Assembly: GCA_050700835.1 (NCBI GenBank) | Contig: JBOHDX010000048.1 | Location: 1,952-65,951 of the forward strand | Source of the DNA: Nocardioidaceae bacterium | Lineage (GTDB): Bacteria > Actinomycetota > Actinomycetes > Propionibacteriales > Nocardioidaceae | Length of the DNA stretch: 64,000 nt | Direction of reading: 5' to 3' | Shown: piece by piece, positions 1-64,000 of the stretch | How positions within the stretch are numbered: the first letter of the stretch is position 1 | Layout: every line of letters begins with the position of its first letter | Translations under genes and position numbers: made by a program | Notes under the pieces: model-generated | Seen by the model: the letters and a program-made list of their open reading frames with translations, nothing else | Database searches by the model: none | What the model was told of the DNA's origin: nothing

Positions 1-1015
1 CCCGCGGGTCGGCCCGCACCTCATCGAGGGTCTCGATCCGCCCCTCGACGGCGCTGATCCGGGTGTGGGCGGCCTCCATCAGCGCCCCGGCCCGGGTCAC
101 CGACTCGGCGGCCGCGTCCCAGTCGCCGTGGCGGGCATCGGTCGACGCCGCGTCGAAGGCGCGGTCGGCCGCCTGCAACGACGTCTCGATGTCCTTCTCG
201 TTGTCCTCCAGGTCGACCCAGCACCCCTCGACGTACTCGCGGCGGAGCCGGCGGAACTGGTCTGGCACCCGGGTGGCCTGGGTGTCCAACGCATCTCGAC
301 GAGTACGCAACGAGGTGAGCCGGTGGGTCACCTCGGTGCGCTTGCGCGGCAGCGCCTCGGCGACCGCCTTGGCACGCTCGGCCAGGACCCGCACCTCGTC
401 GGCCTTGCGGAGCGCGTTGCCGATGCCGAGCTTGGCGGCGCCTTGGTCCAGCTCGGCCTCGGCTGCCTGGGCGGCGGCGAACGACTCGTCCGCGCGAGCC
501 GTGCTCATCCCTTGGGCGCGGACTGCGCCGATCGCCGCCCTGGCATCCGACACGGCCTGATGGGCGGCAGCGGCCTTCGGGCCGACCTGGCTCAACGCCT
601 GCTCGACCCGGTCGAGCTGTCCGGCGAACCGGTCCGCGAACGCGGTGAGCTCCGCGGACGAGGCGTCGAGCTCACGGGCGATCGCGGTCAGCGCATTGCC
701 CGCGTCGGAGTACTGCTGCGGAGTCAGCCCGTCGTCGACCGGGTTGGCGTCGAGGACGTCGATGTAACGCATCGACAGCGCGTCGGCGCGGGCGTTGACG
801 ACATCGAACTGCTGCTTGGTGCTGGTGGCCGCCGGCGAGCCGGCCTCGAGGTTCACGAACGCGTCCACCTTGAGCCGGGTGTCGCGCTGGGCCATGTCCA
901 TCCGGTAGAACGCGTCGGCCACGCTGTCGCGGGCCTGCCGTGCCTGCCCGGCGTACCACGCCACGAGCTCGCGGCCCTTCAGCCGTCGCGGCGGCGGGCC
1001 GCTGAACGCGTTCAC
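1..1015 (-). CDS. hypothetical alpha-helical/coiled-coil-like protein (C-terminus cut by window edge)
   Basis: From my own minus-strand translation, GTG at 1015 (VNAFSGPPPRRLKGRELVAWYAGQARQ...) stays open down to position 2. The sequence is Ala/Glu/Arg/Asp-rich and helical-looking. It is missing from the ORF track because it has no stop inside the window. The plus-strand ORF 65..1078 is Arg/Gly-rich antisense noise. The gene lies directly downstream of the HAD gene; a TelA-like role is only a guess. Confidence 0.45.
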   Translation of the reverse strand, partial: MNAFSGPPPRRLKGRELVAWYAGQARQARDSVADAFYRMDMAQRDTRLKVDAFVNLEAGSPAATSTKQQFDVVNARADALSMRYIDVLDANPVDDGLTPQQYSDAGNALTAIARELDASSAELTAFADRFAGQLDRVEQALSQVGPKAAAAHQAVSDARAAIGAVRAQGMSTARADESFAAAQAAEAELDQGAAKLGIGNALRKADEVRVLAERAKAVAEALPRKRTEVTHRLTSLRTRRDALDTQATRVPDQFRRLRREYVEGCWVDLEDNEKDIETSLQAADRAFDAASTDARHGDWDAAAESVTRAGALMEAAHTRISAVEGRIETLDEVRADPR

Positions 1016-1067
1016 GACAGGCACCGTACAAGCACCGGACACGCCGCGAGGCAGCGCCGCGTGACCG

Positions 1068-1991
1068 TCATGCCGTGAGCACGAGCGCGAGGATCCTGGC
1101 AATGATCTCCTCACCCGCAAGCACCCCGCGTGCCTGTGTCACGGTGAGCCCCGGGCACTGCCACCCGGTCTCGTTCAGCTCACCGTGGGCGGGGCGGAAG
1201 CTCACGTCCGCGGACTCGAGAAGCTCCGCGTCGAGACGTGAGTCGCCGGCCGCGACGAGCCGGTCGGCACCGACCCTGGACGCCACCTCTCGGACGGCGG
1301 CCGACTTCGTCAGCGCGGACGGCACGGCGTACACCTTGCGGCCCTGCACCGACACCGCCCAGCCGCGCCGCCCGCACCACTCCTCGAGCTCGGCGACGAA
1401 CCCGGCGGGCATCTCGTCCCGCTCGACGTCGAGATAGGCGAACAGGTCGTCTGCGACCCGCCGATGTCGTACCCACGTCTCACGCGCCACCTCCTTCAGG
1501 TGCGTCCGCACCTCCGCCAGGGGTACGGATAGGTCCGCCAGCTGCTTTGCCACCTGGCCCGACCAGTCCAGGTCGAGCCTGCCTTCGACGAGCAGGCGAC
1601 CCCCGTTGCTGGTGACCGCGAACGCCGGCGGGGTGGCACCGAGACGGACGCGCTCGTACTGCTCCTGGGTTCGGGTGGTCACCGGCACCAGCGATGCCTT
1701 GGTCGCCAGCACGGCAAGCAGCTGCCGGGCGTCGGCGGTCAGGTAGGCGCGGGGCAGGCCGCGGCGCACCTCCGCCACCACCAGCTCGGGCGCGTCCTCG
1801 TCGGGACCCGCGAGCATCAGGGCAGCTGCCGAGTAGACGAGGGTCCGATCCACGTCACACGCGATCAGGGTGGCACTGCCACCGAGCGCGCCGGAGGGCG
1901 CGTACGCGGCCACCCGTTCGACCAGTGCAGCGGACAGCCGTGCCTCGACCGCCGCGGCGCGGGTCGGGTCGGCCGTAGACGATGCACTCAT
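1068..1991 (-). CDS. HAD-superfamily hydrolase/phosphatase (Ter-cluster associated)
   Basis: 307-aa ORF. HAD motif I 'ACDVDRTLV' lies near the N-terminus and a motif-IV-like 'AAGDSRLDAELL' near the C-terminus. The start (1991) overlaps the stop of the upstream PRTase gene (1988) by 4 nt. Confidence 0.75.
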   Translation of the reverse strand: MSASSTADPTRAAAVEARLSAALVERVAAYAPSGALGGSATLIACDVDRTLVYSAAALMLAGPDEDAPELVVAEVRRGLPRAYLTADARQLLAVLATKASLVPVTTRTQEQYERVRLGATPPAFAVTSNGGRLLVEGRLDLDWSGQVAKQLADLSVPLAEVRTHLKEVARETWVRHRRVADDLFAYLDVERDEMPAGFVAELEEWCGRRGWAVSVQGRKVYAVPSALTKSAAVREVASRVGADRLVAAGDSRLDAELLESADVSFRPAHGELNETGWQCPGLTVTQARGVLAGEEIIARILALVLTA

Positions 1992-4573
1992 CGGGTGACT
2001 CCGCGACCGTCGGGTCCGGTCACCCCGCGGGTGAACCGAGGATGGATCAGGCCCACACAGCGGTACGCCAGGTCTGTGACGTCCTCGACGGGGACGCCCC
2101 GCTCGTCGGCCAGCGCACGCACGTGAGCAAGCTCGTTCCCGGTGTCGGCCCTTGCCAGGATCCGCCAGGGCACGCGGCGCAGCAACACCCGAGTGGTCTC
2201 GCCGATGCCAGGCTTGACGAGATTGACGTCGTGGATCCCGTAGTCCTCACTGATCCGCCGCACCGCGGCGAGACCCGCCTCGGTCGGTGCGCGGTCCGAG
2301 TACCGCACCGCCGGCAGGTCCGCGTCCACCTGGTCCGCGACCTCAGCGAACCGGCTGCTCACGGTGTCCACGAACAACGCCGACAGGTCGGCGGGCGCGA
2401 GGTCGGCGTAGAACTTCGCGCCGTGGAAGTCGCCCGGGAGGAGCAGGTCACGATTCAGCACGGTGCGGGAGACCAGTCCGCTCACTGTGGAGTTGAGGCA
2501 TGCCGACGGGATCAGGTAGTCGTCGCGGCTGGCGAACACGGTGGCGGACCCGGCTGGGTCGGCGACGACGGCGACGGTCGGGTCGAACCGGTCACCGCTG
2601 CGCTCCGCGTGCCGGTTCAGCGCGGCCCGCAGCTCGGCGACGATCGCGCCCTTGCCGGTCCAGCCGTCCACGAACATCACGGCCGCCGGGTTGTGATGCG
2701 CGGCCAGCCAGCGCAGGGCGACCGTGTCGATCCCTCGACCTCGCACGATGCTGATCGCGTAGTGCGGGAGGTCGATCCCGCGGCGTTGCGCGGCCCACCG
2801 CCGCATCAGCACACCGATCGGAGTACCAGCCCGGGCGAGTGAGACGAGCACGGTGCCCGGGCCGCGCTCGGCGATGACCAGCTCCGTGACCAGGCCGACC
2901 TCGTGCGCGAGCCGCTTCGCCGAGGCGTCGAGGGCGGACCGGAACAATCGGTGGTACTCAGGGCCGGGGACGTACTCGATGGGAAGGGACTCGGCGTAGT
3001 GCGCACCGCCCGACTGGATCGCCTCCTCACGCTCCTCGGTCGGAGCCTCGAGCGACGCGCCGGACAGGTCGGTGAGCAACCACCCGACCTCATCCGCGGC
3101 GTAGCTGCCGAACCGTGGCCCGCGCAACGGCTCGGGCACCGGCCTGCTGTCGGAAGCGCCGCCGCCACGGCCGTCGGGGAGGTCGTCGGAAAGGTCGTCG
3201 GGAACGCCGTCGGGAACGCCGTCGGGAAGCACCATGACGAGTACGTCCGCCAGGTCGCCGAGCTGGTCGAGCAACCCGTCGGGGGCGCGCAGCGCGGCGG
3301 TGTCGCCCGCGTCGTCGACGACGAGCACGACGACGTCCGGGGGCACCCCGTCGAACGCGGTCGCCACGTTGTAGGCGAAGCGCTCACCCGGCCCGTCGAC
3401 GGGTTGGTCATGGGCGGTGAAAACGATCCTGTCCCGGAGGGGATAGCCCGGATCATCGAAGGCCACCGCCGGTGACCGGGTCGTCGACGAGACCCGGACG
3501 TCCACGGCGCCGACCGCATGGTCGGCCAGCGCCGCCGCGAGCCGGATCGGTACGTACATCAGCTCCTCGGTGCCGAGCACCAACACCCGCGTCGGCCGGC
3601 TGGCACCGTCGTCGAGTGGTTCCAGGGCGGACACGAGGTTCGCCGCCAGCCGCGGCAGGGCGGCGTCGAGGCGGCGACGATCGCCTGGCGTCCAGCCGTG
3701 CCGAGCCGTCACCGGAAGCCCCCGCGGCCACCCCACCCCCACCTCTCGGGACGACGCAACCGCGTCGGCCTGACGTTTGCGTGGCGACCCGCCCGCGTGT
3801 CGCCCGGAAGCGTCAGGCTCAGCGGCTGCGGTCGCGTCAGCGGCGAAGGTGGGGAGGCCGGTGGGCAGGTGCAGCTCGCCGCGAGCCAGAGCGACCACGT
3901 CGATGCGGACGCCCATCGCAGCCGCCTCGGCGTCCAGCCGCGCCCGGTCGCCGGCGCTGCGCACGTCGACCAGAGTGGCCGCGACGTAGAGCGTCCGGGC
4001 CGACAGCCGGCGCAGCGCACGCACTGTGTTGAGCACGGTCGTCCCGGTCGACAGCTCGTCGTCGACCAGCACGAGCGGTCCCGGCCGGGTCAGCCACGCG
4101 GGGTCGCGGGGCAGCAGAAGGTGCGCAGTGGCGTGCGAGTGCTCCTCTTCGAAACCGCCGACGGGTACGACGGCCTCGGCCCTGCGCCGAGTCGAGTGCA
4201 GGTAGTCGGCGTCGCCGAGCGCATCCGCGACACAGTGCCCCAACCCGGTCGCAGTCTCCGCGTAGCCGAGGACCACCGGGGCTTGGCTCGTCTCGCCTAG
4301 GAGCGCACGGACCTGGTCACCGAGCAGCAGACCCACGGAGCGGACGAGTCGCGGGTCGGCCGGGACGTGCTTGCCCAGCACCCCGGAGACCAGCAGGTGA
4401 GCACGCCGCGGGTTGCGGCGAAGGGCGAGCCCGACCAGATCCTCCACGGCGTAGCCGTACGAAGCCTCCGTCGTGCGCAGGTGTACGCCGATTCGCTCGG
4501 TGACCCAGGAGCCAGTCCACGGGCGGCGGCCCACGGACTGCGGCATGGGTGACCCGGTGGCGTGCGTCGTCAC
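1988..4573 (-). CDS. fused phosphoribosyltransferase-family protein (two PRTase-type halves, Ter-linked biosynthetic module)
   Basis: 861-aa ORF. The N-terminal half has the PRPP-binding loop 'LVLVDDELSTGTTVLNTV'. The C-terminal half ('VMFVDGWTGKGAI', 'VKPGIGETTRVLLRR') resembles the StiP/PRTase_1 plus PELOTA-like proteins I recall from Ter clusters. The halves are joined by an Asp/Pro repeat linker. The ORF overlaps both neighbours by 4 nt. Confidence 0.75.
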   Translation of the reverse strand: MTTHATGSPMPQSVGRRPWTGSWVTERIGVHLRTTEASYGYAVEDLVGLALRRNPRRAHLLVSGVLGKHVPADPRLVRSVGLLLGDQVRALLGETSQAPVVLGYAETATGLGHCVADALGDADYLHSTRRRAEAVVPVGGFEEEHSHATAHLLLPRDPAWLTRPGPLVLVDDELSTGTTVLNTVRALRRLSARTLYVAATLVDVRSAGDRARLDAEAAAMGVRIDVVALARGELHLPTGLPTFAADATAAAEPDASGRHAGGSPRKRQADAVASSREVGVGWPRGLPVTARHGWTPGDRRRLDAALPRLAANLVSALEPLDDGASRPTRVLVLGTEELMYVPIRLAAALADHAVGAVDVRVSSTTRSPAVAFDDPGYPLRDRIVFTAHDQPVDGPGERFAYNVATAFDGVPPDVVVLVVDDAGDTAALRAPDGLLDQLGDLADVLVMVLPDGVPDGVPDDLSDDLPDGRGGGASDSRPVPEPLRGPRFGSYAADEVGWLLTDLSGASLEAPTEEREEAIQSGGAHYAESLPIEYVPGPEYHRLFRSALDASAKRLAHEVGLVTELVIAERGPGTVLVSLARAGTPIGVLMRRWAAQRRGIDLPHYAISIVRGRGIDTVALRWLAAHHNPAAVMFVDGWTGKGAIVAELRAALNRHAERSGDRFDPTVAVVADPAGSATVFASRDDYLIPSACLNSTVSGLVSRTVLNRDLLLPGDFHGAKFYADLAPADLSALFVDTVSSRFAEVADQVDADLPAVRYSDRAPTEAGLAAVRRISEDYGIHDVNLVKPGIGETTRVLLRRVPWRILARADTGNELAHVRALADERGVPVEDVTDLAYRCVGLIHPRFTRGVTGPDGRGVTR
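3170..3229 (-). repeat. 5 x 12-bp in-frame tandem repeat coding the PRTase inter-domain linker
   Basis: The plus strand reads gccgtcggggag gtcgtcggaaag gtcgtcgggaac gccgtcgggaac gccgtcgggaag. On the minus strand it encodes LPDGVPDGVPDDLSDDLPDG. Confidence 0.85.
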
Positions 4574-5745
4574 GCGTCTGCGCCCGCAGCGAGCAGGTCG
4601 ACGAAGCTGACGTCGGCGGCGGCGACGCCGAACAGCCCGGCCCGCGCGATCGTCCGCTCGGCCCAGGCGCGGTGCGGCCGCGACTCGTTCATCTTGTTGT
4701 GGTAGCTGGACGCCCGGGCTCCCCCCGCCACCGCGTCGGCACCGACGATGTCGCAGGCGTCGTCGTACTCCTCACGCGTCACCACGGACAACGCGTGGAC
4801 GGCGATGACGTGCGACGGGTGAATGACGGTCTTGCCGATGAGTCCGTTGGCCTTGTCGAGCACGACCTCGCGGATCAAGCCGTCGAGGTCCCTGGTGATC
4901 AGCTGGTGCCGCAGCGACCGCGCGTCCACCTCCTCGAACGGCGACTGGCGCAGCTGAGGCTTGAACAGCCGTTCGTGGCCTTGGAAGTACTCCCACACGG
5001 GTCCGGTGACGACAAAGCCGCCGTCACCGGCCCGGCCCAGGACGTTGACCACGTCGGCGATCACGCCGGCGACGAGTCCCACCTCGTAGATCGTCAGGTC
5101 GCGGCTACGCCTGATGCCGTACGCCGCGCACAGGTCGGTCGCCCCGATGCGTACCGCCAGGACGCGGTCACGGTGCTTGGCCAGCAGCCGTTCGATCCCG
5201 ATCAGCGTCTCGATCCGTGACTCGCAGTGGATCACCGCCGGCGACTCAATCACCGGCATCGCGAACAACCTCTGGCCGCTGACGTGCTCGGCGTCCCCCA
5301 GCGCGGACAGGAAGATCTCGCCGTTGGCGTCGGTGAACTTGGGCAGGACGAACCCTGACAGCGCCCGCGTCGCGTCACCGAGCGCGTCGACCAGGTCGGT
5401 GATCTGACCGGGCTCGCGGACCCGCACGAACACCAACGGGCCGTCCTCGTCCCTGCCACCCGTACGATCGGCGAACTCGCGCAGCTGCCCCAGCGCGTTG
5501 GAGAAGGCCGCGGGCACGTCTGCGTCGGCGATCGAGTCCTCGAGGCACACGACGCAGCTGATCACGCCGCCGTCACCACGACGCACGAGGTCGTCGGCGA
5601 GACGTGCGCGCGTGGCCGGGAGATACAAGGTCGCACCAAGCGCGATCGAGAGGGTCTCGAGCTCGGCCGACCGACCGAACTCCCGCGGCTGGATCGAGAA
5701 GAGCCGCTCGCGAACGTCGGCGCCCAGGTGTGCGAAGTGGTGCAT
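4570..5745 (-). CDS. HpcH/HpaI aldolase / citrate-lyase-beta-like C-C lyase family protein
   Basis: The track ORF is 4570..5784. The preferred start is ATG 5745, preceded by GGAGGGG 7 nt upstream. 'VVCLEDSIADAD' and 'RIGATDLCAAYGIRR' fit the TIM-barrel HpcH/CitE-like lyases. The stop overlaps the PRTase start. Confidence 0.75.
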   Translation of the reverse strand: MHHFAHLGADVRERLFSIQPREFGRSAELETLSIALGATLYLPATRARLADDLVRRGDGGVISCVVCLEDSIADADVPAAFSNALGQLREFADRTGGRDEDGPLVFVRVREPGQITDLVDALGDATRALSGFVLPKFTDANGEIFLSALGDAEHVSGQRLFAMPVIESPAVIHCESRIETLIGIERLLAKHRDRVLAVRIGATDLCAAYGIRRSRDLTIYEVGLVAGVIADVVNVLGRAGDGGFVVTGPVWEYFQGHERLFKPQLRQSPFEEVDARSLRHQLITRDLDGLIREVVLDKANGLIGKTVIHPSHVIAVHALSVVTREEYDDACDIVGADAVAGGARASSYHNKMNESRPHRAWAERTIARAGLFGVAAADVSFVDLLAAGADA

Positions 5746-5846
5746 CGGGCGGCCCCTCCGGTCCCACGGTCGCGGGGCGAGCACTCATGATAGGCAGCTC
5801 CGGCCACCGGACCACGTGCCGATCGGCTCCCCAGGCGACTGGCAGG

Positions 5847-7016
5847 ATGAAAGGCATGACGGTCCTCGCCAAGGGCGCGAACACACCCGTCGTCGTCGCC
5901 ACCCTGCGGGCTGTGCTCGGCTGGGACACGCAGCCGGGCGCGCCCGATGTGGACGCGTCCGCACTGCTGCTCGGCGCGGCGGGAACGGTGCGCACCGACG
6001 GGGACTTCGTGTTCTACAACGCCCCCGCGCATGCGTCCGGCGCCGTCGCGCACCAGGGCAAGCAGACCGCGGGTGGCCGTGCCACCGACACCTTGACCAT
6101 CGACCTGACGCGGCTCGAGCCGGACATCGAACGCGTGGTGCTGGCAGCGTCGGCCGACGGTGGGACGTTCGGCCAGGTGGCTAGCCTCTTCGTCAGCCTG
6201 GTCGATGCCGAAACCGGCGCCGAGGTCGCCCGCTTCGAGGACATGCGGGCCGGCGCCGAGACGGCGTTCGTCGTCGGTGAGCTGTATCGGCGCGGTGGCG
6301 CCTGGAGGTTCCGGGCCGTTGGTCAGGGCTGGGCGAACGGCCTTGCCGGCCTCGCCACCGACTTCGGGATCTCCGTCAAGGCGCCAGCAACGACAAGCGC
6401 CGTGCCGATTCCTCCTCCCCCTCGCCCGGCTGGGGTCGTCAACCTCGACAAGGGCAAGGTCAGTCTGCGCAAGGGCGATCGCGTGAGCCTGGTCAAGTCG
6501 GGCGCCGCGCCGCTGAGCCACGTCGTCATGGGCCTCGGCTGGGACCCGGCCCGGCGCGGCAAGGACATCGACCTCGACGCCTCGGTCATCGCGTTCGACG
6601 CGTCCCGGCACCTTCTCGAGATCGTGTGGTTCCTGCACCTGGTCGCGTTCGACGGCGCTATCCGGCACGCCGGTGACAACCTGACCGGCGAGGGCGAGGG
6701 GGACGACGAGCAGATCCGGGTCGACCTGTCGGCGTTGCCGGCGCAGGTGCAGTCGCTGGTCTTCACGATCACGTCGTTCCGCGGGCAGAAGTTCACCGAG
6801 ATCAGCCGGGCGTTCTGCCGGTTGGTCGACGAGGGCAGCGGCCAGGAGCTGGTGCGGTTCGACCTGACCGAGTCCGAGCCCTACACCGGCGTCGTCATGG
6901 CGGTGCTGACGCGTACCTCGGCCGGCGAGTGGGAGATGCGGGCCGATGGCGGCTACCACGACGCCACCACCGCCAAGGGCATGGTCGAGCCCGCTCAGGT
7001 CGCGCTCGCGTTCTAA
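5847..7016 (+). CDS. tandem TerD-domain stress protein (two TerD domains)
   Basis: This is the in-frame part of ORF 5604..7016, starting at MKGMTVLAKGAN. The two TerD-like halves each carry the '[13 protein letters not shown]' or 'DGDFVFYN' Ca-binding-type motifs and 'GELYRRGGAWRFRAVGQGW'. The start could be 5847 or 5856. Confidence 0.85.
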   Translation: MKGMTVLAKGANTPVVVATLRAVLGWDTQPGAPDVDASALLLGAAGTVRTDGDFVFYNAPAHASGAVAHQGKQTAGGRATDTLTIDLTRLEPDIERVVLAASADGGTFGQVASLFVSLVDAETGAEVARFEDMRAGAETAFVVGELYRRGGAWRFRAVGQGWANGLAGLATDFGISVKAPATTSAVPIPPPPRPAGVVNLDKGKVSLRKGDRVSLVKSGAAPLSHVVMGLGWDPARRGKDIDLDASVIAFDASRHLLEIVWFLHLVAFDGAIRHAGDNLTGEGEGDDEQIRVDLSALPAQVQSLVFTITSFRGQKFTEISRAFCRLVDEGSGQELVRFDLTESEPYTGVVMAVLTRTSAGEWEMRADGGYHDATTAKGMVEPAQVALAF

Positions 7017-7054
7017 CCGCCCGGGACCTGGGCCGCTCGGGACCTGATCGAAGC

Positions 7055-7115
7055 GGTGAGATCACACTTTGGAGCCGCTGTGCGGCCCGTCACTCGCCTC
7101 AATCTGTGATCTCGC
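7055..7115. repeat. 61-bp inverted-repeat element, copy A (GGTGAGATCAC-N38-CTGTGATCTCGC)
   Basis: The ends GAGATCAC and GTGATCTC are reverse complements. It has the same 61-bp length and the same ends as copy B at 25059-25119. It lies between the convergent genes ending at 7016 and 7168. Confidence 0.7.
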
Positions 7116-7167
7116 CGCCGGGCTGGTTGGCGACGCACGTAGCCTCTTTGATCGTTGCGCGACGCGC

Positions 7168-7902
7168 CTACTTGCGGCCGGCCCGCCATTGCATGCCCCA
7201 GCCGTACGCCTCGTCGAGTGCGCGCTGGGTGCCCTGGACATAGCGCACCTCGCGCCGGACCGACACCTCGGAGCCGGTGTTCTCGAGCATCGCGATCGCG
7301 CACATCCGAGACCGCGGGTCGTGTTCGTCCAGGCGTACCTCGATCTGCGGTCCCGACGCCGGGAACAGCGTGACCACCCCGTTGGCCTCGGACCAGTTGG
7401 GTACGCCCTCGTAGATGAATGCGAACACCAGGATCCGCCGGATGTTGGCGGTCTGACTCAGGTCGATGAAGAGGTTCTCGCCGCCGGTGTTGGTGCCGCT
7501 GCGGTCGTCGCCGTCGAGCCGGGCGATCGGGTTCGGTCCCATCGAGTGCCGGTCACGGAACGCGTTGCCGAGCGCCTGAACGACGCCCTTCGAACCATCC
7601 GTGTAGTCGTACAGGCAGCCGAGGTCGAGGTCGATGGCTCCGGTGCCACCGGCGAGCCGCTTGAGGAAGCCGCCTCCGGCCGGCGCCGGAGGGCGGGCGT
7701 TCCAGTTGAGGTTGATCCGCATCATGCCGCTGGCAGAGCCCTGCTTGGTCAACGACACCGCCGGAGCGGCTTTGGTCAACGTCACCTTGCCCGTGCTCGC
7801 CGCAGCCGGCGGTGCCCCGGGCGGCGGAGGCGGCGGTGCCCCAGGCGGCGGAGGCGGCGGCGGGCCGGACGTGGACGGCCGCTTCGTGTAGTCGATGCCC
7901 AT
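7168..7902 (-). CDS. TerA/TerD-family stress protein with N-terminal proline-rich region
   Basis: The track ORF is 7168..7965. Starting at MGIDYTKRP (7902) removes the overlap with the upstream gene. A poly-Pro tract is followed by the TerD-like core 'IDLDLGCLY...LDGDDRSGTNTGGENLFIDL'. Confidence 0.7.
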   Translation of the reverse strand: MGIDYTKRPSTSGPPPPPPPGAPPPPPPGAPPAAASTGKVTLTKAAPAVSLTKQGSASGMMRINLNWNARPPAPAGGGFLKRLAGGTGAIDLDLGCLYDYTDGSKGVVQALGNAFRDRHSMGPNPIARLDGDDRSGTNTGGENLFIDLSQTANIRRILVFAFIYEGVPNWSEANGVVTLFPASGPQIEVRLDEHDPRSRMCAIAMLENTGSEVSVRREVRYVQGTQRALDEAYGWGMQWRAGRK

Positions 7903-7936
7903 CAGGACTGCCCCTCGTGTGGGTGGGTGTGTTGTG

Positions 7937-9052
7937 TCACGGTACGGCGGCGCCGAGCTCCTCACGAGCGCCCGATGAGTCGTCGTGGTCCCGGCGCCGG
8001 TTGCGGAGCACGGACGACACGAACGCGGCGGCGATGAACCCGACGCCGATCAGGCCGGTGACGACTTCGGGGACCTCGTGCTTGATGGTCACCAGCAGGA
8101 TCACGGCGAGGGCGCCGATCGCCCAGTGGGCTCCGTGCTCGAGATAGACGTACTCGCTCAAAGTGCCCTTGCGGACGAGGTAGACGGTCAGCGACCGGAT
8201 GTACATCGCACCGACCCCGAGCCCGACGGCGATGATGAAGATGTCCTGGGTGATCGCGAACGCGCCGATCACACCGTCGAAGGAGAAGGACGCGTCGAGC
8301 ACCTCGAGGTACAGGAACAGGAACACGGCCGCCTTGCCGGTGGCGCGTACCAGCCGGGTAGGGCCACCGGTCGGGACGCCGGTGCCCTCGTGAGTCTCGT
8401 CGTCCTCGTCGTCCCCGCCCGCCTCGAACAACTCCCCCAGCCCGTTGACCAGCAGATAGGTGATGATGCCGAGCACGCCTGCCACCATCACGGTGTCGAC
8501 ATGCTTGGCGAACGCCTCGGCTGCCGCGGTCAGGGCGCCAAGCGCGACGACGACCGACAGCTGGTCGAGCTTGCCGATCCGGGCCAACGGGCCCTCCAGC
8601 CACGTCAGCCAGCGGATCTCCCGATCCTCAAGGATGAAGTCGAGGAACAGGATCAGCAAGAACATGCCGCCGAACGCAGCGATGCTGGGATGCGCCGCGT
8701 GCAGCAGGTTCGCATAGGTGCCAGGGGTGTCGACCGAGCCGCCGTCGAGGGCCAGGTGCACCGCGGTGACCGGGCTCAGTCGGGCCGTGATGCCGACGAT
8801 GATGAGCGGAAACACCAACCGCATGCCGAACACCGCGATCACGATGCCCACGGTCAGGAACATCTTCTGCCAGAACGCACTCATGCGTTGCAGCACCGTG
8901 GCGTTGACGACCGCGTTGTCGAACGACAACGAGATCTCCAGGATCGACAGGATCGCGACCAGGGCGAACGCGCTGGGGCCACCCAGGATGAAGGCGCCGG
9001 CCAGCGCCACGACCGTGATGCCGAAGGACCATCCGAAGGTCTTGAGGATCAC
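7937..9052 (-). CDS. DUF475 / TerC-like integral membrane protein
   Basis: 371-aa multi-pass membrane ORF. It has two 'LSFDNAV' / 'SFSFDGVIGAFA' type repeats typical of the TerC/DUF475 superfamily. It sits between TerD-family genes. Confidence 0.8.
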   Translation of the reverse strand: MILKTFGWSFGITVVALAGAFILGGPSAFALVAILSILEISLSFDNAVVNATVLQRMSAFWQKMFLTVGIVIAVFGMRLVFPLIIVGITARLSPVTAVHLALDGGSVDTPGTYANLLHAAHPSIAAFGGMFLLILFLDFILEDREIRWLTWLEGPLARIGKLDQLSVVVALGALTAAAEAFAKHVDTVMVAGVLGIITYLLVNGLGELFEAGGDDEDDETHEGTGVPTGGPTRLVRATGKAAVFLFLYLEVLDASFSFDGVIGAFAITQDIFIIAVGLGVGAMYIRSLTVYLVRKGTLSEYVYLEHGAHWAIGALAVILLVTIKHEVPEVVTGLIGVGFIAAAFVSSVLRNRRRDHDDSSGAREELGAAVP

Positions 9053-9056
9053 CAGG

Positions 9057-9635
9057 TCATCCGACGTTCACGCCATAGTCCTGCGCGATCCCGCGCAGAC
9101 CGGACGCGTAGCCCTGGCCGACCGCCCGGAACTTCCACTCGCCGCCGTTGCGATAGAGTTCGCCGAACACCATCGCGGTCTCGGTGGAGGCGTCCTCGGT
9201 GAGGTCGTAGCGGGCCAGCTCGCTGTTGTTGGCCTGGTCGACGATCCGGATGAACGCGTTGGTGACCTGGCCGAACGACTGGCCCCGCGACTCGGCATCG
9301 TAGATGGACACCGGGAAGACCACCTTGTCGACGGTGGCGGGAACAGACACGAGGTTGACCTTGATCACCTCGTCGTCACCCTCGCCCTCGCCGGTCAGGT
9401 TGTCTCCGGTGTGCTCCACGGAGCCGTCGGGTGAGCGCAGGTTGTTGAAGAACACGAAGTTCTGGTCGTCGATGACCTTGCCGCCTGCTCCGCACAACAT
9501 CGCACTGGCGTCCAGGTCGAAGTCGGCGCCGGTGGTGGTGCGGACGTCCCAGCCGAGACCGACCGACACGGCGGTCAAGCTGGGAGCGAGCTTGGACAGC
9601 GAGACGTTGCCGCCCTTGGACAGAGATACGGACAC
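9057..9635 (-). CDS. terD: TerD-family stress response protein
   Basis: 192-aa ORF: [15 protein letters not shown]..., 'DFDLDASAM', '[17 protein letters not shown]', '[19 protein letters not shown]'. GTG start with GGAGG 5 nt upstream. Confidence 0.95.
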
Positions 9636-9711
9636 GATTACCTCCGGAGAATTGTTGGGTCAGACGGTGAGGCCGTAGGGCGAACGCGGACGTCCGTCTC
9701 CTTCTGTCGTC

Positions 9712-9747
9712 CTGTTGGTGCGCTGGCTGTTGGTGCGCTGGCTGTTG
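9712..9747. repeat. 15-bp tandem repeat x2.4 (ctgttggtgcgctgg)
   Basis: Read directly from the sequence. It lies in the intergenic region between terD and the antiporter gene. Confidence 0.85.
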
Positions 9748-9855
9748 CCACGTTGCGGCGATCCTATCCGGACGCCGGTGACGCAGGGCCTGCGCGCAAG
9801 CAGGGCGCCAGCGGCGCGGCCGGCCCACCTGGTGCCTGCCCGTCTGGAACGCTGT

Positions 9856-9881
9856 CCCCAATGGGTGGCCCCAATGGGTGG
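9856..9881. repeat. 13-bp tandem repeat x2 (ccccaatgggtgg)
   Basis: Read directly from the sequence. It lies 46 nt upstream of the antiporter GTG. Confidence 0.85.
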
Positions 9882-9926
9882 GCGCCGGGGCCGGCCGGTT
9901 GCGTGCAGGAGCGGAGGTGAACGTCG

Positions 9927-11387
9927 GTGAGCGACACCATCACGTTCGGCCTGCTGCTCACTCTGCTGGCCGGTGGCCTCCTGCTCGCGGTGGTGTCCAA
10001 CCTGCTCGGCGAGCGCGCGCGGATCCCGGCACCGGCACTGTTCCTCGTCGGCGCCGCGGTCCTGTCCGACCTGTTCCCGAGTCTGGCTCCGCACTCCATC
10101 GTGAGCGTGCAGCGCGTCGTGACGGTCGCCCTGGTCGTGATCTTGTTCGACGGCGGCATGCACATCGGCCGGGGACGGCTGCGTACCAACGCCGGCGCGA
10201 TCGTCTGGCTCGGGGTCGCGGGCACCGTGGTCACCGCAGGTGCGCTGACCGTGTTCTCCCACGTGGCGCTGGGCTTCGAGTGGCGGACGTCGCTGCTGCT
10301 GGCGACCGCGCTGGCTCCGACCGACCCCGCAGTGGTGTTCTCCGTCCTCGGCCGCCGCGAGGTGTCCGGTCGCGCCGGCGTCCTGCTCGAGGGCGAGTCT
10401 GGCGCCAACGACCCGGTCGGCATCGCGTTGATGGTGGTGCTGCTCGGCGCCGGATCCACCGCAGGTCTGGGCGATGTGGCCCAAGGGGTCGGTGAGTTTG
10501 CCCTGCAGATGGGCGTCGGCGGAGTCGTCGGTGTCGCGGGCGGACTGGCGATGACGTGGCTGATGCGCCGGACCCTGCCGGCCGAGGGGTTGTACCCGAT
10601 CCGGGTTCTCGCCGGCGCCGGGCTCGTCTTCGGCCTGGCCACGCTGGCGCACGGGTCTGGGTTCCTCGCGGTGTTCGTGGCCGGCATCGTGCTCGGCGAC
10701 GTCCGGGCGCCGTACAAGCGGGAGATCGAGCGGTTCCATTCCGCTCTCGCCAGTCTCGGTGAGATCGTCGCCTTCGCCGCGCTCGGCCTGACCGTGAAGG
10801 TGAGCGGCCTCGGACACGGGCACGCGTGGGAGATCGGTCTCCTGGTCGCGGTGGTGCTCGGCTTCGCGATCCGGCCGGTGCTGCTCGGCGCCTTGCTGGT
10901 CCCCTTGCGGCTCACTCGCGGCGAGCGCCTGTTCGTCGCGTTCTCCGGGCTCAAGGGCGCGGTGCCGGTACTCCTGGGAACGTACCTGCTCAGCGAGGGG
11001 GTCCCCGACGCGACGCGCTTGTACGACGTGGTGGTCGTCGTGGTCGCGTTCTCGGTCGTGGTGCAGGGCGGTCTGGTCCCGACCGTGGCGCGGCGTCTGG
11101 GTGTGCCTATGCGCGTCGTCGAACCCGAACCCTGGTCGCTCGGCCTCAGGTTCCGGGACGAACCGAGCGGCCAGCGCAGCTATCAGGTGGCGGCCGGTTC
11201 TGCCGCTGACGGGAGCCGGATCGAGGATCTGCCGTTCGGCGACGATGCCTGGATCAGCTTCGTGAGCCGCAACGGCGCGCTCGTGCAGGTGCGCGGCGAG
11301 ACGACTCTGCAGTCGGGCGATGTCGTGCTGGTCCTCGTGGACGTGGACGACGCGGCGGTGATCGACGAGGTCTTCGTGGCGCGTTGA
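9927..11387 (+). CDS. cation:proton antiporter (Na+/H+ exchanger family) with C-terminal TrkA-C-like domain
   Basis: 486-aa ORF with a GTG start and a multi-pass membrane N-terminal part ('LLATALAPTDPAVVFSVL', 'ESGANDPVGIAL'). The soluble tail 'GSRIEDLPFGDDAWISFVSRNGALVQVRGETTLQSGDVVLVLV' looks like a TrkA-C/RCK_C domain. Confidence 0.85.
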   Translation: MSDTITFGLLLTLLAGGLLLAVVSNLLGERARIPAPALFLVGAAVLSDLFPSLAPHSIVSVQRVVTVALVVILFDGGMHIGRGRLRTNAGAIVWLGVAGTVVTAGALTVFSHVALGFEWRTSLLLATALAPTDPAVVFSVLGRREVSGRAGVLLEGESGANDPVGIALMVVLLGAGSTAGLGDVAQGVGEFALQMGVGGVVGVAGGLAMTWLMRRTLPAEGLYPIRVLAGAGLVFGLATLAHGSGFLAVFVAGIVLGDVRAPYKREIERFHSALASLGEIVAFAALGLTVKVSGLGHGHAWEIGLLVAVVLGFAIRPVLLGALLVPLRLTRGERLFVAFSGLKGAVPVLLGTYLLSEGVPDATRLYDVVVVVVAFSVVVQGGLVPTVARRLGVPMRVVEPEPWSLGLRFRDEPSGQRSYQVAAGSAADGSRIEDLPFGDDAWISFVSRNGALVQVRGETTLQSGDVVLVLVDVDDAAVIDEVFVAR

Positions 11388-11406
11388 CCCGCCCGGCAGG
11401 AGCCGG

Positions 11407-12612
11407 TCAGACGACGGGTACGTCCTCGAAGATCGAAGCGGCATTCGAGGCGGCATTAGCGCGCGGGAGCGCGATGAGCGTGCCCAGCTCCTCTCCTCGG
11501 TCCGGCTCGGCGATGCTGGACAAGTAGACCAGCAAGGCGTCGATGCCGACGACGCCGACCGTCTCGCCCTGCTCGGTGATGCACACGACCGGCGCGTACC
11601 GCTGCTCCTGCGGCCTGGTCATGGCGCGGCGCGCCACCATGCGCGGCGACGCGGTGATCGTGGTCGTCATCACGGGCAGCGAGACGAGCTCGCCCCAGGG
11701 GTCGTGCACGACGAGCGCCATCGGCCGTCCGGTCGAGTCGCAGACCACACCTGGGCGGTCGAACTCTCCGAGCTTCAGCCGGTCGGCCGGGACCATCAGG
11801 CGCTCGATGGTGTCGGTGGCGCTGTGCTTGATCACCGACTTCACCGCGCGGCGGACGTCCTGGGAGGCGTCGGTCCACCCGGGAGCCGGGCGGCCGGCGT
11901 ACCAACCCTGCGCCAGGGGCACGCCCATGGCGGTCAGGGCGCGGAGCTCTCCCTCGGTCTCGACGCCTTCGGCGACGACCCACGCGTTCAACCGGTCCGA
12001 CAGCTCGCCGAGCATCTGCACCACGGCGTACTTCGCGGGGTCGGTGTGACAGCCGACGACGAGGTCACGGTCTATCTTGACCACGTCGGGACGCAGGGCG
12101 AGCAAGGCCCGCAGCCCGCTGTAGCCCGAGCCGGTGTCGTCGACCGCGAGAAGCGCACCGGCCGCCCGCAGCTTGCCGAAGATCTCGATCATCGCCGCGG
12201 TCTCGTCCAGCGGCACGTGCTCGGTCAGCTCGATCACCACCCGGTCGAGCGGTCCACGGCTCAAGAAGGCGTTGAGCACGACCGGCTCGATCAGGGCGTC
12301 GGGGTCAACGTTGACCGAGATGAAGGTGTTGGCCGGGAGCTCGTCGAGCATGTCCAGCGACAGCTCGATCGCCATCGCGTTGAGTGCCGCGCCGTAGCCG
12401 AGCTGCTGGGCCGCCGCAAACCACTGATCCGGCGGCGCATCCGGCTCACCGTCGAAGCGGCTGAGCATCTCGTAGCCGGCCACAGATCCGTCGTGCAGCG
12501 AAACGATCGGCTGCGCGAGGACCGTCATCGCGACCTCGTCGTCGAGGACCTCGCGGATTGCGCGCGCCCACGCCGCCAGGCTGATCCCGGCATCGGGTGA
12601 CCCGCTGGTCAT
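11407..12612 (-). CDS. EAL-domain protein (putative c-di-GMP phosphodiesterase) with C-terminal CBS-like region
   Basis: The track ORF is 11407..12654; the likely start is MTSGSP (12612). EAL-domain motifs present are 'GYEMLSRF', 'VIELTEH', 'DDTGSGYSGL', 'KIDRDLV' and 'AEGVETEGE'. Confidence 0.8.
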   Translation of the reverse strand: MTSGSPDAGISLAAWARAIREVLDDEVAMTVLAQPIVSLHDGSVAGYEMLSRFDGEPDAPPDQWFAAAQQLGYGAALNAMAIELSLDMLDELPANTFISVNVDPDALIEPVVLNAFLSRGPLDRVVIELTEHVPLDETAAMIEIFGKLRAAGALLAVDDTGSGYSGLRALLALRPDVVKIDRDLVVGCHTDPAKYAVVQMLGELSDRLNAWVVAEGVETEGELRALTAMGVPLAQGWYAGRPAPGWTDASQDVRRAVKSVIKHSATDTIERLMVPADRLKLGEFDRPGVVCDSTGRPMALVVHDPWGELVSLPVMTTTITASPRMVARRAMTRPQEQRYAPVVCITEQGETVGVVGIDALLVYLSSIAEPDRGEELGTLIALPRANAASNAASIFEDVPVV

Positions 12613-12829
12613 GGGGAATCTGCTCCTCGGTGGTCTGAGCCAGGTTTCGTGCACGCCGCTGGTGCGGTGCCGGGCCTAGGCTTGCGGACTACCGCGCAGG
12701 ACGGAATACAGATGTGGCGCACTCATCCGTTCAGCGCAGACATTCGCCCGAACGTCCTCCGCCGTGGCCGGGACTCGTCACGGGGGGCGCTTCTGTGGCG
12801 ACTGCGGGTGACCGGACCGGGAGGACTCG

Positions 12830-13435
12830 ATGAAGGCAGCGGAGTGGGACACGCGGTACGCCGAACAACCGGGCATGTGGGGCGAAGAGCCCAATGCGAC
12901 CGTCGCTTCGCTGCTCGCCGGCAGTGCCCCGGGGACCGCAGTCGACCTGGCCTGCGGCGACGGACGCAACGCCGCGTGGCTCGCGCGTAACCGATGGACC
13001 GTAACCGGAGTCGACTTCTCGGGTGTGGCCATCCACGCAGCTCACGCCCGGCCGAGCGCGCCAGGCACGGTCGACTGGGTGGTCGCTGACGTGGCGGCGT
13101 GGTCACCGTCCGCCGCGGTCGATCTGGTTCTCGTCGCGTACCTCCACCTGCCTCCACCGAGCCTGGGCGACCTGCTCGCCCGCGCTGCCGGGTGGCTGCG
13201 ACCCGGTGGCCGGTTGGTCTATCTCGGCCATGCCCGAGAGAACCTCACCCATGGGGTCGGCGGCCCTCCGGACCCGGCCGTGCTGCCGACCGTGGGTCTG
13301 CTCGCCGAGGCGCTCGACGGGTCGTGCGTGTCCCGGCTCGAGCACGTGGACCGGCCGACCGACGCGGGACACGCGATCGACGTGCTGGCCGTGGTCACGC
13401 CCTGGGGCGCCGAGACGCGCCCACGTCCGTCCTGA
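12830..13435 (+). CDS. class I SAM-dependent methyltransferase
   Basis: 201-aa ORF with GGGAGG 5 nt upstream of the ATG. SAM motif I 'AVDLACGDGRNAAWLA' and post-I 'VTGVDFS' are present. Confidence 0.8.
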   Translation: MKAAEWDTRYAEQPGMWGEEPNATVASLLAGSAPGTAVDLACGDGRNAAWLARNRWTVTGVDFSGVAIHAAHARPSAPGTVDWVVADVAAWSPSAAVDLVLVAYLHLPPPSLGDLLARAAGWLRPGGRLVYLGHARENLTHGVGGPPDPAVLPTVGLLAEALDGSCVSRLEHVDRPTDAGHAIDVLAVVTPWGAETRPRPS

Positions 13436-13507
13436 GCGGTCGCCCGGTCCGCACTGAGCCCCGGTCTGAACGCTCGGTCCGAGCCCCCGGTCTGAGCGCC
13501 CGGTCAG
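13433..13507. repeat. imperfect 13-18-bp tandem repeats (tgagcgNccggtc-like) x5
   Basis: The convergent intergenic region reads tgagcggtcgcccggtc / cgcactgagccccggtc / tgaacgctcggtc / cgagcccccggtc / tgagcgcccggtc. Confidence 0.6.
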
Positions 13508-13809
13508 GGGGTCCGAGGCTCTCCCGGGTCACCGGTGTCGTCAGGCTCGCCCCCTCGGCGGGGCGGCGGAGCGCCTCTGTCAGCACGCCGGCCGTCGCCA
13601 TCCCGCGCCTCCCCGGGTCCCGGCGACGGCTCGTCGGGACTCTCGTCGAACTTCACCTTGCGAAGCTGTCTGCGGAAGCTGAGCATCAGCAGGACGGTGG
13701 CGACCGCAAGGCCCACGATCACGAGGGCGCCGACCAGTCCGGCGTTGACCTTCGAGCCCTGGACCGCGAGCAGCATCCGGTGGCCGGCTGCCGCAGATGT
13801 GCCGTTCAT
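13504..13809 (-). CDS. small membrane protein (hypothetical)
   Basis: This is the in-frame part of ORF 13504..14076, starting at MNGTSAAAG. There is one TM helix '[21 protein letters not shown]' followed by a charged tail. ATG 13809 overlaps the mca stop (13806-13808) as ATGA. Confidence 0.45.
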
Positions 13810-14720
13810 GCGGTGCTCCTCACCTGCGACGTCTCGCTGCGAAGCCCGGCGAACAGGTCGTCCTCGGGCAGGTTGACGTCGACCAGCGTCCTGGCCAGCT
13901 CGAAGTCCTCGGTCGGCCAGGCCGCCTGGTGCACGTCGAGCGGGACGGCGAACCACGATCCGCCCGGGTCGATCTGGGTGGCGTGGGCGAGCAGTGCTCG
14001 GTCCCGAACCGGGAAGTAGTCCGCGCACCAGACCCGGGTGGTGATCCGCGCCTCGTGCTCGGGGTCGGGCTTCCACTCGGCCAACCGCTCGGCGTATGGC
14101 GACTCCATGCCTCGCCTCTGCATCTCGTCGTGCAGCGCCTGGGTACGCGCGCGATGGAAGCCGTGGTGGTAGTAGAGCTTGGAAGGGCTCCAGGCCGCTC
14201 CGGCGTCGGGGAACCGGTCGGGGTCACCGGCGGACTCGAAGGCGGCCACGGACACCTCGTGGCAGCGCACGTGGTCGGGGTGGGGGTAGCCGCCGTTCTC
14301 GTCGTAGGTCGTCATGACCTGCGGGCGGACCTGGCGGACCACCCGCACGAGTCGTTCGGTGGCGACCTCCAACGGCTCCAGAGCGAAGCAGCCCTCCGGC
14401 AACGGCGGCCGCGGGTCGCCCTCGGGCCAGCCGGAGTCCACGAAGCCGAGCCACTCCTGGGTGACTCCCAGGATCGCCCGTGCCGCATCCATCTCCTGAC
14501 GCCGGATCGCACTGATATTGGCGAGCACGTCGGGGCGGTCCATGTTGGGGTTCAGGATCGACCCACGCTCGCCGCCGGTGCAGGTGACCACGTGGACGTC
14601 GACGCCCTCGGCGACGTACTTCGCCGTGCTGGCGGCACCCTTGCTCGACTCGTCGTCGGGGTGGGCGTGCACGTGCATCAGACGCAGCTGCTCGGTCACG
14701 ATCCTCCTGGGTGGCTCCAT
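13806..14720 (-). CDS. mca: mycothiol S-conjugate amidase (LmbE/MshB family)
   Basis: This is the C-terminal 304 aa of ORF 13806..15257. '[19 protein letters not shown]', '[13 protein letters not shown]' and '[10 protein letters not shown]' match my memory of Mca. The divergent DUF4307-greA neighbourhood matches the Rv1080c-Rv1082 arrangement. The start could be ATG 14720 or GTG 14699. Confidence 0.85.
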
Positions 14721-14790
14721 GTCCGTCGCGATGTCCGTCGCGATGTCCGTCGCGATGTCCGTCGCGCTGTCCGCCGCGATGTCCGTCGGC
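14719..14790. repeat. 6 x 12-bp tandem repeat (atgtccgtcgcg) abutting the mca start
   Basis: Four perfect copies are followed by two variant copies. The first copy contains the reverse complement of the candidate mca ATG (14720). Confidence 0.9.
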
Positions 14791-14932
14791 TTCGGTTCGG
14801 GCGCCGGACCACCAGCCGAGCCCACCGGGGGCCAAGTCTGCCGCGCCGGACCGTCACAATGGTGACCGCGCCGGACCCCCACAATGGTGACCGAGTGCCG
14901 TTGCCGAGCCACCACCGCCCCCGGAGTCACCT

Positions 14933-15403
14933 TTGCCCGTCCCCCCGACCGACGCCGAACCCGCCGGTGACGCGTCGACGAGCCCGGGTGACCCGCCCGG
15001 ATTCGACCAGCGGGCCTACCTCGAGGAGCGGTACGGCCGCCCGGACCCGCGACGAAGAGCAGCGTGGGTCGTCGGTACCGCGATGATCGCGGTGGCCGGC
15101 ATCGGTTGGGTCGTGTGGGCGGCGCTCGGGCAGGCCACCGGGGTGTCGTCCCAGCTGGTCGGGTTCCGGATCCCCAGCGAGCACCGGACGGTGGTGACGA
15201 TCTCGGTGACCCGCGACACCGGCGACGGGGTGCACTGCGAGGTGTACGCCGAGGCATCAGACCACTCGGTGGTCGGCGAACGCAGCGTCGACCTTGCGCC
15301 GGGCCACCCTGGTACGCGTACCATCACTGCGGTCATCGCGACCGAGCGGCAGGCGGTTGCCGGGATCCTCCGCAGTTGTGTGGTGGCCCCGAATCACCAG
15401 TGA
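14933..15403 (+). CDS. DUF4307-like single-pass membrane protein
   Basis: 156-aa ORF (TTG start, uncertain) with the TM helix '[23 protein letters not shown]'. It occupies the position between mca and greA, as the Rv1081c-type gene does in mycobacteria. Confidence 0.6.
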
Positions 15404-15509
15404 GGGCGGCGCTCTGCGGCCCCGGTTGGTAGGCTCGAATACTTCCCACGGCGCGGCCCGTCCGCGCGTGAGTCCCGTCACGGCACCGCCCGTCGTGTCA
15501 ACCGAGGCA

Positions 15510-15554
15510 GCACGGCGTAGAACAGCACCGCGTAGAACAGCACCGCGTAGAACA
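15510..15554. repeat. 3 x 15-bp tandem repeat (gcaccgcgtagaaca) upstream of greA
   Basis: Coordinates were verified by codon counting against ORF 15294..15584. The repeat ends 27 nt before the greA GTG. Confidence 0.9.
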
Positions 15555-15580
15555 ACGATGTCTCAGCCAAGGAGCACCAC

Positions 15581-16090
15581 GTGACCTCGCCCGTCGACGA
15601 CAAGACCATCTGGCTCACCCAGGAGGCGTACGACAACCTCCGGGAAGAGCTGGAGCACCTGCGGGGTCCGCAGCGCGCGGAGCTGTCCGCCCGGATCGGT
15701 GAGGCCCGCGACGAGGGGGATCTGCGCGAGAACGGCGGCTACCACGCCGCCAAGGAGGAGCAGGGCAAGGCCGAGGCCCGCATTCGCCAGCTCGAGGACA
15801 TGATGCGTCGTGCCCAGGTGGGCGAGCCCCGGCCCGACGACGGCGTCGTCGAACCCGGCATGATCGTCACGGTGAGGTTCAAGGGCGACTCCGACAAGGA
15901 GACCTTCCTGCTCGGCTCACGCGAGCTGCTCGCCCTCGACGACTCCGTCGACCTCGACGTGTTCTCTCCGCAGTCCCCGCTCGGCGCGGCCATCATCGGC
16001 AAGGCCAAGGGCGACGCGGCGAGCTACCGCGCGCCGAACGGCCGGACGGTGGACGTCGACATCGTGGACGCGAGGCCGTTCCAGAGCTGA
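15581..16090 (+). CDS. greA: transcription elongation factor GreA
   Basis: 169-aa ORF with a GTG start and AAGGAG 6 nt upstream. 'WLTQEAYDNLREELEHL', 'GDLRENGGYHAAKEEQ' and 'SPQSPLGAAIIGKAKGD' are present. Confidence 0.95.
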   Translation: MTSPVDDKTIWLTQEAYDNLREELEHLRGPQRAELSARIGEARDEGDLRENGGYHAAKEEQGKAEARIRQLEDMMRRAQVGEPRPDDGVVEPGMIVTVRFKGDSDKETFLLGSRELLALDDSVDLDVFSPQSPLGAAIIGKAKGDAASYRAPNGRTVDVDIVDARPFQS

Positions 16091-16110
16091 CCGCCCCGGA
16101 GGCGCGTCGG

Positions 16111-16944
16111 TCACCGGGCCGCGGCTCGTTGGTACTTCCGGATCGCCAGTGGCGCGAACACGGCGGTGATCGCGATCAGCCACAGGACCGCGAGCAGAAC
16201 CGGGTGCTGCGAGGTGAACCCCGACCCGACGAACGGGTTGGGGTTGCCGAACAGGTCGCGGCACGCCGCGGTGACCGAGCTGATCGGGTTCCACTGTGCG
16301 ATCGGCTGCATCCAGCCGGGCATGCGACTGGGGTCCACGAAGCAGTTGGACATGAACGTCAGTGGGAACAACCAGATCAGGCCGGCACTCGAGGCAACCT
16401 CCGGGCTGCGCACGGACAGGCCGATCAGCGCACCCACCCACAGCATCGCGAACGCGAAGCCCAGCAGGATCAGGAAGCCGCCGGCCGCGTGCAGAGCGTC
16501 GGTGTGGATGCGCCACCCGACGATCAGGCCACAGACGACCATGATCAGCATCACGAACGCGTTGAAGACCAGATCACCGATGACGCGTCCGGTGATCACT
16601 GCGGAGCGGGCGATCGGAAGCGAGCGGAACCTGTCGATCAGTCCCTTGCTCATGTCGTCGGCCAGGCCGACGGAGCTCGACGCGACCGCGAACGACATCG
16701 TCTGGGCGAAGATGCCGCCCATCAGGAACTCGCGGTACAGCGACGGGTCGGTTGATCCACCGACCGAGATCGAGCCGCCGAAGACGTAGGCGAACAACAG
16801 CACGAACATGACCGGCTGGATCGTGCCGTACAGCAACAGGTCGGGCACCCGGGGGATGCGTTTGAGGTTGCGCCAGCCGAGGATCAGGCCGTCGGCCACG
16901 GGGCGGGCACCGCGAATGGCCGGAGCGGCGGTGTCGATGCTCAT
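16111..16944 (-). CDS. ABC-2 type transporter permease
   Basis: This is the in-frame part of ORF 16111..17445, starting at MSIDTAAPAI. It is a six-TM ABC-2 permease-like sequence. ATG 16944 overlaps the ATPase stop as ATGA. Confidence 0.85.
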   Translation of the reverse strand: MSIDTAAPAIRGARPVADGLILGWRNLKRIPRVPDLLLYGTIQPVMFVLLFAYVFGGSISVGGSTDPSLYREFLMGGIFAQTMSFAVASSSVGLADDMSKGLIDRFRSLPIARSAVITGRVIGDLVFNAFVMLIMVVCGLIVGWRIHTDALHAAGGFLILLGFAFAMLWVGALIGLSVRSPEVASSAGLIWLFPLTFMSNCFVDPSRMPGWMQPIAQWNPISSVTAACRDLFGNPNPFVGSGFTSQHPVLLAVLWLIAITAVFAPLAIRKYQRAAAR

Positions 16945-17975
16945 GCCGGCCTCCCGGCCAGGTCGTCGGATCGTGGATCCGGTACGGCGCCACCGCCGGC
17001 CACCGGTGCCGTCGAGTCGTCGACCGCTTGGGCAGCGTGTCCTGTCAGGGTGAGGAACACGTCGTCGAGGGTGGGACGGCGGAGCCCGATGTCGTCGAAT
17101 GCGATGCCGGCGGCATCGAGGTCGCGGATCACCGCGACGAGGGCGGCAGAGCCGCCGCGCGACGGCAGCGTCAACCGGCGCGCGACCGGGTCGACCTCGG
17201 GCTCGCCGTCGCCGCTGCCTGCCAGCACGACCTTGGCCCGCTGGAGGACTGCCGGGTCGTGCACGACGACCTCGATCCGCTCCCCGCCGACGCTGGCCTT
17301 CAGCTCGTCGGCGGTGCCCTCGGCGATCACGTGCCCGTGGTCGATCACCGCGATCCGGTCCGCGAGCGCGTCGGCCTCCTCGAGGTACTGGGTGGTGAGC
17401 AGGCAGGTGACGCCGGAGCGGACCCGGTCGCGGATGACGTCCCACAGGTCGAGCCGGCTCTTGGGGTCGAGACCGGTCGTCGGCTCGTCGAGAAAGAGCA
17501 TGCGGGGCTGCGCGATCAGCGCGCCGGCCAGGTCGAGTCGCCGTTTCATGCCACCGGAATAGGTCTTGGTCACCCGGTCACGCGCCTCGGTCAGGTCGAA
17601 CATCTCCAGCAGCTCGTCGGCCCGGGACGTCGCCTGCCCTGACGGCAGCCCGTACAGGCGCGCGAACATCCAGAGGTTCTCCCGGCCGGTGAGGTTCTCG
17701 TCGACCGCGCTGTACTGGCCGGACAGCCCGATCGACCGACGGACCTTGTCCGCCTCCGCCACGACGTCGTGGCCCAGCACCCGGGCGGTGCCGCTGTCGG
17801 CCCGCAGCAAGGTGGTGAGGATCCTGACCGTGGTGGTCTTGCCCGCGCCATTGGGGCCGAGCATGCCCAGCACGGTGCCCTCGTCGACCTGAAGGTCAAG
17901 ACCGTCGAGCGCCTTGACCGTCTTCTTCCTCGAGCCGAACGTCTTGCTGACCCCGGCAACCTCGACTGCAGCCAC
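16941..17975 (-). CDS. ABC transporter ATP-binding protein (DrrA-like exporter ATPase)
   Basis: The track ORF is 16941..18008; the preferred start is GTG 17975, preceded by GGGAG. Walker A 'GPNGAGKTT', signature 'YSGGMKRR' and Walker B 'MLFLDEPTTGLD' are present. Confidence 0.9.
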   Translation of the reverse strand: MAAVEVAGVSKTFGSRKKTVKALDGLDLQVDEGTVLGMLGPNGAGKTTTVRILTTLLRADSGTARVLGHDVVAEADKVRRSIGLSGQYSAVDENLTGRENLWMFARLYGLPSGQATSRADELLEMFDLTEARDRVTKTYSGGMKRRLDLAGALIAQPRMLFLDEPTTGLDPKSRLDLWDVIRDRVRSGVTCLLTTQYLEEADALADRIAVIDHGHVIAEGTADELKASVGGERIEVVVHDPAVLQRAKVVLAGSGDGEPEVDPVARRLTLPSRGGSAALVAVIRDLDAAGIAFDDIGLRRPTLDDVFLTLTGHAAQAVDDSTAPVAGGGAVPDPRSDDLAGRPA

Positions 17976-18037
17976 TGGCTCTCCCTCGTCACGGACGTGC
18001 CTGGCCAAGCCTAGGTCCCGGCCCCGACACCGGTCTC

Positions 18038-19264
18038 TTACAGCGGCGTCACCGGATACCCCGCCTCACGCAACCGGTCGACCACGGCAGTGCTGTGGGT
18101 CGCGCCGCGGGTCTCGACCTGCAGGCTGACCTCGACCTCGTCGAGGTGCAGGGCGGCAGACGTCCGCTCGTGGACGACGTCGAGCACATTGACCTGCAAC
18201 GACGCCAGCTCGGACAGCATCCGCATCAACTCACCCGGGCGGTCCGGGATGCGTACCCGGATCGACAGGTAGCGGCGGGCTGCGGCCAGGCCGTGCCGGA
18301 TCACGTGCATCAGCAGCAGCGGGTCGATGTTGCCGCCCGACAGGACGGCGACGATCGGACCGTCGAAGGCGCGCGGTTGGTCCATCAGGGCTGCCACCGC
18401 TGCCGCACCGGCCGGTTCGACGACCATCTTGGCCCGTTCGAGCAGCAGCAACAGCGCTTGCGAGAGCGACTCCTCCGAGACGGTGACGACGTCGTCGAGG
18501 TGGTCCTGGATTGCTTGGAACGGCACGGCTCCGGGCCTGGACAGCGCGATCCCGTCGGCCATCGTTGCCTGGGTCGGCACGGTGAGGGGGTGGCCGGCCT
18601 TGAGCGAGCTCGGGTACGCCGCGCAGTTCTGGGCCTGGACTCCGACCACCCGGACGTCGGGTCGCAACCCGTGCACCGCGATCGCGAGCCCCGCGGCGAG
18701 GCCCCCGCCGCCCACCGAGACCAGCACGGTGGACACCTCCGGCAGCTGCTCGACGATCTCGAGGCCCACCGTGCCTTGCCCCGCCACGATGTCAGGGTGG
18801 TCGAAGGGGTGGATGAAGACGGCGCCCGTCTCGTCGGCGAAGGCCCGCGCCGCGTCCAGCGTGGCGTCGACGGTGGAGCCGACGAGCCGGACGTCCGCGC
18901 CGTACGCACGTGTGGCCTTCTCCTTCGGGATGGCCACACCCTCGGGCATGAACACCGTCGACGTCGTGCCCAGCAGCGAGGCCGCCAGCGCGACCCCCTG
19001 GGCGTGGTTGCCGGCACTGGCTGCGACGACGCCGCGCGACCTCTCGTCGGCGGAGAGGCCGGCGATGCGGGTGTAGGCACCGCGCAGCTTGAACGAGCCG
19101 GTGCGCTGGAGGTTCTCGCACTTGAGGTAGACCGCGGAGCCCGCGAGCCCGGCCAGCCACCGAGACTCCTCCAGCGGTGTCGGCTCCACCACCCCGCGCA
19201 ACAGCTCGCGTGCCGCCAGCACAGCCCGGGCATCGACCTCGACGCTCTCGTTGTCGCCGTCCAC
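18038..19264 (-). CDS. ilvA: threonine ammonia-lyase (threonine dehydratase) with C-terminal ACT-like domain
   Basis: 408-aa ORF. PLP-lysine context 'RTGSFKLRGA', 'SAGNHAQGVA' and 'VGGGGLAAG' are present, and the C-terminal regulatory region 'YLSIRVRIPDRPGEL' follows. Confidence 0.9.
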   Translation of the reverse strand: MDGDNESVEVDARAVLAARELLRGVVEPTPLEESRWLAGLAGSAVYLKCENLQRTGSFKLRGAYTRIAGLSADERSRGVVAASAGNHAQGVALAASLLGTTSTVFMPEGVAIPKEKATRAYGADVRLVGSTVDATLDAARAFADETGAVFIHPFDHPDIVAGQGTVGLEIVEQLPEVSTVLVSVGGGGLAAGLAIAVHGLRPDVRVVGVQAQNCAAYPSSLKAGHPLTVPTQATMADGIALSRPGAVPFQAIQDHLDDVVTVSEESLSQALLLLLERAKMVVEPAGAAAVAALMDQPRAFDGPIVAVLSGGNIDPLLLMHVIRHGLAAARRYLSIRVRIPDRPGELMRMLSELASLQVNVLDVVHERTSAALHLDEVEVSLQVETRGATHSTAVVDRLREAGYPVTPL

Positions 19265-19301
19265 GACCGCAGCCTAGGTGTTTCGCGTCATGCGCTCGGC
19301 G

Positions 19302-20960
19302 TCACGGCACGCGGACGTCGCGCACGGTGTGGATCCGGGGCACGACGTCGCCGTTCGCGTCGGTGTCGCCGTCGTCGACCGCGGTCTCCCAGTGCAGGCG
19401 CATCGAGCGGCCATCGATCTCGATGCTGGCCAGGTTGTTCTCGAACCACGGACCCTCGACAAGTCGCCACCGCATCGGCGGGTCGTCCACCTTGGCGGAC
19501 CGCGCGAGCCACCGCCCGACCCTCCAGGCACCCGACCGTGCCGCCAGCGACATGCCCCAGCGTACCGGCACGGGCATCGGGTTGCGGATCGGCGAGCAGA
19601 CCGCCTGCAACAGCCGTCCGCGACCCTGCCACGGCCCGAGGTCGACCTCGGCGAGATAGGAGTGGTGCACGTCCCCGGACAGGAACACCACGGTCTCCGG
19701 CGCTGGTCCACGCTGGCCGGTCACGACCGCACGCAGCGCCCCCGCGACCTGCCGGAAGCCCTGCTGGAAAGCGGCCCAGTGCTCAAGGTCCAGGCCCTGC
19801 CTGATCCGCTCCCCCACCGCCTTGCCGACCTCGCCCCAGGCGCCTTCGGCGACCGCTTCGTCCCACGCCTCGAGGTGATGCAGGCCGGGCGGCAGGAGGT
19901 ACGGCAGGGAGGTGCCGATCAGCAGATGGTCCACGTCCCCGGTCAGTCGATCGTCGAACCAAGACATCTCGTCGTCGTCGAGCATGCTGCGCCGGTCGGG
20001 CGTCAGCACCCGAGCGGAACGCGAGTCGACCACGACGATCCGGGTCCTGCCGACGTCACGTGAGTAGCTCCAGCGGTAGGAGTCGGGGTGCTCGTCGGCG
20101 CGCTCGGCCAGGTCGTCGAGCAGCTGCCCGGCGTCCGCGTCGGGGCCGAGTGCCTGCACCTGTTGCCACCAGGTGTCCGCTGCCCGCTCCGCCGGTGAGA
20201 GGTTGCCCAGGTGCTGGTACACCCAGTACGACGCGAGTCCTCCGACGATCCGGTCGTGCCACCACGACGTGGCGGCCATTTGCTGCCGCCACGTGCTCGA
20301 CGTGTTCCAGTCGTCCCTGATGTCGTGGTCGTCGAAGATCATCGTGCTGGGCAGAGCCGACAACAGCCACCGGATCGCCGGGTCGTTCCAGCACAAGGCG
20401 TAGACGTGGGCGTACTCCTCGTAGTCCTTCAGCTCCTCACCGGGCGGCTCGCCGATGTCACGCCGTGACGCGATGAAATCCTTCATCCGCGGCGAGGTCT
20501 CGTCGGCATAGACCTGGTCGCCGAGGAACATCACCAGGTCCGGCCATTCCGCGTCGGGCTGCTCGCGCATCCGCAGCGCAACCGCCCGCAACGCGTCCAC
20601 GCCGTAAGCCTTGGTGCCGTCGGCGTCATGCGGAGCACTCGTGCGGCACGACCCGTAGGCCAGATCCAGTCCGTGGGCGGGATCGAGGGTGCGGACCCGG
20701 CTGTCGGGGGATCCGTCGAGGGCCGGCCAGACCCGGACGTCGCCCACGTCGACGGAGTACGGCAGCGAGGCGCCGGGAGACAGCCCTTCGACGTCCACGA
20801 GCGCGTAATGGTGACCGTGGACGGTGAAGCTGCGCGCCGAGTAGGTCGTGTCGCCCGCGTGCACGGTGACGGTGGCCGGCGCGGCGACCTCCACCCAGAT
20901 CACCGTCGACACCTCATCGACGTACCGGAGCAGGGGGCCGATCAGCAGCGGGCCGCTCAC
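19302..20960 (-). CDS. PhoD-like phosphatase (alkaline phosphatase D family metallophosphatase)
   Basis: This is the C-terminal 552 aa of ORF 19302..22010, starting at VSGPLLIGPLLRY. 'FLGDQVYADE', 'MIFDDHDIRDDWN' and 'VVFLSGDVHHSY' are present. GTG 20960 overlaps the upstream stop as GTGA. Confidence 0.8.
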   Translation of the reverse strand: MSGPLLIGPLLRYVDEVSTVIWVEVAAPATVTVHAGDTTYSARSFTVHGHHYALVDVEGLSPGASLPYSVDVGDVRVWPALDGSPDSRVRTLDPAHGLDLAYGSCRTSAPHDADGTKAYGVDALRAVALRMREQPDAEWPDLVMFLGDQVYADETSPRMKDFIASRRDIGEPPGEELKDYEEYAHVYALCWNDPAIRWLLSALPSTMIFDDHDIRDDWNTSSTWRQQMAATSWWHDRIVGGLASYWVYQHLGNLSPAERAADTWWQQVQALGPDADAGQLLDDLAERADEHPDSYRWSYSRDVGRTRIVVVDSRSARVLTPDRRSMLDDDEMSWFDDRLTGDVDHLLIGTSLPYLLPPGLHHLEAWDEAVAEGAWGEVGKAVGERIRQGLDLEHWAAFQQGFRQVAGALRAVVTGQRGPAPETVVFLSGDVHHSYLAEVDLGPWQGRGRLLQAVCSPIRNPMPVPVRWGMSLAARSGAWRVGRWLARSAKVDDPPMRWRLVEGPWFENNLASIEIDGRSMRLHWETAVDDGDTDANGDVVPRIHTVRDVRVP

Positions 20961-22255
20961 TGCTCGACCCGTCTCCGGATCATGGGGACGTCCCGCCCGG
21001 ACAGGTGCTTGACCACCGCATTGACGCACGCGGCCGACGGCACCGCGATGAGGGCACCGATCAGGCCGGCCACGACGACGCCGCCCGCGATCGACAAGAT
21101 CACGGCCAACGGATGCAGGGACACCAGCCGGCCCATCAGGAAGGGCTGCAGGACGTGCGACTCGATCTGCTGCACCAGGACGACGGCACCGAGCATCACC
21201 AGGGCCACCACCCATCCTTGGGCGACAAGGGCGACCAGGACGGCGACCGTCCCGGACAGGAACGCTCCGATCACCGGTACGAAGGCACCGAAGAAGACCA
21301 GCACGCCGATCGCCAGGGCCAGCGGCACGCCGAGGACCGTCGCCGCGAGCGAGATTCCCAGTGCATCGGTGAGCGCGACGAGGACGGTGGCGCGCACGAA
21401 CGCGGTCAGGGACACCCAGGCGACCCGACCGGACGTGTCGATCCGCTCCCGCGCGGCGCGAGGGAACAGCTGGACCAGCCACGACCAGATCCGGTGTCCC
21501 TCGTAGCAGAAGAAGAACACCGAGAACAGCACGATGAACAGTCCCGCCAGGACGTGGGTGAGCGTGGTACCGATCTCCGCCGCGGTAGAGGCCAGGTTGC
21601 TGTTGCCCGTCTCCACGGTGTGCTTGATCTGGTCGATCATGCTGGCCAGCTGGGCGTCGGAGAGGTGCAATGGCCCCGTCTTCAACCAGTCCTGGACCTG
21701 CGACAGGCCATCCACCACCGACTTCCGCAGCTGGTCGACCTGTCCCGACACCTGGGTCCCGACGAGGGTGAGCATGCCCACCACGAACGCGAGCCCGACG
21801 ATCACGGTGAGGCCGGCGGCGAGACCGCGCGGAACCTTGAGGCGCACGAGCAGGTCGACCCCGGGAGACGCCAGCGCAGTGATCAGCACGGCGATGGCCA
21901 GCGGGATGGTGATCTCGCTGAAGAAGCGCAGCAGCAGGAAGATGACGTAGACCGCGCCGGCGGTGACCAGGAACCGCCAGGACCAGCCGGCCACCAGCTC
22001 GACACCCCACGGCACTGTGGGCGCGCGGGCGGGGTCGATCGCCTGGCTCGGCTGCGCAGGCAGCGACGTGGGGTAGTCGACGGACGCGGCCGGCTCCGGG
22101 TCCGCCACGGCGCCCTGGAAGTCGTCATCGACCCCGGTCTCGTCGCGACGCACGGCAGCGCGCAGCCGTTCGACCAGTGCCGCCACGCCCCCCGAAGGTG
22201 GCCGCCGGGTGGCTGGCGGAGCGTCGGCCTGTGGCTCGTCAGGCTGCTCCGGCAT
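20957..22255 (-). CDS. AI-2E family (PerM-like) transporter
   Basis: The track ORF is 20957..22300; the likely start is MPEQPDE (22255). It is a multi-pass membrane protein with the 'FGAFVPVIGAFLSG' and 'QQIESHVLQPFLMG' motifs. Confidence 0.85.
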   Translation of the reverse strand: MPEQPDEPQADAPPATRRPPSGGVAALVERLRAAVRRDETGVDDDFQGAVADPEPAASVDYPTSLPAQPSQAIDPARAPTVPWGVELVAGWSWRFLVTAGAVYVIFLLLRFFSEITIPLAIAVLITALASPGVDLLVRLKVPRGLAAGLTVIVGLAFVVGMLTLVGTQVSGQVDQLRKSVVDGLSQVQDWLKTGPLHLSDAQLASMIDQIKHTVETGNSNLASTAAEIGTTLTHVLAGLFIVLFSVFFFCYEGHRIWSWLVQLFPRAARERIDTSGRVAWVSLTAFVRATVLVALTDALGISLAATVLGVPLALAIGVLVFFGAFVPVIGAFLSGTVAVLVALVAQGWVVALVMLGAVVLVQQIESHVLQPFLMGRLVSLHPLAVILSIAGGVVVAGLIGALIAVPSAACVNAVVKHLSGRDVPMIRRRVEQ

Positions 22256-22369
22256 GTGCGGCAACGTACCGGCGCAGCAACAGATGTGCAGCCTCGACAC
22301 CCCTGTCGGCCAGCAGGGCCCCGTGAAGGAGAGCCCGGAGTCCAGGCACCCGTCCAGCCCCGGTAGCGG

Positions 22370-23563
22370 TCAGCGGTTCGACAGCGCAGCCGCCTCGAAC
22401 GCCTGCTCGAGGTCGGCGACGAGGTCGTCCGCCGTCTCGATGCCCACGGACAGCCGCACCAGGTCCGACGGCACCTCCAACAGCGAGCCCGCGACCGACG
22501 CGTGTGTCATGCGAGCGGGGTGCTCGATCAACGACTCCACCCCTCCGAGCGACTCCGCGAGGGTGAAAACCGTTGCCTCGTTGACGATCGCGACCGCTTG
22601 AGATTCACCGCCGTGGACCCGGAAGGAGACCATCCCCCCGTACCGACGCATCTGACGGGTCGCCACCACATGGCCGGGATGCCCGGGCAGCCCGGGATAG
22701 AGGACCTCGCTGACCTCCGGCCGGGAGGACAGGAACTCCACGACCCGCTCGGCGTTGTCGCTGTGGCGCTCCATGCGTACCGCCAGCGTCTTGAGGCCGC
22801 GCAGCACCAGCCACGAGTCGAACGGCCCGGCCACGGCGCCCATGGCGTTCTGGTGGTACGCCAGCGGCTCGGCCAGCTCGGGGGTCCGGGTGACGACAGC
22901 CCCACCGACCACGTCGGAGTGGCCACCGCAGTATTTCGTGGTGGAGTGCACGACGATGTCCGCGCCGTGGGAGATGGGCTGCTGGAGATAGGGCGACGCG
23001 AACGTGTTGTCGACCACCAGAAGTGCTTCCGCGTCGTGTGCCACCGACGCCAGCGCAGTCAGGTCGGCGATGCCGAGCAGCGGGTTGGTCGGTGTCTCTA
23101 CCCAGATCATCCGGGTCGCGCCGGGACGGACCGCCGCGCGTACTGCGTCGATGTCGGCAACGGCGGCCGGGGTGTGCTCGAGCCCCCACCGGGCGGCGAC
23201 CTTGTCGAACAACCGGAAGGTGCCGCCGTAGGCGTCGTCAGGGATCACGACGTGGTCGCCAGGACTGCACAGGCTGCGCAGAAGCGTGTCCTCCGCCGCC
23301 ATCCCGCTGGCGAAGACGAGACCGTTCGACCCGCCCTCGAGGGCGGCCATGCACTCCTCGAGGGCGGCGCGGGTCGGGTTGCCGGTCCGGGAGTACTCGT
23401 AGCCCTCGCGCAGTCCACCGACGCCGTCTTGCTTGTACGTGCTGGTCGCCCATATCGCCGGCACCACCGCGCCGGTCCGGGGATCGGCCTCCTGCCCGGC
23501 ATGGATGGCGAGGGTCTCGAAGCCGACGGCCGCGGCGTTGGTCGGGTGGGTGGGCTCGGTCAC
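22370..23563 (-). CDS. metB: cystathionine gamma-synthase/gamma-lyase (Cys/Met-metabolism PLP enzyme)
   Basis: 397-aa ORF with 'YSRTGNPT', '[10 protein letters not shown]' and the PLP-lysine motif '[12 protein letters not shown]'. Synteny with cbs and greA matches the mycobacterial arrangement. Confidence 0.9.
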
Positions 23564-23664
23564 CGGCCGAGCCTATCCAGCGCGACCTCGACCCGGGCGC
23601 CCGGATGTTGCGCGGATTCGCACCGCCGAAGCGACTGGCAGCGGTTCTCGTGTGCGCAAGCGCT

Positions 23665-23835
23665 CCGGCCCCCGGGTGCACGGAGACCGAGTCGCCTGCG
23701 CCAGACCCCGGCCCCCGGGTGCACGGAGACCGAGTCGCCTGCCCCGAATCCGGCCCCCGGGTGCACGGGGAACGAGTCGCCAGCGCCAGACTTCGGCCCC
23801 CGGGTACACGGGGAACGAATCCATCCCGCCGACGG
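23665..23835. repeat. 4 x 42-43-bp tandem repeat (ccggcccccgggtgcacggagaccgagtcgcctgc...)
   Basis: Unit starts are at 23665, 23708, 23750 and 23793. The array fills the divergent metB/msrA intergenic region and ends about 30 nt before the msrA ATG. Confidence 0.9.
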
Positions 23836-23866
23836 TTGTCTCATGCGTAGCCATGAGGAGGCACCG

Positions 23867-24508
23867 ATGATCTTCGGCCGTCACAAGACCGAGCTGCCCA
23901 CCATCGAGGACGCCCTGCCCGGGCGCGACACCCGGCCGTTCTCAGTCGGCACCGAGCATGCCGTGCTGGGGACCCCCATCGAGACGGATGCCCCCGAGGG
24001 CTTCGAGTCGGCCGTGTTCGGCCTCGGCTGCTTCTGGGGTGAGGAGAAGACGTTCTGGGAGATCCCCGGTGTCTGGTCCACGTCGGTCGGCTACGCCGGT
24101 GGCGTGACTCCCAACCCGACTTACGAAGAGGTGTGCACCGGGCGCACGGGCCACGCCGAGGTCGTTCGGGTGGTGTTCGACCCCGCGAAGCTGTCGTACT
24201 CCGACCTGTTGGCGGGGTTCTGGGAGCACCACGACCCGACCCAGGGCATGCGCCAGGGCAACGACCGTGGCTCGCAGTACCGCTCGATCATCCTCACCAC
24301 GAGCGACGCGCAGCAGGACGCCGCCGAGGCCTCCCGGAAGGCGTACCAGCAACAGATGACGAGGTCCGGCTACGGCGAGATCACGACGGTGATCGCGCCG
24401 CTGGAGCATTACTGGTACGCCGAGGACTACCACCAGCAGTACCTCGTCAAGAACCCGGCCGGCTACTGCCCCCTGCACGCCACCGGCGTGAAGTACGCCG
24501 ACGCCTGA
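23867..24508 (+). CDS. msrA: peptide-methionine (S)-S-oxide reductase
   Basis: This is the last 213 aa of ORF 22502..24508, starting at MIFGRHK. The catalytic motif 'GLGCFWGEE', '[12 protein letters not shown]' and 'DYHQQYL' are present. GAGGAGG lies 5 nt upstream of ATG 23867. Confidence 0.95.
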
Positions 24509-24579
24509 CTCAGCGGGCACTGGGGCCGCGACCCGGGTCACGCTGGTCCCACCAGCCGGCGCCGCAGTAGCGTCCGGTC

Positions 24580-24939
24580 ATGTCCATCGCGCGTTCTCCC
24601 GGCCTCGTCATCGACTGTCCCGACCCGGCGGCACTCGCCAAGTTCTACGGTTCGCTGCTCGACTGGAAGGTCAAGGTCGACGGTGACTGGGCCGAGATCC
24701 GTCCCGAGGACGGCGGTGACTGCATCTCGTTCCAGCAGGTGAACCGCTACCGGGCACCCGAGTGGCCGGGACAGGAAGCTCCCCAGCAGATGCATCTCGA
24801 CCTGATCGTGGACGACCTCGACGAAGGCGAAGCGGCGGTAACCGCGATCGGAGGCACGAAGGCGGATGCCCAGCCGGGCACCAGCTTCCGGGTCTTCCTC
24901 GACCCGGCTGGCCACCCGTTCTGCCTCTGCGTCGACTAG
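24580..24939 (+). CDS. VOC (glyoxalase/bleomycin-resistance-like) family protein
   Basis: 119-aa ORF. 'VIDCPDPAALAKFYGSLLDW', 'MHLDLIVDDLDEG' and 'FLDPAGHPFCL' are typical of small VOC-fold proteins. Confidence 0.8.
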   Translation: MSIARSPGLVIDCPDPAALAKFYGSLLDWKVKVDGDWAEIRPEDGGDCISFQQVNRYRAPEWPGQEAPQQMHLDLIVDDLDEGEAAVTAIGGTKADAQPGTSFRVFLDPAGHPFCLCVD

Positions 24940-25058
24940 ACCGACCCAACCCTCCGGCGGGCTCTCACGCAGGCCCGTTCTCGCACTGGGCGACCGCACC
25001 GGTGACCGGCTGCTCGACTCCGACGCCGAGACTGAACTGCGGCGGGTGTACGCACCCC

Positions 25059-25119
25059 GGTGAGATCACGTTTGCGAGCGTCTCCAGGGCACATCTCACG
25101 TACGCAACTGTGATCTCGC
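25059..25119. repeat. 61-bp inverted-repeat element, copy B
   Basis: GGTGAGATCAC-N38-CTGTGATCTCGC. It has ends and length identical to copy A, and about half of the interior positions also match (42/61 overall). It lies in the convergent VOC/cbs intergenic region. Confidence 0.7.
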
Positions 25120-25120
25120 A

Positions 25121-25234
25121 GGACGCGGCGGCGGGCGCAACTGTCGGATCGCCGGCGGAGGACCGGCGCGGGACGCGGCGGCGGGCGCAACTGTCGGATC
25201 GCCGACGGAGCACCGGCGCGGGACCCGGCGCGGG
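25121..25234. repeat. 2.3 x 50-bp tandem repeat
   Basis: Units at 25121-25170 and 25171-25220 differ at 2 positions, and a partial third copy follows. The array starts 2 nt after 61-bp element copy B. Confidence 0.9.
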
Positions 25235-25245
25235 AGTGGAGCGGG

Positions 25246-26616
25246 TCAGGCGCTGGCCAGGAAGCCCAGCAGGTCCACCCGCGTGAGCACGCCCACGGGG
25301 CGGCCGTCCTCGTGCACGACCACGGCGTCGGACCCTTCGAGCGCTGCGATCGCCCCAGTGATCGGCTCACCTGACCCGATCGACGGCAGCGGCGGCTCCA
25401 TATGCTGCTCGACTCCGTCGGCGAGCTGAGCCGCGCCGGCGTACAACGCCTCCAGCAGGGCACGCTCGCTGACCGACCCGGCGACCTCGCCGGCCATGAT
25501 CGGCGGCTCGGCGAGCACCACTGGCATCTGGGAGACGGCGTACTCGCGGAGGATGTCGATGGCCTCGGCAATGGTCTCGTTCGGGTGCGTGTGCACGAGG
25601 GCCGGCAGGGAGCCAGCCTTGCCACGCAGCACCTCGCCGACGGTCTGCGCCTCCGCCCCGGGCAGGAAGCCGTACCTCGCCAGCCAGGCGTCGTCGAACA
25701 CCTTGGTCAGGTAACCACGCCCGCCGTCGGGCAGAAGCACCACGATCACCGCTTCGGGGTCGGCGACGTCGCGAGCCAGGCGTACCGCCGCCTGCGCGGC
25801 CATGCCACATGATCCCCCGACCAGCAGCCCCTCCTCGCGGGCGAGCCGGCGGGTGGTCAGGAACGAGTCCCTGTCCCCGACCTCGATCACCCGGTCGCAG
25901 ATCTCGCGGTCGAACGTGGCGGGCCAGAAGTCCTCGCCGACACCTTCGACGAGGTACGGCCGGCCGCTGCCGCCGGAGTAGACGGAGCCGGTGGGGTCGG
26001 CGCCCACGATCTGGACCCGGCCGTCGCTGACCTCCTTGAGATAGCGGCCGACACCGCTGATCGTGCCGCCGGTGCCGATCCCGGCGACGAAGTGCGTGAT
26101 CCGTCCCTCGGTCTGTCGCCAGATCTCCGGTCCGGTCGTCTCGTAGTGCGACTGGGGGTTGGCCGGGTTGGAGTACTGGTCCGGCTTCCAGCCACCGTCG
26201 ATCTCACGAACCAGTCGGTCGGAGACGTTGTAGTAGGAGTCCGGATGCTCCGGAGGCACCGCCGTCGGGCACACCACGACCTGGGCACCGTACGCCTTGA
26301 GCACGTTGCGCTTGTCCTCGCTGACTTTGTCGGGGCAGACGAACACGCACCGGTAGCCGCGTTGCTGCGCCACCATGGCCAGCCCGACACCGGTGTTGCC
26401 GCTGGTCGGCTCGATGATGGTGCCACCGGGCTTCAACGCACCCGACGCCTCGGCCGCGTCGATCATCCGGGTTGCGATCCGGTCCTTGACGCTGCCGCCG
26501 GGGTTGACGTACTCGACCTTGGCCAGCACATATCCCAGTGCGCCGTCGGTGACCTTCGAAAGCCGGACGAGTGGGGTGTTGCCCACCAGGTCGACGACTG
26601 AGTCCACGTACTCCAC
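25246..26616 (-). CDS. cbs: cystathionine beta-synthase (PLP domain plus CBS pair)
   Basis: The track ORF is 25246..26694; GTG 26616 gives VEYVDSVVDLVGNTPLVRL, like known N-termini. 'NPGGSVKDR', 'PTSGNTGVGLA' and 'GIGTGGTISG' are present, and the C-terminal CBS-pair region follows. Confidence 0.9.
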   Translation of the reverse strand: MEYVDSVVDLVGNTPLVRLSKVTDGALGYVLAKVEYVNPGGSVKDRIATRMIDAAEASGALKPGGTIIEPTSGNTGVGLAMVAQQRGYRCVFVCPDKVSEDKRNVLKAYGAQVVVCPTAVPPEHPDSYYNVSDRLVREIDGGWKPDQYSNPANPQSHYETTGPEIWRQTEGRITHFVAGIGTGGTISGVGRYLKEVSDGRVQIVGADPTGSVYSGGSGRPYLVEGVGEDFWPATFDREICDRVIEVGDRDSFLTTRRLAREEGLLVGGSCGMAAQAAVRLARDVADPEAVIVVLLPDGGRGYLTKVFDDAWLARYGFLPGAEAQTVGEVLRGKAGSLPALVHTHPNETIAEAIDILREYAVSQMPVVLAEPPIMAGEVAGSVSERALLEALYAGAAQLADGVEQHMEPPLPSIGSGEPITGAIAALEGSDAVVVHEDGRPVGVLTRVDLLGFLASA

Positions 26617-26674
26617 GCCGCACAGCCTAGGGGCCGAATCCACCTGCGCCGCGGCCGGTCTGTCGTCATCATGG

Positions 26675-26737
26675 GAGCACAAGACCGAGCACAAGACTTA
26701 GCACACGGGCCGAGCACACGGACCGAGCGCACGGACC
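26675..26737. repeat. 5 x 11-14-bp imperfect tandem repeat (gagcacaNgacc)
   Basis: Lies in the divergent cbs/SGNH intergenic region. Confidence 0.7.
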
Positions 26738-26754
26738 GGGATGAGGAGGGCGGC

Positions 26755-27807
26755 GTGGGCAAGGCGCGGGCAGCACGCAGGCTGGCGTCCGCTGCGGCCT
26801 TCGGCGGCGGCGGACTCGGCCTGATCGGGGGCGGCTTGTTCGGGGTGATGAAGCTCGAGGCCGCACTGGCCAGGCGCACGATCGGCGACGCGATGGGGGA
26901 CCCACCCGATCCCGACGGGGTCTACGGCCCGGACTTCCCTGGTACGCCACTCACCCTGCTGGTGCTCGGCGACTCCGCCGCCGCGGGCTATGGGATGAAC
27001 GACCCGATCGACACTCCGCCGGCGATGCTGGGACACGGTCTGGCGCAGATCGCCGGCGCACCGGTGCGCGTGGTGTCCCAGGCGTACGTCGGCGCCCGCA
27101 CCCAGGCCCTGGCCGGCCAGATCGACGGCGCGTTGCAGCGGGTCGGCCTACCCGACATCGCGGTCATCGTGGTCGGCGTCAACGACGTCACGCACACCGT
27201 CCGGCCCGCCGAGTCGGTACGCCTGCTCGACGCCGCCGTACGCGGCCTGGTCGACCTCGGGATCTCCGTCGTGGTGGGTACCTGCCCGGATCTGGGCACC
27301 GTCGGCCCGTTGGCTCCTCCGCTGCGCCAGGTCGCGCGCGCGTGGAGCCGCCGCCTGGCCGCGGCACAGACGATCGTCGTCGTCGAAGCCGGTGGGCGCT
27401 CGGTTTCCCTCGGCTCGCTGCTCGGCCCGGAGTTCGCGGCGGCGCCCACCGAGCTGTTCGGCGCCGACAGGTTCCACCCGTCGCTGGCCGGGTACGCGAG
27501 CATGGTCGCCGCGCTGCTCCCGTCGGTCGCGTCGTCGCTGGGTCTGTGGGAGGACGACCTCGACGAGGACCCGGCCTCCGGCGGGATCAGCGCCGACGTG
27601 ATCGGTGCGCAACGCAACGGTGTGCTCCCTGTGTCGTTCGCAGCCGCAGCGGCGGCCAGCCGTGACGGCACCGAGGTGTCACGCACCGCCGTGGGTGGCC
27701 GTGAGCGCGGAACTCGAGGACGTTGGGCACAGGTGACCAGGCGCCGTCGCCGTACCGTTCCGCCCGTTGCCCAGCCCGACGTGAGGGACAGCCCGGCCAC
27801 CGCCTGA
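26755..27807 (+). CDS. SGNH/GDSL-family hydrolase (lipase/esterase-like), membrane anchored
   Basis: This is the in-frame part of ORF 26671..27807. GTG 26755 lies 6 nt after GAGGAGG. An N-terminal TM segment is followed by 'LLVLGDSAAAGYG', 'IVVGVNDV' and 'DRFHPS' (SGNH blocks I, III, V). Confidence 0.8.
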   Translation: MGKARAARRLASAAAFGGGGLGLIGGGLFGVMKLEAALARRTIGDAMGDPPDPDGVYGPDFPGTPLTLLVLGDSAAAGYGMNDPIDTPPAMLGHGLAQIAGAPVRVVSQAYVGARTQALAGQIDGALQRVGLPDIAVIVVGVNDVTHTVRPAESVRLLDAAVRGLVDLGISVVVGTCPDLGTVGPLAPPLRQVARAWSRRLAAAQTIVVVEAGGRSVSLGSLLGPEFAAAPTELFGADRFHPSLAGYASMVAALLPSVASSLGLWEDDLDEDPASGGISADVIGAQRNGVLPVSFAAAAAASRDGTEVSRTAVGGRERGTRGRWAQVTRRRRRTVPPVAQPDVRDSPATA

Positions 27808-27898
27808 GACGCATCGCCACGGGGCCTTGTGCCGTCCGCGTGGATCGGGCACCGTGGTCGCACGGCTCATCCACACTCGCGGCCCACAAGGAGACACG

Positions 27899-28129
27899 AT
27901 GGGACTTCACCACTCCGAAGAGACGCATCAGTTGCTGGTCGACCGGCTTCCTACGGCGACCGGCAAGCAACTGACGGAGTGGTTCCAACATCTGGAGTCC
28001 GGGCCGGCGTTCGGCCGGTTCGAGGACAGGGTCAACTGGCTGCGTGAGGAGTTCGGGTTGGCGCACGGGCACGCCACGGCGATCGTGCACGAGTACGCGT
28101 TGCAGCGCTCCCGCCGCGCCTTCAGCTAA
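27899..28129 (+). CDS. DUF4287-like small protein
   Basis: 76 aa starting at MGLHHSEETHQ, with AAGGAG 5 nt upstream of ATG 27899. 'GLAHGHATAIVHEY' resembles the DUF4287 signature as I recall it. Confidence 0.55.
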   Translation: MGLHHSEETHQLLVDRLPTATGKQLTEWFQHLESGPAFGRFEDRVNWLREEFGLAHGHATAIVHEYALQRSRRAFS

Positions 28130-28214
28130 CGCGGAACGCTGCCGCTGACGCGCGGCCACTGCGGCACTACAGCGGCGCCACTTGGCGCCACTGCGCCACC
28201 ACTGGGGCCGACGC

Positions 28215-29063
28215 TCAGCGACGCCCCCCCTGCAGGATCGCGAGGATCCGCAGCATCTCGATGTACAACCAGACGATCGTCACGGTGAGGCCGAACGCGG
28301 CCCGCCACGACTCCCGCTCCGGCATCCCGGCCGCGACGGCTCGCTCGACGTAGTCGAAGTCGAGCACGAGCATCAACACACCGAGGACGACGCCGACGGC
28401 GCTGGACAGCAGGCCAAGCGTGCCGAACCCGTTGAAGCCGAAGCTCGACCCGAAGAAGCTCAGGATCATGTCGAGGAACGACACCGCGACGAACCCGAAC
28501 ATGGCCGCGACGACGCCCTTGCGGAACCGGTCGGTCACCCGGATGTTCAGCACCTTGTACGCCGCGAGCGTGCCGGCGAACGCTGCCACCGTGCCCAGCA
28601 CCGCGCCGGGGACGACCCCGTGGAACGCGGTGTCGAAGACCTTGGAGACGGCGCCGATGAAGACGCCTTCCACGACGGCGTAGGCGAGGACCAGTGCCGG
28701 GCTGACGACGCGCTTGAAGGAGTTGACCAGAGCGAGGCCAAAGCCGACGAAGGCGCCACCCATGGCAAGCGTCTGGGCACGCTGGTAGTTGGCCATCAGC
28801 ACGGTGTCGCCCACGACGAACCAGGTGACGGCAGCGGCCGCGACCAGCAGGCCGAGGGTCATCGCAGTCTTCTGGACGACGGAGTCGACGGTGATCCGGC
28901 CTTCGACGTCCGTCGCCGACCCGACCGACCAGGTCGACGGATCGGAGTGGCCGTAGCCGGTGTAGGGCCCGCTGCCTGGGTACGTCGGGTTGCCGTAGGC
29001 GTTGGCACCTCGACCGTTGAACGCATCACTGCGCGCGAAGACGGGGTTTCTGCTCTGCATCAT
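28215..29063 (-). CDS. Bax inhibitor-1/YccA family membrane protein
   Basis: 282-aa ORF. A Gly/Pro/Tyr-rich N-terminus is followed by seven hydrophobic segments and a C-terminal 'TIVWLYIEMLRILAIL' typical of BI-1 proteins. Confidence 0.85.
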   Translation of the reverse strand: MMQSRNPVFARSDAFNGRGANAYGNPTYPGSGPYTGYGHSDPSTWSVGSATDVEGRITVDSVVQKTAMTLGLLVAAAAVTWFVVGDTVLMANYQRAQTLAMGGAFVGFGLALVNSFKRVVSPALVLAYAVVEGVFIGAVSKVFDTAFHGVVPGAVLGTVAAFAGTLAAYKVLNIRVTDRFRKGVVAAMFGFVAVSFLDMILSFFGSSFGFNGFGTLGLLSSAVGVVLGVLMLVLDFDYVERAVAAGMPERESWRAAFGLTVTIVWLYIEMLRILAILQGGRR

Positions 29064-29157
29064 TCCTCCGGGCGAGCTGCCTTGACTGCGGTGGGCTGTG
29101 CACCAGCGTACCGGGCGTACGCGACGAGCCCCGGCGTTCGGCGACGAGCAGACCAGC

Positions 29158-29218
29158 GTCCGGCCAGAGTCAGGCCAGAGTCAGGCCAGAGTCAGGCCAG
29201 AGTCCGGCCAGCGTCAGG
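29158..29218. repeat. 5.5 x 11-bp tandem repeat (gtcaggccaga)
   Basis: Lies between the folE stop (which is inside the last partial unit) and the BI-1 gene start. Verified by codon counting against ORF 28182..29255. Confidence 0.9.
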
Positions 29219-29813
29219 AGCTCGCTCCGGTGAGGGCGAAGAACTCCTGACGTGAGCGGGGATCCTCGCGCAGGGTGCCGAGCAACGTCGACGTGATCGT
29301 GTCGGAGCCGAGGGCCCGAACCCCGCGCAGCGTCATGCAGGTGTGCTCCGCGACGACCACCACCCCGACGCCCTGTGGGTTCAGCTGCTGGCAGAGCCAG
29401 TCGGCGATCTGCTTGGTGAGACGCTCCTGGACCTGCGGGCGGGAGGCGAAGTGTTCGACGACACGTGCCAGCTTGGACAGTCCCAGGATCCGCTCGCCAG
29501 GAAGGTAGCCGACGTGTGCGACACCGACGAACGGCAGCAGGTGGTGCTCACAGACCGAGCGGAGGGGGATGCCCCGGGCGAGCACCAGCTCGTCGTACCC
29601 CTCCTCGTTGGGGAACGTGGTCAGGTCGAACGGCCGGGGGGAGAACAGCTCCGCGTGGGCCCGAGCCATCCGGCCCGGCGTCTCCCGCAGACTCTCGATG
29701 TCACAGGCGATGCCGAGAGCCCTGAGGTACTCCGCGGCGGCGCGTTCGGCGGCGACGAGGTCGATGCCGTCGCCGGGCTCGTGCACGACTCGAAGGGCGG
29801 GGGCCGACGTCAT
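29214..29813 (-). CDS. folE: GTP cyclohydrolase I (FolE type I)
   Basis: This is the last 199 aa of ORF 29214..30113, starting at MTSAPALRV. 'SVCEHHLLPFVG', 'LSKLARVVEHFASRPQVQERLT' and 'VVVAEHTCMTLRG' are present. The start lies 3 nt after the upstream gene's stop. Confidence 0.9.
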   Translation of the reverse strand: MTSAPALRVVHEPGDGIDLVAAERAAAEYLRALGIACDIESLRETPGRMARAHAELFSPRPFDLTTFPNEEGYDELVLARGIPLRSVCEHHLLPFVGVAHVGYLPGERILGLSKLARVVEHFASRPQVQERLTKQIADWLCQQLNPQGVGVVVVAEHTCMTLRGVRALGSDTITSTLLGTLREDPRSRQEFFALTGASS

Positions 29814-29815
29814 GG

Positions 29816-30277
29816 TCAGCCACCGCCGAGCTGCAGGGCCGTCAGCAGGACGAGCACCACCGTGACGACGGCGAGCAGGCCGTGGCCGACGACGACAGCC
29901 AGCGGGAAGCTGCTCTCGGCGGGCGGCTGGGCGGTGCCGGTCATCCCCGTCGTCGCACCCGGCGCGGCGGGAACACCGGAGACGACGGAGCTTGCGCGAC
30001 GGGCCGGCAGCCATCGGGCGAGCATGGTGAACCCCAGCAGGGCTACCGGCACGAGGATCACGAACGCCGCCCAGGCGAGTGCGTGACTGCCATCGATGAC
30101 GTACCCGATCCACACCAGGAGGCCGACGGCCGCCAAGGCGAAGTGGCCGAAGATCACTGGAGCGGGGAAGCGAGTCGTCCGAGGCTCACGGGTGCCGCCC
30201 TTGGCGATCCAGGTGCCCAGTAGGTAGAAGCCGCCCACGGCCGTGACGAGCCAGGTGACGAGTGCCGCAGTGCCCAT
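29816..30277 (-). CDS. hypothetical four-TM membrane protein
   Basis: 153-aa ORF with hydrophobic helices. It is tightly packed (3-nt gaps) between the DUF2231-like gene and folE. Confidence 0.55.
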   Translation of the reverse strand: MGTAALVTWLVTAVGGFYLLGTWIAKGGTREPRTTRFPAPVIFGHFALAAVGLLVWIGYVIDGSHALAWAAFVILVPVALLGFTMLARWLPARRASSVVSGVPAAPGATTGMTGTAQPPAESSFPLAVVVGHGLLAVVTVVLVLLTALQLGGG

Positions 30278-30280
30278 CGT

Positions 30281-30835
30281 TCAGTTCTCCTGACTGCGCG
30301 CCGCGCGTGGATCCAGGCGAGGGGCAGGGCGTTCGTAGCCCTCGGCCTGAGTCGTCTCGTCGGCGACGCGTACCCCGTATCGGAAGGCGAGCTTGCCGCC
30401 CAGGAATCCCGAGAAGCCGAGTGCGACCAGGCTGGCGGCGGACAGCTCCAGTGGCCCAGCGGCGACCCCCAGCCGGTCGTCGCTGCCCAGGCGCCAGGCG
30501 AAGTTGCCGACGTACGCAACGGTGACCAGCAGGTTGAGGGTCATGTGCACCAGCCCCACCCGGTACGCCCGGGTGCCGGCCGGGATGGCGAAGAGGTCGA
30601 GGAAGCCGATCATCGCGGCACCGAGGGCGCCGACGACGCCGATCCCGATCAGCCACCGGGAACCCTCGGTCAAGGACGTCGGGTCGCCCGCCAGCCGGGA
30701 GCCGATGTCGAAGACGAGGCTGGCGACCCAGGCGCCGATCGGGACGGTCACGGCGATCGGGTGGAACGGGTGACCGTAGGGTCCAGCGAGCGCCGCACTC
30801 ACCGGCTGCTTCGCCCGCTGCATCGGCTCGGTCAT
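30281..30835 (-). CDS. DUF2231-like membrane protein
   Basis: The track ORF is 30281..30880; the likely start is MTEPMQRAK (30835). 'HPFHPIAVTVPIGAWVASLVFD' and 'VHMTLNLLVTVAYV' are as in DUF2231 proteins. Confidence 0.65.
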   Translation of the reverse strand: MTEPMQRAKQPVSAALAGPYGHPFHPIAVTVPIGAWVASLVFDIGSRLAGDPTSLTEGSRWLIGIGVVGALGAAMIGFLDLFAIPAGTRAYRVGLVHMTLNLLVTVAYVGNFAWRLGSDDRLGVAAGPLELSAASLVALGFSGFLGGKLAFRYGVRVADETTQAEGYERPAPRLDPRAARSQEN

Positions 30836-30877
30836 TACGGCACCTCGTCGCCAGTCGCATTGCCACGGTGTTGATTT

Positions 30878-30895
30878 CACTAACTACTCTTAGTG
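30878..30895. promoter_or_regulatory. palindrome CACTAA-N6-TTAGTG in an AT-rich divergent promoter region (candidate operator)
   Basis: Perfect 6-bp arms. It lies within the low-GC stretch of roughly 30860-30960 between the DUF2231-folE operon and the wHTH regulator. The additional inverted pairs tatctc/gagata and tctcatt/aatgaga lie just downstream. Confidence 0.35.
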
Positions 30896-30968
30896 TTATC
30901 TCATTCGGCGTGTTCAGTCAAGAGATAGAGGCAATGAGAGTTCCGGGATACGCGCTCGTTCCCGGTGC

Positions 30969-30974
30969 TAGATT
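30969..30974 (+). promoter_or_regulatory. candidate -10 hexamer TAGATT positioned for a leaderless regulator mRNA
   Basis: It fits the TANNNT pattern and ends 6 nt before GTG 30981. No convincing RBS is present. Confidence 0.3.
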
Positions 30975-30980
30975 GAGAAG

Positions 30981-31709
30981 GTGCCAACGGACCTCGCACC
31001 CGGCGCCGGATCGCAGGAACCCTCGATCCGGGCGGTGGCCGCGCTGCAGGACGACCTCCGCAGGGGCATGTACTCCTTCATCCGCCGTGCTCGGCGGCCC
31101 GTCACCCGAGACGAGGCCGCGGCGTCGGTCGGCATCTCCCGCAAGCTCGCGGCGTTCCACCTGGACAAGCTCGTCGAGGCCGGCGTGCTGCGGGCCGGGT
31201 ACGCCTCGGCCGCCGGCGCTCGCAAGGTCGGCAGGGCTCCGAAGGTCTACGAACCGTCCGACGCCGACTTCCGGGTCAGCATCCCGCCCCGCCGACACGA
31301 GGTCCTGGCCCACATCCTGCTCGACGCCATGCTGGCCGACGGCTCGCGGGAGAGCCCCCGCCAGGCGGCCGTGCGCGTCGCCCGCGAACGCGGTCAGCTG
31401 ATCGGCGGTGCCGAACGCGAGGAGGCGAGGCCCGGCCGGCTGGGCGCGGAACGCGCGCTGACCATGGCCGCCGGGGTCCTGGCGCGTTACGGCTTCGAAC
31501 CGGACCGTGAGGCGTCGACCTGCGTACGCCTGCGCAACTGCCCGTTCCACCCACTTGCCGACGAGGCACCGGAGCTCGTGTGCGGGATCAACCACGCCTT
31601 TCTTTCCGGCTTGCTCGACGGGCTCGAGGCCTCGGCACTCACGGCGGTGCTGGACCCGCGGGCCGGTGAGTGCTGCGTGGAGCTGCGCGCGGCCGACCGG
31701 GCCGGCTGA
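30981..31709 (+). CDS. winged-HTH transcriptional regulator (ArsR-like N-terminus, Cys-rich C-terminal domain)
   Basis: 242-aa ORF with a GTG start. The wHTH is 'VTRDEAAASVGISRKLAAFHLDKLVEAGVL'. C-terminal cysteines occur in 'CVRLRNCPFHPL', 'LVCGINH' and 'ECCVEL'. It is divergent from the DUF2231-folE operon. Confidence 0.75.
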   Translation: MPTDLAPGAGSQEPSIRAVAALQDDLRRGMYSFIRRARRPVTRDEAAASVGISRKLAAFHLDKLVEAGVLRAGYASAAGARKVGRAPKVYEPSDADFRVSIPPRRHEVLAHILLDAMLADGSRESPRQAAVRVARERGQLIGGAEREEARPGRLGAERALTMAAGVLARYGFEPDREASTCVRLRNCPFHPLADEAPELVCGINHAFLSGLLDGLEASALTAVLDPRAGECCVELRAADRAG

Positions 31710-31755
31710 GCCCTCGCTCGTCACCGCACCGGCTGAGCCCTCGCTCGTCACCGCA
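31702..31755. repeat. 2 x 27-bp perfect tandem repeat containing the regulator stop codon
   Basis: ccggctgagccctcgctcgtcaccgca occurs twice. The first copy carries the TGA at 31707-31709. Confidence 0.9.
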
Positions 31756-31799
31756 CCGGTGGTGCCCCCGGTGATGCCCCCGGTGTGTGCCCCCGGTGG
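31756..31799. repeat. 3 x 12-13-bp tandem repeat that reiterates the tRNA 3' acceptor end
   Basis: ccggtggtgccc / ccggtgatgccc / ccggtgtgtgccc, then ccggtggg. The last unit is the 3' end of the tRNA at 31788-31862. Confidence 0.8.
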
Positions 31800-31862
31800 G
31801 AGTCGAACCCACACCTGTCGCGGGTTTAAGCCGCGTGCCTCTGCCGGTTGGGCTACGGGGGC
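31788..31862 (-). tRNA. atypical tRNA, anticodon UAA (reads UUA-Leu), Leu-type D arm, short variable loop
   Basis: My manual fold of GCCCCCG-TA-GCC-CAACCGGCAGA-GGC-A-CGCGG-CTTAAAC-CCGCG-ACAGGT-GTGGG-TTCGACT-CCCAC-CGGGGGC-A. It has a 7-bp acceptor, a T-loop TTCGA, U33 and A37, and discriminator A73. No CCA is encoded. The variable region is only 6 nt. Confidence 0.6.
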
Positions 31863-31981
31863 CGCCGTCGGCGCCGGGCCGGCACCGGATCTCTCGGGTC
31901 ATCGCACGCTATAGCAGGTGGTGGCCCAAGAGGTCGGGGTCAGGTCATGGTCCTGCCGCGCCGGTCCATGCCGGCTCAGGC

Positions 31982-32061
31982 CGGGGCAGGTCAGGCCGGG
32001 TCAGGTCGGGGTCACGTCGGGGTCAGTTCGGGGTCAGTTCGGGGTCAGTTCGGGGTCGGGT
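31982..32061. repeat. about 7 x 11-bp tandem repeat (cggggtcagtt)
   Basis: Three perfect central copies are flanked by variant copies. The array spans the stop codon (32045-32047) of the CFA-synthase-like gene. Confidence 0.85.
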
Positions 32062-33322
32062 CCGGCCAGCCGGACCGGCCGTCTGCGAACGGCCGTACCG
32101 CGAGGACCTGGTGCACCGACACCCGGGCCCGCTCGAAGCCGACCGCGGCGAGTGCCAGCAGCAGCCGCCACACGCGCGTCTGAGCCTCCCCCGCCACCCG
32201 CTCCGCGTCCGGCAGATGCCGCTCGAGGTTGGCCAGCCAGGCGCGCAACGTCGGGGGGTAGTGCTCACGCAGGTTCGTCACCTCGCGAAGCTCGAGCCCG
32301 GCGTCCTCCAAGGCTGCCACGAGGGCCGCCACCGGGACCACCGGCCGGTCTGCATAGACGTAGCTGGTGATGAACGTTGGCGAGCCCTCCTGTGGCTGAC
32401 CGCGCCGAGTCACCTGCTGCTGGAGCAGCCGCCCGCCGGGCGCCAGCAGCTGCTGGGCGGCCGCCGCGTAGCCGACCAGGTCGTCCTCGCCGAGATGCTC
32501 GTTCGCCTCGATCGCCGCGATGGCGTCGTACGGCCCGTCCTCGATCGCCGCGTAGTCGCCGAGCCGTACCGCGATCCGGTCGGCCAGCCCGGCGGCCTGC
32601 ACCCGGCGACGCACGAAGTCGGCGCGAGATGCCGAGCGGACCACGCCCACCGCCGACACGTCGTGATGGCGGGCGGCGTGCAGCAGGAGGGAACCCCACC
32701 CGCAGCCGACGTCGAGGAGGCGCTCCCCCGGCTGCAGCCGGAGCACTCGGCAGATCCGCTCGAGCTTGGCCTCCTGAGCCGCGTCGAGGCCGGTGGTGGA
32801 CTCGTCCCACCAGGCACAGGAGTAGGTCAGCGACGAGCCGAGAACCTGCTCTAGCAGCCGCGGGCCCGTTCCGCCGCTCGCGCCGTGCGCGGTCTCCGCG
32901 GCCTGCTCGCGACCGCTCGTCGACGCCTCGCCGGACAGGGTCAACTCCTGCGGCGGTGGCTTCGGGGCCGGTCCGACGGCTCCGAGCAGCACCGCGGTAC
33001 GCAGGATCTCGCGTCGGTCCGCGGCGGACAGGCTGGGCGCGGGTCCGATCAGCGCGCCGTACTCCGCGAGCTGTCGCAGCGCGTGGACAAGGTCGCCCTC
33101 GATGTCGATCTCGCCCGCGACGTACGCCCGGGCGAGACCGAGCTCTCCCGGCGCCCACAGCAGCCTTCGCACGGCTTTGCGGCTGTGCACCTGCACCGTC
33201 GGGCCGTCGCCGCCGCCGGCCTTGGAGCCGTCCCAGCCCACCAGCTGCACCGGCGGTGCGACGCCGAACAGCTGGACGAGCAAGGCGTACAGGCGGTCGG
33301 CGACTCCGTTCCGATCACTCAT
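32045..33322 (-). CDS. cyclopropane-fatty-acyl-phospholipid synthase-family SAM-dependent methyltransferase
   Basis: The track ORF is 32045..33445; the start is at MSDRNGVADRL (33322). 'LLDVGCGWGSLLLHAA', 'SYVYADRPV' and 'REHYPPTLRAWLANL' are CMAS-family hallmarks. Confidence 0.85.
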   Translation of the reverse strand: MSDRNGVADRLYALLVQLFGVAPPVQLVGWDGSKAGGGDGPTVQVHSRKAVRRLLWAPGELGLARAYVAGEIDIEGDLVHALRQLAEYGALIGPAPSLSAADRREILRTAVLLGAVGPAPKPPPQELTLSGEASTSGREQAAETAHGASGGTGPRLLEQVLGSSLTYSCAWWDESTTGLDAAQEAKLERICRVLRLQPGERLLDVGCGWGSLLLHAARHHDVSAVGVVRSASRADFVRRRVQAAGLADRIAVRLGDYAAIEDGPYDAIAAIEANEHLGEDDLVGYAAAAQQLLAPGGRLLQQQVTRRGQPQEGSPTFITSYVYADRPVVPVAALVAALEDAGLELREVTNLREHYPPTLRAWLANLERHLPDAERVAGEAQTRVWRLLLALAAVGFERARVSVHQVLAVRPFADGRSGWPDPTPN

Positions 33323-33335
33323 GGGTGTCTGTCTA

Positions 33336-34241
33336 TCAGGGCGCTCTGGTGTCGTCAGGGGTGCCGGCGGGGGTGTCCGCGTGGGTGTCGGCGGGGGTGT
33401 CCGCGTCGGCGGGCCACGGTCCGAGGCCCGCCACCGCGCGGGCACGCGCGAGCACCGTGTCCAGCATCGGCTCGGTGAGCCGACCCGTGAACGTGTTCTG
33501 CTGGCTGGGGTGATAGCTGCCGATCAGCGTCAGGTCGGGTCGCAGCCGCGCCTCGGCCGCGTGGCCGAAGCGTGGACGCGGCGCGGGCACGACCACGCCG
33601 AGGCGCCGGAGCGAGCGAAGCGCCGCATCCCAGCCGTACCCACCGAGCGCAAGGATGCACCGGATGCCCGGGAGGACGGCGGCGAGCTCGGCGTCGAGCC
33701 AGGGTGCGCAGGTGTCGCGTTCGACTGTCGTGGGCCGGTTCGCCGGTGGGGCGCAACGCACGGCGGCCATCATCCGAGTGTCGACCAGTGCCTGGCCGTC
33801 GCCGGCGTGCAGGCTCGTCGGCCGGCAGGCGAGCCCCGCGCGAAACAGGGCGTCGAACAGCCAGTCGCCGGACCGGTCGCCGGTGAAGATCCGGCCCGTG
33901 CGGTTGCCGCCGTGCGCCGCCGGCGCCAGGCCTACGACGACGATCCGCGGCCGCGGGTCGCCCCAGCCGGCGACGGGGCGGCCCCAGTAGGGCTCCGACT
34001 CGAACGAGCGGCGCCTGGTCGACGCGGTCGTCTCCCGCCACTGGACCAACCGGGGGCAGGCCCGGCACACCGACACCCGGGCGTCGATCTGCGCCAGGCC
34101 CGCCGATGCGGCCAGCTCCCGAACCTGCGCCGAGTCGGCGGCGACGGGCGTGCGCGACGTGGCGGGATCGTCCGGCCAGCCGGTGCCCGGCGGCACCGGG
34201 CTGGCGAACTCCTGACCGGTGATCGGGTGCGGCGCCATCAC
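33336..34241 (-). CDS. uracil-DNA glycosylase, family 5 (UdgB-like)
   Basis: 301-aa ORF with 'CRACPRLVQW', 'VVGLAPAAHGGNRTGRIFTGD' and 'GSYHPSQQN'. The repeat-coded Thr/Pro/Ala/Asp tail is low complexity. Confidence 0.8.
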   Translation of the reverse strand: MMAPHPITGQEFASPVPPGTGWPDDPATSRTPVAADSAQVRELAASAGLAQIDARVSVCRACPRLVQWRETTASTRRRSFESEPYWGRPVAGWGDPRPRIVVVGLAPAAHGGNRTGRIFTGDRSGDWLFDALFRAGLACRPTSLHAGDGQALVDTRMMAAVRCAPPANRPTTVERDTCAPWLDAELAAVLPGIRCILALGGYGWDAALRSLRRLGVVVPAPRPRFGHAAEARLRPDLTLIGSYHPSQQNTFTGRLTEPMLDTVLARARAVAGLGPWPADADTPADTHADTPAGTPDDTRAP

Positions 34242-34289
34242 GGGCTCGAACCTAGAGCACCCGGCCCAAGCCGTCCCCGCTGAGCCTTA

Positions 34290-34306
34290 CGTTTCGGTGC
34301 GAAACG
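34290..34306 (-). terminator. hairpin cgtttcg-gtg-cgaaacg downstream of ppx
   Basis: Perfect 7-bp stem with a 3-nt loop, 32 nt after the ppx stop. There is no U-tract, so this is weak as an intrinsic terminator. Confidence 0.3.
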
Positions 34307-34337
34307 CCGGGGCGAGGTCAATCGGTCTAAGCGACGG

Positions 34338-35270
34338 TCAGGCCACGGACCAGGCGATGCCGTCGAGGACGTCGTGCTCGCTGACCACCAGGTCACTGCG
34401 GCCTCCGGCGTCGACCACCCGGCCGAGCACCACCTCGAGCACGAGTGCGCCGCCGCCGATGACGTCGGCTCGACCCGGGTGCATGAACGGCATCGCCGTG
34501 CGCTGCGCGACCGTCGCGGCCAGCAGCTCGGCGCACGACGATCGGACGACGTGGATCGGCAGCCGGGCGTGATGGATGCGCGCGGAGTCGTAGCCAGACA
34601 GTCCGAGCGCGTGCGCCGCCACCGTGGTGACCGTGCCGGCGACGCCGACCACCGACCGGACCGAGGTCCAGTCGAGCGCTGCCCCGTCGATCGCCCGGGC
34701 GGCGTCGTCGCGAGCGGCTTCGACCTCGTCCGAGTCCGGCGGGTCGCTGCGCAGATACCGTTCGGTCAGGCGTACCGAACCGATGTCGACCGAGCGCGCG
34801 TACGCCGGTACCGTTGCTAGCCCGTCGCCGAGGATCAGCTCGGTCGAGCCGCCGCCGATGTCGACCACGAGCGTCGGCGCGGCGAGGCCGGGCAGGTCAC
34901 GCATCGCGCCGTGGTACGACAGGGCCGCCTCCTCGGCACCGGTGAGCACCTCCGGGTCGACACCGAACCGCTCGCGCACCCCGGCGGCGAACTCGCCGGC
35001 GTTGCGCGCGTCACGGGCCGCCGACGTCGCACAGAACCGGACCGCCTCGGCCCCACCGGCACGGATGATCGCGGCGAACGTGTCGCAGACGGCGAAGGTC
35101 CGCCGCAACGCCTCGGGCGCCAACGTGCCGGTCTCGTCGACTCCCTCGCCGAGCCGGACGATCTCCATCCGGCGCTCGATGTCCCTCTGTGCAGCGTCAC
35201 CGGGATCGAGATCGCACAGCAGCAGCCGGATCGAGTTGGTGCCGCAGTCAACGGCGGCGACTCTGGTCAT
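34338..35270 (-). CDS. Ppx/GppA-family phosphatase (exopolyphosphatase-like)
   Basis: 310-aa ORF with 'VAAVDCGTNSIRLL' and 'VVDIGGGSTEL'. The start overlaps the stop of the DUF501 gene by 4 nt. Confidence 0.9.
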   Translation of the reverse strand: MTRVAAVDCGTNSIRLLLCDLDPGDAAQRDIERRMEIVRLGEGVDETGTLAPEALRRTFAVCDTFAAIIRAGGAEAVRFCATSAARDARNAGEFAAGVRERFGVDPEVLTGAEEAALSYHGAMRDLPGLAAPTLVVDIGGGSTELILGDGLATVPAYARSVDIGSVRLTERYLRSDPPDSDEVEAARDDAARAIDGAALDWTSVRSVVGVAGTVTTVAAHALGLSGYDSARIHHARLPIHVVRSSCAELLAATVAQRTAMPFMHPGRADVIGGGALVLEVVLGRVVDAGGRSDLVVSEHDVLDGIAWSVA

Positions 35271-35800
35271 GCGCCGTCAGGGGGTACGCACGGCCCGCTG
35301 CTCCACCAGGGGTCGAGCCGCGCAAGCGCCTCGTCCCCCAAGGGGTTGACCCCGGGGCCCTGCGCCAACGCGTGGCCGACCAGGACGTGCAGGCACTTCA
35401 CCCGGTCCGGCATGCCACCCGCCGAGACGCCGGCGATCTCGGGCACGGAGCCGAGCTGCTCACGGGCAGCGATGTAGGCGACGTGCGCACCTCGATAGGC
35501 CGCGGCCAGCTCCGGGTCCGCGCCGAGCCGGTCAGTCATCTCCCGCATCAGGCCGGAGGCCTCAAGCGTCCCGATGGAGCCGGACAGCCGTGGGCAGGTG
35601 ACGTAGTACAGCGTCGGGAACGGCGTACCGTCCGCAAGCCGTGGCGACGTGACCAGCACGTCCGGCAGGGCGCAGGGACAGCGGTGCGCCACCGCCTCGA
35701 CGTCGCGCGGCGGCCGGCCCAGCTGGACGCGGACGGCGGCCAGGTCCGCAGCGGTGGGAGCCGAGTGGTCGGCGGCCCGGTGAGGCGGTCCGGCACTCAC
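35267..35800 (-). CDS. DUF501 domain protein
   Basis: This is the in-frame part of ORF 35267..35923. GTG 35800 overlaps the FtsB-like stop as GTGA. 'FPTLYYVTCPRL' and 'VKCLHVLVGHAL' are present. It occupies the position between the FtsB-like gene and ppx, as in mycobacteria. Confidence 0.8.
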   Translation of the reverse strand: MSAGPPHRAADHSAPTAADLAAVRVQLGRPPRDVEAVAHRCPCALPDVLVTSPRLADGTPFPTLYYVTCPRLSGSIGTLEASGLMREMTDRLGADPELAAAYRGAHVAYIAAREQLGSVPEIAGVSAGGMPDRVKCLHVLVGHALAQGPGVNPLGDEALARLDPWWSSGPCVPPDGA

Positions 35801-36390
35801 TGGACGAAATGCTTGGGCACCCTGATGATGCCGGCGCCGGGCCTGTGCACCTTCGGCTTGACGACCGGCTGCACGGGATCCTGACCAGCCGCCTGCACCG
35901 AGCCCCACAGCGAGGAGTACCACGCGGGCCGCTGCCGGGTCGGCTTGCTCGGAGCCGCGGCCAGGTGCTCCGTGGAGCCAAGCGTCTGACCGTGCCGGTC
36001 GACGACGCGGTAGCCGACCTCACCAGGCAGCACCCAGGAGAACCGGAGCCGGGCCTGCGCCTCGATGTAGGCCGGGTCCTTCCAGCGACGCTGCTCCTGC
36101 TGCAGCCCGGCCACAGCGGTCTGGGTCCGGGTGATGTCGGCTCGCGCGGCATTGATCTGGTCGCGTTGCTCGAGCCACGCCCGCAGGCTGGATGCATAGG
36201 ACATGACCAGCACGAGCAGCACCAGCAGCAGCACCGCGGCCCGGCTGGTGACCAGCGAGCGTGCCCGGCCTCCCGGCCGATCGGCCGCCACCGGGACGCC
36301 CGGCACCCGGGCGCGTCGCGGAGCCGGCGTACGCGAGCGGCCGGGACCCGAACGAGCTCCCCGGTCGGGGGTACGTCGGCGCGACGGCAT
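35797..36390 (-). CDS. septum formation initiator (FtsB/DivIC-like) family protein
   Basis: This is the in-frame part of ORF 35797..36522, starting at MPSRRRTPD. An Arg-rich N-terminus is followed by one TM segment and then a coiled coil 'LRAWLEQRDQINAARADITRTQ'. It lies downstream of eno. Confidence 0.75.
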   Translation of the reverse strand: MPSRRRTPDRGARSGPGRSRTPAPRRARVPGVPVAADRPGGRARSLVTSRAAVLLLVLLVLVMSYASSLRAWLEQRDQINAARADITRTQTAVAGLQQEQRRWKDPAYIEAQARLRFSWVLPGEVGYRVVDRHGQTLGSTEHLAAAPSKPTRQRPAWYSSLWGSVQAAGQDPVQPVVKPKVHRPGAGIIRVPKHFVQ

Positions 36391-36397
36391 GGCCGGC

Positions 36398-37861
<1,464 letters not shown>

Positions 37862-37907
37862 TCACCGTGAGAAGTGGGCCGCCGCGCGGTCGATGGGACA
37901 ACCCGGC

Positions 37908-39245
37908 TCACGGTTGGGGTGAGGGCGGGCTCTCCCGTGCGCGTACGTCCGCGGACAGACGGTCGACGGCTGCCCGCAGGGCCTGTTCCGGGTCGACGCC
38001 GGCTGCCCGAGCGGCCCGCACCTGCGCCAACAGCCGCTCCCCGACCACCTCGTCCGCCGTTAGGGAGCCGGTGGAACTCGTGGAGCCGGCGGAGGCGGTG
38101 GAACTCGTGGAACCCGTTGAACCGGTGGAACCCGTTGAACTCGTGGAACCCGTTGAACTCGTGGAACCCGTTGAACCGGCGGAACCGGTGGGGCCGGCAG
38201 AACCGGCAGAACCGGCAGAATCCGCGGAACCGGCGGAACCGGCGGGACCGGCAGAACCCGCGGAACCGCCGGAACCACCAGGCCCGATCCCAGGCTCCCA
38301 GTCGGCGTCGACCGAGCCACCAGACCCATCCGCACCGGACTCAGACCGCGGCCGCCGCCCACCAACCACCACGTCGAGCCCGACCACGTCGAGCCCGGCC
38401 CGGTCCAGACGGGACAGGATCTTGTCGGCCCTGGCCAGCGCCGGCATCGCGGTCGGTACCCCGTCGAGCACGGAGGAGCGCTGCTTCTCGGCCCCTTTGA
38501 TCCGCTCCCAGTTCGCCTCGACCTCGGCCGCGTCGGCGACCGGTTGGCCGGCGAACACGTGCGGGTGCCGGCGCACGAGCTTGTCGACGATCCCGGCGGC
38601 GACCTCGTCGATGGTCCACGGCTCGTCCGCGTCCTCGGCGGCGATGCTGGCATGGAAGTACACCTGGAACAGCAGATCCCCCAGCTCCTCTCGCAGGTCT
38701 AGGCGGGCGGCGGCTACCGCATCGGGGTCCGCGCCCGCCGACGACAAGGCGTCGAGCGTCTCGAGAACCTCGTAGGTCTCCTCCAGCAGATAGCGCGCCA
38801 GGCTCGCGTGTGTCTGCTCGCGGTCCCACGGACACTCCTGCCGCAGCCGCTGCATCACCTCGACCAGGTCCAGCAGTCGCGCCCCAGGCAGGTCGTAGGA
38901 ACCGAGCACCACCTCGACTCGGGGCGCGGCGTCGCCGGACCCCACCAGTGTCCGGGCGAGCGGGCGGGCCCAGCGCGCGTCGCCGCGGCGCGGCACGAAC
39001 ACCGTGGCACCGTCGGTCTCGGTCGCGATCCGGGTCAGCAGCGGCCACGGGTCCGGCGCATCCAGGCGCGGCTCCTCGCGTACGTTCACGCGTTCAGCGG
39101 CCAGAGCCACGGCGGTGCTGTCGTGGCGATCGACGACCACCACCTGCCCGGCGGTACGCACCAGGTCCCAGGCGGTCGCGGTCAGCAGGCCCGGAGCCAC
39201 CCGGGCGGTGGTCACCAGCACCGTGACAGAGGCGGAGCCGTTCAC
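37908..39245 (-). CDS. mazG: nucleoside triphosphate pyrophosphohydrolase MazG with a Gly/Ser/Thr/Ala low-complexity insertion
   Basis: 445-aa ORF with 'CPWDREQTHASLARYLLEETYEVLE' and 'EELGDLLFQVYFHA'. A 73-aa repeat insertion lies at 38067-38285. Its position between mfd and eno matches Rv1021. Confidence 0.85.
   Translation of the reverse strand: MNGSASVTVLVTTARVAPGLLTATAWDLVRTAGQVVVVDRHDSTAVALAAERVNVREEPRLDAPDPWPLLTRIATETDGATVFVPRRGDARWARPLARTLVGSGDAAPRVEVVLGSYDLPGARLLDLVEVMQRLRQECPWDREQTHASLARYLLEETYEVLETLDALSSAGADPDAVAAARLDLREELGDLLFQVYFHASIAAEDADEPWTIDEVAAGIVDKLVRRHPHVFAGQPVADAAEVEANWERIKGAEKQRSSVLDGVPTAMPALARADKILSRLDRAGLDVVGLDVVVGGRRPRSESGADGSGGSVDADWEPGIGPGGSGGSAGSAGPAGSAGSADSAGSAGSAGPTGSAGSTGSTSSTGSTSSTGSTGSTGSTSSTASAGSTSSTGSLTADEVVGERLLAQVRAARAAGVDPEQALRAAVDRLSADVRARESPPSPQP
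38067..38285 (-). repeat. coding low-complexity tandem repeats (9/18-bp periodicity) inside mazG
   Basis: Encodes 73 aa: GPGGSGGSAGSAGPAGSAGSADSAGSAGSAGPTGSAGSTGSTSSTGSTSSTGSTGSTGSTSSTASAGSTSSTG. Confidence 0.85.
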
Positions 39246-39266
39246 GTGGGTGGTCGCACCACGGCG

Positions 39267-39968
39267 TCAGCCGCACACCTGCGAAGGCGGCAGCGAGGCG
39301 GCGTAGGAACTGGTCGAGCTCGCGTCGCTCGGCGCCGTCGCGAGGGAGGACAGGCCCGCCGACAGCGAACCGGAGCCACCATTGACGAGACCGCCGTTGC
39401 GGTCGACACCGAACCGCGGGTCGAACGTCACCGGCACCGACGCGGCGTACTTCGTGACGTACTGCTGGCCGGCCTTCTGCGCGGTCTGGGTGTCGATCTT
39501 GGTGGGATCGCCGCCGATCAGCTTGTCGCCGATGTTGATCTCGAGCTGGGTCGACTGGCTGGACATGGTGACGACCTCGAGCAGCGGGGCGCGGTACTTC
39601 GCGGGCATCGCCTTCAGCAGGCTGCTGATCTGGGCGGCGTTGGACGTGTAGTCGGCCGGGTTGGCTGTGACGCCGAGCTTGGCGGCGGCGCCCTTGGCGA
39701 GGATGTTCTCCTCGATGATCCCGAGCACCTGGCGCCGCTTGGCGACGCCGGCTTCGACCGGGAACGCGCTCCCGGTGAGCTTGCCGTTGGCCACGAACGC
39801 CTGACAGTACGCGGTGGCCAGGTTGTCGAGGTGGTCCATCGAGACGGTCGTGTCCCCGATCCTGGCGGCGGACCCGGGGTAGAAGCTGCCGCAGCCGGAG
39901 ACCAGCAACGCGCCGGAGAGGACGACCGTGGTGACGCCGAGACGTCGGCGGCGGTGGGACATCCTCAC
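39267..39968 (-). CDS. lipoprotein with SurA-N/PpiC-chaperone-like region
   Basis: 233-aa ORF with a signal peptide and lipobox 'LLVSGCGS'. GTG 39968 overlaps the mfd stop as GTGA (the alternative start is ATG 39962). Confidence 0.65.
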   Translation of the reverse strand: MRMSHRRRRLGVTTVVLSGALLVSGCGSFYPGSAARIGDTTVSMDHLDNLATAYCQAFVANGKLTGSAFPVEAGVAKRRQVLGIIEENILAKGAAAKLGVTANPADYTSNAAQISSLLKAMPAKYRAPLLEVVTMSSQSTQLEINIGDKLIGGDPTKIDTQTAQKAGQQYVTKYAASVPVTFDPRFGVDRNGGLVNGGSGSLSAGLSSLATAPSDASSTSSYAASLPPSQVCG

Positions 39969-42900
39969 GACGCGTCTTCCTTCGTCCGGTCCAGTACTCG
40001 CTCGATCACGCCTTCGGCCCAGGCGAGCAACGGCTCGTCCCGCAGAGGTTCGCCGCCCACCGGGGCGGTGCGAGGGCGTGGTACCAGGATCGTACGCACC
40101 GGGGCCTTCACCACGCTCTTGGGGTAGAGACGCTGCAACCGCAGCACAGTGGACTCCGGCAGGTCCACCGGCGAGAACCGGACGTAGTTGCCGGTCAGCG
40201 CCACGTCGGTGAGCCCGGCCTGCTTGACCCGGGCCCGCAGCCGGGCGACTTCGAGCAGGCTGGCCACCGGCGCCGTCGGCTCGCCGTAGCGGTCGACGAG
40301 CTCCTCACGCACCTCGTCGACGTCGGCGCCGCTGCGTACCGCCGCGAGCCGCTTGTACATCTCGAGCCGCAGGCGCTCACTGGGGATGTAGTCGTGCGGG
40401 AGGTGGGCGTCGATCGGCAGCTCGATCTTCGCCTCGGCGTCGGGCTCGCTGGTGTCGCCACGGAACTCCGACACGGCCTCTCCGACCAGCCGGACGTACA
40501 AGTCGAACCCGACGTCGGCAATGTGACCGGACTGCTCACCCCCGAGCAGGTTGCCGGCCCCGCGAATCTCGAGATCCTTCATCGCGATCGCGGTACCGCC
40601 ACCGAGCTCGGAGTGCTGGGCGATGGTCGCCAGCCGCTCGTGCGCGGTCTCGGTCAGGGGCTTGTCCGGTGGGTAGAAGAAGTAGGCGTAGGCCCGCTCG
40701 CTGCCGCGCCCGACCCGTCCGCGCAGCTGGTGCAGCTGGGACAGGCCGAGCAGGTCGGACCGCTCGATGACCAACGTGTTGGCGTTGGACACGTCGAGGC
40801 CGGACTCGACGATCGTGGTGCAGACGAGCACGTCGTACTTCTTCTCCCAGAAGTCGACCATCACCTGCTCGAGCTGGTGCTCGCCCATCTGGCCGTGCGC
40901 CGCAGTGATCCGCGCTTCGGGTACGAGCGTCTGCAGCCGGCCCACAGCCCGGTCGATGCTCTGCACCCTGTTGTGGATGAAGAAGACCTGACCTTCGCGC
41001 AGCAGCTCCCGCCGGATCGCGGCGGTGACCTGGCGGTCCTCGTAGGACCCGACGAAGGTCAGCACCGGGTGGCGTTCCTCGGGTGGCGTGGCGATCGTGG
41101 ACATCTCCCGGATTCCGGTGATCGCCATCTCCAGGGTCCGCGGGATCGGCGTCGCGGACATCGACAGCACGTCGACGTTGGCACGAAGGTGCTTGAGCGC
41201 CTCCTTGTGCTCGACACCGAAGCGTTGCTCCTCGTCCACGATCACCAGGCCGAGCTTGGGGATCCGCACCTCTGGCTGCAGCAGTCGGTGGGTGCCGATC
41301 ACGATGTCGACGGATCCCTGGTGCAAGCCGTCGACGACCGCCGCGGCCTCCTTGTCGGTCTGGAACCGGCTCAACGCCCGCAGCGTCACCGGGAACTGCG
41401 CGAAGCGCTCGGCGAACGTGGCCATGTGCTGCTGGACGAGCAACGTCGTCGGCACCAAGATGATGACCTGGCGACCGTCCTGGATCGCCTTGAACGCCGC
41501 GCGTATCGCGATCTCGGTCTTGCCGTAGCCCACGTCGCCGCACACCAGCCGATCCATCGGCACGGTGCGCTCCATGTCGCGCTTAACCTCGTCGATCGTG
41601 GACAGCTGGTCCGGCGTCTCGACGTACGGGAACGCCTCCTCCAGCTCGCGTTGCCACGGGGTGTCCGGGCCGAAGGCGTGGCCTTGCGTGGCCTGCCGGG
41701 CGGCGTACAGCTTGATCAGCTCGGCGGCGATCTGGCGCACCGCGCGCCGGGCCCGGCCCTTGCGCTTCGACCAGTCGGCTCCTCCCAGCCGGTCCAGGGT
41801 CGGCTGCTCGCCGCCCACGTAGCGGGTGACGAGGTCGAGCTGGTCGGTTGGCACGAAAAGACGGTCGGCAGGCTGGCCGCGTTTGGATGCGGCGTAGTCG
41901 AGCAGGAGGTACTCGCGGGTGGCGCCCGCAACGGTGCGCTGCGCCATCTCGACGTAGCGGCCGACGCCGTGCTGCTCGTGCACGACGTAGTCACCGGGGC
42001 GCAGCTCCAACGGGTCGATCTGCTTCTTGCGTCGCGCCGGCATCCGCCGCTCTTCGCGGGCCACTCCGGTGCCGCGCTGGGCCACCAGGTCGTCGTTGGT
42101 GAGCACGACGAGGCCGAGGTCGGCGCAGACGAAACCGTGGTCGAGCGCACCGCAGGTGACGTGCACGACCTCGGGACCGAGATCATGGCCGAGACGGTCG
42201 TCGCGTCGCGCCGGCAAGTCATGCTCGGCCAGCACCTCGAGTGTCCGGGCAGCCTGGCCCGGGCCTGCAACGACCAGCACCACGCGGTGCCCGTGGTTGC
42301 GCCAGGCGGCGATGTCGCGGACCGCTGCCTCGGTGTCCCCGCGATAGACCGGGGCGGCCGTGAAAGGCAGCGTCCGCGACTCCACCGCCCCGACACTGGT
42401 GTCGATGTCGATACTGACGAGCTCGCCGGTGTCGGTGCGCAGCGGACGCGCGGTCATGTCGGCTGCTTCGGGGTCGAGAGCGAAGGGTGACGTGCTCCAC
42501 CAGGCGTGCCCCTGCCCCAACGCGGCCAGCCGGACGTCGGCCAGCGAGTGGTACGCCGCCGCACCGAGATCGATCGGGACTTCCGCCCCTGCGGCCGCGG
42601 CGGTCCAGGACGCCTCCAGGAACTCCTGGCTGGTGGCCACCAGGTCGTGGGCACGGGAACGCACCCGCTCCGGGTCGCACACGAGCACCGCCGCACCGGT
42701 CGGCAACAGGTCGACCAGCAGTTCCATGTCGTCGACGAGGGCCGGCGCCAGCGACTCCATGCCCTCGACCGCATGGCCGGCCCTCAGCTTGTCGAACAGC
42801 TCGGCCAGCGCCGGATGCTCGGTGGCCAACGCGGCGGCGCGGCGGCGTACCTCGTCGGTGAGCAGCAGCTCGCGACACGGCGGCGCCCACAGCCGATCGG

Positions 42901-43585
42901 TCTTGTCGAGCGAGCGCTGGTCGGCGACCGCGAAGTAGCGGATCTCGTCGACCGTGTCACCCCAGAACTCCACCCGGATGGGGTGTTCCTCGGTGGGCGC
43001 GAACACATCGACGATGCCGCCACGTACCGCGAACTCACCGCGTCTCTCGACCAGGTCCACCCGGGTGTACGCCGCGCCGGCCAGTCGTCGGATCACGTCC
43101 TCCAGGTCGGCGTCCTGCCCGAGCGCGAGCTCGACCGGGGTGAGGTCGGCCAAGCCCTTGACCTGCGGCTGCAGCACGGAGCGAACCGGCGCGACGATCA
43201 CCTCGACCGGCCCGGCGCCGCCGCCCGGATCGCTGGGATGCACCAGCCGGCGCAGCACCGCGAGACGGCGCCCGACGGTGTCCGAGCGCGGCGACAGCCG
43301 CTCGTGCGGCAGGGTCTCCCACGCGGGATAGCCGACGACGAGACCCGGCTCGAGCAGGTCCCCGACGGCCGCGACCAGGTCGTCGGCTTCGCGCGCCGTG
43401 GCCGTCACGGCGAGCACCGTCCGGCGAGGACCCGCCGGTGGTCGCGCCAGGGACGCGACCAGGAATGGTCGCAGCGACTGCGGGCCGGTGAGGTCCAGGG
43501 CGTTCAGACCGGATGCCGCGTCGCCCAGCGCGGCGGCAACGGTGGGCTCCTGCGCGAACGTCGTGGCCAGTGCGGCCAAGCTCAT
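39965..43585 (-). CDS. mfd: transcription-repair coupling factor
   Basis: 1206-aa ORF. The SF2 helicase motifs 'GDVGYGKTEIA', 'VIVDEEQRFG' and 'QLHQLRGRVGR' are present, together with an N-terminal UvrB-homology region and a C-terminal TRCF domain. Confidence 0.97.
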   Translation of the reverse strand: MSLAALATTFAQEPTVAAALGDAASGLNALDLTGPQSLRPFLVASLARPPAGPRRTVLAVTATAREADDLVAAVGDLLEPGLVVGYPAWETLPHERLSPRSDTVGRRLAVLRRLVHPSDPGGGAGPVEVIVAPVRSVLQPQVKGLADLTPVELALGQDADLEDVIRRLAGAAYTRVDLVERRGEFAVRGGIVDVFAPTEEHPIRVEFWGDTVDEIRYFAVADQRSLDKTDRLWAPPCRELLLTDEVRRRAAALATEHPALAELFDKLRAGHAVEGMESLAPALVDDMELLVDLLPTGAAVLVCDPERVRSRAHDLVATSQEFLEASWTAAAAGAEVPIDLGAAAYHSLADVRLAALGQGHAWWSTSPFALDPEAADMTARPLRTDTGELVSIDIDTSVGAVESRTLPFTAAPVYRGDTEAAVRDIAAWRNHGHRVVLVVAGPGQAARTLEVLAEHDLPARRDDRLGHDLGPEVVHVTCGALDHGFVCADLGLVVLTNDDLVAQRGTGVAREERRMPARRKKQIDPLELRPGDYVVHEQHGVGRYVEMAQRTVAGATREYLLLDYAASKRGQPADRLFVPTDQLDLVTRYVGGEQPTLDRLGGADWSKRKGRARRAVRQIAAELIKLYAARQATQGHAFGPDTPWQRELEEAFPYVETPDQLSTIDEVKRDMERTVPMDRLVCGDVGYGKTEIAIRAAFKAIQDGRQVIILVPTTLLVQQHMATFAERFAQFPVTLRALSRFQTDKEAAAVVDGLHQGSVDIVIGTHRLLQPEVRIPKLGLVIVDEEQRFGVEHKEALKHLRANVDVLSMSATPIPRTLEMAITGIREMSTIATPPEERHPVLTFVGSYEDRQVTAAIRRELLREGQVFFIHNRVQSIDRAVGRLQTLVPEARITAAHGQMGEHQLEQVMVDFWEKKYDVLVCTTIVESGLDVSNANTLVIERSDLLGLSQLHQLRGRVGRGSERAYAYFFYPPDKPLTETAHERLATIAQHSELGGGTAIAMKDLEIRGAGNLLGGEQSGHIADVGFDLYVRLVGEAVSEFRGDTSEPDAEAKIELPIDAHLPHDYIPSERLRLEMYKRLAAVRSGADVDEVREELVDRYGEPTAPVASLLEVARLRARVKQAGLTDVALTGNYVRFSPVDLPESTVLRLQRLYPKSVVKAPVRTILVPRPRTAPVGGEPLRDEPLLAWAEGVIERVLDRTKEDAS

Positions 43586-43774
43586 GCGGCTGCCTCCCGG
43601 GCTGCGTCGATGGCCCCGCCACGCGCGCCGATGGCGCGCAGCACGAGCGCCCCCGCTCCAGCTAGGAGAGGGGGTTGTCGCCAGTCTAGGCCGCGCCGGT
43701 CAGCCTGGGCAGCGACCGGTCCTGTCCGGCCCGGTGGCGCGGCGGTGTCGCCCGTGTGGACCACGGAGCACAGG

Positions 43775-46700
43775 TCACTGGCCGGGGACGAGGACCACCG
43801 ACCACATCGTGGCCATCGCCGCGGCCGCGTTGGCGGTGGCCACCTGCCCGGCGTACGACGTGCCCGACACGGGGCCACCGGAGTCGGCCAGAAGGGACGA
43901 CACGTGACCGGACAGCGTGCCGAACCCGCTCGCCCGGTTGGTCACCGCTGGGGCGTTCCAGGTCGAGGTGCCGGCGTTCTTGTCCGCCCAGTAGGACACC
44001 ACCCAGTCGCCGGCAGCGACCGGCACTCCCGGTGTGGTGTGCGCGGCGCCCGAGGTCGTCTCAACCCGGTTCGCCGCCACGGGTGCCGCACCGTTGGTGC
44101 CGCTCCAGCCGGCGACGGTGAGCGTCACCTTCGCGGTGGCCGGCAGAGTGACGGTGACTTTCTTGCCGGCGTCGCCGGCCACGGCGGTACGGCTCCACAC
44201 GGTGGTGCCGAGGGTGCCGGCCGTGCTGGTGCCCAACGATGTCCAGCCGGTCGGCGCGGTGATCAGCTGTCCCGGTGACGCGGTGCTGAAGAACAGCAGC
44301 AGCGTGTCCCCGACACCGTCGGCCGCCGGGATCGTGACCGTGGGCTTGGTCGCACTTCCCGCGAACCTCGCGGCGCCCCGGAATGCGAGCACCGGTGCCG
44401 GCGCAGTCACCGTGACGTCGTGCGTCACGCTCGCCTGCGCTCCCTGGTCGTCAGTGACGGTCAAGGTCACTGGGTACGTCCCCGTGCCGGACCAGGTGTG
44501 GCTGGTCGTCGCGCCGGTGCCGGTGGCACCGTCGCCCAGGCTCCAGGCGTACGACACGACCGAGCCGTCGGGGTCGCTGGAACCGGAGCCGTCCAGCGTG
44601 CAGGCCAGGTCGGAGCACACGGCGCCGAACGCCGCGGTCGGTGGCTGGTTCGGCGGTGGCGTCGTCGCCCCGGCGGGGGCTAGCTCGATCGACCACATGG
44701 TCGCCATCCCCGTTGCTGCGTTGGCGGTTGCCGTCTGCTGGCCGTAGGTCGGCGTTGCCGCCGAGCCGGCCGAGTCGGCCAGCAGCGAGGACACGTGCCC
44801 AGCGAGGGTGCCGACGGCGCTGCTGCGCGCGACGACACTGCCGGGGGTGGTCCACGACGTCGTGCCGGCCCCCTTGTCGGCCCAATACGACACCACCCAG
44901 CTGTTCGGGACCGTGTGCACAAGCGGAGTCGTGTGGCTCGCCCTCGTCGTCGTGTCCGAGGCTGCCGCGAAGGTGGGCTGCACGGTGAGGCTGGTGCCGG
45001 TGTAGTCGGCGATGGTCAGAGTCACCTTCGCGCTGGTGGCCAGGATGACCGCGACCTTGCGTGACGCGTCACCCGCCTGCGCGATCCGCGTCCACACCGT
45101 CGTTGCCAAAGAGCCGGCGGTCTTGGTGCCCAGCAGGCTCCAGCCCGGCGGCGGTGTCGCGAGCTGCCCGGCCGATGCCGTGCTCAACACCAGCAACAGC
45201 TGGTCGCCGGCGCTGACGCCGGCCGGAGCCGTCACCGAAGGTTTGTTGGTGCTGCCGGCGTACGAGGCCGCACCGCGGTAGGCGACCCCGGACGCCATCG
45301 CCACGGTGAAGCTCTGTGTCGTCGACGACGAGACGCCCTGGTTGTCGGTGACGGTCAGCGTCACCAGATAGCTGCCCTGCGTCGCATAGGTGTGCGTCGT
45401 GGTTGCGCCGCTGGCGGTGCTGCCGTCGCCGAAGCTCCAGGAGTACGCCGCGATCGACCCGTCGGCGTCCTTCGAGGCGGATCCGTCGAACGAGCAGTCC
45501 AGACCGCTGCACACCCCGGTGAAGGATGCCGTGGGCGGCACGTCGACCGGGGGCTGGACGCTGACCTGGTGGGTGGTGCTGGTGCTGGCGCCGGAGTTGT
45601 CGGTGACGGTGAGCGTGACGGTGTGCGTGCCGGGCGTGGTGTAGGTGTACGACGGGGTCACGCCGGTGCCGGTCCCGCCATCGCCGAAGTCCCAGGAGTA
45701 CGACACGATCGTGCCGTCCTGGTCGGAAGCCGACGTCGCGTCGGAGGCGCAGCTCATGTTCGTGCACGTGGGCGCGAACGACGCGGTCGGCGGCAGGTTC
45801 GCGGTCGCCGACGACAGGAACAGGCCCTTGGCCCGCCAGTCCAGACCTCCGGTGGCCGGGCCGTTGACCACGACCGAGCTTCCGGACGGCCCACCGCCGA
45901 CGAGGGTGACTGCGTTCAGCGAACCGTCCGTGGACGAGGCGACGTACAACGTGGAGCCGGCGATGAACATGCCGTTGGCGCGAGACCAGTTGAAGCCACC
46001 CGTCAGCGTGTTGACGGCGGGGTTCATGATGCCGCTGTCCGGGCTGAACGCGACCCAGCTCAGAGTCGACGATCCGCTGCGCGTGAAGTAGAGCCGGCCG
46101 TTGGCGTAGGCCATCCCGGTGACGGTGCCGAGCTGGGAGTAGACCGTCGGCAGCGTGCCGGAGTACGTCTGGCCACTGCCGGTCTGGACGGTGGCCCAGT
46201 TCGGGTCGTGATAGGGGTCCACCTTGACCGCGGGTCCGAATGTCGTGCCGTCGAAGTCGCGGCGGTAGAGGTATCCGTCGGTGTAGCCGTAGTAGAGCCT
46301 CGTCCCGACCATGAACGCGCCACGCACCTGCGACCAGTCCAGGTCGCTGGTCGCGATCGCGCCGGCCACCGATGCCGTTGTGCCGCCGCTGCCGACGCTG
46401 ACCTGGGCGACCGAGGTGGACGGGGTGCTCGCACTACCGCCGAGGAACGCGGTGCCTGGCAGCGATCCGGTCGCGTTCGACACCACCGGTCGGCCCCCGG
46501 CGTACGGGAAGAACGCGATCCGGGGCCGCTTGTACTGGTAGTTGCCGACATAGCTGGTGTCCATGCCCATCCAGATGCCGGCGTTGGTGGGATAGAACTC
46601 CTTGGCCGACACTCCGCGCGGGTTGCGGCCAGGGTTCCAGTCCAGCGGTTCGCCGGTCTGCGGGTCGAGCGCGGACAGGCCGGGCCGCGGCACCGCGCCC

Positions 46701-47881
46701 TGGCCGGGGCTGTCGACGCCGAACTGGTTGTTCATCCAGCGGTTGTGGCCGCCGATGAACACCACCGAGTTGGTGATCGCCACACCCCAGACCGTGTCGC
46801 GACCGGTGTAGTCGACCCAGGTCGGCTGCAGGTTCGTGCCCGAGGCGTACGTCTCCCACCGTGCGGCCGAGTCGCACAGCGCGCCGGTCGAGCTGCCGCC
46901 GGTGGCGGTGACCACGAACCAGCTGCCGTCGGGCGAGAACGCCACCCCGCGTACGTCGCTGTCGTACGCCCAGTTGAAGCACAGCGGGCTGTAGCGGGTG
47001 GTGGCCCAGTCGGGTGTCACGGAGGCGGCGGTGGCGCCGAGGGTCACCATGACCAGCTGGTCGCGCGACAGCCCGTCGACGATCTTGAAGTTTCCGATCA
47101 CCGCGAGCCGGTCGTTCTGCGGGTTGACCACCATGTCCGTGGCGCCGATACCGCCTTGCGCACCGCTGCCGGCGTTGTTGTGGTGCACCGACATCTGCAG
47201 GTTCACGTACGGGTCGAGCAGCCCTGTCGAGGCGTCGATGCTGGCGATGCCGACGTGGGCGGCCCCACCCACGGTGGTGAAGTAGCCGCCAAGGAACAGG
47301 TGGCTCCCCGACTGCGCCAGCGTCTGCACCGACCCGTTGCTGACGGCTGCGCGGAAGCTGCTCACGACCGCCCCGGTGGTCGCGTCCAGCACCACCACGT
47401 GGCTGGCTGTTGTCCCGTTGACGGTGGTGAAGGCGCCACCGACATAGATCGTGTTGGGGGTCGGGCCTGGGAGCAGGGCGTTGACGACGCCGTTGAAGAC
47501 CGGGTCGAAGGTCGTACTGATGGCTCCGGTCGTCGCGTCGAACGCGAACAACCCGGTCCGGGAGTACGTGGGGGTGCCGCCGCGGGCGGCGACGGTGGTG
47601 AAGTTGCCGCCGGCGATGAGCATGTTGCCGACCTGCACGATCTGCTGCACGCTCCCGTCCTGCACCCAGGGGGTGAACGCGGCGGGCACCGCGCTGGGCA
47701 GCCCCGGGGTGGAGGTGAAGCCCGCGGCAGGGGTCGCGCTTGTCGCGACGTGGGCCGCGGTGGCTCGATCCGCGGAGTGGGCGGCGTCAGCGGAGGTGGC
47801 CGCGACGGCGGCGGGCATGAGCCCCACCCCGGCCGCCACCGACGTGACCACGCAGACGAGCGCAAAAAGACAACGGCGCAT
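43775..47881 (-). CDS. giant secreted protein P1: signal peptide + beta-propeller-like region + PKD x2 + unknown module X + PKD + X
   Basis: The track ORF is 43775..47923; ATG 47881 gives the signal peptide MRRCLFALVCVVTSVAAG...AVAA, with GGGAG upstream. Repeated 'GGNFTTV...FAFDATTGA' blades are followed by three 'YSWDFGDG...TVTLTVTD' PKD-like units and two roughly 205-aa 'GD.LLL...VSYWADK...SLLADS...ATMWS' modules. Confidence 0.8.
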   Translation of the reverse strand: MRRCLFALVCVVTSVAAGVGLMPAAVAATSADAAHSADRATAAHVATSATPAAGFTSTPGLPSAVPAAFTPWVQDGSVQQIVQVGNMLIAGGNFTTVAARGGTPTYSRTGLFAFDATTGAISTTFDPVFNGVVNALLPGPTPNTIYVGGAFTTVNGTTASHVVVLDATTGAVVSSFRAAVSNGSVQTLAQSGSHLFLGGYFTTVGGAAHVGIASIDASTGLLDPYVNLQMSVHHNNAGSGAQGGIGATDMVVNPQNDRLAVIGNFKIVDGLSRDQLVMVTLGATAASVTPDWATTRYSPLCFNWAYDSDVRGVAFSPDGSWFVVTATGGSSTGALCDSAARWETYASGTNLQPTWVDYTGRDTVWGVAITNSVVFIGGHNRWMNNQFGVDSPGQGAVPRPGLSALDPQTGEPLDWNPGRNPRGVSAKEFYPTNAGIWMGMDTSYVGNYQYKRPRIAFFPYAGGRPVVSNATGSLPGTAFLGGSASTPSTSVAQVSVGSGGTTASVAGAIATSDLDWSQVRGAFMVGTRLYYGYTDGYLYRRDFDGTTFGPAVKVDPYHDPNWATVQTGSGQTYSGTLPTVYSQLGTVTGMAYANGRLYFTRSGSSTLSWVAFSPDSGIMNPAVNTLTGGFNWSRANGMFIAGSTLYVASSTDGSLNAVTLVGGGPSGSSVVVNGPATGGLDWRAKGLFLSSATANLPPTASFAPTCTNMSCASDATSASDQDGTIVSYSWDFGDGGTGTGVTPSYTYTTPGTHTVTLTVTDNSGASTSTTHQVSVQPPVDVPPTASFTGVCSGLDCSFDGSASKDADGSIAAYSWSFGDGSTASGATTTHTYATQGSYLVTLTVTDNQGVSSSTTQSFTVAMASGVAYRGAASYAGSTNKPSVTAPAGVSAGDQLLLVLSTASAGQLATPPPGWSLLGTKTAGSLATTVWTRIAQAGDASRKVAVILATSAKVTLTIADYTGTSLTVQPTFAAASDTTTRASHTTPLVHTVPNSWVVSYWADKGAGTTSWTTPGSVVARSSAVGTLAGHVSSLLADSAGSAATPTYGQQTATANAATGMATMWSIELAPAGATTPPPNQPPTAAFGAVCSDLACTLDGSGSSDPDGSVVSYAWSLGDGATGTGATTSHTWSGTGTYPVTLTVTDDQGAQASVTHDVTVTAPAPVLAFRGAARFAGSATKPTVTIPAADGVGDTLLLFFSTASPGQLITAPTGWTSLGTSTAGTLGTTVWSRTAVAGDAGKKVTVTLPATAKVTLTVAGWSGTNGAAPVAANRVETTSGAAHTTPGVPVAAGDWVVSYWADKNAGTSTWNAPAVTNRASGFGTLSGHVSSLLADSGGPVSGTSYAGQVATANAAAAMATMWSVVLVPGQ

Positions 47882-47931
47882 GAGGATGGCTCCCGAGAAA
47901 GGGGACGGTTGTCCCACGACCATTCAGTCCG

Positions 47932-47937
47932 ATTAAA
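47932..47937 (-). promoter_or_regulatory. TTTAAT hexamer 50 nt upstream of the P1 start (shared TTAA-core motif)
   Basis: See the matching hexamers upstream of P2, P3 and P4. It lies in a low-GC island. Confidence 0.3.
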
Positions 47938-48083
47938 GAACACCGAGCCGGTGCGCGTACCGGTAATCCGGCACAGGAGGGCCGCTGGCTGATAAGTACT
48001 TCGCTGCGTATTCCGGTGATTACCCAGCGTGCGGGAATACGAGGTCGAAGAGTGCTGTGCGCACCGAGCTTCGGCGGATCCGG

Positions 48084-48866
48084 TCAGCCTGTCGTGTCCA
48101 GGAAGTCGAGTATCGCGCCGGCGAGCTCCGGCCGGCAGACGATCAGGTCTGGCAGCAGCGGGTCGGCGTGGTTGTACGTCAGCGGCGACCCGTCCACCCG
48201 GCTGGTGTGCAGCCCGGCGGCCCGGGCCACCGCCACCGGGGCGGCGGAGTCCCACTCGTACTGCCCGCCGGCATGCACGTAGGCATCGGAGACGTCCCGG
48301 ACAACGGAGATCACCTTGGCGCCGGCCGACCCCATCGGCACCAGGTCCGCGCCCAGCCGCTCGGCGAGTGCAGCCACGAAGTCCGGCGGCCGGGTCCGGC
48401 TGACGGCGATCCGCGGCCGCGGCGCCGAGCTGGCCGGCAGCACCGGAGGCACGCCGGTGTGGAACGTCGCGTCCAGTCCCGGCAGCGCCACTGCGCCGGC
48501 GACCAGCTCGCCCTCGGACCACAGCGCCACGTGGACGGCCCAGTCGTCGCGCGGCGGCTCGGAGAACTCGCGGGTGCCGTCCAGCGGGTCGACGATCCAG
48601 ACCCGGTCAGCGGCCAGGCGTACCGGGTCGTCCTTGCCCTCCTCGGACAACACCGCGTCGGCCGGCCGGTGCCGGGCCAACAGCCGCATCAGTAGCTCGT
48701 GGCTGGTCAGGTCACCGGCGTCCTTGAGCTCCTTGCCGGTCAGACCGGACTGCCTGACCTCGAGCAGACGCCGACCGGCCACGGTGGCGAGCCAGGCGGC
48801 CAGCGCGTGGTCGTCGACGTCGACGCGGGGAGGCGCCGGATCGCCGGCGCCGGATGGTGAAGTCAC
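48084..48866 (-). CDS. cysQ: 3'(2'),5'-bisphosphate nucleotidase / inositol monophosphatase-family protein (CysQ-like)
   Basis: This is the last 260 aa of ORF 48084..49484 (GTG 48866; the start is uncertain). 'VLSEEG', 'WIVDPLDGTREF' and 'YEWDSAAP' are IMPase/CysQ motifs. Confidence 0.75.
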   Translation of the reverse strand: MTSPSGAGDPAPPRVDVDDHALAAWLATVAGRRLLEVRQSGLTGKELKDAGDLTSHELLMRLLARHRPADAVLSEEGKDDPVRLAADRVWIVDPLDGTREFSEPPRDDWAVHVALWSEGELVAGAVALPGLDATFHTGVPPVLPASSAPRPRIAVSRTRPPDFVAALAERLGADLVPMGSAGAKVISVVRDVSDAYVHAGGQYEWDSAAPVAVARAAGLHTSRVDGSPLTYNHADPLLPDLIVCRPELAGAILDFLDTTG

Positions 48867-48991
48867 GACATCGGACTCTACGGGGCCCACCGACCCGGCG
48901 GCTCCGCCGGTGGGGACCCGAGAATCGACATCACCGCCGCCCCGACAACCCGAATGCCGATTCTTCGGTGGTCGACCCGGGCCGAGGCGAG

Positions 48992-51904
48992 TCAGGGAGT
49001 GGGGGCCGGCCGCAGGCCGAGCACCAGCGTGATCGTGCTGTTCAGGGCACCGGCCCGGGTGGCCTCCCGGGCGGGATAGGTCTCCGCCGGAACGACGGCT
49101 CCACTGTCGGCGAGCAGGCTGGTGATGTTGCCGCCACCGGACCCGATGGACGACTCTCGCTGCGCCACCTCGCTGGGGGGCAACCAGGCGGTCGACGACG
49201 ATGACTTGCCGGCCCAGTAGGTGAGGACCCAACCGTCGGCGTCGACGCCGAGCCTCGCGGTGCGAGCGTTCGTGGTGGCCACCGTGTCGCTGGACCACGC
49301 CATCGGCGTCAACGGGTTCCCTTGGTTGACCCCGCTGTACGTTGCCACGTCCAGGGTGGACTTCGCGGTGGTCCCCGCCAGTCCCACCGTGATGGCGCTG
49401 CCGGGTGTGTCGTTGGAGGTCGCCGGCTTGTACCAGACCGACGACTCCATGGCGGGGGTCGACTTGGTCCCGGCCAACGACCACCCGGTCACGGTCGGCT
49501 GTGGGGTCGCGACGCCGCTCGAGACGACGAGCACCATCGTGTCTCCCGGCGTCGTCCCCGCCGGCACGGTGACGGTGGCGCTCGGGAACCGGGGACTCGT
49601 CGACGCGGTCGCAGACGTGGAGCCCACGAAGCCGATGATGCTGGACGCCAGCGGGGAGACCTTCTGGTCGCTGGTCACGCTGGCGCGGTCGTCGTCAGTG
49701 ACGGTGAGCCGGACCGTGTACGTCCCGCTGTCGGCATAGCCGTGGACGACGTGCGCCCCGGTGGCCGCTGCCGTCCCGTCCCCGAAGTCCCAGCGGTACG
49801 AGGTGATGATGCCGTCGGGATCGTGTGAGGCGCCCGCGTCGAAGGAGCACTGTGCGCCGGCACAGTCGGCGGTGAACGACGCGACCGGCGGGCGGTTGGT
49901 CCCAGGGGCCGCGCCCGCGAACAGCACCATCCCTCGGGCCGCCCAGCGCATCGGGACACCGCCCGTCCGCACGACTGTCGCCCGTCCTAGCGTGCGCCCG
50001 GCGTGGAAGGCGACCCGGTGCAGCACCCCTGCCCTGGTGGAGAAGTAGAGCCAGCGGCCGCTGATGAACGACCCGGCGACGTTGCGCCAGTTGACCGCGC
50101 TTGGCACCGCCGTGCCGATGGCCGCCATGACCCCGCTGTCGACCGAGAAGGCTCGTTCGTACAAGCGGCAACTGCGCGCCATCGTGTAGTAGAGCCGGCC
50201 GCGGTTGTAGCTCAGGCTCGTCAGCTGCGGGATCTGGCGGTAGAACATCGGATACCTACCGGCATAGGTCTGTCCGGAGCCGGTCTGCACGTTGTCCCAC
50301 GCCGGATCGTGGTACGGGTCGACGAGTCGGGCCCCACCAAGCACCGACCCGTAGAACGGGCGTTGGTACAGCCGTCCGTTGGTCCACCCGTAGTAGAGCG
50401 TCTTGTCGACCATGAACGCACCGCGGACCCCGCTCCAGTCCATCCCGGCGAACGCCCGCGGAGCACGGTCGAACCGCACGCGTGAGCCGTTGAACCGCAC
50501 CTGCTGCACCTGACCGCCACGAGTGGCGCCGAGCAGGTAGACGTCGTCCGGCAGCGCGCCGGTATAGCCACGTGGCAGCGTCGAGCCGCCGGGCGCCGGC
50601 AGCAGGGCAAGCCGCGGGCGAAGGTACCGGCGGTTCCCGATCCACTGGGTGTCGCTGCCAACCCACAGACCATCCCGGGTCAGCAGCAGTGCCGCGGTGC
50701 CGTAGCCGCGAGGATTGCGACCCGGGTTCCAGGTCAGAGGGAGCCCGGTGCCTGGGTCGAGCGCCGCCAGCCCCGGGCGCGGCACCGCACCGGCGCCCGC
50801 CACGTTGGCGCCCTCGGGGTTGTTCAGCCAGCGCTGGTGGCCGCCGACGTACACCGCCGATCCGCTGATCGCCACCGACAGCAACGTGTCCTGGCCGGTG
50901 GGCGCCACCCAGGTGGGCAGCAGCCGGGTGCCGACGGCGCGGGTCTCCCACCGGCTGGCGGAGTCGCACAGGCCGTGGATGCTACCGCCGCTGGTGGTCA
51001 CCACGAAGTAGCGGCCGTTGGGTGCGAACGCGACCTGCCGGACGTACGCATCGAACCGCTTCGGCAGGCACAGTCGCGTGAACGAGCCGGTCGCCCAGCT
51101 GCGGGTCACGCCGATTCGCCGGCCCAAGGTGATCATGGCCAGCTGCGGCCGGGGAAGTCCGTCCGCACGCATGAAGTTGCCGTCCACCACCAGCCGGCTG
51201 CCGTCCGGGGACACGTCGAGCGACCGAGCGCCGACTCCCGCCGACGTGCCCCTCCGGGCCTGCCCGTGGTAGCCGGACAGCTGCACCTGCATCGCCCGCA
51301 CCAGCGTCCCGCTGACGGAGCGCAACGCCGCGATCCCGCGGTGCCAGCGCCCGTCGACCTGGGTGAACACTCCACCGATGTACAGCCGTCCCCGGTGCAC
51401 CGCCATCGTGTTGACTGCGCCGTTGATCCGTGGCGCGGCGAACCCCCGCACCCCGCGCCCGGTCGCCAGCGACAGCCGCAGCACGCTTCCGCGGTTCCTG
51501 TGGGGGCGGCGCCCGAACGACTCCGCCACCAGGACCGACCGGCCGTCCGGGCCGGGTTGCACGGCGCTGACGGTGCCGGTCAGCCGAGGTGCGAAGCCGG
51601 TCAGCAGCTGTCCTGTGCTGCGGTCGAAGGCGGCGATGTGCAGCCGGCTCAGCGGCACGCTGCTGCCCGGGTTCGCGACCTGGGTGAAGGTGCCGGCGAT
51701 CACGATGGTCCGCCCGATCGCGGTGATCGCGTCAACCCGGCCGTCCAGCACTGCGGGCGTCCTGGCGCTCGGCAACGCCGAGACCGTGCGCCTGGGGGCG
51801 ACCGCGGCCGCCGTCGACGTCGGCAACACCGCGCCTCCCAGCACCGCGCAGCTCAGCACCGCGCAGGCCGAAGCCAGCACTGTGGTGAGGGGTCGACGAT
51901 GCAC
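48992..51904 (-). CDS. giant secreted protein P2: signal peptide + propeller-like region + PKD x1 + module X
   Basis: 970-aa ORF with a GTG start 5 nt after GGGGAG and the signal peptide MHRRPLTTVLASACAVLSCAVLGG. It is a more divergent paralog of P1, P3 and P4: 'RWETRAVGT', 'GAVPRPGLAALDPGTGLPLTWNPGRNPRG', a PKD unit 'YRWDFGDGT...TVRLTVTDD', and module X 'LTYWAGK...SLLADS'. Confidence 0.8.
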   Translation of the reverse strand: MHRRPLTTVLASACAVLSCAVLGGAVLPTSTAAAVAPRRTVSALPSARTPAVLDGRVDAITAIGRTIVIAGTFTQVANPGSSVPLSRLHIAAFDRSTGQLLTGFAPRLTGTVSAVQPGPDGRSVLVAESFGRRPHRNRGSVLRLSLATGRGVRGFAAPRINGAVNTMAVHRGRLYIGGVFTQVDGRWHRGIAALRSVSGTLVRAMQVQLSGYHGQARRGTSAGVGARSLDVSPDGSRLVVDGNFMRADGLPRPQLAMITLGRRIGVTRSWATGSFTRLCLPKRFDAYVRQVAFAPNGRYFVVTTSGGSIHGLCDSASRWETRAVGTRLLPTWVAPTGQDTLLSVAISGSAVYVGGHQRWLNNPEGANVAGAGAVPRPGLAALDPGTGLPLTWNPGRNPRGYGTAALLLTRDGLWVGSDTQWIGNRRYLRPRLALLPAPGGSTLPRGYTGALPDDVYLLGATRGGQVQQVRFNGSRVRFDRAPRAFAGMDWSGVRGAFMVDKTLYYGWTNGRLYQRPFYGSVLGGARLVDPYHDPAWDNVQTGSGQTYAGRYPMFYRQIPQLTSLSYNRGRLYYTMARSCRLYERAFSVDSGVMAAIGTAVPSAVNWRNVAGSFISGRWLYFSTRAGVLHRVAFHAGRTLGRATVVRTGGVPMRWAARGMVLFAGAAPGTNRPPVASFTADCAGAQCSFDAGASHDPDGIITSYRWDFGDGTAAATGAHVVHGYADSGTYTVRLTVTDDDRASVTSDQKVSPLASSIIGFVGSTSATASTSPRFPSATVTVPAGTTPGDTMVLVVSSGVATPQPTVTGWSLAGTKSTPAMESSVWYKPATSNDTPGSAITVGLAGTTAKSTLDVATYSGVNQGNPLTPMAWSSDTVATTNARTARLGVDADGWVLTYWAGKSSSSTAWLPPSEVAQRESSIGSGGGNITSLLADSGAVVPAETYPAREATRAGALNSTITLVLGLRPAPTP

Positions 51905-51951
51905 TATTTCTCCCCGAGATCGCGATCAATGCTGTCGAGTCAGACTCCGCA

Positions 51952-51957
51952 ATTAAA
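51952..51957 (-). promoter_or_regulatory. TTTAAT hexamer 47 nt upstream of the P2 start
   Basis: A TTGTGG hexamer lies 18 nt further upstream. It lies in a low-GC island. Confidence 0.3.
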
Positions 51958-52196
51958 GGCGACGATCGAGGTCTGCCCACAAGTTATCCACAAGGACAGG
52001 GGAAATCGCACCCATAATTCGGCGCTGTGTTAGTCCACGGCTACACCGCGTAACCACAATCGGCCGATTGGAACCAAGATTCTGCAACCCTTCGCGTGGT
52101 CCTTCCGGAACCACCCAATGGCATCGATGGACCATCGCCGCAGGCGCGCCGCGCGCGTAGCGTCGCGTGGCAGGCAACCGTCGCGGGAGGGTCGAG

Positions 52197-53560
52197 ATGG
52201 GTACGAAGCGCATCAATGCAGTGGTGGCGGCCGTCGCGGCGGCCGGCCTCGTCCTGGTCCCGGCGACCGCCAGCGGCGCGGGCACCAGCACGCCCCCCGG
52301 GTCGGACTGGCTCGCCTACGGCCGCAACGCCGGACACACGTCGGCGTCCTTCGGCGACCCTGCGATCACCACGTCCAACGCAGGAAGCCTGTCAGCGAAG
52401 TGGCACTTCACCCCCGGTACGTCGTTCGACGCCAGTCCGACCGTCGCGGCCGGGCGGGTCTTCATCGGCGGCCGCAACGCCGTCGTCTATGCACTCGACG
52501 CGAAGACGGGTGCACTCCTGTGGCAGCGCCAGCTCGACAAGGGCTCGAGGACGTACTGCCCGGCCAAGGGAATCGTGGGCACCGCCACCGTCGCGCCGGA
52601 CCCGGTGACCGGGGTGTCGACCGTGTACACGCCCGGCGCGCATTTCCTGTACGCCTTGAACGCCGCCACCGGAGCGGTCGTCTGGAAGACCGCGATCGGG
52701 CCGGTGGCCGGATCTTCATGGGTCTGGCGGCCGACTGCGAGTCCCGGCTGATCCGTGGCGGGGTGGTGTCACTCGACCAGCACACCGGCGCCATCCAGCA
52801 CACCTACTACGCCGTTCCGGCCGGAAAGGTCGGGGCAAGCGTGTGGAGCAGCGAGGCGAGCGACGGCACGTCGGTGTGGGCGACCACCGGCAACCCGGAC
52901 CCGCACGGCACCACGATCGACGACGCGTACTCGATCGTGCGCCTGTCGGCGTCGACGATGGCCCGCCAGGACAAGTGGACCGCGCCGCTGGGCCAGGCGG
53001 CCGACCTCGACTTCGGCAGCTCCCCCACCATCTTCAAGGGGACCGTGGGCGGGGTCTCCACCGGACTCGTGGGTGCCTGCAACAAGAACGGCGTCTTCTA
53101 CGCCTGGAACAAGGCGAACCTCGCCGCCGGTCCGGTGTGGTCCGCGCAGGTCGCCGGGTCGGAGTCGAGCGGCAAGGGCTTCTGCATCACCTCGGCCGCC
53201 TGGGACTTCGCGGCCCAGCACCTGTTCGTCGCGACCCAGACCAGCACCCTGAACGGACTGCCCGTCCACGGTGCACTGCGCGAGCTCGATCCCTCGACCG
53301 GTGCGTTCCTGTGGCAGACCGCGCTGCCGTGCGGCGTGGACGGCAGCCCCACCCTCAACGGCTCGACCAACGTGTTGGCGGTGCCACAGTTCAGCTGCCC
53401 GACCGGGGTCGCCCCGTCGGTACGCCTGTTCAACGAGACTACCGGGGCCGCGATCGGCTCGGTGCCCGCCAGTGACAAGGTGTTCGCCCAGCCGGTGTTC
53501 GCCGAGGGCCAGCTGCTGGTCGCCGACGAGGCCGGCCACCTCACGTCCTACGGCCCGTGA
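52197..53560 (+). pseudogene. PQQ-like beta-propeller (BamB/PQQ-repeat-like) secreted protein, reading frame broken near 52698-52712
   Basis: The N-terminal 184 aa (ATG 52197 after GGGAGG; signal peptide MGTKRINAVVAAVAAAGLVLVPATASG; 'VVYALDAKTGALLWQ', 'LYALNAATGAVVWK') are in the frame of ORF 52167..52751. The homologous continuation ('GRIFMGLAADCESRLIRGGVVSLDQHTG...', 'FYAWNKANLAAGPVW', 'LRELDPSTGAFLWQ') is in the -1 frame of ORF 52118..53560. Confidence 0.6.
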
Positions 53561-53588
53561 CGTCGACCGCCTGACACCCGTCGTGATG

Positions 53589-56500
53589 TCAGTCGGCCGG
53601 CAGTACGACCGACCACATCGTGGCCATCCGCGCCGCGGCGTCGGCCGTCGCGGTCAGCCCACCACGCGTACCCGCCGAGACCGGCCCACCGGAGTCGGCC
53701 AGCAACGACGCCACCCGACCGGTCTTGACCCCGACCGACTGCGCCCGCCGAACAAGACCCGCTGGCAGCGTCCACGACGTCGTGGTTGAGGACTTGTCGG
53801 CCCAGTACGACACCACCCACGCACCGCTACCGGCCGCGACGGTCGGCGTGGTGTGCGCCGCGGACGACGCGGCGTCCTGGGCCGTGGCGAAGCTCGGGGT
53901 GGCGCTGGTGCCGCGGTAGGCCGCGACCGAGAGCGTCACCTTCGACCGACCGCCGAGCCGCACCTTCACCAGCGCGCCGGCCTCCCCGGTGGCGGCCATC
54001 CGGGTCCACATCGTGGTGCCCAGCGTCCTGGCCGTGTTCGAGCCCAGCCGGCTCCACCCGGCCGGCGGCGTGGCGCTGCGCGCTGGGCTGTTGGTGCTGA
54101 GCACCAGCAGCAGGCGGTCACCGGCCGCCACCCCGGCCGGGATCCGCACACCGGGAGCGGTGGTGTTGCCGGCGACCGAGTCCGCGCCCACGAACCGGAC
54201 CGCACCCTGACCCGGCTGCACCGCCGTCACCGAGTGCGACACCGTGCTGGTGCCGCCCTTGTCGTCGGTCACCGTGAGGCTGACCGTGTAGGCGTTCGGC
54301 GTCGAGTAGGTGTGCGACGGCGTCGCCCCCGCACCGGTGCTGTTGTCGCCGAAGCTCCAGGCGTACGCCGTGATCGACCCGTCGGGATCGTGGGACGCGG
54401 TTGCGTCGAGTCCACAGGTCATCCCGGTGCACGACGGGCTGAAGGCCGCGACCGGGGCTTGGTTCCCGGCGGGACCGCCACTGGGCGGGGCGACCGTGAC
54501 CGTCTTCGTCGCGGTGCCGGTCGCGCCCTTGTCGTCGGTGACGGTCAGCGTCACCGGGTACGTACCGGCGCGCACGTAGGTGTGCGGCGGGTTCGCAGCG
54601 GTGGACGTGGCGCCGTCACCGAACGCCCACTTGAACCGCCTGACGATCCCGTCGGGGTCGTGGGACCCCGACCCGTTGAACGCGCAGGCAAGCCCGCTGC
54701 ACGACGATCCGATCACCGCGCTCGGCGGTTGGTTGGCGGTCCCGGCGAGCCGAAGCGTCCAGCTGGTGGTGTTGGTCAACCCCTGTGCGTCGGCGACGGT
54801 CATCGTCACGGTGAAGAAGGCACCGGCCGCGCCGTAGTTGTGCGACGTGGTCCTGCCGGTGCCACGGGTCCCGTCGCCGAAGTACCACGTGTAGGACACG
54901 ATCCCACCGTCGTCGGTGGAGCTGGACGCGTCGAAGCTGCAGGTGGTGGCGGTGCAGGTGGGGACGAACTGCGCGACCGGCGGCTGGTTCTGGGGGGAGA
55001 ACAAGAACAGCCCGGGCGTCGCCCAGTTAAACGCGGAGTTGACCTTCGACGACGACCCGAGGGGCGCGCCGCCCGCGCTCATCGGCACGGCGTTCAAGGA
55101 GCCGTCCGTCGACGACCCGACGTACAGCGTGGACCCGCTGAAGAACATGCCACGGGCGTGGCTCCAGCTGAAGCCGCCGGAGTAGTTGGTGGCGATCGGG
55201 TTCACGATCCCGCTGTCCGGCGTGAACAGCACCGAGTGCAGCTGTGCGTTGCCGTTCAGCGTGTAGTACAGCCGGCCGTTGCTGTACGCCATCCCGCTGA
55301 CCGAGCCGGACCGGAACGAGTCGTACAACGGCGGCGAGACGCCGACGTAGGTCTGGCCGCTGCCGGTCTGCACGTTGCTCCAGACCGGATCGTGGTACGG
55401 GTCGATCTTGACCGCCGGGCCGAAGGCCGTGCCGTTGAACGTCCGCTTGTACAAGAACCCGTCGGTGTAGCCGTAGAACAAGGTGGCGCCGACCAGGGTC
55501 GCGCCGCGCACCTTGGTCCAGTCGAACCCGGGCGTGGACAGGCTGCCGGCGGCCGTGGCGATCGAACCGGACCCGCTCAGCGACACCATCGGGACGGCGT
55601 TCGCGCCGCCGGAGCCGCCGAGCAGAACCCTGCCGGGCAGAGTGCTCACAGTGGTCGGCGCGACGGGCCGGCCCCCGGTGTAGGGGAAGAACACCAACCG
55701 CGGGTGGTGGTACCGGTGGTTTCCAACCCAGTCGGTGTCCATCCCCATCCAGATCCCCTGGTTGGTGGGCAGGAACACCTTCGCCGACACTCCGCGCGGG
55801 TTGCGTCCGGGGTTCCAGTCCAACGGCTCGCCGCTGACCGGATCGAGCGCCGACAGGCCAGGTCGCGGTACCGCGCCGGCTCGGGCGTTGTCGGTGCCGT
55901 TGGGGTTGTTCATCCACCGGTTGTGCCCCCCGACGTAGACCACGTCGTCGGTGACCGCCACGCCCCACACCGTGTCCCGGCCGGTGAGGTCGACCCACGT
56001 CGGGTCCAGGCTGGTGCCGGTGGCGTAGGTCTCCCAGCGGGCCGCCGCGTCGCACAGCGCCCCCGGCTGGCTGCCGCCGGTCGCGGTCACCACGAAGAAC
56101 GTCCCGTCGGGCGAGAACGCCACGCCGCGCACGTCACTGTCGTACGCTCGCGCGATGCAGGTCGGGCTGTAGCGGTTGGTCGCCCAGTTCGACGTCACCG
56201 ACGCCGAAGTGGCGCCGAGGGTGATCATCACCAGCTGGTCGCGAAGCATCCCGTTCGCGGTCTTGAAGTTGCCGATCACCACCAGCCGGTCGCCCTGGGC
56301 GTTGATGTCCATCTCGTTGCCGCCGATCGCGCCACGCGCACCGCCGGGGACGGTGTTGTGGTGGCCGTCGAGCTGGACGCCCATGTAGGGGTCCAGCGCG
56401 CCGGTGGTCGCGTTCATGGTGGCCAGGCCCGAGTGGGCGACCCCGCCGACGGTGCGGAAGTTGCCGCCGACGAACAGCCGGTTTCCCAGCCGCGCCAGCG

Positions 56501-57032
56501 TCTGTACGACGCCGTTCGTCGCGGCCGCGCGGAACGACGTCACGACCGCGCCGGTGGTGACGTCGAGCAGCACCAGGTGGCTCTGGTTGGTGCCGTTGAC
56601 GGTGGTGAAGCTGCCGCCGACGTACACGGTTCCCGCGATCGGACCCGCCAGCAGGTGGTTGACGTTGCCGTTCAGCACCGGGTTGAACGTGGTGACGATC
56701 GCACCGGTGGCCGCGTCGAAGGCAAAGACCGCGGTCCGCGAGTACGTCGGGGAGCCGCCGGCGGCCGCGACCGAGGAGAAGTTGCCCCCGGCCACCATGA
56801 TCTGGCCGACCCGTGCGTACGCCTGCACGCTGCCGTCCCTGGCCCACGGGGTGTATGCCGCCGGGACCGGGCTGGGCAACCCTGATCTGGCCGTCCAGCT
56901 GATCTGCGGCGTCGGCCCGTCCGCGGTGCCGGCGGCAGTGGCCGCCGGCGTCGCGGTCGCCGTCGCGAGGAGCCCAGGGACGACCACGAGGGCGGTGGTG
57001 AACGACAGGAGGCTGATCAGGAAACGTCGCAC
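53589..57032 (-). CDS. giant secreted protein P3: signal peptide + propeller-like region + PKD x3 + module X
   Basis: 1147-aa ORF with a GTG start 6 nt after GGAG and the signal peptide MRRFLISLLSFTTALVVVPGLLATATA. It has the same blade and 'RWMNNP', 'DPYHDP' motifs as P1 and P4, three PKD-like units and one C-terminal module X. Confidence 0.8.
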   Translation of the reverse strand: MRRFLISLLSFTTALVVVPGLLATATATPAATAAGTADGPTPQISWTARSGLPSPVPAAYTPWARDGSVQAYARVGQIMVAGGNFSSVAAAGGSPTYSRTAVFAFDAATGAIVTTFNPVLNGNVNHLLAGPIAGTVYVGGSFTTVNGTNQSHLVLLDVTTGAVVTSFRAAATNGVVQTLARLGNRLFVGGNFRTVGGVAHSGLATMNATTGALDPYMGVQLDGHHNTVPGGARGAIGGNEMDINAQGDRLVVIGNFKTANGMLRDQLVMITLGATSASVTSNWATNRYSPTCIARAYDSDVRGVAFSPDGTFFVVTATGGSQPGALCDAAARWETYATGTSLDPTWVDLTGRDTVWGVAVTDDVVYVGGHNRWMNNPNGTDNARAGAVPRPGLSALDPVSGEPLDWNPGRNPRGVSAKVFLPTNQGIWMGMDTDWVGNHRYHHPRLVFFPYTGGRPVAPTTVSTLPGRVLLGGSGGANAVPMVSLSGSGSIATAAGSLSTPGFDWTKVRGATLVGATLFYGYTDGFLYKRTFNGTAFGPAVKIDPYHDPVWSNVQTGSGQTYVGVSPPLYDSFRSGSVSGMAYSNGRLYYTLNGNAQLHSVLFTPDSGIVNPIATNYSGGFSWSHARGMFFSGSTLYVGSSTDGSLNAVPMSAGGAPLGSSSKVNSAFNWATPGLFLFSPQNQPPVAQFVPTCTATTCSFDASSSTDDGGIVSYTWYFGDGTRGTGRTTSHNYGAAGAFFTVTMTVADAQGLTNTTSWTLRLAGTANQPPSAVIGSSCSGLACAFNGSGSHDPDGIVRRFKWAFGDGATSTAANPPHTYVRAGTYPVTLTVTDDKGATGTATKTVTVAPPSGGPAGNQAPVAAFSPSCTGMTCGLDATASHDPDGSITAYAWSFGDNSTGAGATPSHTYSTPNAYTVSLTVTDDKGGTSTVSHSVTAVQPGQGAVRFVGADSVAGNTTAPGVRIPAGVAAGDRLLLVLSTNSPARSATPPAGWSRLGSNTARTLGTTMWTRMAATGEAGALVKVRLGGRSKVTLSVAAYRGTSATPSFATAQDAASSAAHTTPTVAAGSGAWVVSYWADKSSTTTSWTLPAGLVRRAQSVGVKTGRVASLLADSGGPVSAGTRGGLTATADAAARMATMWSVVLPAD

Positions 57033-57076
57033 GACGAGCTCCGAAAGTAGAACGGTGCTGGTACTTGGCGCTTCCA

Positions 57077-57082
57077 GTTAAC
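57077..57082 (-). promoter_or_regulatory. GTTAAC hexamer 44 nt upstream of the P3 start
   Basis: Its context CGTTAACTGG resembles the P4 context CATTAACTGG. Confidence 0.25.
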
Positions 57083-57206
57083 GGCCCCGCTAACTCCACT
57101 CTCAGACGTTCGCCGAAATGCCCTGGAAAACGGCCGATATTCCTGGCATTACGTGATACGTCGCTCACGCTGCGTGTCGGTTAGTCGGGCAGATGGTGCC
57201 CACCGG

Positions 57207-60200
57207 TCAGGTTCCGGCTGGCACCACGATCGACCACATCGTCGCCATCGTGGCCGGTGTGTTGGTGGTGGCGGTGACGCCGGCGCGGGTTCCGGCGCTG
57301 ACCGGGCCGTTCGTGTCGGCGAGCAGCGAGGTGACGCGCCCGGACAGCGTGCCGTAGTTCTGCTGGCGCGAGGTGACCGTCCCCGGTGGCGTCCACTTCG
57401 TCGTGGTGCCGGACTTGTCCGCCCAGTAGGACACGACCCATGCCTTGTCGGGCGCGGAGATGCTGGGCGTGGTGTGGGACGCCTTCGAGGTGGTGTCCTG
57501 GGCGACCGTGAACGTCGGCTGCGTCGTGGTGCTGGCCCCGGTGTAGTCGACGACGGTCAGCGTGGCCTTCGCGCTGCCGCTGAACGCCACCTTGACCTTG
57601 GACCCCGCGTCACCGCTCACCGCTGTCTTGGTCCACACGGTCGTGGCCAGCGTGTTCGCGGTGTTCGTGCCGAGCTTGGTCCAGCCCGCCGGTGGGGTGT
57701 TCGTCCGGGCCGGGCTGTTGGTGCTAAGCACCAGCAGCAGCCGGTCGTTGACCGCGACGCCGCTCGGCACCGTCACGGTCGCCGCCTTGGCGTTGACCGC
57801 GACCCCTGCGGCACCGACGAACGCGACCTGGCCCGGCGTCGGCACGGTCACCGTCACCGTGTGGCCCGTCGGAGTGCTCTGGGCGCCCCCGTTGTCGGTC
57901 ACGGTCAGGGTCACCGTGTAACCGCCCGAGCCGGAGTAGGGGTGCGACGTCCCGGTCGTGGTATCTGTTTCGACCGGCGTGCCGTCGCCGAAGTCCCAGT
58001 CGTACCGCACGACGGTGCCGTCAGTGTCCTTCGAGCCGGAGCCGTCGAACGTGCAGGTCGCGCCCGCGCAACTGGACGTGAACGCCGCCGTCGGCGGCTG
58101 GTTGGCCGGTGGGGTACCACCGTCCGGGATCAGCAGGATCGACCACTCGGTGGCCATGCCGAGACTGATGCTCGACGTCGCGGTCAGGCCCCCGGCCGTC
58201 GAAGCCAGCGCCGACCCGTTGGAGTCGGCCAGAAGCGACGACACCTGGCCCGCCTGCGTGCCGGACGCCTGGGTGCGGGGCGCCGTCGTACCGGGCGCCG
58301 TCCACGTCGTGGCCGGTGACGTAGACGAACCGCCCTTGCCCGCCCAGTAGGACACCAGCCACGACCCGGTGCTCGTCGAGATCGTCGGCGTGGTGCGTTG
58401 GGTGCCGGACGCGAGGTCGCCGTTCGAGACGAACGTGGGAGTGTTTCCGCCGGCGTCGTGGTAGTCGGCCACCGTGAGCGTGGACTTCACGCCGGTCCGG
58501 GACAGTGTCACCGAGACGGGGTTGCCGCCCTCGGACCCGCCCGCGACCTCGGTCCACACGGTCGTCGCCATCGTCTTGGAGACCTGGCTGCCGAGCAGGC
58601 TCCATCCGGTCGGAGCGGTGGCGGTGACGGTGCTGTCGTTGACGGTCGAGATCAGTAGCAGCCGGTCCCCGGCGATGATCGACGTGGGCGCCGTGACCGT
58701 GGGCTTGAGCTGCGTCTGCGCGACCGAGGTCGCGTCGCCGAAGGACACTCCCGTGCCCTGCGAGCCGACGTTGATCACCTTCGACGTGCTCCCGGTCGCT
58801 CCCCCGTCGCTGTCAGTCACCGTAAGCGTGACGGTGTACTGACCGGCGCTGGGGAAGGCGTGTTGCAGGGTCGCCCCTGATGCCGCCGAGGTCTGGTCAC
58901 CGAAGTCCCACGAGTACGACGTGATCGTGCCGCCGTCCGGATCGCTAGACGCGGACCCGTCGAAACTGCAAGTCAAGCCGGTGCAGCCGGTCACGGTGAA
59001 CGACGCCGTCGGCGGCTGGTTGGGCGGCGTGGTCACCGACACCTGCTGGGTGTTGGTGGCCGAGCGCCCCTTGTTGTCCGTCACGGTCAGCGTCACGGTG
59101 AAGGGGCTGCCGGTGGCCGGGAAGATGTGCGACGTCTTGGGCGAGGTGTCAGTCTCGCTGTTCCCGTCGCCGAAGTTCCACTGGTACGACGTGATCGTGC
59201 CGGTGGGGTCGCTCGACGACGACGCGTCGAAGCTGCAGTTCGTCCCACCCGGCGGGCAGTTGAACACGAACGACGCGTTCGGCGGCTCGTTCTGACCGGC
59301 CGAGGACAGGAACAGTCCCTTGGCCCGCCAGTCGACCGTGCTGTTGACCACGGTCGAGGTGCCGGTGGGCGCGCCGTTGCTGCCGAGGGCGACGACGTTG
59401 AGCGAGCCGGTCAGCGCCGACGCGACGTACAACGTGGAGCCGCTGACGAACATCCCCTGTGCGTTCTTCCAGGCGAAGCCGCCGGTGGTGTAGTTGTTCG
59501 GCTTCGGGCTGACGATCCCGCTGTCCGGGGAGAACGCGACCGAGTGCAGTGACGAGTCATTGCTGACCGTGTAGTAGAGCAGCCCGTTGGCGTACGCCAT
59601 CCCGGTGACCGTGCCGCTCTTGAACAGGCTGTACAGCGGCGGCGACACGCCGACGTAGGTCTGGCCGCTGCCGGTGTTGACGTTGCTCCAGTACGGGTCG
59701 TGGTACGGGTCGATCTTCACGGCCGCTCCGAACGTGCTGCCGTCGAAGCTGCGCTCGTACAGGAAGCCGTCGGTGTAGCCGTAGAACAGGTGGCCCCCGA
59801 CCATCACCGCACCGCGCACCTGTGACCAGTCGATCCCCGTCCCGCTCAGCGTGCCCGGCGTGCCGCTGTTGCCGGCAGCGTCGAGCGACACGTTCGAGAT
59901 GCTGCCGGTGCTGTCGCCGGAGTGGCCGCCGAGAAACACCTGGCTAGGCAGCGAGCCGGTGAAGTTGGTGGCCACGGGGCGTCCGCCATTGAGCGGGAAG
60001 AAGGCCAGTTTGGGTGTGTGGTACTGGAAGTTGCCGACGTAGTCGGTGTCCATCCCCATCCAGATGCCGGTGTCGGTGGGCAGGAACACCTTCGCCGAGA
60101 CGCCCCGCGGGTTGCGGCCCGGGTTCCAAGCCAGCGGCTCGCCGGTCAGCGGGTCCAGCGCCGACAGGCCCGGTCGAGGCACCGCACCGGCCGCCGCGCT

Positions 60201-61355
60201 GTCGGTGCCGGACGGGTTGTTCATCCACCGGTTGTGGCCGCCGATGAAGACCACGTCGTTGGTGATCGCGACTCCCCACAGGGTGTCCTTGCCGGTGAAG
60301 TCGACCCAGGTCGGGCTCAGACTGGTCCCGGACGCGTACGTCTCCCATCTGGCCGCCGAGTCGCACAGCGTGTTGTTGCCGTAGCCGCCGGTGGCGGCGA
60401 CCACGAAGAACTGGCCGTTGGGGGAGAAGTCGATCCCACGGATATATTGGTCATATCCGGAGCTGCAGTTCGGGTTGTACGCGGAGGTTCCCCAGTCCGG
60501 GGTCACCGACGCCGAGGTGGGGCCGAGAGTGATCATCGCCAGCTGGTGATGCAGGCTCCCGTCCGCGCTGGTGAAGTTGCCGATCACCGCAAGCCGGTCG
60601 CCAGGGGAGTTGATCGACATCTCGAACACGCCCTGCGCCGCCTGGGTGCCGACGCCGCCGCGCTGGTCGCCGGTCATCTGCACGCCCATGTAGGGGTCGA
60701 GCGCACCGGTGCTCGCGTCCAGCGTGGCCAACCCGGCATGCGCGATACCGCCAACGGTCTTGAAGTTGCCGCCCACGAACAGCCGGTTGCCGCTGAGCTG
60801 GATCGTCTGCACCGCGCCGTTCGTCGTGGCCGCCTTGAAGCTGCTGACGATCGCGCCGGTGTTCACATCCAGCAGGACGACGTGGGAGGCGGGCGTGCCG
60901 TTGACGTTGGTGAACGTGCCGGCCGCAAACACGGTGCCGGGGACGGGACCGGCCAGCAGGTGGTTCACCACCCCGTTGAGGACCGGAGCGAACGTCGTGC
61001 TCACCTGGTTGGTGGAGGTGTCGAACGCGAAGATCGAGTTCCGGGTGAAGACGGTTCCCCCGCCCTTGTTGGTCACCGACGTGAAGTTGCCACCGGCCAC
61101 CATGGTGGTCCCGACCTGGGCAAAGCTCTGCACGCTGCCGTTCTGCACCCACGGCGTCGAGGTGGAGGGCACGGCGCTGGGCAGCCCGGACCAAGTGGCG
61201 TGCGGCAACGGCGTGCTGGGTGCTGCTGACGCGCCGACCTTCCCCCCGGCGCCGGCGACGACGCCGGGCGCCGCACTCGCCGCCGGTGCGATCAGCAGGG
61301 TGGTGGCGACCACCGAGGAGGCGAGCGAGAGGAGGGTGATCAGCAAGCGTCGCAC
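57207..61355 (-). CDS. giant secreted protein P4: signal peptide + propeller-like region + PKD x2 + X + PKD + X
   Basis: 1382-aa ORF with a GTG start 6 nt after GGGGAG and the signal peptide MRRLLITLLSLASSVVATTLLIAPAASA. Its architecture is collinear with P1. Confidence 0.8.
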   Translation of the reverse strand: MRRLLITLLSLASSVVATTLLIAPAASAAPGVVAGAGGKVGASAAPSTPLPHATWSGLPSAVPSTSTPWVQNGSVQSFAQVGTTMVAGGNFTSVTNKGGGTVFTRNSIFAFDTSTNQVSTTFAPVLNGVVNHLLAGPVPGTVFAAGTFTNVNGTPASHVVLLDVNTGAIVSSFKAATTNGAVQTIQLSGNRLFVGGNFKTVGGIAHAGLATLDASTGALDPYMGVQMTGDQRGGVGTQAAQGVFEMSINSPGDRLAVIGNFTSADGSLHHQLAMITLGPTSASVTPDWGTSAYNPNCSSGYDQYIRGIDFSPNGQFFVVAATGGYGNNTLCDSAARWETYASGTSLSPTWVDFTGKDTLWGVAITNDVVFIGGHNRWMNNPSGTDSAAAGAVPRPGLSALDPLTGEPLAWNPGRNPRGVSAKVFLPTDTGIWMGMDTDYVGNFQYHTPKLAFFPLNGGRPVATNFTGSLPSQVFLGGHSGDSTGSISNVSLDAAGNSGTPGTLSGTGIDWSQVRGAVMVGGHLFYGYTDGFLYERSFDGSTFGAAVKIDPYHDPYWSNVNTGSGQTYVGVSPPLYSLFKSGTVTGMAYANGLLYYTVSNDSSLHSVAFSPDSGIVSPKPNNYTTGGFAWKNAQGMFVSGSTLYVASALTGSLNVVALGSNGAPTGTSTVVNSTVDWRAKGLFLSSAGQNEPPNASFVFNCPPGGTNCSFDASSSSDPTGTITSYQWNFGDGNSETDTSPKTSHIFPATGSPFTVTLTVTDNKGRSATNTQQVSVTTPPNQPPTASFTVTGCTGLTCSFDGSASSDPDGGTITSYSWDFGDQTSAASGATLQHAFPSAGQYTVTLTVTDSDGGATGSTSKVINVGSQGTGVSFGDATSVAQTQLKPTVTAPTSIIAGDRLLLISTVNDSTVTATAPTGWSLLGSQVSKTMATTVWTEVAGGSEGGNPVSVTLSRTGVKSTLTVADYHDAGGNTPTFVSNGDLASGTQRTTPTISTSTGSWLVSYWAGKGGSSTSPATTWTAPGTTAPRTQASGTQAGQVSSLLADSNGSALASTAGGLTATSSISLGMATEWSILLIPDGGTPPANQPPTAAFTSSCAGATCTFDGSGSKDTDGTVVRYDWDFGDGTPVETDTTTGTSHPYSGSGGYTVTLTVTDNGGAQSTPTGHTVTVTVPTPGQVAFVGAAGVAVNAKAATVTVPSGVAVNDRLLLVLSTNSPARTNTPPAGWTKLGTNTANTLATTVWTKTAVSGDAGSKVKVAFSGSAKATLTVVDYTGASTTTQPTFTVAQDTTSKASHTTPSISAPDKAWVVSYWADKSGTTTKWTPPGTVTSRQQNYGTLSGRVTSLLADTNGPVSAGTRAGVTATTNTPATMATMWSIVVPAGT

Positions 61356-61402
61356 GGCGAACTCCCCGACGGTAGGACTGGCCCAGATGCAAGCATCCCC
61401 CA

Positions 61403-61408
61403 GTTAAT
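61403..61408 (-). promoter_or_regulatory. ATTAAC hexamer 47 nt upstream of the P4 start
   Basis: Its context is CATTAACTGG. It lies in a low-GC island. Confidence 0.25.
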
Positions 61409-61514
61409 GTCACCAGGAAGCCGCGTGTCGGTGTTTGCAAAAATGCAGGAGAGGAATCTCCGTCAAGAATGGCTAAGCGTGATTAGGAGATTACCGTGCG
61501 TAAGACGCGGAGTG

Positions 61515-62360
61515 TCAGCCGGCGACTTTTTCGCTGTTTCGCGTCTGCCGTGGCAGGGCGACGTCGGCCCGATGCGCCGGCTCACGCCCGATCAGGACCC
61601 GGCCGACCGCCATCATCACCAGCAGCAGCACCACGCCGTAGGCCAGGCCGCCGACCACGTCGGTGACCCAGTGCTTGAGTAGGTACGTCCGGGTGTACGC
61701 CTCGATCGCGGCCAGGAACGCCACCACCGTCCAGGCGAGGATGCGCAGCCGTCGCGTCATGCCCGGCACCGCGACGATCAAGCAGAACGCGTAGAGCCCG
61801 TAGATGAGGAGCAGCCGACCGCAGCCGCCGGACGGCCAAGTGCCGAGCGTGGTGGGCGGGTGACCGCGGTGCACCAGCGTCTTCAACGCGGCCTGGGAGT
61901 ACTTCTCGGTGAGGTAGCCGAACAGGAACAGGATCGGCGGGACGTACCGATGCCGGCGCCATGCGACCGCGAACACGATCGCGCCGATCACCGCAAGCAC
62001 CTGCGTGGGGGTCGAGTTGCCCATCTGGGTGAGCAGGTTGTTCGCGTGCTGCCAGAACCCGCCCACCTGCCGGTGCTCGAAGAAGTGGAACACCGGGACG
62101 TCGACCGGGCCCTGCAGCGCGTGGGCTCCGACACCGAGCAACCAGAACACCGAGCCCACGAGGCCCACCCCGGCGAACCAGGTCAGGGCCGCCGCCGGCC
62201 ATTGGCCGATCTGATCCTGCAGCCCGAGCCGGACATCGTCGAAGCGGGTGTGCGCCATGGCCAGCCGACCGCCCGAAACCGCGGGCCGAAAAGCGAGGAA
62301 ACCACCGATCACGAGGGTGATCAACGGCACCACGATGCCGATCGCAACCGCTACGAACAT
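61515..62360 (-). CDS. PAP2-superfamily membrane phosphatase
   Basis: 281-aa multi-pass ORF. The PAP2 motifs are 'KTLVHRGHPP' (KxxxxxxRP-like), 'PSGGCG' (PSGH-like) and 'TRTYLLKHWVTDV' (SRxxxxxHxxxD-like). Confidence 0.75.
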   Translation of the reverse strand: MFVAVAIGIVVPLITLVIGGFLAFRPAVSGGRLAMAHTRFDDVRLGLQDQIGQWPAAALTWFAGVGLVGSVFWLLGVGAHALQGPVDVPVFHFFEHRQVGGFWQHANNLLTQMGNSTPTQVLAVIGAIVFAVAWRRHRYVPPILFLFGYLTEKYSQAALKTLVHRGHPPTTLGTWPSGGCGRLLLIYGLYAFCLIVAVPGMTRRLRILAWTVVAFLAAIEAYTRTYLLKHWVTDVVGGLAYGVVLLLVMMAVGRVLIGREPAHRADVALPRQTRNSEKVAG

Positions 62361-62506
62361 CCGAGAGCTCCCTCACTGGTCGACATCGGTCAGGATGGCA
62401 TATCGCCGAAACCGTTCGGTGGCTTTGCCGAACTCACAGTATTTCCTTGCCCAGACCGTCATCATCGAGAACCGGCACCAGTGACCAGACCAGGAGTGCT
62501 CCCCCC

Positions 62507-63427
62507 ATGAGTGTGCGGACCGACCAGGGCGTCTCCGTCGTCATCGCCACCCGCAGCCGGCCGCAGCTGCTGGCCAAGGCGGTCGAGGCGTGCCTGAGCC
62601 AGGAGCACGCCGGGCCGATCGAGGTCGTCGCCGTCTTCGACCAGTCCGAGCCGCGCAGCGAGCTGTGCCGCGACGACGCCGACCGCCAGGTCCGGGTCAC
62701 CTCGAACCACCGCACCCCAGGACTGCCCGGCGCCCGCAACACGGGCATCCTGGCCGCCACCCACGACCTCGTCGCGTTCTGCGACGACGACGACCTGTGG
62801 CTGCCGGGCAAGCTCGGGCGCCAGGTCGCCGCCATCCGGGAGAGCGGCACGCGGGCCGCGGTGACCGGTATCCAGGTCCGTTATGGCGAACGGCTCCGGC
62901 TGCGACCGCTGGCACCTGCGCCGCTACGACTGGCGGACCTGGTTAGGGACCGGGTGACGTCGGCGCATCCTTCGACGTACCTCGCCGATCGCGGCTTCCT
63001 GATTGAAAACGATCTGCTGGTGGACGAGAAGATCCCCGGAGGGTACGCCGAGGACTACGACTGGCTGCTGCGGGTGGCTGCGCACACCGACGTCGCGGTG
63101 GTGCCGGAGCCGATGGTCGAGGTGCTGTGGCATCCGGGTTCGTTCTTCACCAACCGTTGGACGACGATCGTCGAAGCGCTGGACTACCTCGTGGACAAGC
63201 ACCCCTACATCCGTGACGACCGGGCCGGGCTGGCCCGTATCCGCGGCCAGCAGGCATTCGCCCTGGCCGGTCTCGGTCGCCGGCGGGAGTCGTGGCGCAA
63301 GCTCACCGAGACGGCCCGACACAACCCGCGGGAGCGCCGCATCCTCGCGACCCTTCCAGTGCTGGCCGGGGTGGTGTCCGGCGAGCGGGTGATGCGCACC
63401 GCGAACCATTTCGGCCGCGGCATCTGA
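62507..63427 (+). CDS. family 2 glycosyltransferase
   Basis: This is the in-frame part of ORF 62447..63427, starting at MSVRTDQGVSVVIATRSRP. 'VSVVIATRSRPQLL', 'GLPGARNTG' and 'VAFCDDDDLWLPGKL' (DxD) are present. Confidence 0.85.
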   Translation: MSVRTDQGVSVVIATRSRPQLLAKAVEACLSQEHAGPIEVVAVFDQSEPRSELCRDDADRQVRVTSNHRTPGLPGARNTGILAATHDLVAFCDDDDLWLPGKLGRQVAAIRESGTRAAVTGIQVRYGERLRLRPLAPAPLRLADLVRDRVTSAHPSTYLADRGFLIENDLLVDEKIPGGYAEDYDWLLRVAAHTDVAVVPEPMVEVLWHPGSFFTNRWTTIVEALDYLVDKHPYIRDDRAGLARIRGQQAFALAGLGRRRESWRKLTETARHNPRERRILATLPVLAGVVSGERVMRTANHFGRGI

Positions 63428-63451
63428 CACCGGTCGCGGCTGGGCCTCGCG

Positions 63452-64000
63452 TCAGCGGTAGCCGCGGCGCCGGCGCAGGCCGGCGGTCAACACTCCCACC
63501 GCGCGCCGCGCACCCACCGGCATCTTCGCGCGCCAGTCCTCATCGGGGCGCAGCACGATCTCACCGTGCTCGAACCGCATCGGGTTGCCGGCGATCTGAT
63601 GTGCCGGACGCAGCGTGACCCGGTCGTCCCTGATGTGCGCCAGCGCGGCGTCGTCCGGATCCAGACCGGCGAACCGGAGGATCGAGGACACGGAGCCGCG
63701 CGGGTCCGCGACGAAGTCCTCGTAGCGCACCGTCGTGACCGGCGTGCCGCGTCGCGCCAGCAGCCGGACCAACAGGTCGAACGCGCTCCACCACACGGCT
63801 GTCTCCGTCGGGCGGTACTGCGGCATGTCGGCGCTGCCGTCCACGACCTCGGGCCGGCGCACCTGCTTCGACCACGAGTAGGCCACGCCCCGTGGGTCGC
63901 GTACCAGATAGACACAGCGCAGGTCGACGTCGGCGTGGCGCAGCAGCGCGGCGTACGCGGGCATCTTGGAGGAGTCGACGACCAGGCGCGCACCATCACC
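63452..64000 (-). CDS. sulfotransferase-family protein (N-terminus outside window)
   Basis: ORF 63452..63964 stays open in frame to the window edge ('...VVDSSKMPAYAALL'). 'YLVRDPRGVAYSW' and 'VRYEDFVADP' fit PAPS-dependent sulfotransferases. Confidence 0.7.
   Translation of the reverse strand, partial: GDGARLVVDSSKMPAYAALLRHADVDLRCVYLVRDPRGVAYSWSKQVRRPEVVDGSADMPQYRPTETAVWWSAFDLLVRLLARRGTPVTTVRYEDFVADPRGSVSSILRFAGLDPDDAALAHIRDDRVTLRPAHQIAGNPMRFEHGEIVLRPDEDWRAKMPVGARRAVGVLTAGLRRRRGYR

What the first reader, a model, noticed from the sequence alone, without database searches (positions are those of the whole stretch)
31756..31862. Atypical tRNA: anticodon UAA, Leu-type D arm, but no long variable arm; its 3' end is reiterated three times
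Seen in the sequence: a 75-nt minus-strand tRNA (31788-31862) folds with these features.
- A perfect 7-bp acceptor stem.
- A T-arm GTGGG/TTCGACT/CCCAC.
- An anticodon arm CGCGG/CTTAAAC/CCGCG, which puts anticodon 5'-UAA-3' at 31826-31828.
- Discriminator A73.
- A 3-bp D stem with the 11-nt loop CAACCGGCAGA.

The D arm and A73 are the pattern of bacterial class II tRNA-Leu. However, the variable region is only 6 nt (ACAGGT) rather than an extra arm of more than 10 nt.

Established knowledge: UUA is the rarest Leu codon in high-GC actinomycetes. Its cognate tRNA (bldA in Streptomyces) acts as a developmental regulator.

Also seen: the plus-strand 12-mer covering the 3' acceptor strand (ccggtgNtgccc) is tandemly repeated three times (31756-31799), right after a perfect 2 x 27-bp repeat. 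No integrase or other mobile gene is nearby.

Inference: this is either a degenerate or duplicated tRNA-Leu(UAA) pseudogene, or a functional class-I-like UUA decoder of uncertain charging identity.
Basis: partly seen in the sequence, partly recalled or inferred. Interest (0 to 1): 0.6.

Follow-up and report, generated by a model that had tools for sequence, protein, structure and literature searches.

The report
Ordinary short-armed actinobacterial leucine tRNA (UAA)
This is a real, working leucine tRNA for the very rare UUA codon. It lacks the usual long side-arm, but this short form is normal across Actinobacteria, including Mycobacterium tuberculosis, so the gene is ordinary; its tail has been copied in tandem, as at four other rare-codon tRNA genes in this genome.

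Summary
ARAGORN and Rfam (55.3 bits) both call a 75-nt minus-strand tRNA at 31788-31862 with anticodon UAA, a Leu-type D arm, A73 and a 6-nt variable loop.

It is not a pseudogene or an oddity:
- It is the only UUA decoder in this roughly 98%-complete Nocardioidaceae-like genome, and it has a short-armed CAA paralog.
- The same 73-78-nt gene was found in all 132 loci examined: 12 relatives plus 120 named species.
- The four stems are paired in 94-100% of 125 distinct sequences, with many compensatory changes.
- U8, A14, A15, G18 and G19 are invariant, and U48 and A73 nearly so.

M. tuberculosis and M. smegmatis carry an 82%-identical 74-nt tRNA-Leu(TAA). The S. coelicolor type I tRNALeu(CAA) has been shown to be leucylated (Fan 2019). 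So this is a new member of a known kind.

The repeats are real (12 nt x3.6 and 27 bp x2.1) but absent from relatives, and there is no integrase and no distant repeat copy. The most likely cause is slippage duplication.

One unexpected point: TRF finds the same 3'-end reiteration at four more tRNA genes of this genome (Leu-CAA, Leu-UAG, Lys-UUU, Arg-CCU). All read rare codons, and none shows it at a 5' end. This pattern is unexplained.

The parts
31788..31862 (-). Type I (short variable loop) tRNA-Leu(UAA), 75 nt from G1 to A73. CCA is not encoded; the trailer begins CAC.
   Evidence: ARAGORN. Rfam RF00005 at 55.3 bits over the full model. Orthologs in all 132 loci examined.
31826..31828 (-). 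Anticodon 5'-UAA-3' (U34 at 31828), which reads the Leu codon UUA.
   Evidence: ARAGORN places the anticodon at position 35 of the gene. The sequence is read.
31756..31799 (.). Tandem array of 12-13-nt units, 3.6 copies. Each unit holds the last 3 nt of the T stem, the 3' acceptor strand and A73. The copy nearest the T arm is part of the tRNA; the other two exact copies lie in its trailer.
   Evidence: TRF. Exact 11-mers at 31763, 31775 and 31788. Absent from relatives.
31702..31759 (.). Perfect 27-bp tandem repeat, 2.1 copies. The first copy contains the TGA stop (31707-31709) of the convergent gene 30981-31709. This sequence occurs only here in the genome.
   Evidence: TRF at 100% match. Genome count of the 27-mer is 2.
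31989..32062 (.). 11-nt tandem array (GGTCAGGTCGG, 6.8 copies) in the spacer upstream of the tRNA.
   Evidence: TRF and the repeat finder.
30981..31709 (+). Convergent 242-aa gene with no Pfam match. Its 78-nt gap to the tRNA is filled entirely by the two tandem arrays.
   Evidence: ORF list and GC3 profile. Pfam gave no hit.
32045..33445 (-). Upstream neighbour on the same strand: a cyclopropane-fatty-acid-synthase-like methyltransferase. Together with the Ppx gene (34338-35270) and the BaxI_1 gene (28215-29063) it marks the conserved chromosomal position of this tRNA.
   Evidence: Pfam CMAS, Ppx-GppA and BaxI_1 hits. Synteny with Nocardioides and other actinobacterial loci by blastn.

Best explanation
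The gene is the normal, functional tRNA-Leu(UAA) of a Nocardioidaceae-like actinobacterium. It belongs to the 'type I' short-variable-loop form of tRNA-Leu. Most Actinomycetota use this form for the UUR codons (anticodons UAA and CAA), while their CUN isoacceptors keep the long arm.

Inferred from homologues, not shown here: it is transcribed as a stand-alone gene, trimmed after A73, given CCA by the CCA-adding enzyme, and leucylated by the genome's single LeuRS. Recognition would go through the acceptor end and the tRNA core (U8:A14, A15:U48, and G18G19 in a Leu-type D arm) and not through the variable arm. It then decodes about 150 UUA codons in about 5% of genes.

The two extra copies of its 3' acceptor strand and the neighbouring 27-bp repeat are recent, genome-specific tandem duplications. 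They most probably arose by replication slippage on the short CAC/CCAC microhomology between the end of the T stem and the trailer. They lie outside the mature tRNA and most likely have little or no function.
For: Shown here:
- The match is a full-length tRNA.
- It is the only taa tRNA in the 98.3%-complete genome, and a regex scan finds no long-arm candidate.
- The Leu set is tag (83 nt), gag (86 nt) and cag (85 nt) with a long arm, plus caa (74 nt) and taa (75 nt) without one. The caa and taa genes are 81% identical.
- The query matches 28 of 31 relatives, and all 12 loci fetched from them carry a 73-77-nt Leu(taa).
- An exact pattern found more than 120 named species, including Nocardioides, Corynebacterium, Nocardia, Tsukamurella, Mycolicibacterium, Amycolatopsis, Microbacterium, Arthrobacter, Rothia, Bifidobacteriaceae, Acidimicrobiia and Nanopelagicales.
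- All 132 loci gave a short Leu(taa) in ARAGORN.
- In 125 distinct sequences every stem pair is 94-100% paired, with many double changes. At positions not fixed by my search pattern, U8, C13, A14, A15, G18 and G19 are invariant, U48 is present in 123/125 and A73 in 124/125. The variable loop is 5 nt in 111, 6 nt in 13 and 7 nt in 1.
- The gene sits at a conserved position (ppx ... tRNA ... BaxI_1).
- TTA is the rarest codon at 0.15 per 1000, found in about 128 of 2691 rough ORFs.
- At the TTA site of GlmS, 12 of the 25 relatives with a residue aligned there have Leu and 5 more have M, V or I.

From papers:
- The M. tuberculosis and M. smegmatis tRNA-Leu(TAA) genes are 74 nt, score about 63 in tRNAscan, and are 82% identical to this one (PMC11541572 supplement).
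- S. coelicolor type I tRNALeu(CAA), with variable loop ACAGC, is leucylated by its LeuRS and requires U8:A14 (PMC6614811).

Repeats:
- TRF calls both arrays.
- They are absent from 11 relatives and from 118 of 120 other species.
- There is no integrase among ten neighbouring genes and no copy of the 11-mer elsewhere in the window.
Against: - No expression or aminoacylation data exist for this organism.
- No sigma-70-like promoter or intrinsic terminator was found by the consensus scan, although such scans fit actinobacteria poorly.
[quoted passage not shown] The LeuRS here lacks that domain, so the published recognition model cannot be transferred unchanged.
- Plain slippage does not obviously explain why five tRNA genes of this genome, and no 5' ends, carry such arrays.
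Confidence: 0.88

Rival explanations
1. The gene is a degenerate or duplicated tRNA-Leu pseudogene that lost its variable arm, and the repeated 3' ends are signs of decay.
For: The short variable loop departs from the textbook bacterial tRNA-Leu. The 3' end sits in a tandem-repeat tract.
Against: - It is the only UUA decoder in the genome.
- It scores 55.3 bits in Rfam.
- Its stems are perfect.
- Orthologs occur in all 132 loci, with compensatory changes and an invariant core.
- The ortholog is an annotated tRNA in M. tuberculosis.
Confidence: 0.02
2. The tRNA is a class I tRNA that reads UUA but is charged with an amino acid other than leucine. That would make it a mistranslating or recoding tRNA.
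For: Apart from the CAA paralog, its closest body match in the genome is a class I tRNA, Lys-UUU, at 59/76. E. coli LeuRS cannot charge the S. coelicolor type I tRNALeu (PMC6614811). The LeuRS here lacks the LSD.
Against: - A73, U8:A14, A15:U48 and the 3-bp/11-nt Leu-type D arm are shared with the genome's long-arm Leu tRNAs and are conserved.
- The same tRNA is the sole UUA reader in mycobacteria and corynebacteria, where UUA is Leu (established knowledge).
- Leu is the commonest residue at the homologous GlmS site.
- The acceptor stem of the own Lys-UUU tRNA is different.
Confidence: 0.03
3. The reiterated 3' ends are scars of mobile DNA that targets tRNA 3' ends. They could be leftover attachment-site copies of integrative elements, or target-site duplications left after an insertion sequence excised and the break was rejoined.
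For: - tRNA 3' ends are the classic integration sites (established knowledge).
- The units end just after A73 and are separated by variable spacers of 1-2 nt (CA / T / C), while the 11-mers stay perfect.
- The same pattern occurs at five stand-alone rare-codon tRNA genes and never at a 5' end.
- A 2.5-kb gene block lies between this tRNA and BaxI_1 that relatives L002 and L003 lack.
Against: - The copies are only 11-14 nt long and directly adjacent, with no element DNA between them.
- There is no integrase or transposase among the neighbours of any of the five tRNAs, and no GC anomaly.
- There is no copy of the 11-mer at the far end of the 2.5-kb block.
- Integrase excision restores a single copy.
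Confidence: 0.06
4. The reiterated acceptor-strand copies are selected. In the precursor they would offer alternative partners for the 5' acceptor strand and so slow or tune 3' maturation of low-abundance, rare-codon tRNAs. This would be a minimal analogue of the tRNA-linked repeats of E. coli.
For: - Five of 45 tRNA genes carry such arrays, all for rare codons (rarity ranks 1, 2, 3, 10 and 15 of 42; Mann-Whitney p=0.0006).
- The 3' versus 5' count is 5:0.
- The arrays are enriched against other genomes, 5/45 versus 2/251, p=0.001.
- The 11-mers are perfect while the spacers differ.
Against: - The arrays are absent from every relative examined (0/11 for UAA, 0/11 for CAA), so they are not conserved.
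- The Lys and Arg arrays are decaying.
- The trailer fold is no better than shuffled sequence (z = 0.53).
- Relaxed selection on weakly expressed genes explains the rare-codon bias equally well.
Confidence: 0.06

Closest known systems
tRNA-Leu(TAA) of Mycobacterium tuberculosis H37Rv and M. smegmatis ('Leu-4', 74-nt genes; sequences in the supplement of PMC11541572)
   Same: Same anticodon and same short-arm architecture. Same D loop with the GGCAGAGGC motif, A73, and the T-loop sequence UUCGA. It is 82% identical (62 of 76 aligned columns). In both organisms a short-armed CAA paralog sits beside long-armed CUN isoacceptors.
   Different: This gene has a 6-nt variable loop rather than 5 nt, a different anticodon stem (compensated) and a different species. 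The mycobacterial gene is not reported to have a reiterated 3' end.
Type I tRNALeu(CAA) of Streptomyces coelicolor (Fan et al. 2019, NAR, PMC6614811)
   Same: It is a short variable loop tRNA-Leu (ACAGC there, ACAGGU here) in an actinomycete with one LeuRS and coexisting long-arm Leu tRNAs. It has been shown experimentally to be leucylated, with U8:A14 required.
   Different: The S. coelicolor tRNA is the CAA isoacceptor. In Streptomyces the UAA isoacceptor (bldA) is the long-arm type II form. The LSD of S. coelicolor LeuRS was reported as the element enabling type I charging, whereas the LeuRS here has no LSD.
bldA, the type II tRNA-Leu(UAA) of Streptomyces
   Same: It decodes the same very rare UUA codon in a high-GC actinomycete. 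Here UUA occurs at 0.15 per 1000 codons, in about 5% of genes.
   Different: bldA has a 17-nt variable arm (PMC6614811). No developmental role is known or testable for the gene here. Five large genomes of one actinomycete family gave no match to the short-arm pattern. Their identity as Streptomyces is my inference.
tRNA-linked repeats of E. coli (178-bp repeats of the tyrT operon; RtT RNA, Rfam RF00391)
   Same: These are also tandem units downstream of a tRNA gene, each ending in a copy of that tRNA's 3' terminal bases.
   Different: Those units are about 100-180 nt long and carry a conserved folded module. Here the units are bare 11-14-nt copies with nothing between them. No RtT match appears even at E<=1.

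Membership tests
Bacterial tRNA-Leu | Anticodon for a Leu codon in a canonical 7-nt loop with U33 and a purine at position 37 | tested here: met
   The loop is CUUAAAC with anticodon UAA.
Bacterial tRNA-Leu | Discriminator A73 | tested here: met
   A73 is at 31788. It is A in 124 of 125 distinct orthologs.
Bacterial tRNA-Leu | Core tertiary elements used by LeuRS: U8:A14, the A15:U48 Levitt pair, and G18G19 placed in a 3-bp-stem, 11-nt-loop D arm | tested here: met
   All are present. The D-arm architecture matches this genome's long-arm Leu tRNAs and is 1 nt longer than that of similar class I tRNAs. U8, A14, A15, G18 and G19 are invariant, and U48 is present in 123/125. The U8:A14 requirement is shown in PMC6614811.
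Bacterial tRNA-Leu | Long (more than 10 nt) variable arm, the class II architecture | tested here: not met
   The variable loop is 6 nt, ACAGGU. The loop is 5-7 nt in all 125 orthologs. This feature defines the textbook class II form, not leucine identity: type I tRNALeu is leucylated in S. coelicolor (PMC6614811).
Bacterial tRNA-Leu | Actually charged with leucine | not testable with these tools
   Only indirect support is available: orthology to the mycobacterial tRNA-Leu(TAA), and one TTA site in GlmS where Leu predominates in relatives.
Actinobacterial type I tRNALeu (UUR isoacceptors) | A 5-6-nt variable loop of the form NCAGU, a short-armed CAA paralog, long-arm CUN isoacceptors, and a single LeuRS | tested here: met
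   The Leu tRNA set is given. The CAA paralog is present in 11 relatives. There is one LeuRS gene above the TIGR00396 cut-off.
Actinobacterial type I tRNALeu (UUR isoacceptors) | The LeuRS carries the S. coelicolor-type leucine-specific domain said to enable type I charging | tested here: not met
   LeuRS residues 603-608 span what are residues 578-637 in T. thermophilus LeuRS, so the LSD is replaced by about 4 residues. The same segment aligns in 29 of 31 relatives, across all 122 codons with no insertion in 22 of the 28. This concerns the mechanism of charging, not the tRNA's family membership.
tRNA pseudogene | Sub-threshold covariance score, broken stems, no conservation, and a functional copy elsewhere | tested here: not met
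   The gene scores 55.3 bits against a gathering score of 29. Its stems are perfect. It is conserved with covariation. It is the sole UAA tRNA.
tRNA-anchored integrative element (att site) | A direct repeat of the tRNA 3' segment bracketing inserted DNA that encodes an integrase | tested here: not met
   The copies are adjacent, with spacers of 1-2 nt. There is no integrase. There is no distal copy.
tRNA-linked repeats / RtT (RF00391) | Units of about 100-180 nt with a conserved structured module that ends in the tRNA's 3' bases | tested here: not met
   The units are 12-13 nt. Rfam at E<=1 finds only the tRNA.

The most novel reading that the evidence does not exclude
In this bacterium, tandem reiteration of the 3' acceptor strand may be a non-random property of rare-codon tRNA genes. 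It affects five of 45 tRNA genes: Leu-UAA, Leu-CAA, Leu-UAG, Lys-UUU and Arg-CCU. It never occurs at a 5' end and is absent from relatives.

On this reading the pattern would reflect one of two things. One is a DNA process aimed at tRNA 3' ends, for example footprints of an element that inserts there and is excised and rejoined. The other is selected trailers that tune the maturation of low-abundance tRNAs. Either would replace ordinary slippage as the explanation.
Probability: 0.12. Interest if true: 0.5.

Novelty: new member of a known kind. Interest (0 to 1): 0.17.

Why it matters
For the tRNA itself, little changes. It is another ortholog of the short-armed tRNA-Leu(UAA) already annotated in model actinobacteria. 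The practical value is that annotators and readers should not flag such genes as pseudogenes or recoding devices.

Two side results may be worth a specialist's look:
- The whole order sampled here combines type I Leu tRNAs with a LeuRS that has no leucine-specific domain. That sits awkwardly with the published idea that this domain is what enables type I charging.
- This genome has tandem copies of the 3' acceptor strand behind five rare-codon tRNA genes. I could not find this pattern described, and I could not explain it.

Tried and rejected
- **Promoter and terminator scan.** Nothing was found on either strand, which is uninformative for actinobacteria.
- **Fold of the tRNA plus repeat trailer.** It was no more stable than shuffled sequence (z = 0.53), so there is no support for a structured trailer.
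- **Testing UUA=Leu on all TTA sites against the fetched loci.** Only 6 sites had any homolog, which is too few. I replaced this with a single GlmS site in 30 relatives, which gives modest support only.
- **Origin from tRNA-Lys(UUU).** This idea came from the mycobacterial sequences. I rejected it because this genome's own Lys-UUU has a different acceptor stem.
- **Repeats as a by-product of an unusually repeat-rich genome.** Rejected: 204 arrays per Mb here against 190 per Mb in other high-GC actinobacterial loci.
- **Island or integrase downstream of the other four reiterated tRNAs.** None was found. The neighbours include pyruvate kinase and RNase PH, and GC content is normal.
- **Literature.** The first two literature searches were poorly targeted. 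A search for described tRNA 3'-end micro-duplications returned only mitochondrial papers.

Full report
**1. What is there**

The window holds exactly one tRNA call. ARAGORN reports tRNA-Leu(taa) at 31787-31862 on the minus strand. Rfam RF00005 matches 31788-31862 over the whole model at 55.3 bits, against a gathering score of 29.

- a perfect 7-bp acceptor stem;
- a 3-bp D stem with the 11-nt loop CAACCGGCAGA;
- the anticodon arm CGCGG/CUUAAAC/CCGCG, with U34-A35-A36 at 31828-31826;
- a 6-nt variable loop, ACAGGU;
- the T arm GUGGG/UUCGACU/CCCAC;
- discriminator A73.

CCA is not encoded.

**2. Place in the genome**

The window lies on contig C48 of a 3.6-Mb, 69% GC, 166-contig assembly that is 98.3% complete.

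Whole-genome ARAGORN finds a single taa tRNA. A regex scan for a UAA anticodon loop followed at long-arm distance by a T arm finds no other tRNA-like candidate.

The leucine set has two parts. Three are long-arm tRNAs: tag (83 nt), gag (86 nt) and cag (85 nt). Two are short-arm tRNAs: caa (74 nt, C75) and this one. The two short ones are 81% identical to each other.

The D arm has the same architecture as the genome's long-arm Leu tRNAs, with ...GGCAGAG/C followed by a 3-bp strand. It is one nucleotide longer than the otherwise similar D arms of Lys, Asn and Trp.

**3. Conservation**

A BLAST of the 75-mer against 30 relatives matched 27 of them, making 28 of 31 genomes with the own one. All 12 loci fetched, including the own one, are ARAGORN Leu(taa) genes of 73-77 nt. 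Their alignment shows compensated anticodon stems.

An exact pattern scan of one genome per species stopped at its 120-locus limit. The pattern was AGAG-N8-CTTAAA-N11-15-GGGTTCGANNCCC. Named hits include:
- Nocardioides, Aeromicrobium, Corynebacterium, Nocardia, Tsukamurella and Mycolicibacterium;
- Amycolatopsis, Nonomuraea, Streptosporangium, Microbacterium and Arthrobacter;
- Rothia, Actinomyces, Bifidobacteriaceae, Acidimicrobiia and Nanopelagicales;
- a few Planctomycetota, Rokubacteria and proteobacterial MAGs, and tRNA arrays of Nostocales.

Every one of the 132 loci carries a 73-78-nt Leu(taa).

In 125 distinct sequences, all 20 stem pairs are 94-100% paired, with abundant double (compensatory) changes. 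At positions not fixed by my pattern:
- U8, C13, A14, A15, G18 and G19 are invariant;
- U48 is present in 123/125 and A73 in 124/125;
- the variable loop is 5 nt in 111 sequences, 6 nt in 13 and 7 nt in 1.

Positions inside the search pattern (AGAG, the anticodon loop, the core of the T arm) are invariant by construction and carry no weight.

In an even sample of 251 genomes of the phylum, a slightly looser form of the exact pattern hit 43 genomes, and its reversed control hit none. Five large genomes (7.5-9.2 Mb) of one family in the same class gave no hit. That fits Streptomyces, where bldA has a long arm, but their identity as Streptomyces is my inference.

The flanking genes are a CFA-synthase-like methyltransferase and Ppx/GppA on one side and BaxI_1 on the other. 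They are syntenic with the tRNA in many of these loci. The gene is therefore vertically inherited.

**4. What is already known**

Fan et al. 2019 (PMC6614811) showed that S. coelicolor has a type I tRNALeu(CAA) with the 5-nt variable loop ACAGC. Its single LeuRS leucylates it, U8:A14 is required, and E. coli LeuRS cannot charge it.

The supplement of PMC11541572 lists the tRNAscan-SE sets of M. tuberculosis H37Rv and M. smegmatis. Both have a 74-nt Leu(TAA) scoring about 63 and a 74-nt Leu(CAA), beside long-arm CAG, GAG and TAG genes. The M. tuberculosis Leu(TAA) is 82% identical to the gene here.

Earlier notes of this scan reach the same conclusion for other actinobacterial genomes. I verified the mycobacterial claim myself. 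The short form is thus the annotated, normal UUA reader of model actinobacteria.

**5. How it most likely works**

Shown here:
- The gene has an intact, conserved tRNA structure with the Leu core features.
- There is a single LeuRS gene (C27, TIGR00396 930 bits).
- TTA is the rarest codon: 144 of 947,061 codons, or 0.15 per 1000, in about 128 of 2691 roughly called ORFs.

Inferred:
- The tRNA is leucylated through the acceptor end and core, independently of the variable arm.
- It decodes UUA as Leu. At the one conserved TTA site I tested (GlmS residue 63), 12 of the 25 relatives with a residue aligned there have Leu and 5 more have M, V or I.

One complication concerns the LeuRS. Residues 603-608 (..QVINEGKSMSKS..) correspond to residues 578-637 of T. 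thermophilus LeuRS. [quoted passage not shown] The same 122-residue segment aligns in 29 of 31 relatives from five families; 22 of the 28 other than the own genome align across all 122 codons with no insertion, and the rest align slightly shorter or partially. Fan et al. assign type I charging to the LSD of S. coelicolor LeuRS. In this order that cannot be the mechanism.

**6. The repeats**

TRF confirms three arrays:
- a 12-nt array of 3.6 copies at 31756-31799;
- a perfect 27-bp array of 2.1 copies at 31702-31759, whose first copy contains the stop codon of the convergent gene 30981-31709;
- an 11-nt array of 6.8 copies upstream, at 31989-32062.

In RNA sense, the tRNA end ...CCCACCGGGGGCA is followed by CA-CACCGGGGGCA-U-CACCGGGGGCA-C-CACCGG...

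Evidence on origin:
- The closest relatives have no such copies.
- Apart from this genome's own locus, only two of the other 131 loci, both Acidimicrobiia, have one extra copy.
- The ten neighbouring genes include no integrase or transposase.
- The 11-mer has no further exact copy in the window, and none at the far side of the 2.5-kb folE/DUF2231/regulator block that separates the tRNA from BaxI_1 here but not in relatives.
- Rfam finds no RtT-like element.
- The trailer does not fold better than shuffled sequence.

I therefore read the copies as a recent tandem duplication of a 12-13-nt unit bounded by the CAC microhomology between the end of the T stem and the trailer.

**7. An unexpected extension**

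TRF on the whole genome places arrays across the 3' boundary of four more genuine tRNA genes:
- Leu(caa): 14 nt x2.9;
- Leu(tag): 14 nt x1.9;
- Lys(ttt): 11 nt x4.9, degenerate;
- Arg(cct): 13 nt x2.5.

No genuine tRNA has an array at its 5' boundary.

Comparisons:
- From intergenic repeat coverage (3.0%), 1.35 of 45 would be expected, giving P(>=5) of about 0.011. My non-coding set is too generous, so this value is optimistic.
- Other genomes give 2 of 251 tRNAs, Fisher p=0.001.
- Eleven relatives' Leu(caa) genes have none.
- Overall repeat density here (204 arrays per Mb) is like that of other high-GC actinobacterial loci (190 per Mb).
- The five tRNAs read rare codons, with rarity ranks 1, 2, 3, 10 and 15 of 42 (Mann-Whitney p=0.0006).
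- Nothing mobile lies downstream of the other four.

Relaxed constraint on weakly used, stand-alone tRNA genes plus slippage is the simplest account. The 3' bias and the restriction to this genome remain unexplained.

**8. Verdict**

The pseudogene alternative is wrong. The 'uncertain charging identity' is resolved in favour of Leu by homology to characterised and annotated actinobacterial tRNAs.

The gene is a new member of a known kind and of low interest in itself. Two side observations are modestly interesting and are recorded for follow-up: the LSD-less LeuRS, and the 3'-end reiteration at five rare-codon tRNA genes.

Noticed in passing
Own genome: C75:31246-31319(-), C4:177-259(+), C1:6466-6541(+), C128:29729-29802(+); window 31756-31799: Five genuine tRNA genes have TRF-detected tandem copies (11-14-nt units, 2-5 copies) of their 3' acceptor strand immediately downstream: Leu-UAA, Leu-CAA, Leu-UAG, Lys-UUU and Arg-CCU. 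None has them at the 5' end, relatives lack them, and all five read rare codons.
   Followed up: partly
Own genome C27:66138-68741(+): The single LeuRS lacks the leucine-specific domain. About 4 residues (INEG before KSMSKS) stand where T. thermophilus LeuRS has residues 578-637. The same segment aligns in 29 of 31 relatives of the order, without any insertion in most, although these genomes use type I tRNA-Leu. This conflicts with the LSD-based charging model of PMC6614811.
   Followed up: partly
Own genome, more than 20 loci, e.g. C4:82375-82439, C13:4574-4650, C22:3333-3445, C26:57433-57569, C43:86112-86172: A dispersed family of 22-nt tandem repeats, 2-6 copies per site, has a consensus near ATCCGCGGGTTCTGGCCCGCCC. 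ARAGORN's 71-nt 'tRNA-Gln(ctg)' at C68:47152-47222 is a false call inside one of them.
   Followed up: no
window 29149-29218 and 31989-32062: Two unrelated 11-nt tandem arrays (CAGGCCAGAGT x6.4 and GGTCAGGTCGG x6.8) fill intergenic spacers on either side of the tRNA region.
   Followed up: no
window 29214-31709 versus L002 and L003: In relatives the BaxI_1 gene starts about 170-200 nt downstream of tRNA-Leu(UAA). Here a block of about 2.5 kb sits between them, carrying a folE paralog, a 4-TM protein, DUF2231 and a divergent 242-aa regulator. It has no flanking repeat of the tRNA end.
   Followed up: partly
L030, L063, L093, L118 (tRNA arrays); L045, L048, L067, L070, L074: Short-armed tRNA-Leu(UAA) genes with the same D-arm and T-arm motifs also occur outside Actinomycetota. 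They sit inside 25-29-gene tRNA arrays of a Nostoc MAG (L030) and a Pirellulales MAG (L063); L093 (Cylindrospermum) and L118 (Nostocales) also hold the gene but were not scanned for other tRNAs. They occur as single chromosomal genes, some next to tRNA-Cys, in Planctomycetota, Rokubacteria and a Deltaproteobacteria MAG.
   Followed up: partly
Own genome C38:25161-25249 and C152:12854-12948: ARAGORN calls two tRNA-SeC(tca) genes. The C38 call has only 5 of 7 acceptor pairs and may be false. Several 92-96-nt calls (Gly, Pro, Thr, Asp) also look like false positives.
   Followed up: no
L097 and L113 (Acidimicrobiia MAGs): The only other genomes with a reiterated tRNA-Leu(UAA) 3' end are two Acidimicrobiia MAGs. 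Both show ...CUCCGUCCCCA-CC-UCCGUCCCCA, a single extra 12-nt copy.
   Followed up: no

What the first reader, a model, noticed from the sequence alone, without database searches (positions are those of the whole stretch)
43775..61355. Locus of four giant paralogous secreted propeller-PKD-unknown-module proteins
Seen in the sequence: four minus-strand ORFs (P1 43775-47881, P2 48992-51904, P3 53589-57032, P4 57207-61355) share one collinear plan.
- Each begins with a Sec-type signal peptide (MRR...AxA).
- A region of roughly 650-700 aa follows with reiterated blade-like motifs ('GGNFTxV...R..LFAFDA.TGA', 'RWETY..GT.L.PTWVD', 'GGHNRWMNNP', 'GAVPRPGLSALDP.TGEPL.WNPGRNPRG', 'DPYHDP.W..VQTGSGQTY').
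- Then come 1-3 PKD-like units ('PPTASF...C.FDGS.S.D.DG.I..Y.WDFGDG...H.Y...G.Y.VTLTVTD').
- Each ends in 1-2 copies of an unassigned module of about 205 aa.
- The module formula differs by paralog: P2 is PKD-X, P3 is PKD3-X, and P1 and P4 are PKD2-X-PKD-X.
- In one aligned stretch (the RWMNN region of P1, P3 and P4) DNA identity looks like roughly 75-80% by eye, so these are old paralogs rather than an assembly duplication.
- Each gene has its own low-GC upstream island and RBS.
- Together they occupy about 14 kb of the 17.6 kb, with cysQ and a broken PQQ-like propeller gene embedded between them.

Inference: this looks like an expanded, modular family of extracellular binding or enzymatic proteins of unknown function, inserted next to the conserved mfd gene. 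I know of no characterised system with this architecture.
Basis: partly seen in the sequence, partly recalled or inferred. Interest (0 to 1): 0.8.

Follow-up and report, generated by a model that had tools for sequence, protein, structure and literature searches.

The report
Secreted propeller proteins of sulfated-polysaccharide locus
Four intact, related genes encode large exported proteins (an uncharacterised beta-propeller head, PKD spacers and an unnamed tail module shaped like phage tail-fibre tips); relatives sit beside a sulfotransferase-rich polysaccharide-synthesis cluster in about half of the related Actinomycetota loci examined, so they most likely bind or process that surface sugar polymer.

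Summary
P1-P4 are intact minus-strand paralogs (42-58% aa identity) with the stated plan: signal peptide, a ~640-aa propeller core, 1-3 PKD domains, and 1-2 copies of a ~205-219-aa module X.

The interpretation needs revising.
- The source is a Nocardioidaceae MAG. All four proteins are deposited as 'PKD domain-containing protein'.
- The propeller core is a large uncharacterised Actinomycetota family (>1000 protein clusters, >=581 genomic hits).
- In 41 of 78 related genome loci it lies within 10 kb of sulfotransferase or Wzy genes of a Wzx/Wzy polysaccharide cluster. That cluster resembles wps-1 of Actinoplanes missouriensis and is often next to mfd.
- In the source contig this cluster starts at the window's end (PAP2, GT2, sulfotransferase) and continues beyond it. 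cysQ fits, as a PAP recycler.
- X is a very large unnamed family (8136 representatives, no Pfam or NCBIfam model, no PDB neighbour). Its confident model matches predicted actinophage minor tail proteins (TM 0.75-0.83).
- PKD-X cassettes also follow phytases, phosphatases and a sulfatase, so X looks like a general glycan or cell-envelope tether.

Best reading: surface-tethered exoproteins dedicated to the neighbouring, probably sulfated, polysaccharide. Whether the propeller is catalytic is unresolved. It is a real, uncharacterised, moderately interesting lead, not a unique island.

The parts
43775..47881 (-). P1, 1368 aa. Signal peptide aa 1-31. Propeller core aa 62-692 (nt 45806-47698). PKD x2 (nt 45299-45805). 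X1 (nt 44669-45298). PKD (nt 44405-44668). X2 (nt 43778-44404).
   Evidence: Deposited as MGH3497044.1, 'PKD domain-containing protein'.
48992..51904 (-). P2, 970 aa. Divergent and very basic paralog: the core has net charge +47. Core nt 49901-51787. PKD nt 49652-49900. X nt 48995-49651. The N-terminal AVLSC sequence fits a lipobox pattern.
   Evidence: Deposited as MGH3497046.1.
53589..57032 (-). P3, 1147 aa. Core nt 54993-56885. PKD x3 nt 54210-54992. X nt 53592-54209.
   Evidence: Deposited as MGH3497049.1.
57207..61355 (-). P4, 1382 aa. Core nt 59286-61223. PKD x2 nt 58761-59285. X1 nt 58119-58760. PKD nt 57840-58118. X2 nt 57210-57839.
   Evidence: AF2 models of the core (pLDDT 93.2) and of X2 (pLDDT 96.9). 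Deposited as MGH3497050.1.
48084..48851 (-). cysQ-like 3'(2'),5'-bisphosphate nucleotidase. It would recycle PAP, the by-product of PAPS-dependent sulfotransferases.
   Evidence: Pfam Inositol_P 9e-28. NCBIfam bisphos_cysQ 1.4e-28, better than HisN at 7.6e-14 but below the equivalog cut-off. cysQ is also near the propeller genes in L003, L004 and L009.
52167..53560 (+). PQQ-like (BamB-type) secreted propeller gene, interrupted by a frameshift near 52700.
   Evidence: The GC3 phase switches. Translations. Called as two overlapping genes, 184 aa (PQQ, PQQ_2) and 280 aa, in the deposited assembly.
61515..62360 (-). PAP2-family phosphatase, a probable undecaprenyl-pyrophosphate phosphatase. It is the first gene of the polysaccharide cluster.
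   Evidence: Pfam PAP2 2.3e-7. PAP2 is adjacent to the propeller gene in 8 other loci.
62447..63427 (+). GT2 glycosyltransferase, WpsA-like.
   Evidence: Pfam Glycos_transf_2 8e-22. 35-51% identical homologues lie next to propeller genes in 21 loci.
63452..64000 (-). C-terminal sulfotransferase part of a 493-aa Alg13-like GT/sulfotransferase fusion. The gene runs off the window.
   Evidence: Pfam Sulfotransfer_1 and Sulfotransfer_3. The full gene and the downstream cluster (Alg14, a second sulfotransferase, a Branch-like GT, Wzx) are in L084.
39965..43585 (-). mfd (transcription-repair coupling factor). It is the conserved housekeeping border of the locus.
   Evidence: Pfam. mfd flanks propeller genes in 12 of the 78 genome loci.

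Best explanation
P1-P4 are functional, exported accessory proteins of the neighbouring Wzx/Wzy-type, sulfotransferase-rich polysaccharide biosynthesis locus (a wps-1-like cluster).

**Proposed mechanism**
1. Each protein is exported through an N-terminal signal peptide. This is shown by sequence; conserved Cys pairs fit an extracytoplasmic location.
2. The C-terminal PKD-X cassettes act as spacers plus glycan or cell-envelope binding tethers. This is inferred from three things: X shares its fold with predicted actinophage minor tail proteins, it carries invariant Trp/Lys/Arg/Asp residues, and the same cassette follows many unrelated secreted enzymes.
3. The conserved two-part propeller core (~640 aa) is the working head. 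Its single, non-repeated set of invariant polar loop motifs (GGH-x-RW-x-NN, GAVPRPG, WNPGRNPRG, DPYHDP) would form one site that recognises the locus's own, probably sulfated, surface polymer.
4. I favour that the head also cleaves or remodels the polymer (catalytic, about 0.35) over pure binding or cross-linking (about 0.30).
5. The four copies differ in valency (one or two X modules) and in charge (the P2 core is +47). That suggests division of labour on a polyanionic polymer.

**Shown:** the anatomy, the paralogy, the fold predictions and the conserved gene neighbourhood.
**Inferred:** binding, the identity of the target polymer, its sulfation, and catalysis.
For: **Conserved neighbourhood**
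- Of 78 genome loci holding a homologue of the core, from many Actinomycetota genera, 38 have a sulfotransferase within 10 kb, 35 a Wzy, 32 a Wzz, 29 a Wzx and 21 the GT2. 41 have a sulfotransferase or Wzy, and 32 have both.
- Gene calls with Pfam annotation confirm the cluster in four independent contigs.
- In six Micromonospora species the order Wzz-DUF3048-Wzy-u262-ST-Wzx-GH26-like-PROP is all on one strand. In L042 the gap before the propeller gene is only about 70-150 nt.
- Gene content and partial order match the wps-1 cluster of A. missouriensis, which is needed for sporangium formation and is predicted, not shown, to make a sulfated EPS (PMC13390465).

**The source contig**
- The cluster abuts P4 and continues beyond the window: PAP2, GT2, an Alg13-sulfotransferase fusion, Alg14, a second sulfotransferase, a Branch-like GT and Wzx.
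- cysQ lies inside the array.

**Module X**
- The AF2 model has pLDDT 96.9.
- Foldseek against BFVD gives TM 0.75-0.83 and E down to 1.7e-12. The named matches include Mycobacterium and Gordonia phage minor tail proteins, a Microbacterium phage GDPD protein and an uncharacterised Clavibacter phage protein.
- The mycobacteriophage baseplate accessory proteins tested so far bind cell-wall glycans on glycan arrays (PMC13252515).
- PKD-X cassettes occur after phytases (11 of 56), ConA-like and RCC1 domains, a phosphoesterase, a purple acid phosphatase, a sulfatase, CotH and VWA domains. X therefore behaves as a portable targeting module.
- Invariant residues are G52, W53, K91, W139, K142, R158, G167 and D175.
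- Most X copies are basic, with pI 9.4-11.6.

**Propeller core**
- The AF2 model has pLDDT 93 and pTM 0.93, consistent with one rigid body.
- 51 columns are invariant across 52 sequences, including 16 polar residues concentrated in loops at positions 325-375.
- Relatives exist as the core alone, with PKD-X, or with malectin inserted between the two parts of the core. A conserved core with variable CBM-like modules is the pattern typical of glycan-active enzymes (general knowledge).

**Genes are live**
- All four are intact, have GC3 of 0.90-0.93 and carry an RBS.
Against: - There is no experimental evidence for any member of the family.
- No similarity to any known glycoside hydrolase, lyase or lectin propeller was found. 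Pfam and PDB sequence searches are empty for the core. Foldseek against PDB gives only generic double-propeller hits with TM <= 0.36.
- The cluster already has a weak GH26-like candidate glycanase.
- About half of the homologous loci show no cluster genes within 10 kb, so some paralogs may work elsewhere.
- In A. missouriensis none of WpsA-K is this propeller, and sulfation of any such polymer is unproven.
- The phage link for X is fold-only. tblastn against phages, PHROGs, and hhalign against Tweety gp21 (identified only by its matching length) are all negative.
I could not see whether the invariant residues cluster in a pocket.
Confidence: 0.45

Rival explanations
1. The proteins are non-catalytic matrix or adhesin proteins. 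The propeller and its lectin-like modules only bind and cross-link the exopolysaccharide or tether it to the cell. This would work like Vibrio cholerae Bap1 and RbmC, which are beta-propellers with an inserted lectin domain that organise the VPS matrix.
For: - The proteins are multivalent, with one or two X modules and 1-3 PKD domains.
- Relatives carry malectin inserted between the two parts of the core, which parallels the lectin insertion in Bap1 (general knowledge).
- Tandem paralog expansion with differences in charge and valency is typical of surface-binding proteins.
- A GH26-like gene already supplies a candidate glycanase.
- The heparin-sensing BT4663 double propeller appears among the generic Foldseek hits.
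Against: - The conserved polar motifs are unique rather than repeated blade by blade, unlike many propeller lectins.
- The core-alone form (~660 aa, with no extra binding module) is common next to the cluster.
- No Bap1 or RbmC entry is among the 50 listed PDB matches.
Confidence: 0.3
2. The proteins are nutrient-scavenging or otherwise unrelated exoenzymes. They act on environmental substrates such as plant or soil glycans or phosphate esters and are merely co-located with the polysaccharide cluster.
For: - PKD, malectin and X modules are also attached to phytases, phosphatases and a sulfatase.
- About half of the homologous loci lack cluster genes within 10 kb.
Against: - The linkage to sulfotransferase and Wzy genes persists across families as distant as Micromonosporaceae, Geodermatophilaceae, Nocardioidaceae and Dermatophilaceae, whether or not mfd is present.
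- In Micromonospora the arrangement is same-strand and tightly spaced.
- There is no hit to Phytase or any CAZy-type Pfam family.
Confidence: 0.12
3. The proteins are phage-receptor maskers or decoys. Host-encoded proteins carrying the same fold as phage tail tips would occupy or mimic the surface glycan receptor and block adsorption.
For: - X shares its fold with predicted actinophage minor tail proteins.
- The paralogs are expanded and diversified.
Against: - PADLOC gives no hit.
- There are no neighbouring defence genes.
- X is also attached to ordinary secreted enzymes.
- There is no sequence-level link to phages.
Confidence: 0.04
4. The genes are decaying relics: silent paralogs with no current function.
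For: - A neighbouring PQQ-like gene is frameshifted.
- P2 sits on a long branch and has an odd composition.
Against: - All four ORFs are intact over 970-1382 codons.
- GC3 is 0.90-0.93 and each gene has an RBS.
- All family-invariant residues are retained, in P2 as well.
- A sibling assembly has near-identical copies: 2 differences in 1368 aa of P1.
Confidence: 0.03

Closest known systems
wps-1 exopolysaccharide cluster of Actinoplanes missouriensis (WpsA-K; PMC13390465)
   Same: - Both are Wzx/Wzy-dependent clusters with two different sulfotransferase families, GT2, WecG/GT26, GH26, a kinase-like protein, Wzx, Wzy and Wzz.
- The same gene families flank the propeller genes in many loci, and the order Wzx-ST-(u262)-Wzy-Wzz matches.
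- GT2 and sulfotransferase genes abut P4 in this window.
   Different: - None of WpsA-K is described as a ~650-aa propeller or a PKD-X protein.
- The products of the adjacent genes AMIS_7260 and AMIS_7270 are not described in the text I could read.
- The sulfated product is predicted only.
- Wzy and Wzz were not seen within the 8.4 kb available beyond this window.
Vibrio cholerae biofilm matrix proteins Bap1 and RbmC (from my own knowledge)
   Same: Both are secreted beta-propellers combined with lectin-type modules and are functionally tied to a specific exopolysaccharide. A lectin domain inserted into the propeller resembles the malectin insertion in relatives of P1-P4.
   Different: - No sequence or fold match was detected.
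- The organism type differs (monoderm actinobacteria).
- The accessory modules differ (PKD and X).
Distal domains of actinobacteriophage 'minor tail proteins' (predicted structures in BFVD, e.g. Hawkeye X2KSL9, Tweety A5YJY9, Gaia, Shauna1)
   Same: They share the all-beta fold of module X (TMq 0.63-0.83, E down to 1e-12). The mycobacteriophage baseplate accessory proteins tested so far bind cell-wall glycans on arrays (PMC13252515).
   Different: - Sequence identity is only 11-24%.
- Sequence methods find nothing.
- None of these phage domains has a solved structure that Foldseek matches to X.
- Their ligands are unknown.
Beta-propeller carbohydrate-active enzymes with appended CBMs (e.g. ulvan lyases PL24 and PL25; from my own knowledge)
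   Same: Both have a secreted propeller core with variable binding modules, and their substrates include sulfated polysaccharides.
   Different: No detectable homology in Pfam, PDB sequence search or Foldseek, and no catalytic residues can be assigned.
Pfam DUF5122 (delta-60-type) and Rax2 C-terminal propeller repeats
   Same: The first four or five blades (GG-x-FT-x-V-x-G motifs) give weak hits. Some relatives carry precomputed DUF5122 or Rax2 hits.
   Different: The window proteins score below the gathering cut-offs (21.8 against 27; 26.3 against 28.8). These families have no known function and do not cover the conserved motif region or the second part of the core.

Membership tests
PKD domain (Pfam PF18911 / PF00801) | HMM score above the gathering cut-off, with the WDFGDG and TLTVTD motifs | tested here: met
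   PKD_4 scores 80-214 bits against a cut-off of 27, with 3, 1, 3 and 3 copies in P1-P4. PDB hits to the ColH and ColG PKD domains reach 1e-22.
DUF5122 / Rax2 beta-propeller (PF17164 / PF12768) | HMM score above the gathering cut-off | tested here: not met
   The best scores are 21.8 and 17.4 bits (cut-off 27) for DUF5122, and 26.3 and 22.8 bits (cut-off 28.8) for Rax2. There is a repeat-level resemblance only.
Beta-propeller fold | Repeated four-stranded antiparallel sheets arranged radially | tested here: met
   The AF2 model has pLDDT 93.2 and pTM 0.93, with about 11 four-strand units. 1187 Foldseek PDB matches have E <= 1e-3, and the 50 best listed are propeller-containing entries. Blade-level similarity to the designed propeller Scone was seen.
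Malectin-containing subfamily (PF11721) | A malectin domain between the two parts of the core | tested here: not met
   P1-P4 have no malectin hit. It is present in 16 of 32 long relatives.
Known propeller glycoside hydrolase or polysaccharide lyase families | Sequence or fold match to a characterised catalytic propeller, with its catalytic residues | tested here: not met
   No Pfam or NCBIfam hit. The PDB profile search found nothing at E <= 0.1. None appears in the 50 listed Foldseek matches, and TM is <= 0.36. The search used the undivided 646-aa model, so a domain-wise search could still find one.
wps-1-like Wzx/Wzy sulfated-polysaccharide cluster (as an accessory gene) | Sulfotransferase(s), GT2, Wzx, Wzy and Wzz in the same locus | tested here: inconclusive
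   - In the source contig GT2, two sulfotransferases, Alg13 and Alg14, a Branch-like GT, Wzx, PAP2 and cysQ are present.
- Wzy and Wzz are not within the 8.4 kb retrievable beyond the window.
- The full set accompanies the propeller gene in 32 of 78 other loci.
wps-1-like Wzx/Wzy sulfated-polysaccharide cluster (as an accessory gene) | The polymer is actually sulfated and the propeller acts on it | not testable with these tools
   This needs chemistry and genetics. Even for A. missouriensis the sulfated product is only predicted.
Actinophage minor-tail distal domain (fold class of module X) | Same fold (TM > 0.5) with significant Foldseek probability | tested here: met
   84 BFVD matches have E <= 1e-3. 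All 50 listed have probability 1.00, and the best reach TMq 0.75-0.83.
Actinophage minor-tail distal domain (fold class of module X) | Detectable sequence homology | tested here: not met
   tblastn against 50,697 phage genomes gave no match at E <= 0.01. PHROGs gave none. hhalign against Tweety gp21 gave probability 0.1.
Anti-phage defence systems (PADLOC) | Match to a defence-system protein model | tested here: not met
   No hit at E <= 1e-3 for any of the four proteins.

The most novel reading that the evidence does not exclude
- The propeller core is the founding member of a new family of extracellular polysaccharide-active enzymes (lyase or hydrolase) that are specific for self-made sulfated polysaccharides of Actinomycetota.
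- Module X is a new, very abundant carbohydrate or cell-envelope binding module.
- Actinophages use the same fold at their tail tips to recognise the same surface polymers.
- Together this would make putative sulfated-EPS loci, now thought rare outside cyanobacteria, a widespread and experimentally approachable feature of soil actinobacteria.
Probability: 0.25. Interest if true: 0.8.

Novelty: new variant of a known kind. Interest (0 to 1): 0.55.

Why it matters
- Sulfated polysaccharides are regarded as uncommon in bacteria outside cyanobacteria (PMC13390465). Here a conserved sulfotransferase-rich Wzx/Wzy cluster turns up across many actinobacterial families. It comes with a dedicated, completely uncharacterised secreted propeller family as a frequent companion.
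- Module X is a domain family of more than 8000 cluster representatives with no Pfam or NCBIfam model and no solved structure. Its fold links host surface proteins to actinophage tail tips.
- If X binds envelope glycans, it would define a new anchoring or CBM-type module for monoderm actinobacteria.
- It would also point to what those phage tail proteins recognise.
- The locus gives concrete constructs to test: the core alone, X alone, and the very basic P2 core.

Tried and rejected
**Searches that found nothing**
- Pfam, NCBIfam, PHROGs and PADLOC scans of X and the core gave nothing above threshold. The only hits were the PKD domains and one function-unknown PHROG matching some blades.
- PDB sequence and profile searches with the full protein, the core, the second part of the core (B domain) and X found only PKD hits and a blade-level match to the designed propeller Scone.
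- Foldseek against PDB found no real neighbour for X (best E 9e-3, TM <= 0.31), with only faint jelly-roll and capsid-like hits.
- Foldseek against PDB for the core found only generic double propellers.
- Sequence-level tests of the phage link were all negative: tblastn against phages, and hhalign against Tweety gp21 and gp17.
- Rfam, tRNA and promoter or terminator scans of the locus showed nothing relevant.
- Literature searches for DUF5122, malectin or PKD propellers returned nothing relevant.
- Two context look-ups failed because the proteins were not on record.

**Ideas rejected**
- Assembly duplication. The paralogs share only 55-72% nucleotide identity.
- Relationship of the core to beta-propeller phytase. 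There is no Pfam hit, although phytases do carry PKD-X.
- LPXTG or other covalent anchoring. No such C-terminal motif is visible in the translations.

**Analysis not trusted**
- The NG86 dN/dS values (0.44-0.83) are distorted by the extreme GC3 bias.

- I could not learn what AMIS_7260 and AMIS_7270 encode.
- I could not obtain model coordinates to map the invariant residues.

Full report
**1. Observation**

The four minus-strand ORFs are present as described.
- Their sizes are P1 1368 aa, P2 970 aa, P3 1147 aa and P4 1382 aa.
- They are unmistakable paralogs. BLASTP gives E = 0 over the full length, with 55-58% identity among P1, P3 and P4 and 42-45% identity to P2.
- Nucleotide identity over the first ~700 codons is 68-72% among P1, P3 and P4 and 55-57% to P2. 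It rises to 79-82% around the GGHNRWMNN motif. This rules out an assembly artefact.
- Pfam finds 3, 1, 3 and 3 PKD domains.
- Aligning the C-terminal modules gives six X copies of 206-219 aa.
- Each gene has a GGAG ribosome-binding site 7-9 nt upstream and a lower-GC leader.
- GC3 is 0.90-0.93.
- The embedded genes are a CysQ-like PAP phosphatase and a PQQ-like propeller gene with a frameshift near 52700.

**2. Source and names**

- The exact proteins are deposited from a MAG labelled Nocardioidaceae bacterium as MGH3497044.1, MGH3497046.1, MGH3497049.1 and MGH3497050.1. All four are named 'PKD domain-containing protein'. The 107,634-bp contig retrieved is CDHZZD010000059.1 of assembly GCA_975305185.1.
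- A sibling assembly carries P1 with only two amino-acid differences.

**3. The N-terminal core**

- A search with P4 residues 45-690 found more than 1000 protein clusters at 90% identity. Those that carry an organism name are all from Actinomycetota.
- They occur in three forms: core alone (~660 aa), core-PKD-(X) (~965-975 aa), and core with malectin.
Taxa include Nocardioidaceae, Geodermatophilaceae, Micromonospora, Terrabacter, Phycicoccus, Janibacter, Kineosporia, Actinomadura, Frankiaceae, Ilumatobacteraceae and others.
- AlphaFold2 with a 52-sequence alignment gives a confident single rigid body: pLDDT 93.2, pTM 0.93, and about 11 four-stranded blade-like units.
- In malectin-bearing relatives the malectin sits between the first ~420 residues and the last ~190. 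The core therefore has two parts that always travel together.
- Fifty-one alignment columns are invariant. They include 16 polar residues in unique, non-repeated loop motifs: GGH-x-RW-x-NN, GAVPRPG, WNPGRNPRG and DPYHDP. There is also a near-invariant Cys pair.
- No characterised relative could be found by Pfam or NCBIfam, by PDB sequence profiles or by Foldseek against PDB, which returned only generic double propellers with TM <= 0.36.
- In a neighbour-joining tree P1, P3 and P4 form one clade, a lineage-specific triplication. P2 is an older, long-branch paralog.
- The P2 core is extraordinarily basic, with net charge +47 and 73 Arg.

**4. Module X**

- X has no Pfam, NCBIfam or PHROG family.
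- A full HMM search over 1.84 billion representative proteins found 8136 proteins at E <= 1e-3 and 734 at E <= 1e-30. X often lies at or near the C-terminus, in one to six copies.
- The AF2 model is very confident (pLDDT 96.9) and all-beta with 14 strands.
- It has no neighbour among solved structures: best Foldseek E is 9e-3 and TM <= 0.31.
- It matches predicted viral proteins strongly, with TMq 0.75-0.83 and E down to 1.7e-12. Named matches include minor tail proteins of Mycobacterium phages Hawkeye, Gaia, Shauna1, Tweety, PP, Phabba and Tourach and of Gordonia phage Beyoncage, a GDPD-annotated protein of Microbacterium phage ValentiniPuff, and uncharacterised proteins of Clavibacter phage CMP1 and of Rhizobium phages.
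- The link is fold-only. Sequence and profile methods do not see it.
- Invariant residues are G52, W53, K91, W139, K142, R158, G167 and D175.
- Most X copies in the window are basic.
- PKD-X cassettes are also attached to beta-propeller phytases (11 of 56 sampled), ConA-like and RCC1 domains, a phosphoesterase, a purple acid phosphatase, a sulfatase, CotH and VWA domains.
- X therefore behaves as a portable C-terminal targeting module. By analogy with phage baseplate accessory proteins that bind cell-wall glycans (PMC13252515), I infer that it binds envelope or exopolysaccharide glycans.

**5. Genomic context, the main new result**

- Using gene calls from three related contigs as probes, I scored all fetched loci.
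- Of the 78 genome loci, 38 have a sulfotransferase within 10 kb of the propeller gene. 35 have a Wzy-like polymerase, 32 a Wzz, 29 a Wzx flippase and 21 the GT2. 41 have a sulfotransferase or Wzy, and 32 have both.
- Other recurrent genes are a second sulfotransferase family, a weak GH26-like protein, Alg13 and Alg14-type GT subunits, a Branch-like GT, DUF3048, PAP2 and WecG.
- The association holds with or without mfd, which is present in 12 loci.
- In six Micromonospora species the genes Wzz-DUF3048-Wzy-u262-ST-Wzx-GH26-like-propeller lie on one strand. In L042 the gap before the propeller gene is about 70-150 nt.
- The gene set and part of the order match the wps-1 cluster of Actinoplanes missouriensis. 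[quoted passage not shown]
- For this window, the source contig shows that the cluster begins right after P4 and continues past position 64000. The genes are PAP2, GT2, a 493-aa Alg13-like/sulfotransferase fusion whose C-terminus is the window's last ORF, Alg14, two unknowns, a second sulfotransferase, another unknown, a Branch-like GT and Wzx.
- CysQ inside the array fits a PAPS-consuming pathway.
- On the other side, mfd, a 233-aa ORF, mazG, eno and ppx follow in the usual housekeeping order (compare).
- Tandem propeller arrays beside mfd recur in other MAGs: L044, L034, L028 and L032.

**6. Explanation**

- The best-supported reading is that P1-P4 are exported accessory proteins of this polysaccharide locus. 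PKD-X cassettes tether them to envelope glycans, and the propeller head carries one conserved site directed at the polymer.
- I put about 0.65 on this general statement.
- Within it, I put about 0.35 on a catalytic head. The reasons are the conserved core with variable CBM-like appendages, the common stand-alone core form, and the many invariant polar residues.
- I put about 0.30 on a purely binding or cross-linking role like Bap1 and RbmC.
- Lesser rivals are unrelated scavenging exoenzymes (0.12), phage-receptor masking (0.04) and dead relics (0.03).
- Nothing here is experimentally shown. Export is read from the sequence, the folds are predicted, the linkage is statistical, and binding, sulfation and catalysis are all inferred.

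**7. Novelty and verdict**

- The finding is real and the proteins are uncharacterised.
- It is not a singular island. It is a four-copy expansion of a widespread actinobacterial family that belongs to a recognisable kind of system, an EPS locus with dedicated secreted glycan-directed proteins.
- What is new is the unnamed propeller core, the very large unnamed X family with its phage-tail fold relatives, and the breadth of the sulfotransferase-rich cluster across Actinomycetota.
- I rate it a new variant of a known kind, with interest about 0.55.

Noticed in passing
window 52167-53560 (+): A secreted PQQ-like (BamB-type) propeller gene is split by a frameshift near 52700. The high-GC3 phase switches there, and the deposited assembly calls it as two overlapping genes of 184 and 280 aa. 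I could not tell whether this is a real pseudogene or a MAG consensus error.
   Followed up: partly
window 49901-51787 (P2 core) and 51848-51904 (P2 N-terminus): The P2 propeller core has net charge +47 (73 Arg, pI 11.6), whereas the other three cores range from -9 to +3. The P2 N-terminus (…ASACAVLSC…) fits a lipobox pattern with Cys19. A polycationic paralog in a putative polyanionic-polysaccharide locus is suggestive but untested.
   Followed up: partly
window 47882-48031, 51905-52054, 57033-57182, 61356-61505 (minus strand): The four upstream regions share about 64% identity. Shared elements include CACGC…GGTAATC…AATCACGCAG about 115-150 nt before the start and TTTAAT or TTAAC about 50 nt before it. 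The duplications therefore carried the regulatory region, and there may be a common operator or promoter. No Rfam family was hit.
   Followed up: partly
window 63452-64000 (-) and L084 7428-8909: The last ORF of the window is the sulfotransferase half of a 493-aa fusion with an Alg13-like (Glyco_tran_28_C; PssE/WelK-like) glycosyltransferase subunit, followed by an Alg14-like gene. A GT-sulfotransferase fusion of this kind is unusual.
   Followed up: partly
proteins P0156-P0301; alignments A4 and A7: The PKD-X cassette is attached to many unrelated secreted heads: beta-propeller phytase in 11 of 56 sampled, and also Laminin_G_3, RCC1, phosphoesterase, purple acid phosphatase, sulfatase, CotH, VWA, cadherin-like and RTX domains. 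X is a promiscuous module that deserves its own family definition.
   Followed up: partly
window 43778-45298, 57210-58760 and 53592-54209 (X modules): The two X copies within P1 are more alike (57%) than positionally equivalent copies in P1 and P4 (47% and 51%). P3_X pairs with P4_X2 (60%). The PKD before the last X in P1 and P4 is closest to the middle PKD of P3. This suggests module shuffling or concerted evolution.
   Followed up: partly
window 45743-45745 (P1 residue 713, first PKD): The window copy reads C-A-S-D where the sibling assembly and all other PKD units have the canonical C-x-F-D. It is one of only two differences in 1368 residues.
   Followed up: no
P4 core residues 97-240 (window ~60504-60935): The DUF5122-like blades hit a phage protein family of unknown function (phrog_5490, E 1.6e-18). 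Phages therefore also carry this blade type.
   Followed up: no
window 1988-4573 (-): An 861-aa protein combines PRTase_2, TRSP, StiP (a tellurite-like stress resistance cysteine protease) and PELOTA_1 domains. It is unrelated to the finding.
   Followed up: no
L086 18429-20855 and 22550-23051; L080 1001-2620: Other secreted PKD-bearing enzymes (phosphoesterase, purple-acid-phosphatase-like) and a CBM96 protein sit in the same polysaccharide clusters of related MAGs. This suggests a wider set of surface-targeted exoproteins around these loci.
   Followed up: no

Follow-up and report, generated by a model that had tools for sequence, protein, structure and literature searches.

The window analyzed in this study, that is the whole 64-kb stretch of DNA, contains four paralogous genes, P1 to P4, which lie side by side on the minus strand. 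The encoded proteins have a common layout, in which a signal peptide is followed by a double beta-propeller, PKD units and one or two copies of a module of about 205 residues, here called X. The features of these genes and of their neighbours are the following:

57207..61355, minus strand: P4, 1382 aa, with signal peptide, double beta-propeller, PKD, PKD, X, PKD and X (open reading frame with translation, PKD matches, X copies)
61269-61355, minus strand: signal peptide of P4, upstream of the propeller (judged by eye)
59286..61193, minus strand: N-terminal double beta-propeller of P4, approx. aa 55-690 (AF2 model, Foldseek search of the PDB, homologs)
58761..59282, minus strand: PKD units 1 and 2 of P4, approx. 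aa 692-776 and 781-865 (PKD matches, boundaries placed by motif)
58125..58751, minus strand: X copy P4a, aa 869-1077 (translation, alignment, X profile)
57840..58097, minus strand: PKD unit 3 of P4, approx. aa 1087-1172, directly before X copy P4b (Pfam PKD_4/PKD/K319L-like, boundaries by motif)
57210..57830, minus strand: X copy P4b, aa 1176-1382, the interval under study, running to the P4 stop codon (alignment, X profile, AF2 model m085fb7c93844)
53589..57032, minus strand: P3, 1147 aa, with propeller, three PKD units and X (open reading frame, translation, PKD matches)
54213..54983, minus strand: the three PKD units of P3, approx. aa 684-765, 769-850 and 859-940 (PKD matches, motif boundaries)
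53592..54203, minus strand: X copy of P3, aa 944-1147 (alignment, X profile)
48992..51904, minus strand: P2, 970 aa, with propeller, PKD and X; the most divergent paralog
49649..49891, minus strand: PKD unit of P2, approx. aa 672-752 (PKD matches, motif boundaries)
48995..49639, minus strand: X copy of P2, aa 756-970 (alignment, X profile)
43775..47923, minus strand: P1, 1382 aa as listed, with propeller, PKD, PKD, X, PKD and X
45296..45793, minus strand: PKD units 1 and 2 of P1, approx. aa 711-792 and 796-876 (PKD matches, motif boundaries)
44675..45289, minus strand: X copy P1a, aa 879-1083 (alignment, X profile)
44402..44644, minus strand: PKD unit 3 of P1, approx. aa 1094-1174 (PKD matches, motif boundaries)
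43778..44392, minus strand: X copy P1b, aa 1178-1382, which ends P1 (alignment, X profile)
61515-62360, minus strand: PAP2 phosphatase (Pfam)
62447-63427, plus strand: GT2 glycosyltransferase (Pfam)
63452-63964, minus strand: sulfotransferase (Pfam)

The N-termini of all four proteins are signal-peptide-like (judged by eye), with the true start of P1 probably being an internal Met at aa 15, and neither a sortase motif nor a membrane anchor was found downstream of X in any of them. P3 is 99.9% identical to P0045, annotated as "PKD domain-containing protein [Nocardioidaceae bacterium]". The AF2 model of the N-terminal domain of P4 (pLDDT 85.5) matched only tandem-propeller proteins in a Foldseek search of the PDB, a generic result giving no functional clue, and no catalytic domain could be recognized in the propeller carriers of the window by Pfam or the same Foldseek search. 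Homologs of the propeller numbered 787 at E<=0.001 among 8000 scored candidates, and every named one belongs to the Actinomycetota. The PKD units of P1 to P4 are strongly similar in sequence to the PKD domains of ColH.

The six X copies reported in the original prediction were confirmed: their minus-strand translations of 204-215 aa align end to end, with identities of 32-60% to copy P4b and of 36-60% between pairs, and the quoted motifs GD.LLL, P.GW, HTTP, SYWADK, SLLADS and MATMW were found in the translated copies. In the copy of P2, the most divergent one with 36-39% identity to the other copies, the HTTP and MATMW motifs are missing. When all six frames of the window were scanned with the X profile, exactly these six copies and no seventh were returned, a result that is circular for the six themselves, as they are contained in the profile. 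The same profile also matches independent proteins of other Actinomycetota (domain E-values around 1e-44 to 1e-80), which places the module well outside what chance would produce. X is also distinct from the PKD units: the PKD models PF18911 and PF00801 had no match inside X but cover the units before each copy, and X is roughly 2.5-fold larger (about 205 aa versus 80-85 aa).

Analysis of homologs revealed that X is present in 94 of the 120 best propeller homologs, all of them from Actinomycetota and labelled only "PKD domain-containing protein"; some of these additionally contain Malectin domains upstream of X. Some homologs contain two or three copies, including direct X-X tandems with linkers of 5-13 aa (P0053, P0060, P0062, P0090), and in others X directly follows the propeller without any PKD unit (P0102, P0132, P0148). 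X is furthermore attached to other carriers, namely in a sulfatase-PKD-X-PKD-X-FG-GAP protein (P0283), N-terminally to a GH26 domain (L002:8150-9949), in a phosphoesterase followed by three PKD units and X (L013) and in an RCC1 propeller-PKD-X protein (L014). The X-X tandems, the copies following a propeller directly and the GH26 fusion do not support the idea that PKD-X is an obligatory functional unit; as X is found without PKD in these homologs, X itself and not PKD-X is the autonomous module. Within the window every X does follow a PKD unit, with a short linker in between, but this arrangement is not universal across the family. Similarly, the last X ends the protein in P1 to P4 and X is usually the terminal domain in homologs, but several of them carry a non-C-terminal X (P0283, P0292, L012). 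A duplication of the PKD-X unit had also been proposed. However, position by position, each PKD unit of P1 has its closest counterpart in P4 (55-60%), so that the six copies are mostly explained by whole-gene duplication of genes that already possessed a PKD-X-PKD-X tail.

In the homologs sampled, which are largely metagenome-assembled or metagenomic sequences, cellular X was restricted to Actinomycetota. An exhaustive search of 1.84 billion representatives used an alignment (A2) that included PKD columns and was dominated by giant PKD proteins, so that its result, X in 29 of 150 listed proteins, is no census of X. One apparent stand-alone X (P0018) was rejected, as it lies on a frameshift-filled contig and represents the N-terminal fragment of a gene that was originally longer and is now disrupted.

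The claim that X matches no known domain family was borne out by searches of Pfam-A, NCBIfam, PDB sequences and, with Foldseek, PDB structures. The six copies and 24 family members gave only scattered sub-threshold matches in Pfam-A and NCBIfam, to a different family for each sequence and with a best E-value of 0.008; taking a score above the curated gathering cut-off over the module as the mark of membership, X belongs to none of these families. DUF5512, DUF5627, DHBP synthase and the pullulanase C-terminal domain were each matched by one sequence below threshold and were rejected as identities of X. Neither Malectin, LamG or any carbohydrate-binding family in Pfam nor any enzyme family in Pfam or NCBIfam matched X, and a profile of the 24 sequences retrieved nothing among PDB sequences at E<=10, collagen-binding domains included. 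The AF2 model of X copy P4b (m085fb7c93844) is very confident (pLDDT 97.3, pTM 0.93) and all-beta with about 16 strands. Nevertheless, when it was compared with PDB structures by Foldseek at a criterion of E<1e-3, the best match reached only E 0.02, with TM <=0.32 and probability <=0.44, and no lectin or carbohydrate-binding module was found among solved structures. Across 205 X domains, the residues D29, K88, Y96, R155 and D172 as well as W50 and W136 (P4b numbering) are conserved at 91-98%. X is a domain family of Actinomycetota that is as yet uncatalogued. A reading as part of a defence system was discarded as well, with P1 to P4 having no PADLOC match at E<=0.01.

A Foldseek search with X against BFVD, a database of predicted viral structures, yielded 84 matches at E<1e-3 (probability 1.00, E down to 1e-12). 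The top matches have TM-scores of 0.75-0.84 at a sequence identity of only 11-24%. Minor tail proteins of the Mycobacterium phages Hawkeye, Shauna1, Gaia, Tweety and Phabba were among the matches (minor tail proteins other than that of Tweety reach TM 0.73-0.77), as were a tail glycerophosphodiester phosphodiesterase of a Microbacterium phage and the virion protein gp20 of Clavibacter phage CMP1. As judged from these predicted models, X has its fold in common with phage tail proteins, the only clear relatives that it has at this level. Support for this link at the level of sequence is partial. Aligned by hhalign to CMP1 gp20, the X profile gave 88% probability and E 3e-6, with the motifs vP..V..GD.lL and P.GWt in common; CMP1 gp20 belongs to another phage family than Tweety gp21, and the remainder of gp20 and of its CN1A homolog is phosphodiesterase-like. 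Gp21 of Tweety (A5YJY9), assigned to PHROG 2106 and 553, matched X in Foldseek (E 1.4e-6, TM 0.68), and one of the 24 X sequences, but none of the six window copies, matches PHROG 553 at E 1e-4. The hhalign comparison of X with gp21 alone was not significant, and neither was that of X (alignment A3) with a six-sequence alignment of the gp21 family (A5), which was collinear over 150 columns at a probability of 4.5%. Further phage relatives are PHROG 382, a "minor tail protein with lysin activity" that is matched in its C-terminal third only, and PHROG 13624, a "hydrolase" weakly matched by three of the 24 X sequences.

The C-terminal domain of PHROG 553/2106 (Tweety gp21) and the N-terminal domain of CMP1 gp20 thus resemble X in predicted fold over the whole module of about 205 aa, with gp20 also having the GD/P.GW motif block, and like X they are joined to other modules, phosphodiesterases included. 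In contrast to X, which is found on secreted cellular proteins, they are parts of virions. No match of X was obtained by tblastn against 50,697 phage genomes, and a scan of IMG/VR viral contigs for the SYWADK pattern found none; close X sequences are therefore not phage-borne. A word-index search with the N-terminal domain of CMP1 gp20 also gave no match. The name "minor tail protein" was given to these phage relatives by position only (PMC2884959), and the literature on mycobacteriophage tails gives no function for the gp21-type domain. The six-copy observation of the original prediction stood; what it missed is that the module is widespread in Actinomycetota and has its predicted fold in common with phage tail proteins.

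Carbohydrate-binding modules are typically found appended to secreted hydrolases of unrelated kinds and repeated in tandem, whereas catalytic domains are rarely repeated. As X occurs on such hydrolases and in tandem copies, we read it as a portable accessory or binding module. We give about an even chance to X being a non-catalytic module that binds a glycan or the cell envelope, with tandem copies adding avidity; that it binds, what it binds and that avidity plays a part are all inferred. In this reading X, which is a compact all-beta module of some 205 residues, autonomous and extracellular, would probably recognize a glycan or cell-envelope polymer. One to three copies would be held by PKD spacers at the far end of secreted proteins, with a double beta-propeller as carrier in the window and a sulfatase, GH26 domain, phosphoesterase or RCC1 propeller elsewhere, and avidity would increase with tandem copies. 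Phage tail proteins contain the same fold, some of them in fusion with enzymes that degrade wall polymers.

A comparable architectural logic is found in the clostridial collagenases ColG and ColH, in which a functional head is likewise followed by PKD-like spacers and tandem C-terminal beta-sandwich binding modules. Their head is a peptidase, whereas that of the X proteins is a double propeller, and X is about twice the size of the collagen-binding domain of roughly 115 aa. X also resembles carbohydrate-binding modules and lectin-like beta-sandwiches (Malectin, LamG, the CBM-like BppU domain II) in its position and behaviour as an accessory module, a likeness that is functional and positional and not one of membership. 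BppU domain II of the mycobacteriophages Douge and Claus is a beta domain of about 195 aa on a baseplate protein of about 310 aa and binds mycobacterial arabinomannan and alpha-glucan (PMC13033339; PMC13252515). Exposed beta-sandwich domains of one mycobacteriophage baseplate have been shown experimentally to bind glycans of the host envelope (PMC13033339), which for X is an analogy only. An identity of X with the glycan-binding BppU domain of Douge was rejected: 8zdo_a is contained in the PDB library and absent from the top 50 Foldseek matches (all E >= 0.02), and hhalign of X against Douge gp23 (8zdo, residues 116-311) gave a probability of 0.7%.

A sub-case of the binding reading, differing from it in the ligand only, is that X is a classical carbohydrate-binding module for environmental polysaccharides, serving nutrient acquisition and not directed at the envelope of the producer itself, with the phage likeness reflecting merely a shared ancient fold. 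The fusions to GH26 (a mannanase family), to a sulfatase and to Malectin-containing propellers and the largely metagenomic origin of the homologs fit this proposal. However, the propeller carriers in the window have no recognisable catalytic domain, there is a recurrent linkage to GT2 and sulfotransferase biosynthetic genes, and cellular X was seen in Actinomycetota only in this sample, whereas common modules for plant or algal polymers usually cross phyla; we therefore regard it as unlikely. Somewhat more doubtful is that X acts in protein-protein interaction or oligomerisation or as a structural cap, building a surface layer or a complex out of the propeller proteins, much as the distal domains of phage tails form baseplate rings, with no small-ligand specificity. 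Such a role would agree with the structural virion proteins among its fold relatives and with its usually terminal position, the conserved residues could form an interface, and four adjacent paralogs could form hetero-complexes. Yet unrelated carriers across lineages fit generic targeting or binding better than a specific assembly partner, tandem copies in one chain would be unnecessary for oligomerisation, no coiled coil or trimerisation signal was found, and the AF2 monomer of X is fully confident alone.

With about 205 aa and an all-beta fold, X is comparable to jelly-roll glycoside hydrolases and lyases. That it is a small catalytic beta-sandwich enzyme, such as a polysaccharide lyase or hydrolase whose substrate is a polymer of the envelope or of the environment, with the phage domain being a depolymerase, is the least probable of these alternatives: the near-invariant Asp, Lys, Tyr and Arg residues among those listed above could form an active site, jelly-roll proteins, among them a GH172 enzyme and a difructose dianhydride synthase/hydrolase, make up the best PDB matches, and PHROG 382 and 13624 carry enzymatic names, but those PDB matches are non-significant, the PHROG 382 match does not necessarily cover the lysin part, no enzyme family was matched, and X is repeated two or three times in tandem and sits on carriers that are already catalytic (sulfatase, GH26, phosphoesterase), a pattern typical of binding modules.

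Returning to the binding of a glycan or envelope polymer, the portable behaviour of X, the signal-peptide-like N-termini of the proteins, the adjacency of the PAP2, GT2 and sulfotransferase genes, the confident all-beta fold and the matches to phage tail proteins by fold and, in part, by sequence were counted in favour of this reading. Counted against binding were the near-uniform polar conservation, a pattern expected of catalytic or metal sites more than of binding with variable specificity, and the negative outcomes of the comparisons with solved lectins and carbohydrate-binding modules, with Douge BppU (neither a fold nor a profile match) and, by hhalign, with PHROG 553.

In public annotation, hundreds of secreted actinobacterial proteins are reduced to "PKD domain-containing protein", while uncatalogued X makes up about a fifth to a third of each such chain; defining X as a family would improve their annotation and, if binding holds true, X could become a new carbohydrate-binding or wall-anchoring family. 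A defined family would also make it possible to approach from the cellular side a fold that is frequent in phage tail proteins whose role is unknown, those of therapeutically used mycobacteriophages among them. Being a soluble module of 205 aa with a very confident model, X lends itself readily to structure determination and to tests on glycan arrays, and it could serve as a probe or targeting module if its ligand is an actinobacterial envelope polymer.

A further-reaching scenario, to which we assign a low probability, is that X and its phage counterparts form a new fold-level family without an experimentally solved member, shared and perhaps exchanged between Actinomycetota and phages. In cells, X would tether secreted enzymes and propeller proteins, without a covalent bond, to an envelope glycan specific to the lineage, which may be sulfated and made by the neighbouring GT2 and sulfotransferase, and the phage version would be a receptor-binding head for such glycans. 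More speculative still is a lowering of phage adsorption by the four secreted paralogs, which would cover the receptor glycan. The PAP2, GT2 and sulfotransferase genes adjoin the P1-P4 cluster (61515..63964) and possibly represent a functional context of the X proteins, not a part of X. In three other Actinomycetota, namely Serinicoccus, Paeniglutamicibacter and an Acidimicrobiaceae MAG, homologs of GT2 and the sulfotransferase are again neighbours of homologous genes.

The six copies of module X in the window translate to segments of 204-215 aa that can be aligned end to end, with identities of 32-60% to the copy at 57210-57830 and of 36-60% in pairwise comparison. A six-frame scan of the window with an X profile matched exactly these six, at the positions originally predicted, and the conserved motifs quoted for them are present in the translated copies. 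The proposed family search with this profile matched independent proteins at domain E-values of ~1e-44 to 1e-80. The copies belong to four large ORFs (P1-P4; pairwise identity 42-59%), which lie head to tail on the minus strand of the window (G+C ~70%) and whose domain order was derived by motif mapping:

43775-47923, minus strand, P1, propeller-PKD-PKD-X-PKD-X
48992-51904, minus strand, P2, propeller-PKD-X
53589-57032, minus strand, P3, propeller-PKD-PKD-PKD-X
57207-61355, minus strand, P4, propeller-PKD-PKD-X-PKD-X
59286-61193, minus strand, double beta-propeller of P4 (~640 aa), with equivalents in P1-P3

Pfam assigned PKD units alone to the region preceding each X copy, which together with the motif mapping bears out that within the window every X follows a PKD unit. 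Over its full length of 1147 residues, P3 shares 99.9% identity with a protein at NCBI that derives from a Nocardioidaceae MAG and is named only "PKD domain-containing protein"; this points to a Nocardioidaceae source for the window and shows that the public annotation misses both propeller and X.

Matches to known domains, named in the original prediction as the finding that would remove the novelty of X, were searched for in Pfam-A, NCBIfam and the PDB. Scans of all six copies and of 24 members of the family against Pfam-A and NCBIfam yielded at most scattered sub-threshold matches. For the PDB sequences, an alignment freed of PKD columns and trimmed to X alone (24 sequences) gave no match at E<=10. 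X could be placed in none of the catalogued families tested. A highly confident AlphaFold2 model based on a 32-sequence alignment (pLDDT 97.3, pTM 0.93) is all-beta with ~16 strands. Foldseek comparison of this model with 350,542 PDB chains yielded nothing significant (best E 0.02, TM 0.30), the weak top matches being cupins, a GH172 enzyme and double jelly rolls of viruses. X is an undescribed domain family that has hundreds of actinobacterial members, lacks a solved structure and is linked by its fold to phage tail proteins. In its behaviour it resembles a well-known type of part, namely an accessory beta-sandwich module, and holds no conceptual surprise; still, it merits a family definition, a structure and a glycan screen.

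The N-terminal 690 residues of the carrier were modelled as tandem beta-propellers (pLDDT 85.5), and fold matches were confined to generic double-propeller proteins, including the heparin-sensing BT4663 periplasmic domain. No PDB sequence match and no catalytic signature in Pfam were found for this region, with only sub-threshold Pfam matches of the propeller (Rax2, DUF5122). Across 21 sequences ~70 positions are invariant, including a GAVPRPG...WNPGRNPRG block; the propeller itself is an unannotated family. Some of its relatives also contain a Malectin domain.

A word-index search with the 57210-57830 copy retrieved 44 metagenomic relatives (35-54% identity), mainly fragments, and a search with the N-terminal 690 residues, in which 8000 candidates were scored, gave 787 homologs at E<=0.001. 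All named propeller homologs belong to the Actinomycetota (Nocardioides, Nostocoides, Mumia, Phycicoccus, Geodermatophilaceae, Streptosporangiales), and in 94 of the 120 best-listed of the 787 X lies at the C-terminus or close to it. Among 80 genome loci, a sample recovered mainly via PKD units, X was seen solely in actinobacterial ones, including Marmoricola, Serinicoccus, Paeniglutamicibacter and Acidimicrobiia.

The suggestion that PKD-X is the functional unit that was duplicated is not supported by these homologs. Direct X-X tandems with linkers of 5-13 aa occur in four proteins (P0053, P0060, P0062, P0090), X immediately follows the propeller without PKD in three others (P0102, P0132, P0148), and some chains contain three X copies. 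Further carriers include P0283 (sulfatase-PKD-X-PKD-X-FG-GAP), X followed by GH26, phosphoesterase-PKD x3-X, RCC1 propeller-PKD-X, and PKD-rich proteins with X near the N-terminus. X is an autonomous module, independent of its PKD partner. Between P1 and P4, the PKD units are closest position by position (55-60%), which implies that the PKD-X-PKD-X tail is older than the duplication that separated these two genes. Within P1, the two X copies share 58% identity, compared with 48% and 52% to their P4 counterparts, and these identities suggest some homogenisation within the gene. An ENA contig (1-12846) carrying the homolog P0018 is riddled with frameshifts; its minus strand holds a single broken propeller-PKD-X-PKD-X gene, and on its plus strand a signal peptide is directly followed by X and then by PKD and propeller-like pieces, so that X can be the first domain after a signal peptide.

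Comparison of the X model with predicted viral structures yielded 84 Foldseek matches at E<1e-3, the top ones with probability 1.00, TM 0.75-0.84 and identity of 11-24%. Among them are minor tail proteins of Mycobacterium phages Hawkeye, Shauna1, Gaia, Tweety, Phabba, MooMoo and PP, a Microbacterium phage tail glycerophosphodiester phosphodiesterase, Rhizobium, Sinorhizobium and Synechococcus phage proteins, and gp20 (D0U204) of Clavibacter phage CMP1, whose presence in the virion was confirmed by mass spectrometry. At the level of predicted structures, the fold relationship to phage tail proteins is solid. Sequence comparison lends it partial support: hhalign aligned X columns 11-75 with CMP1 gp20 (88% probability, E 3e-6), with vP..V..GD.lL and P.GWt as common motifs. 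Tweety gp21 is assigned to PHROG 2106 and 553, the latter also matched by one X family member at E 1e-4; profile-profile comparison of X with six gp21-family sequences was collinear, yet without significance. No close X sequences were found in the phage genomes or viral contigs searched. Common ancestry is therefore probable for X and the CMP1-type domain and unproven for X and the mycobacteriophage-type domain.

In CMP1, three adjacent virion/tail-region genes (14336-19817) encode gp19, a structural protein with an SGNH hydrolase, gp20, and gp21, a UgpQ-like phosphodiesterase, the gp20 gene being the middle one. The X-like domain forms the N-terminus of gp20; the rest matches a phosphodiesterase PHROG, and the CN1A homolog is annotated as phosphodiesterase. 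Together, these genes look like envelope-polymer-degrading equipment.

Regarding function, we give about even chances to X being a non-catalytic binding module whose likeliest ligand is a glycan or an envelope polymer, with the PKD units as spacers that would display it and its repetition possibly providing avidity. This reading draws on the way X is shared as a portable unit by unrelated secreted carriers, on its repetition in tandem, its occurrence together with Malectin, a fold in common with phage tail proteins, and its usual terminal position in secreted-type proteins, whose N-termini are signal-peptide-like as judged by eye and which lack a covalent anchor. It also draws on recurrent GT2 and sulfotransferase neighbours. 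The P1-P4 cluster is flanked on one side by mfd, mazG, eno and ppx and on the other by the following genes (Pfam):

61515-62360, minus strand, PAP2 phosphatase
62447-63427, plus strand, GT2 glycosyltransferase
63452-63964, minus strand, sulfotransferase

Homologs of the GT2 and/or sulfotransferase genes (38-48% identity) lie within a few kb of homologous propeller-PKD-X genes in Serinicoccus, Paeniglutamicibacter and an Acidimicrobiaceae MAG; with the X-sulfatase fusion in P0283, this neighbourhood hints that a sulfated glycan may be involved. The ligand could belong to the cell's own envelope or be an environmental polysaccharide.

On the phage side, Tweety gp21 is described merely as belonging to a very large, complex minor tail protein family (PMC2884959). 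In the baseplate of mycobacteriophage Douge, exposed beta-sandwich domains have lipoarabinomannan/arabinomannan fragments and alpha-glucan as ligands and decorate host cells, and the related BppU domain of Claus resembles a carbohydrate-binding module (PMC13033339, PMC13252515). The Douge domain (gp23; PDB 8zdo, within the searched PDB set) was neither among the listed Foldseek matches of X nor a profile match; a relationship was therefore rejected, and the likeness is one of functional analogy, not kinship.

Two observations count against the binding reading: among PDB chains, Foldseek gave no lectin or carbohydrate-binding match to X, and the polar residues D29, K88, Y96, R155 and D172 with W50 and W136, 91-98% conserved across 205 X domains, could equally well belong to a catalytic or metal site. 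A protein-interaction or structural role is an unlikely but conceivable alternative to glycan binding; slightly less probable still is a catalytic domain.

Two gene models deserve mention. In the P2-P3 gap (51905-53588) lies one further ORF:

52118-53560, plus strand, ORF of which only the C-terminal ~270 aa read as a real beta-propeller protein

It has no Pfam match, its N-terminal part is Arg-rich and seemingly out of frame, and an ORF in a different frame (52167-52751) has a GC3 of 0.87; a frameshift in the gene or a fault in the assembly is the probable explanation. For P1, the listed ATG adds a 14-aa extension (MVVGQPSPFSGAIL) ahead of a typical signal peptide beginning MRRCLF. Alignment to P3 and P4 begins at P1 residue 15, and the internal Met at this position is the more likely start.
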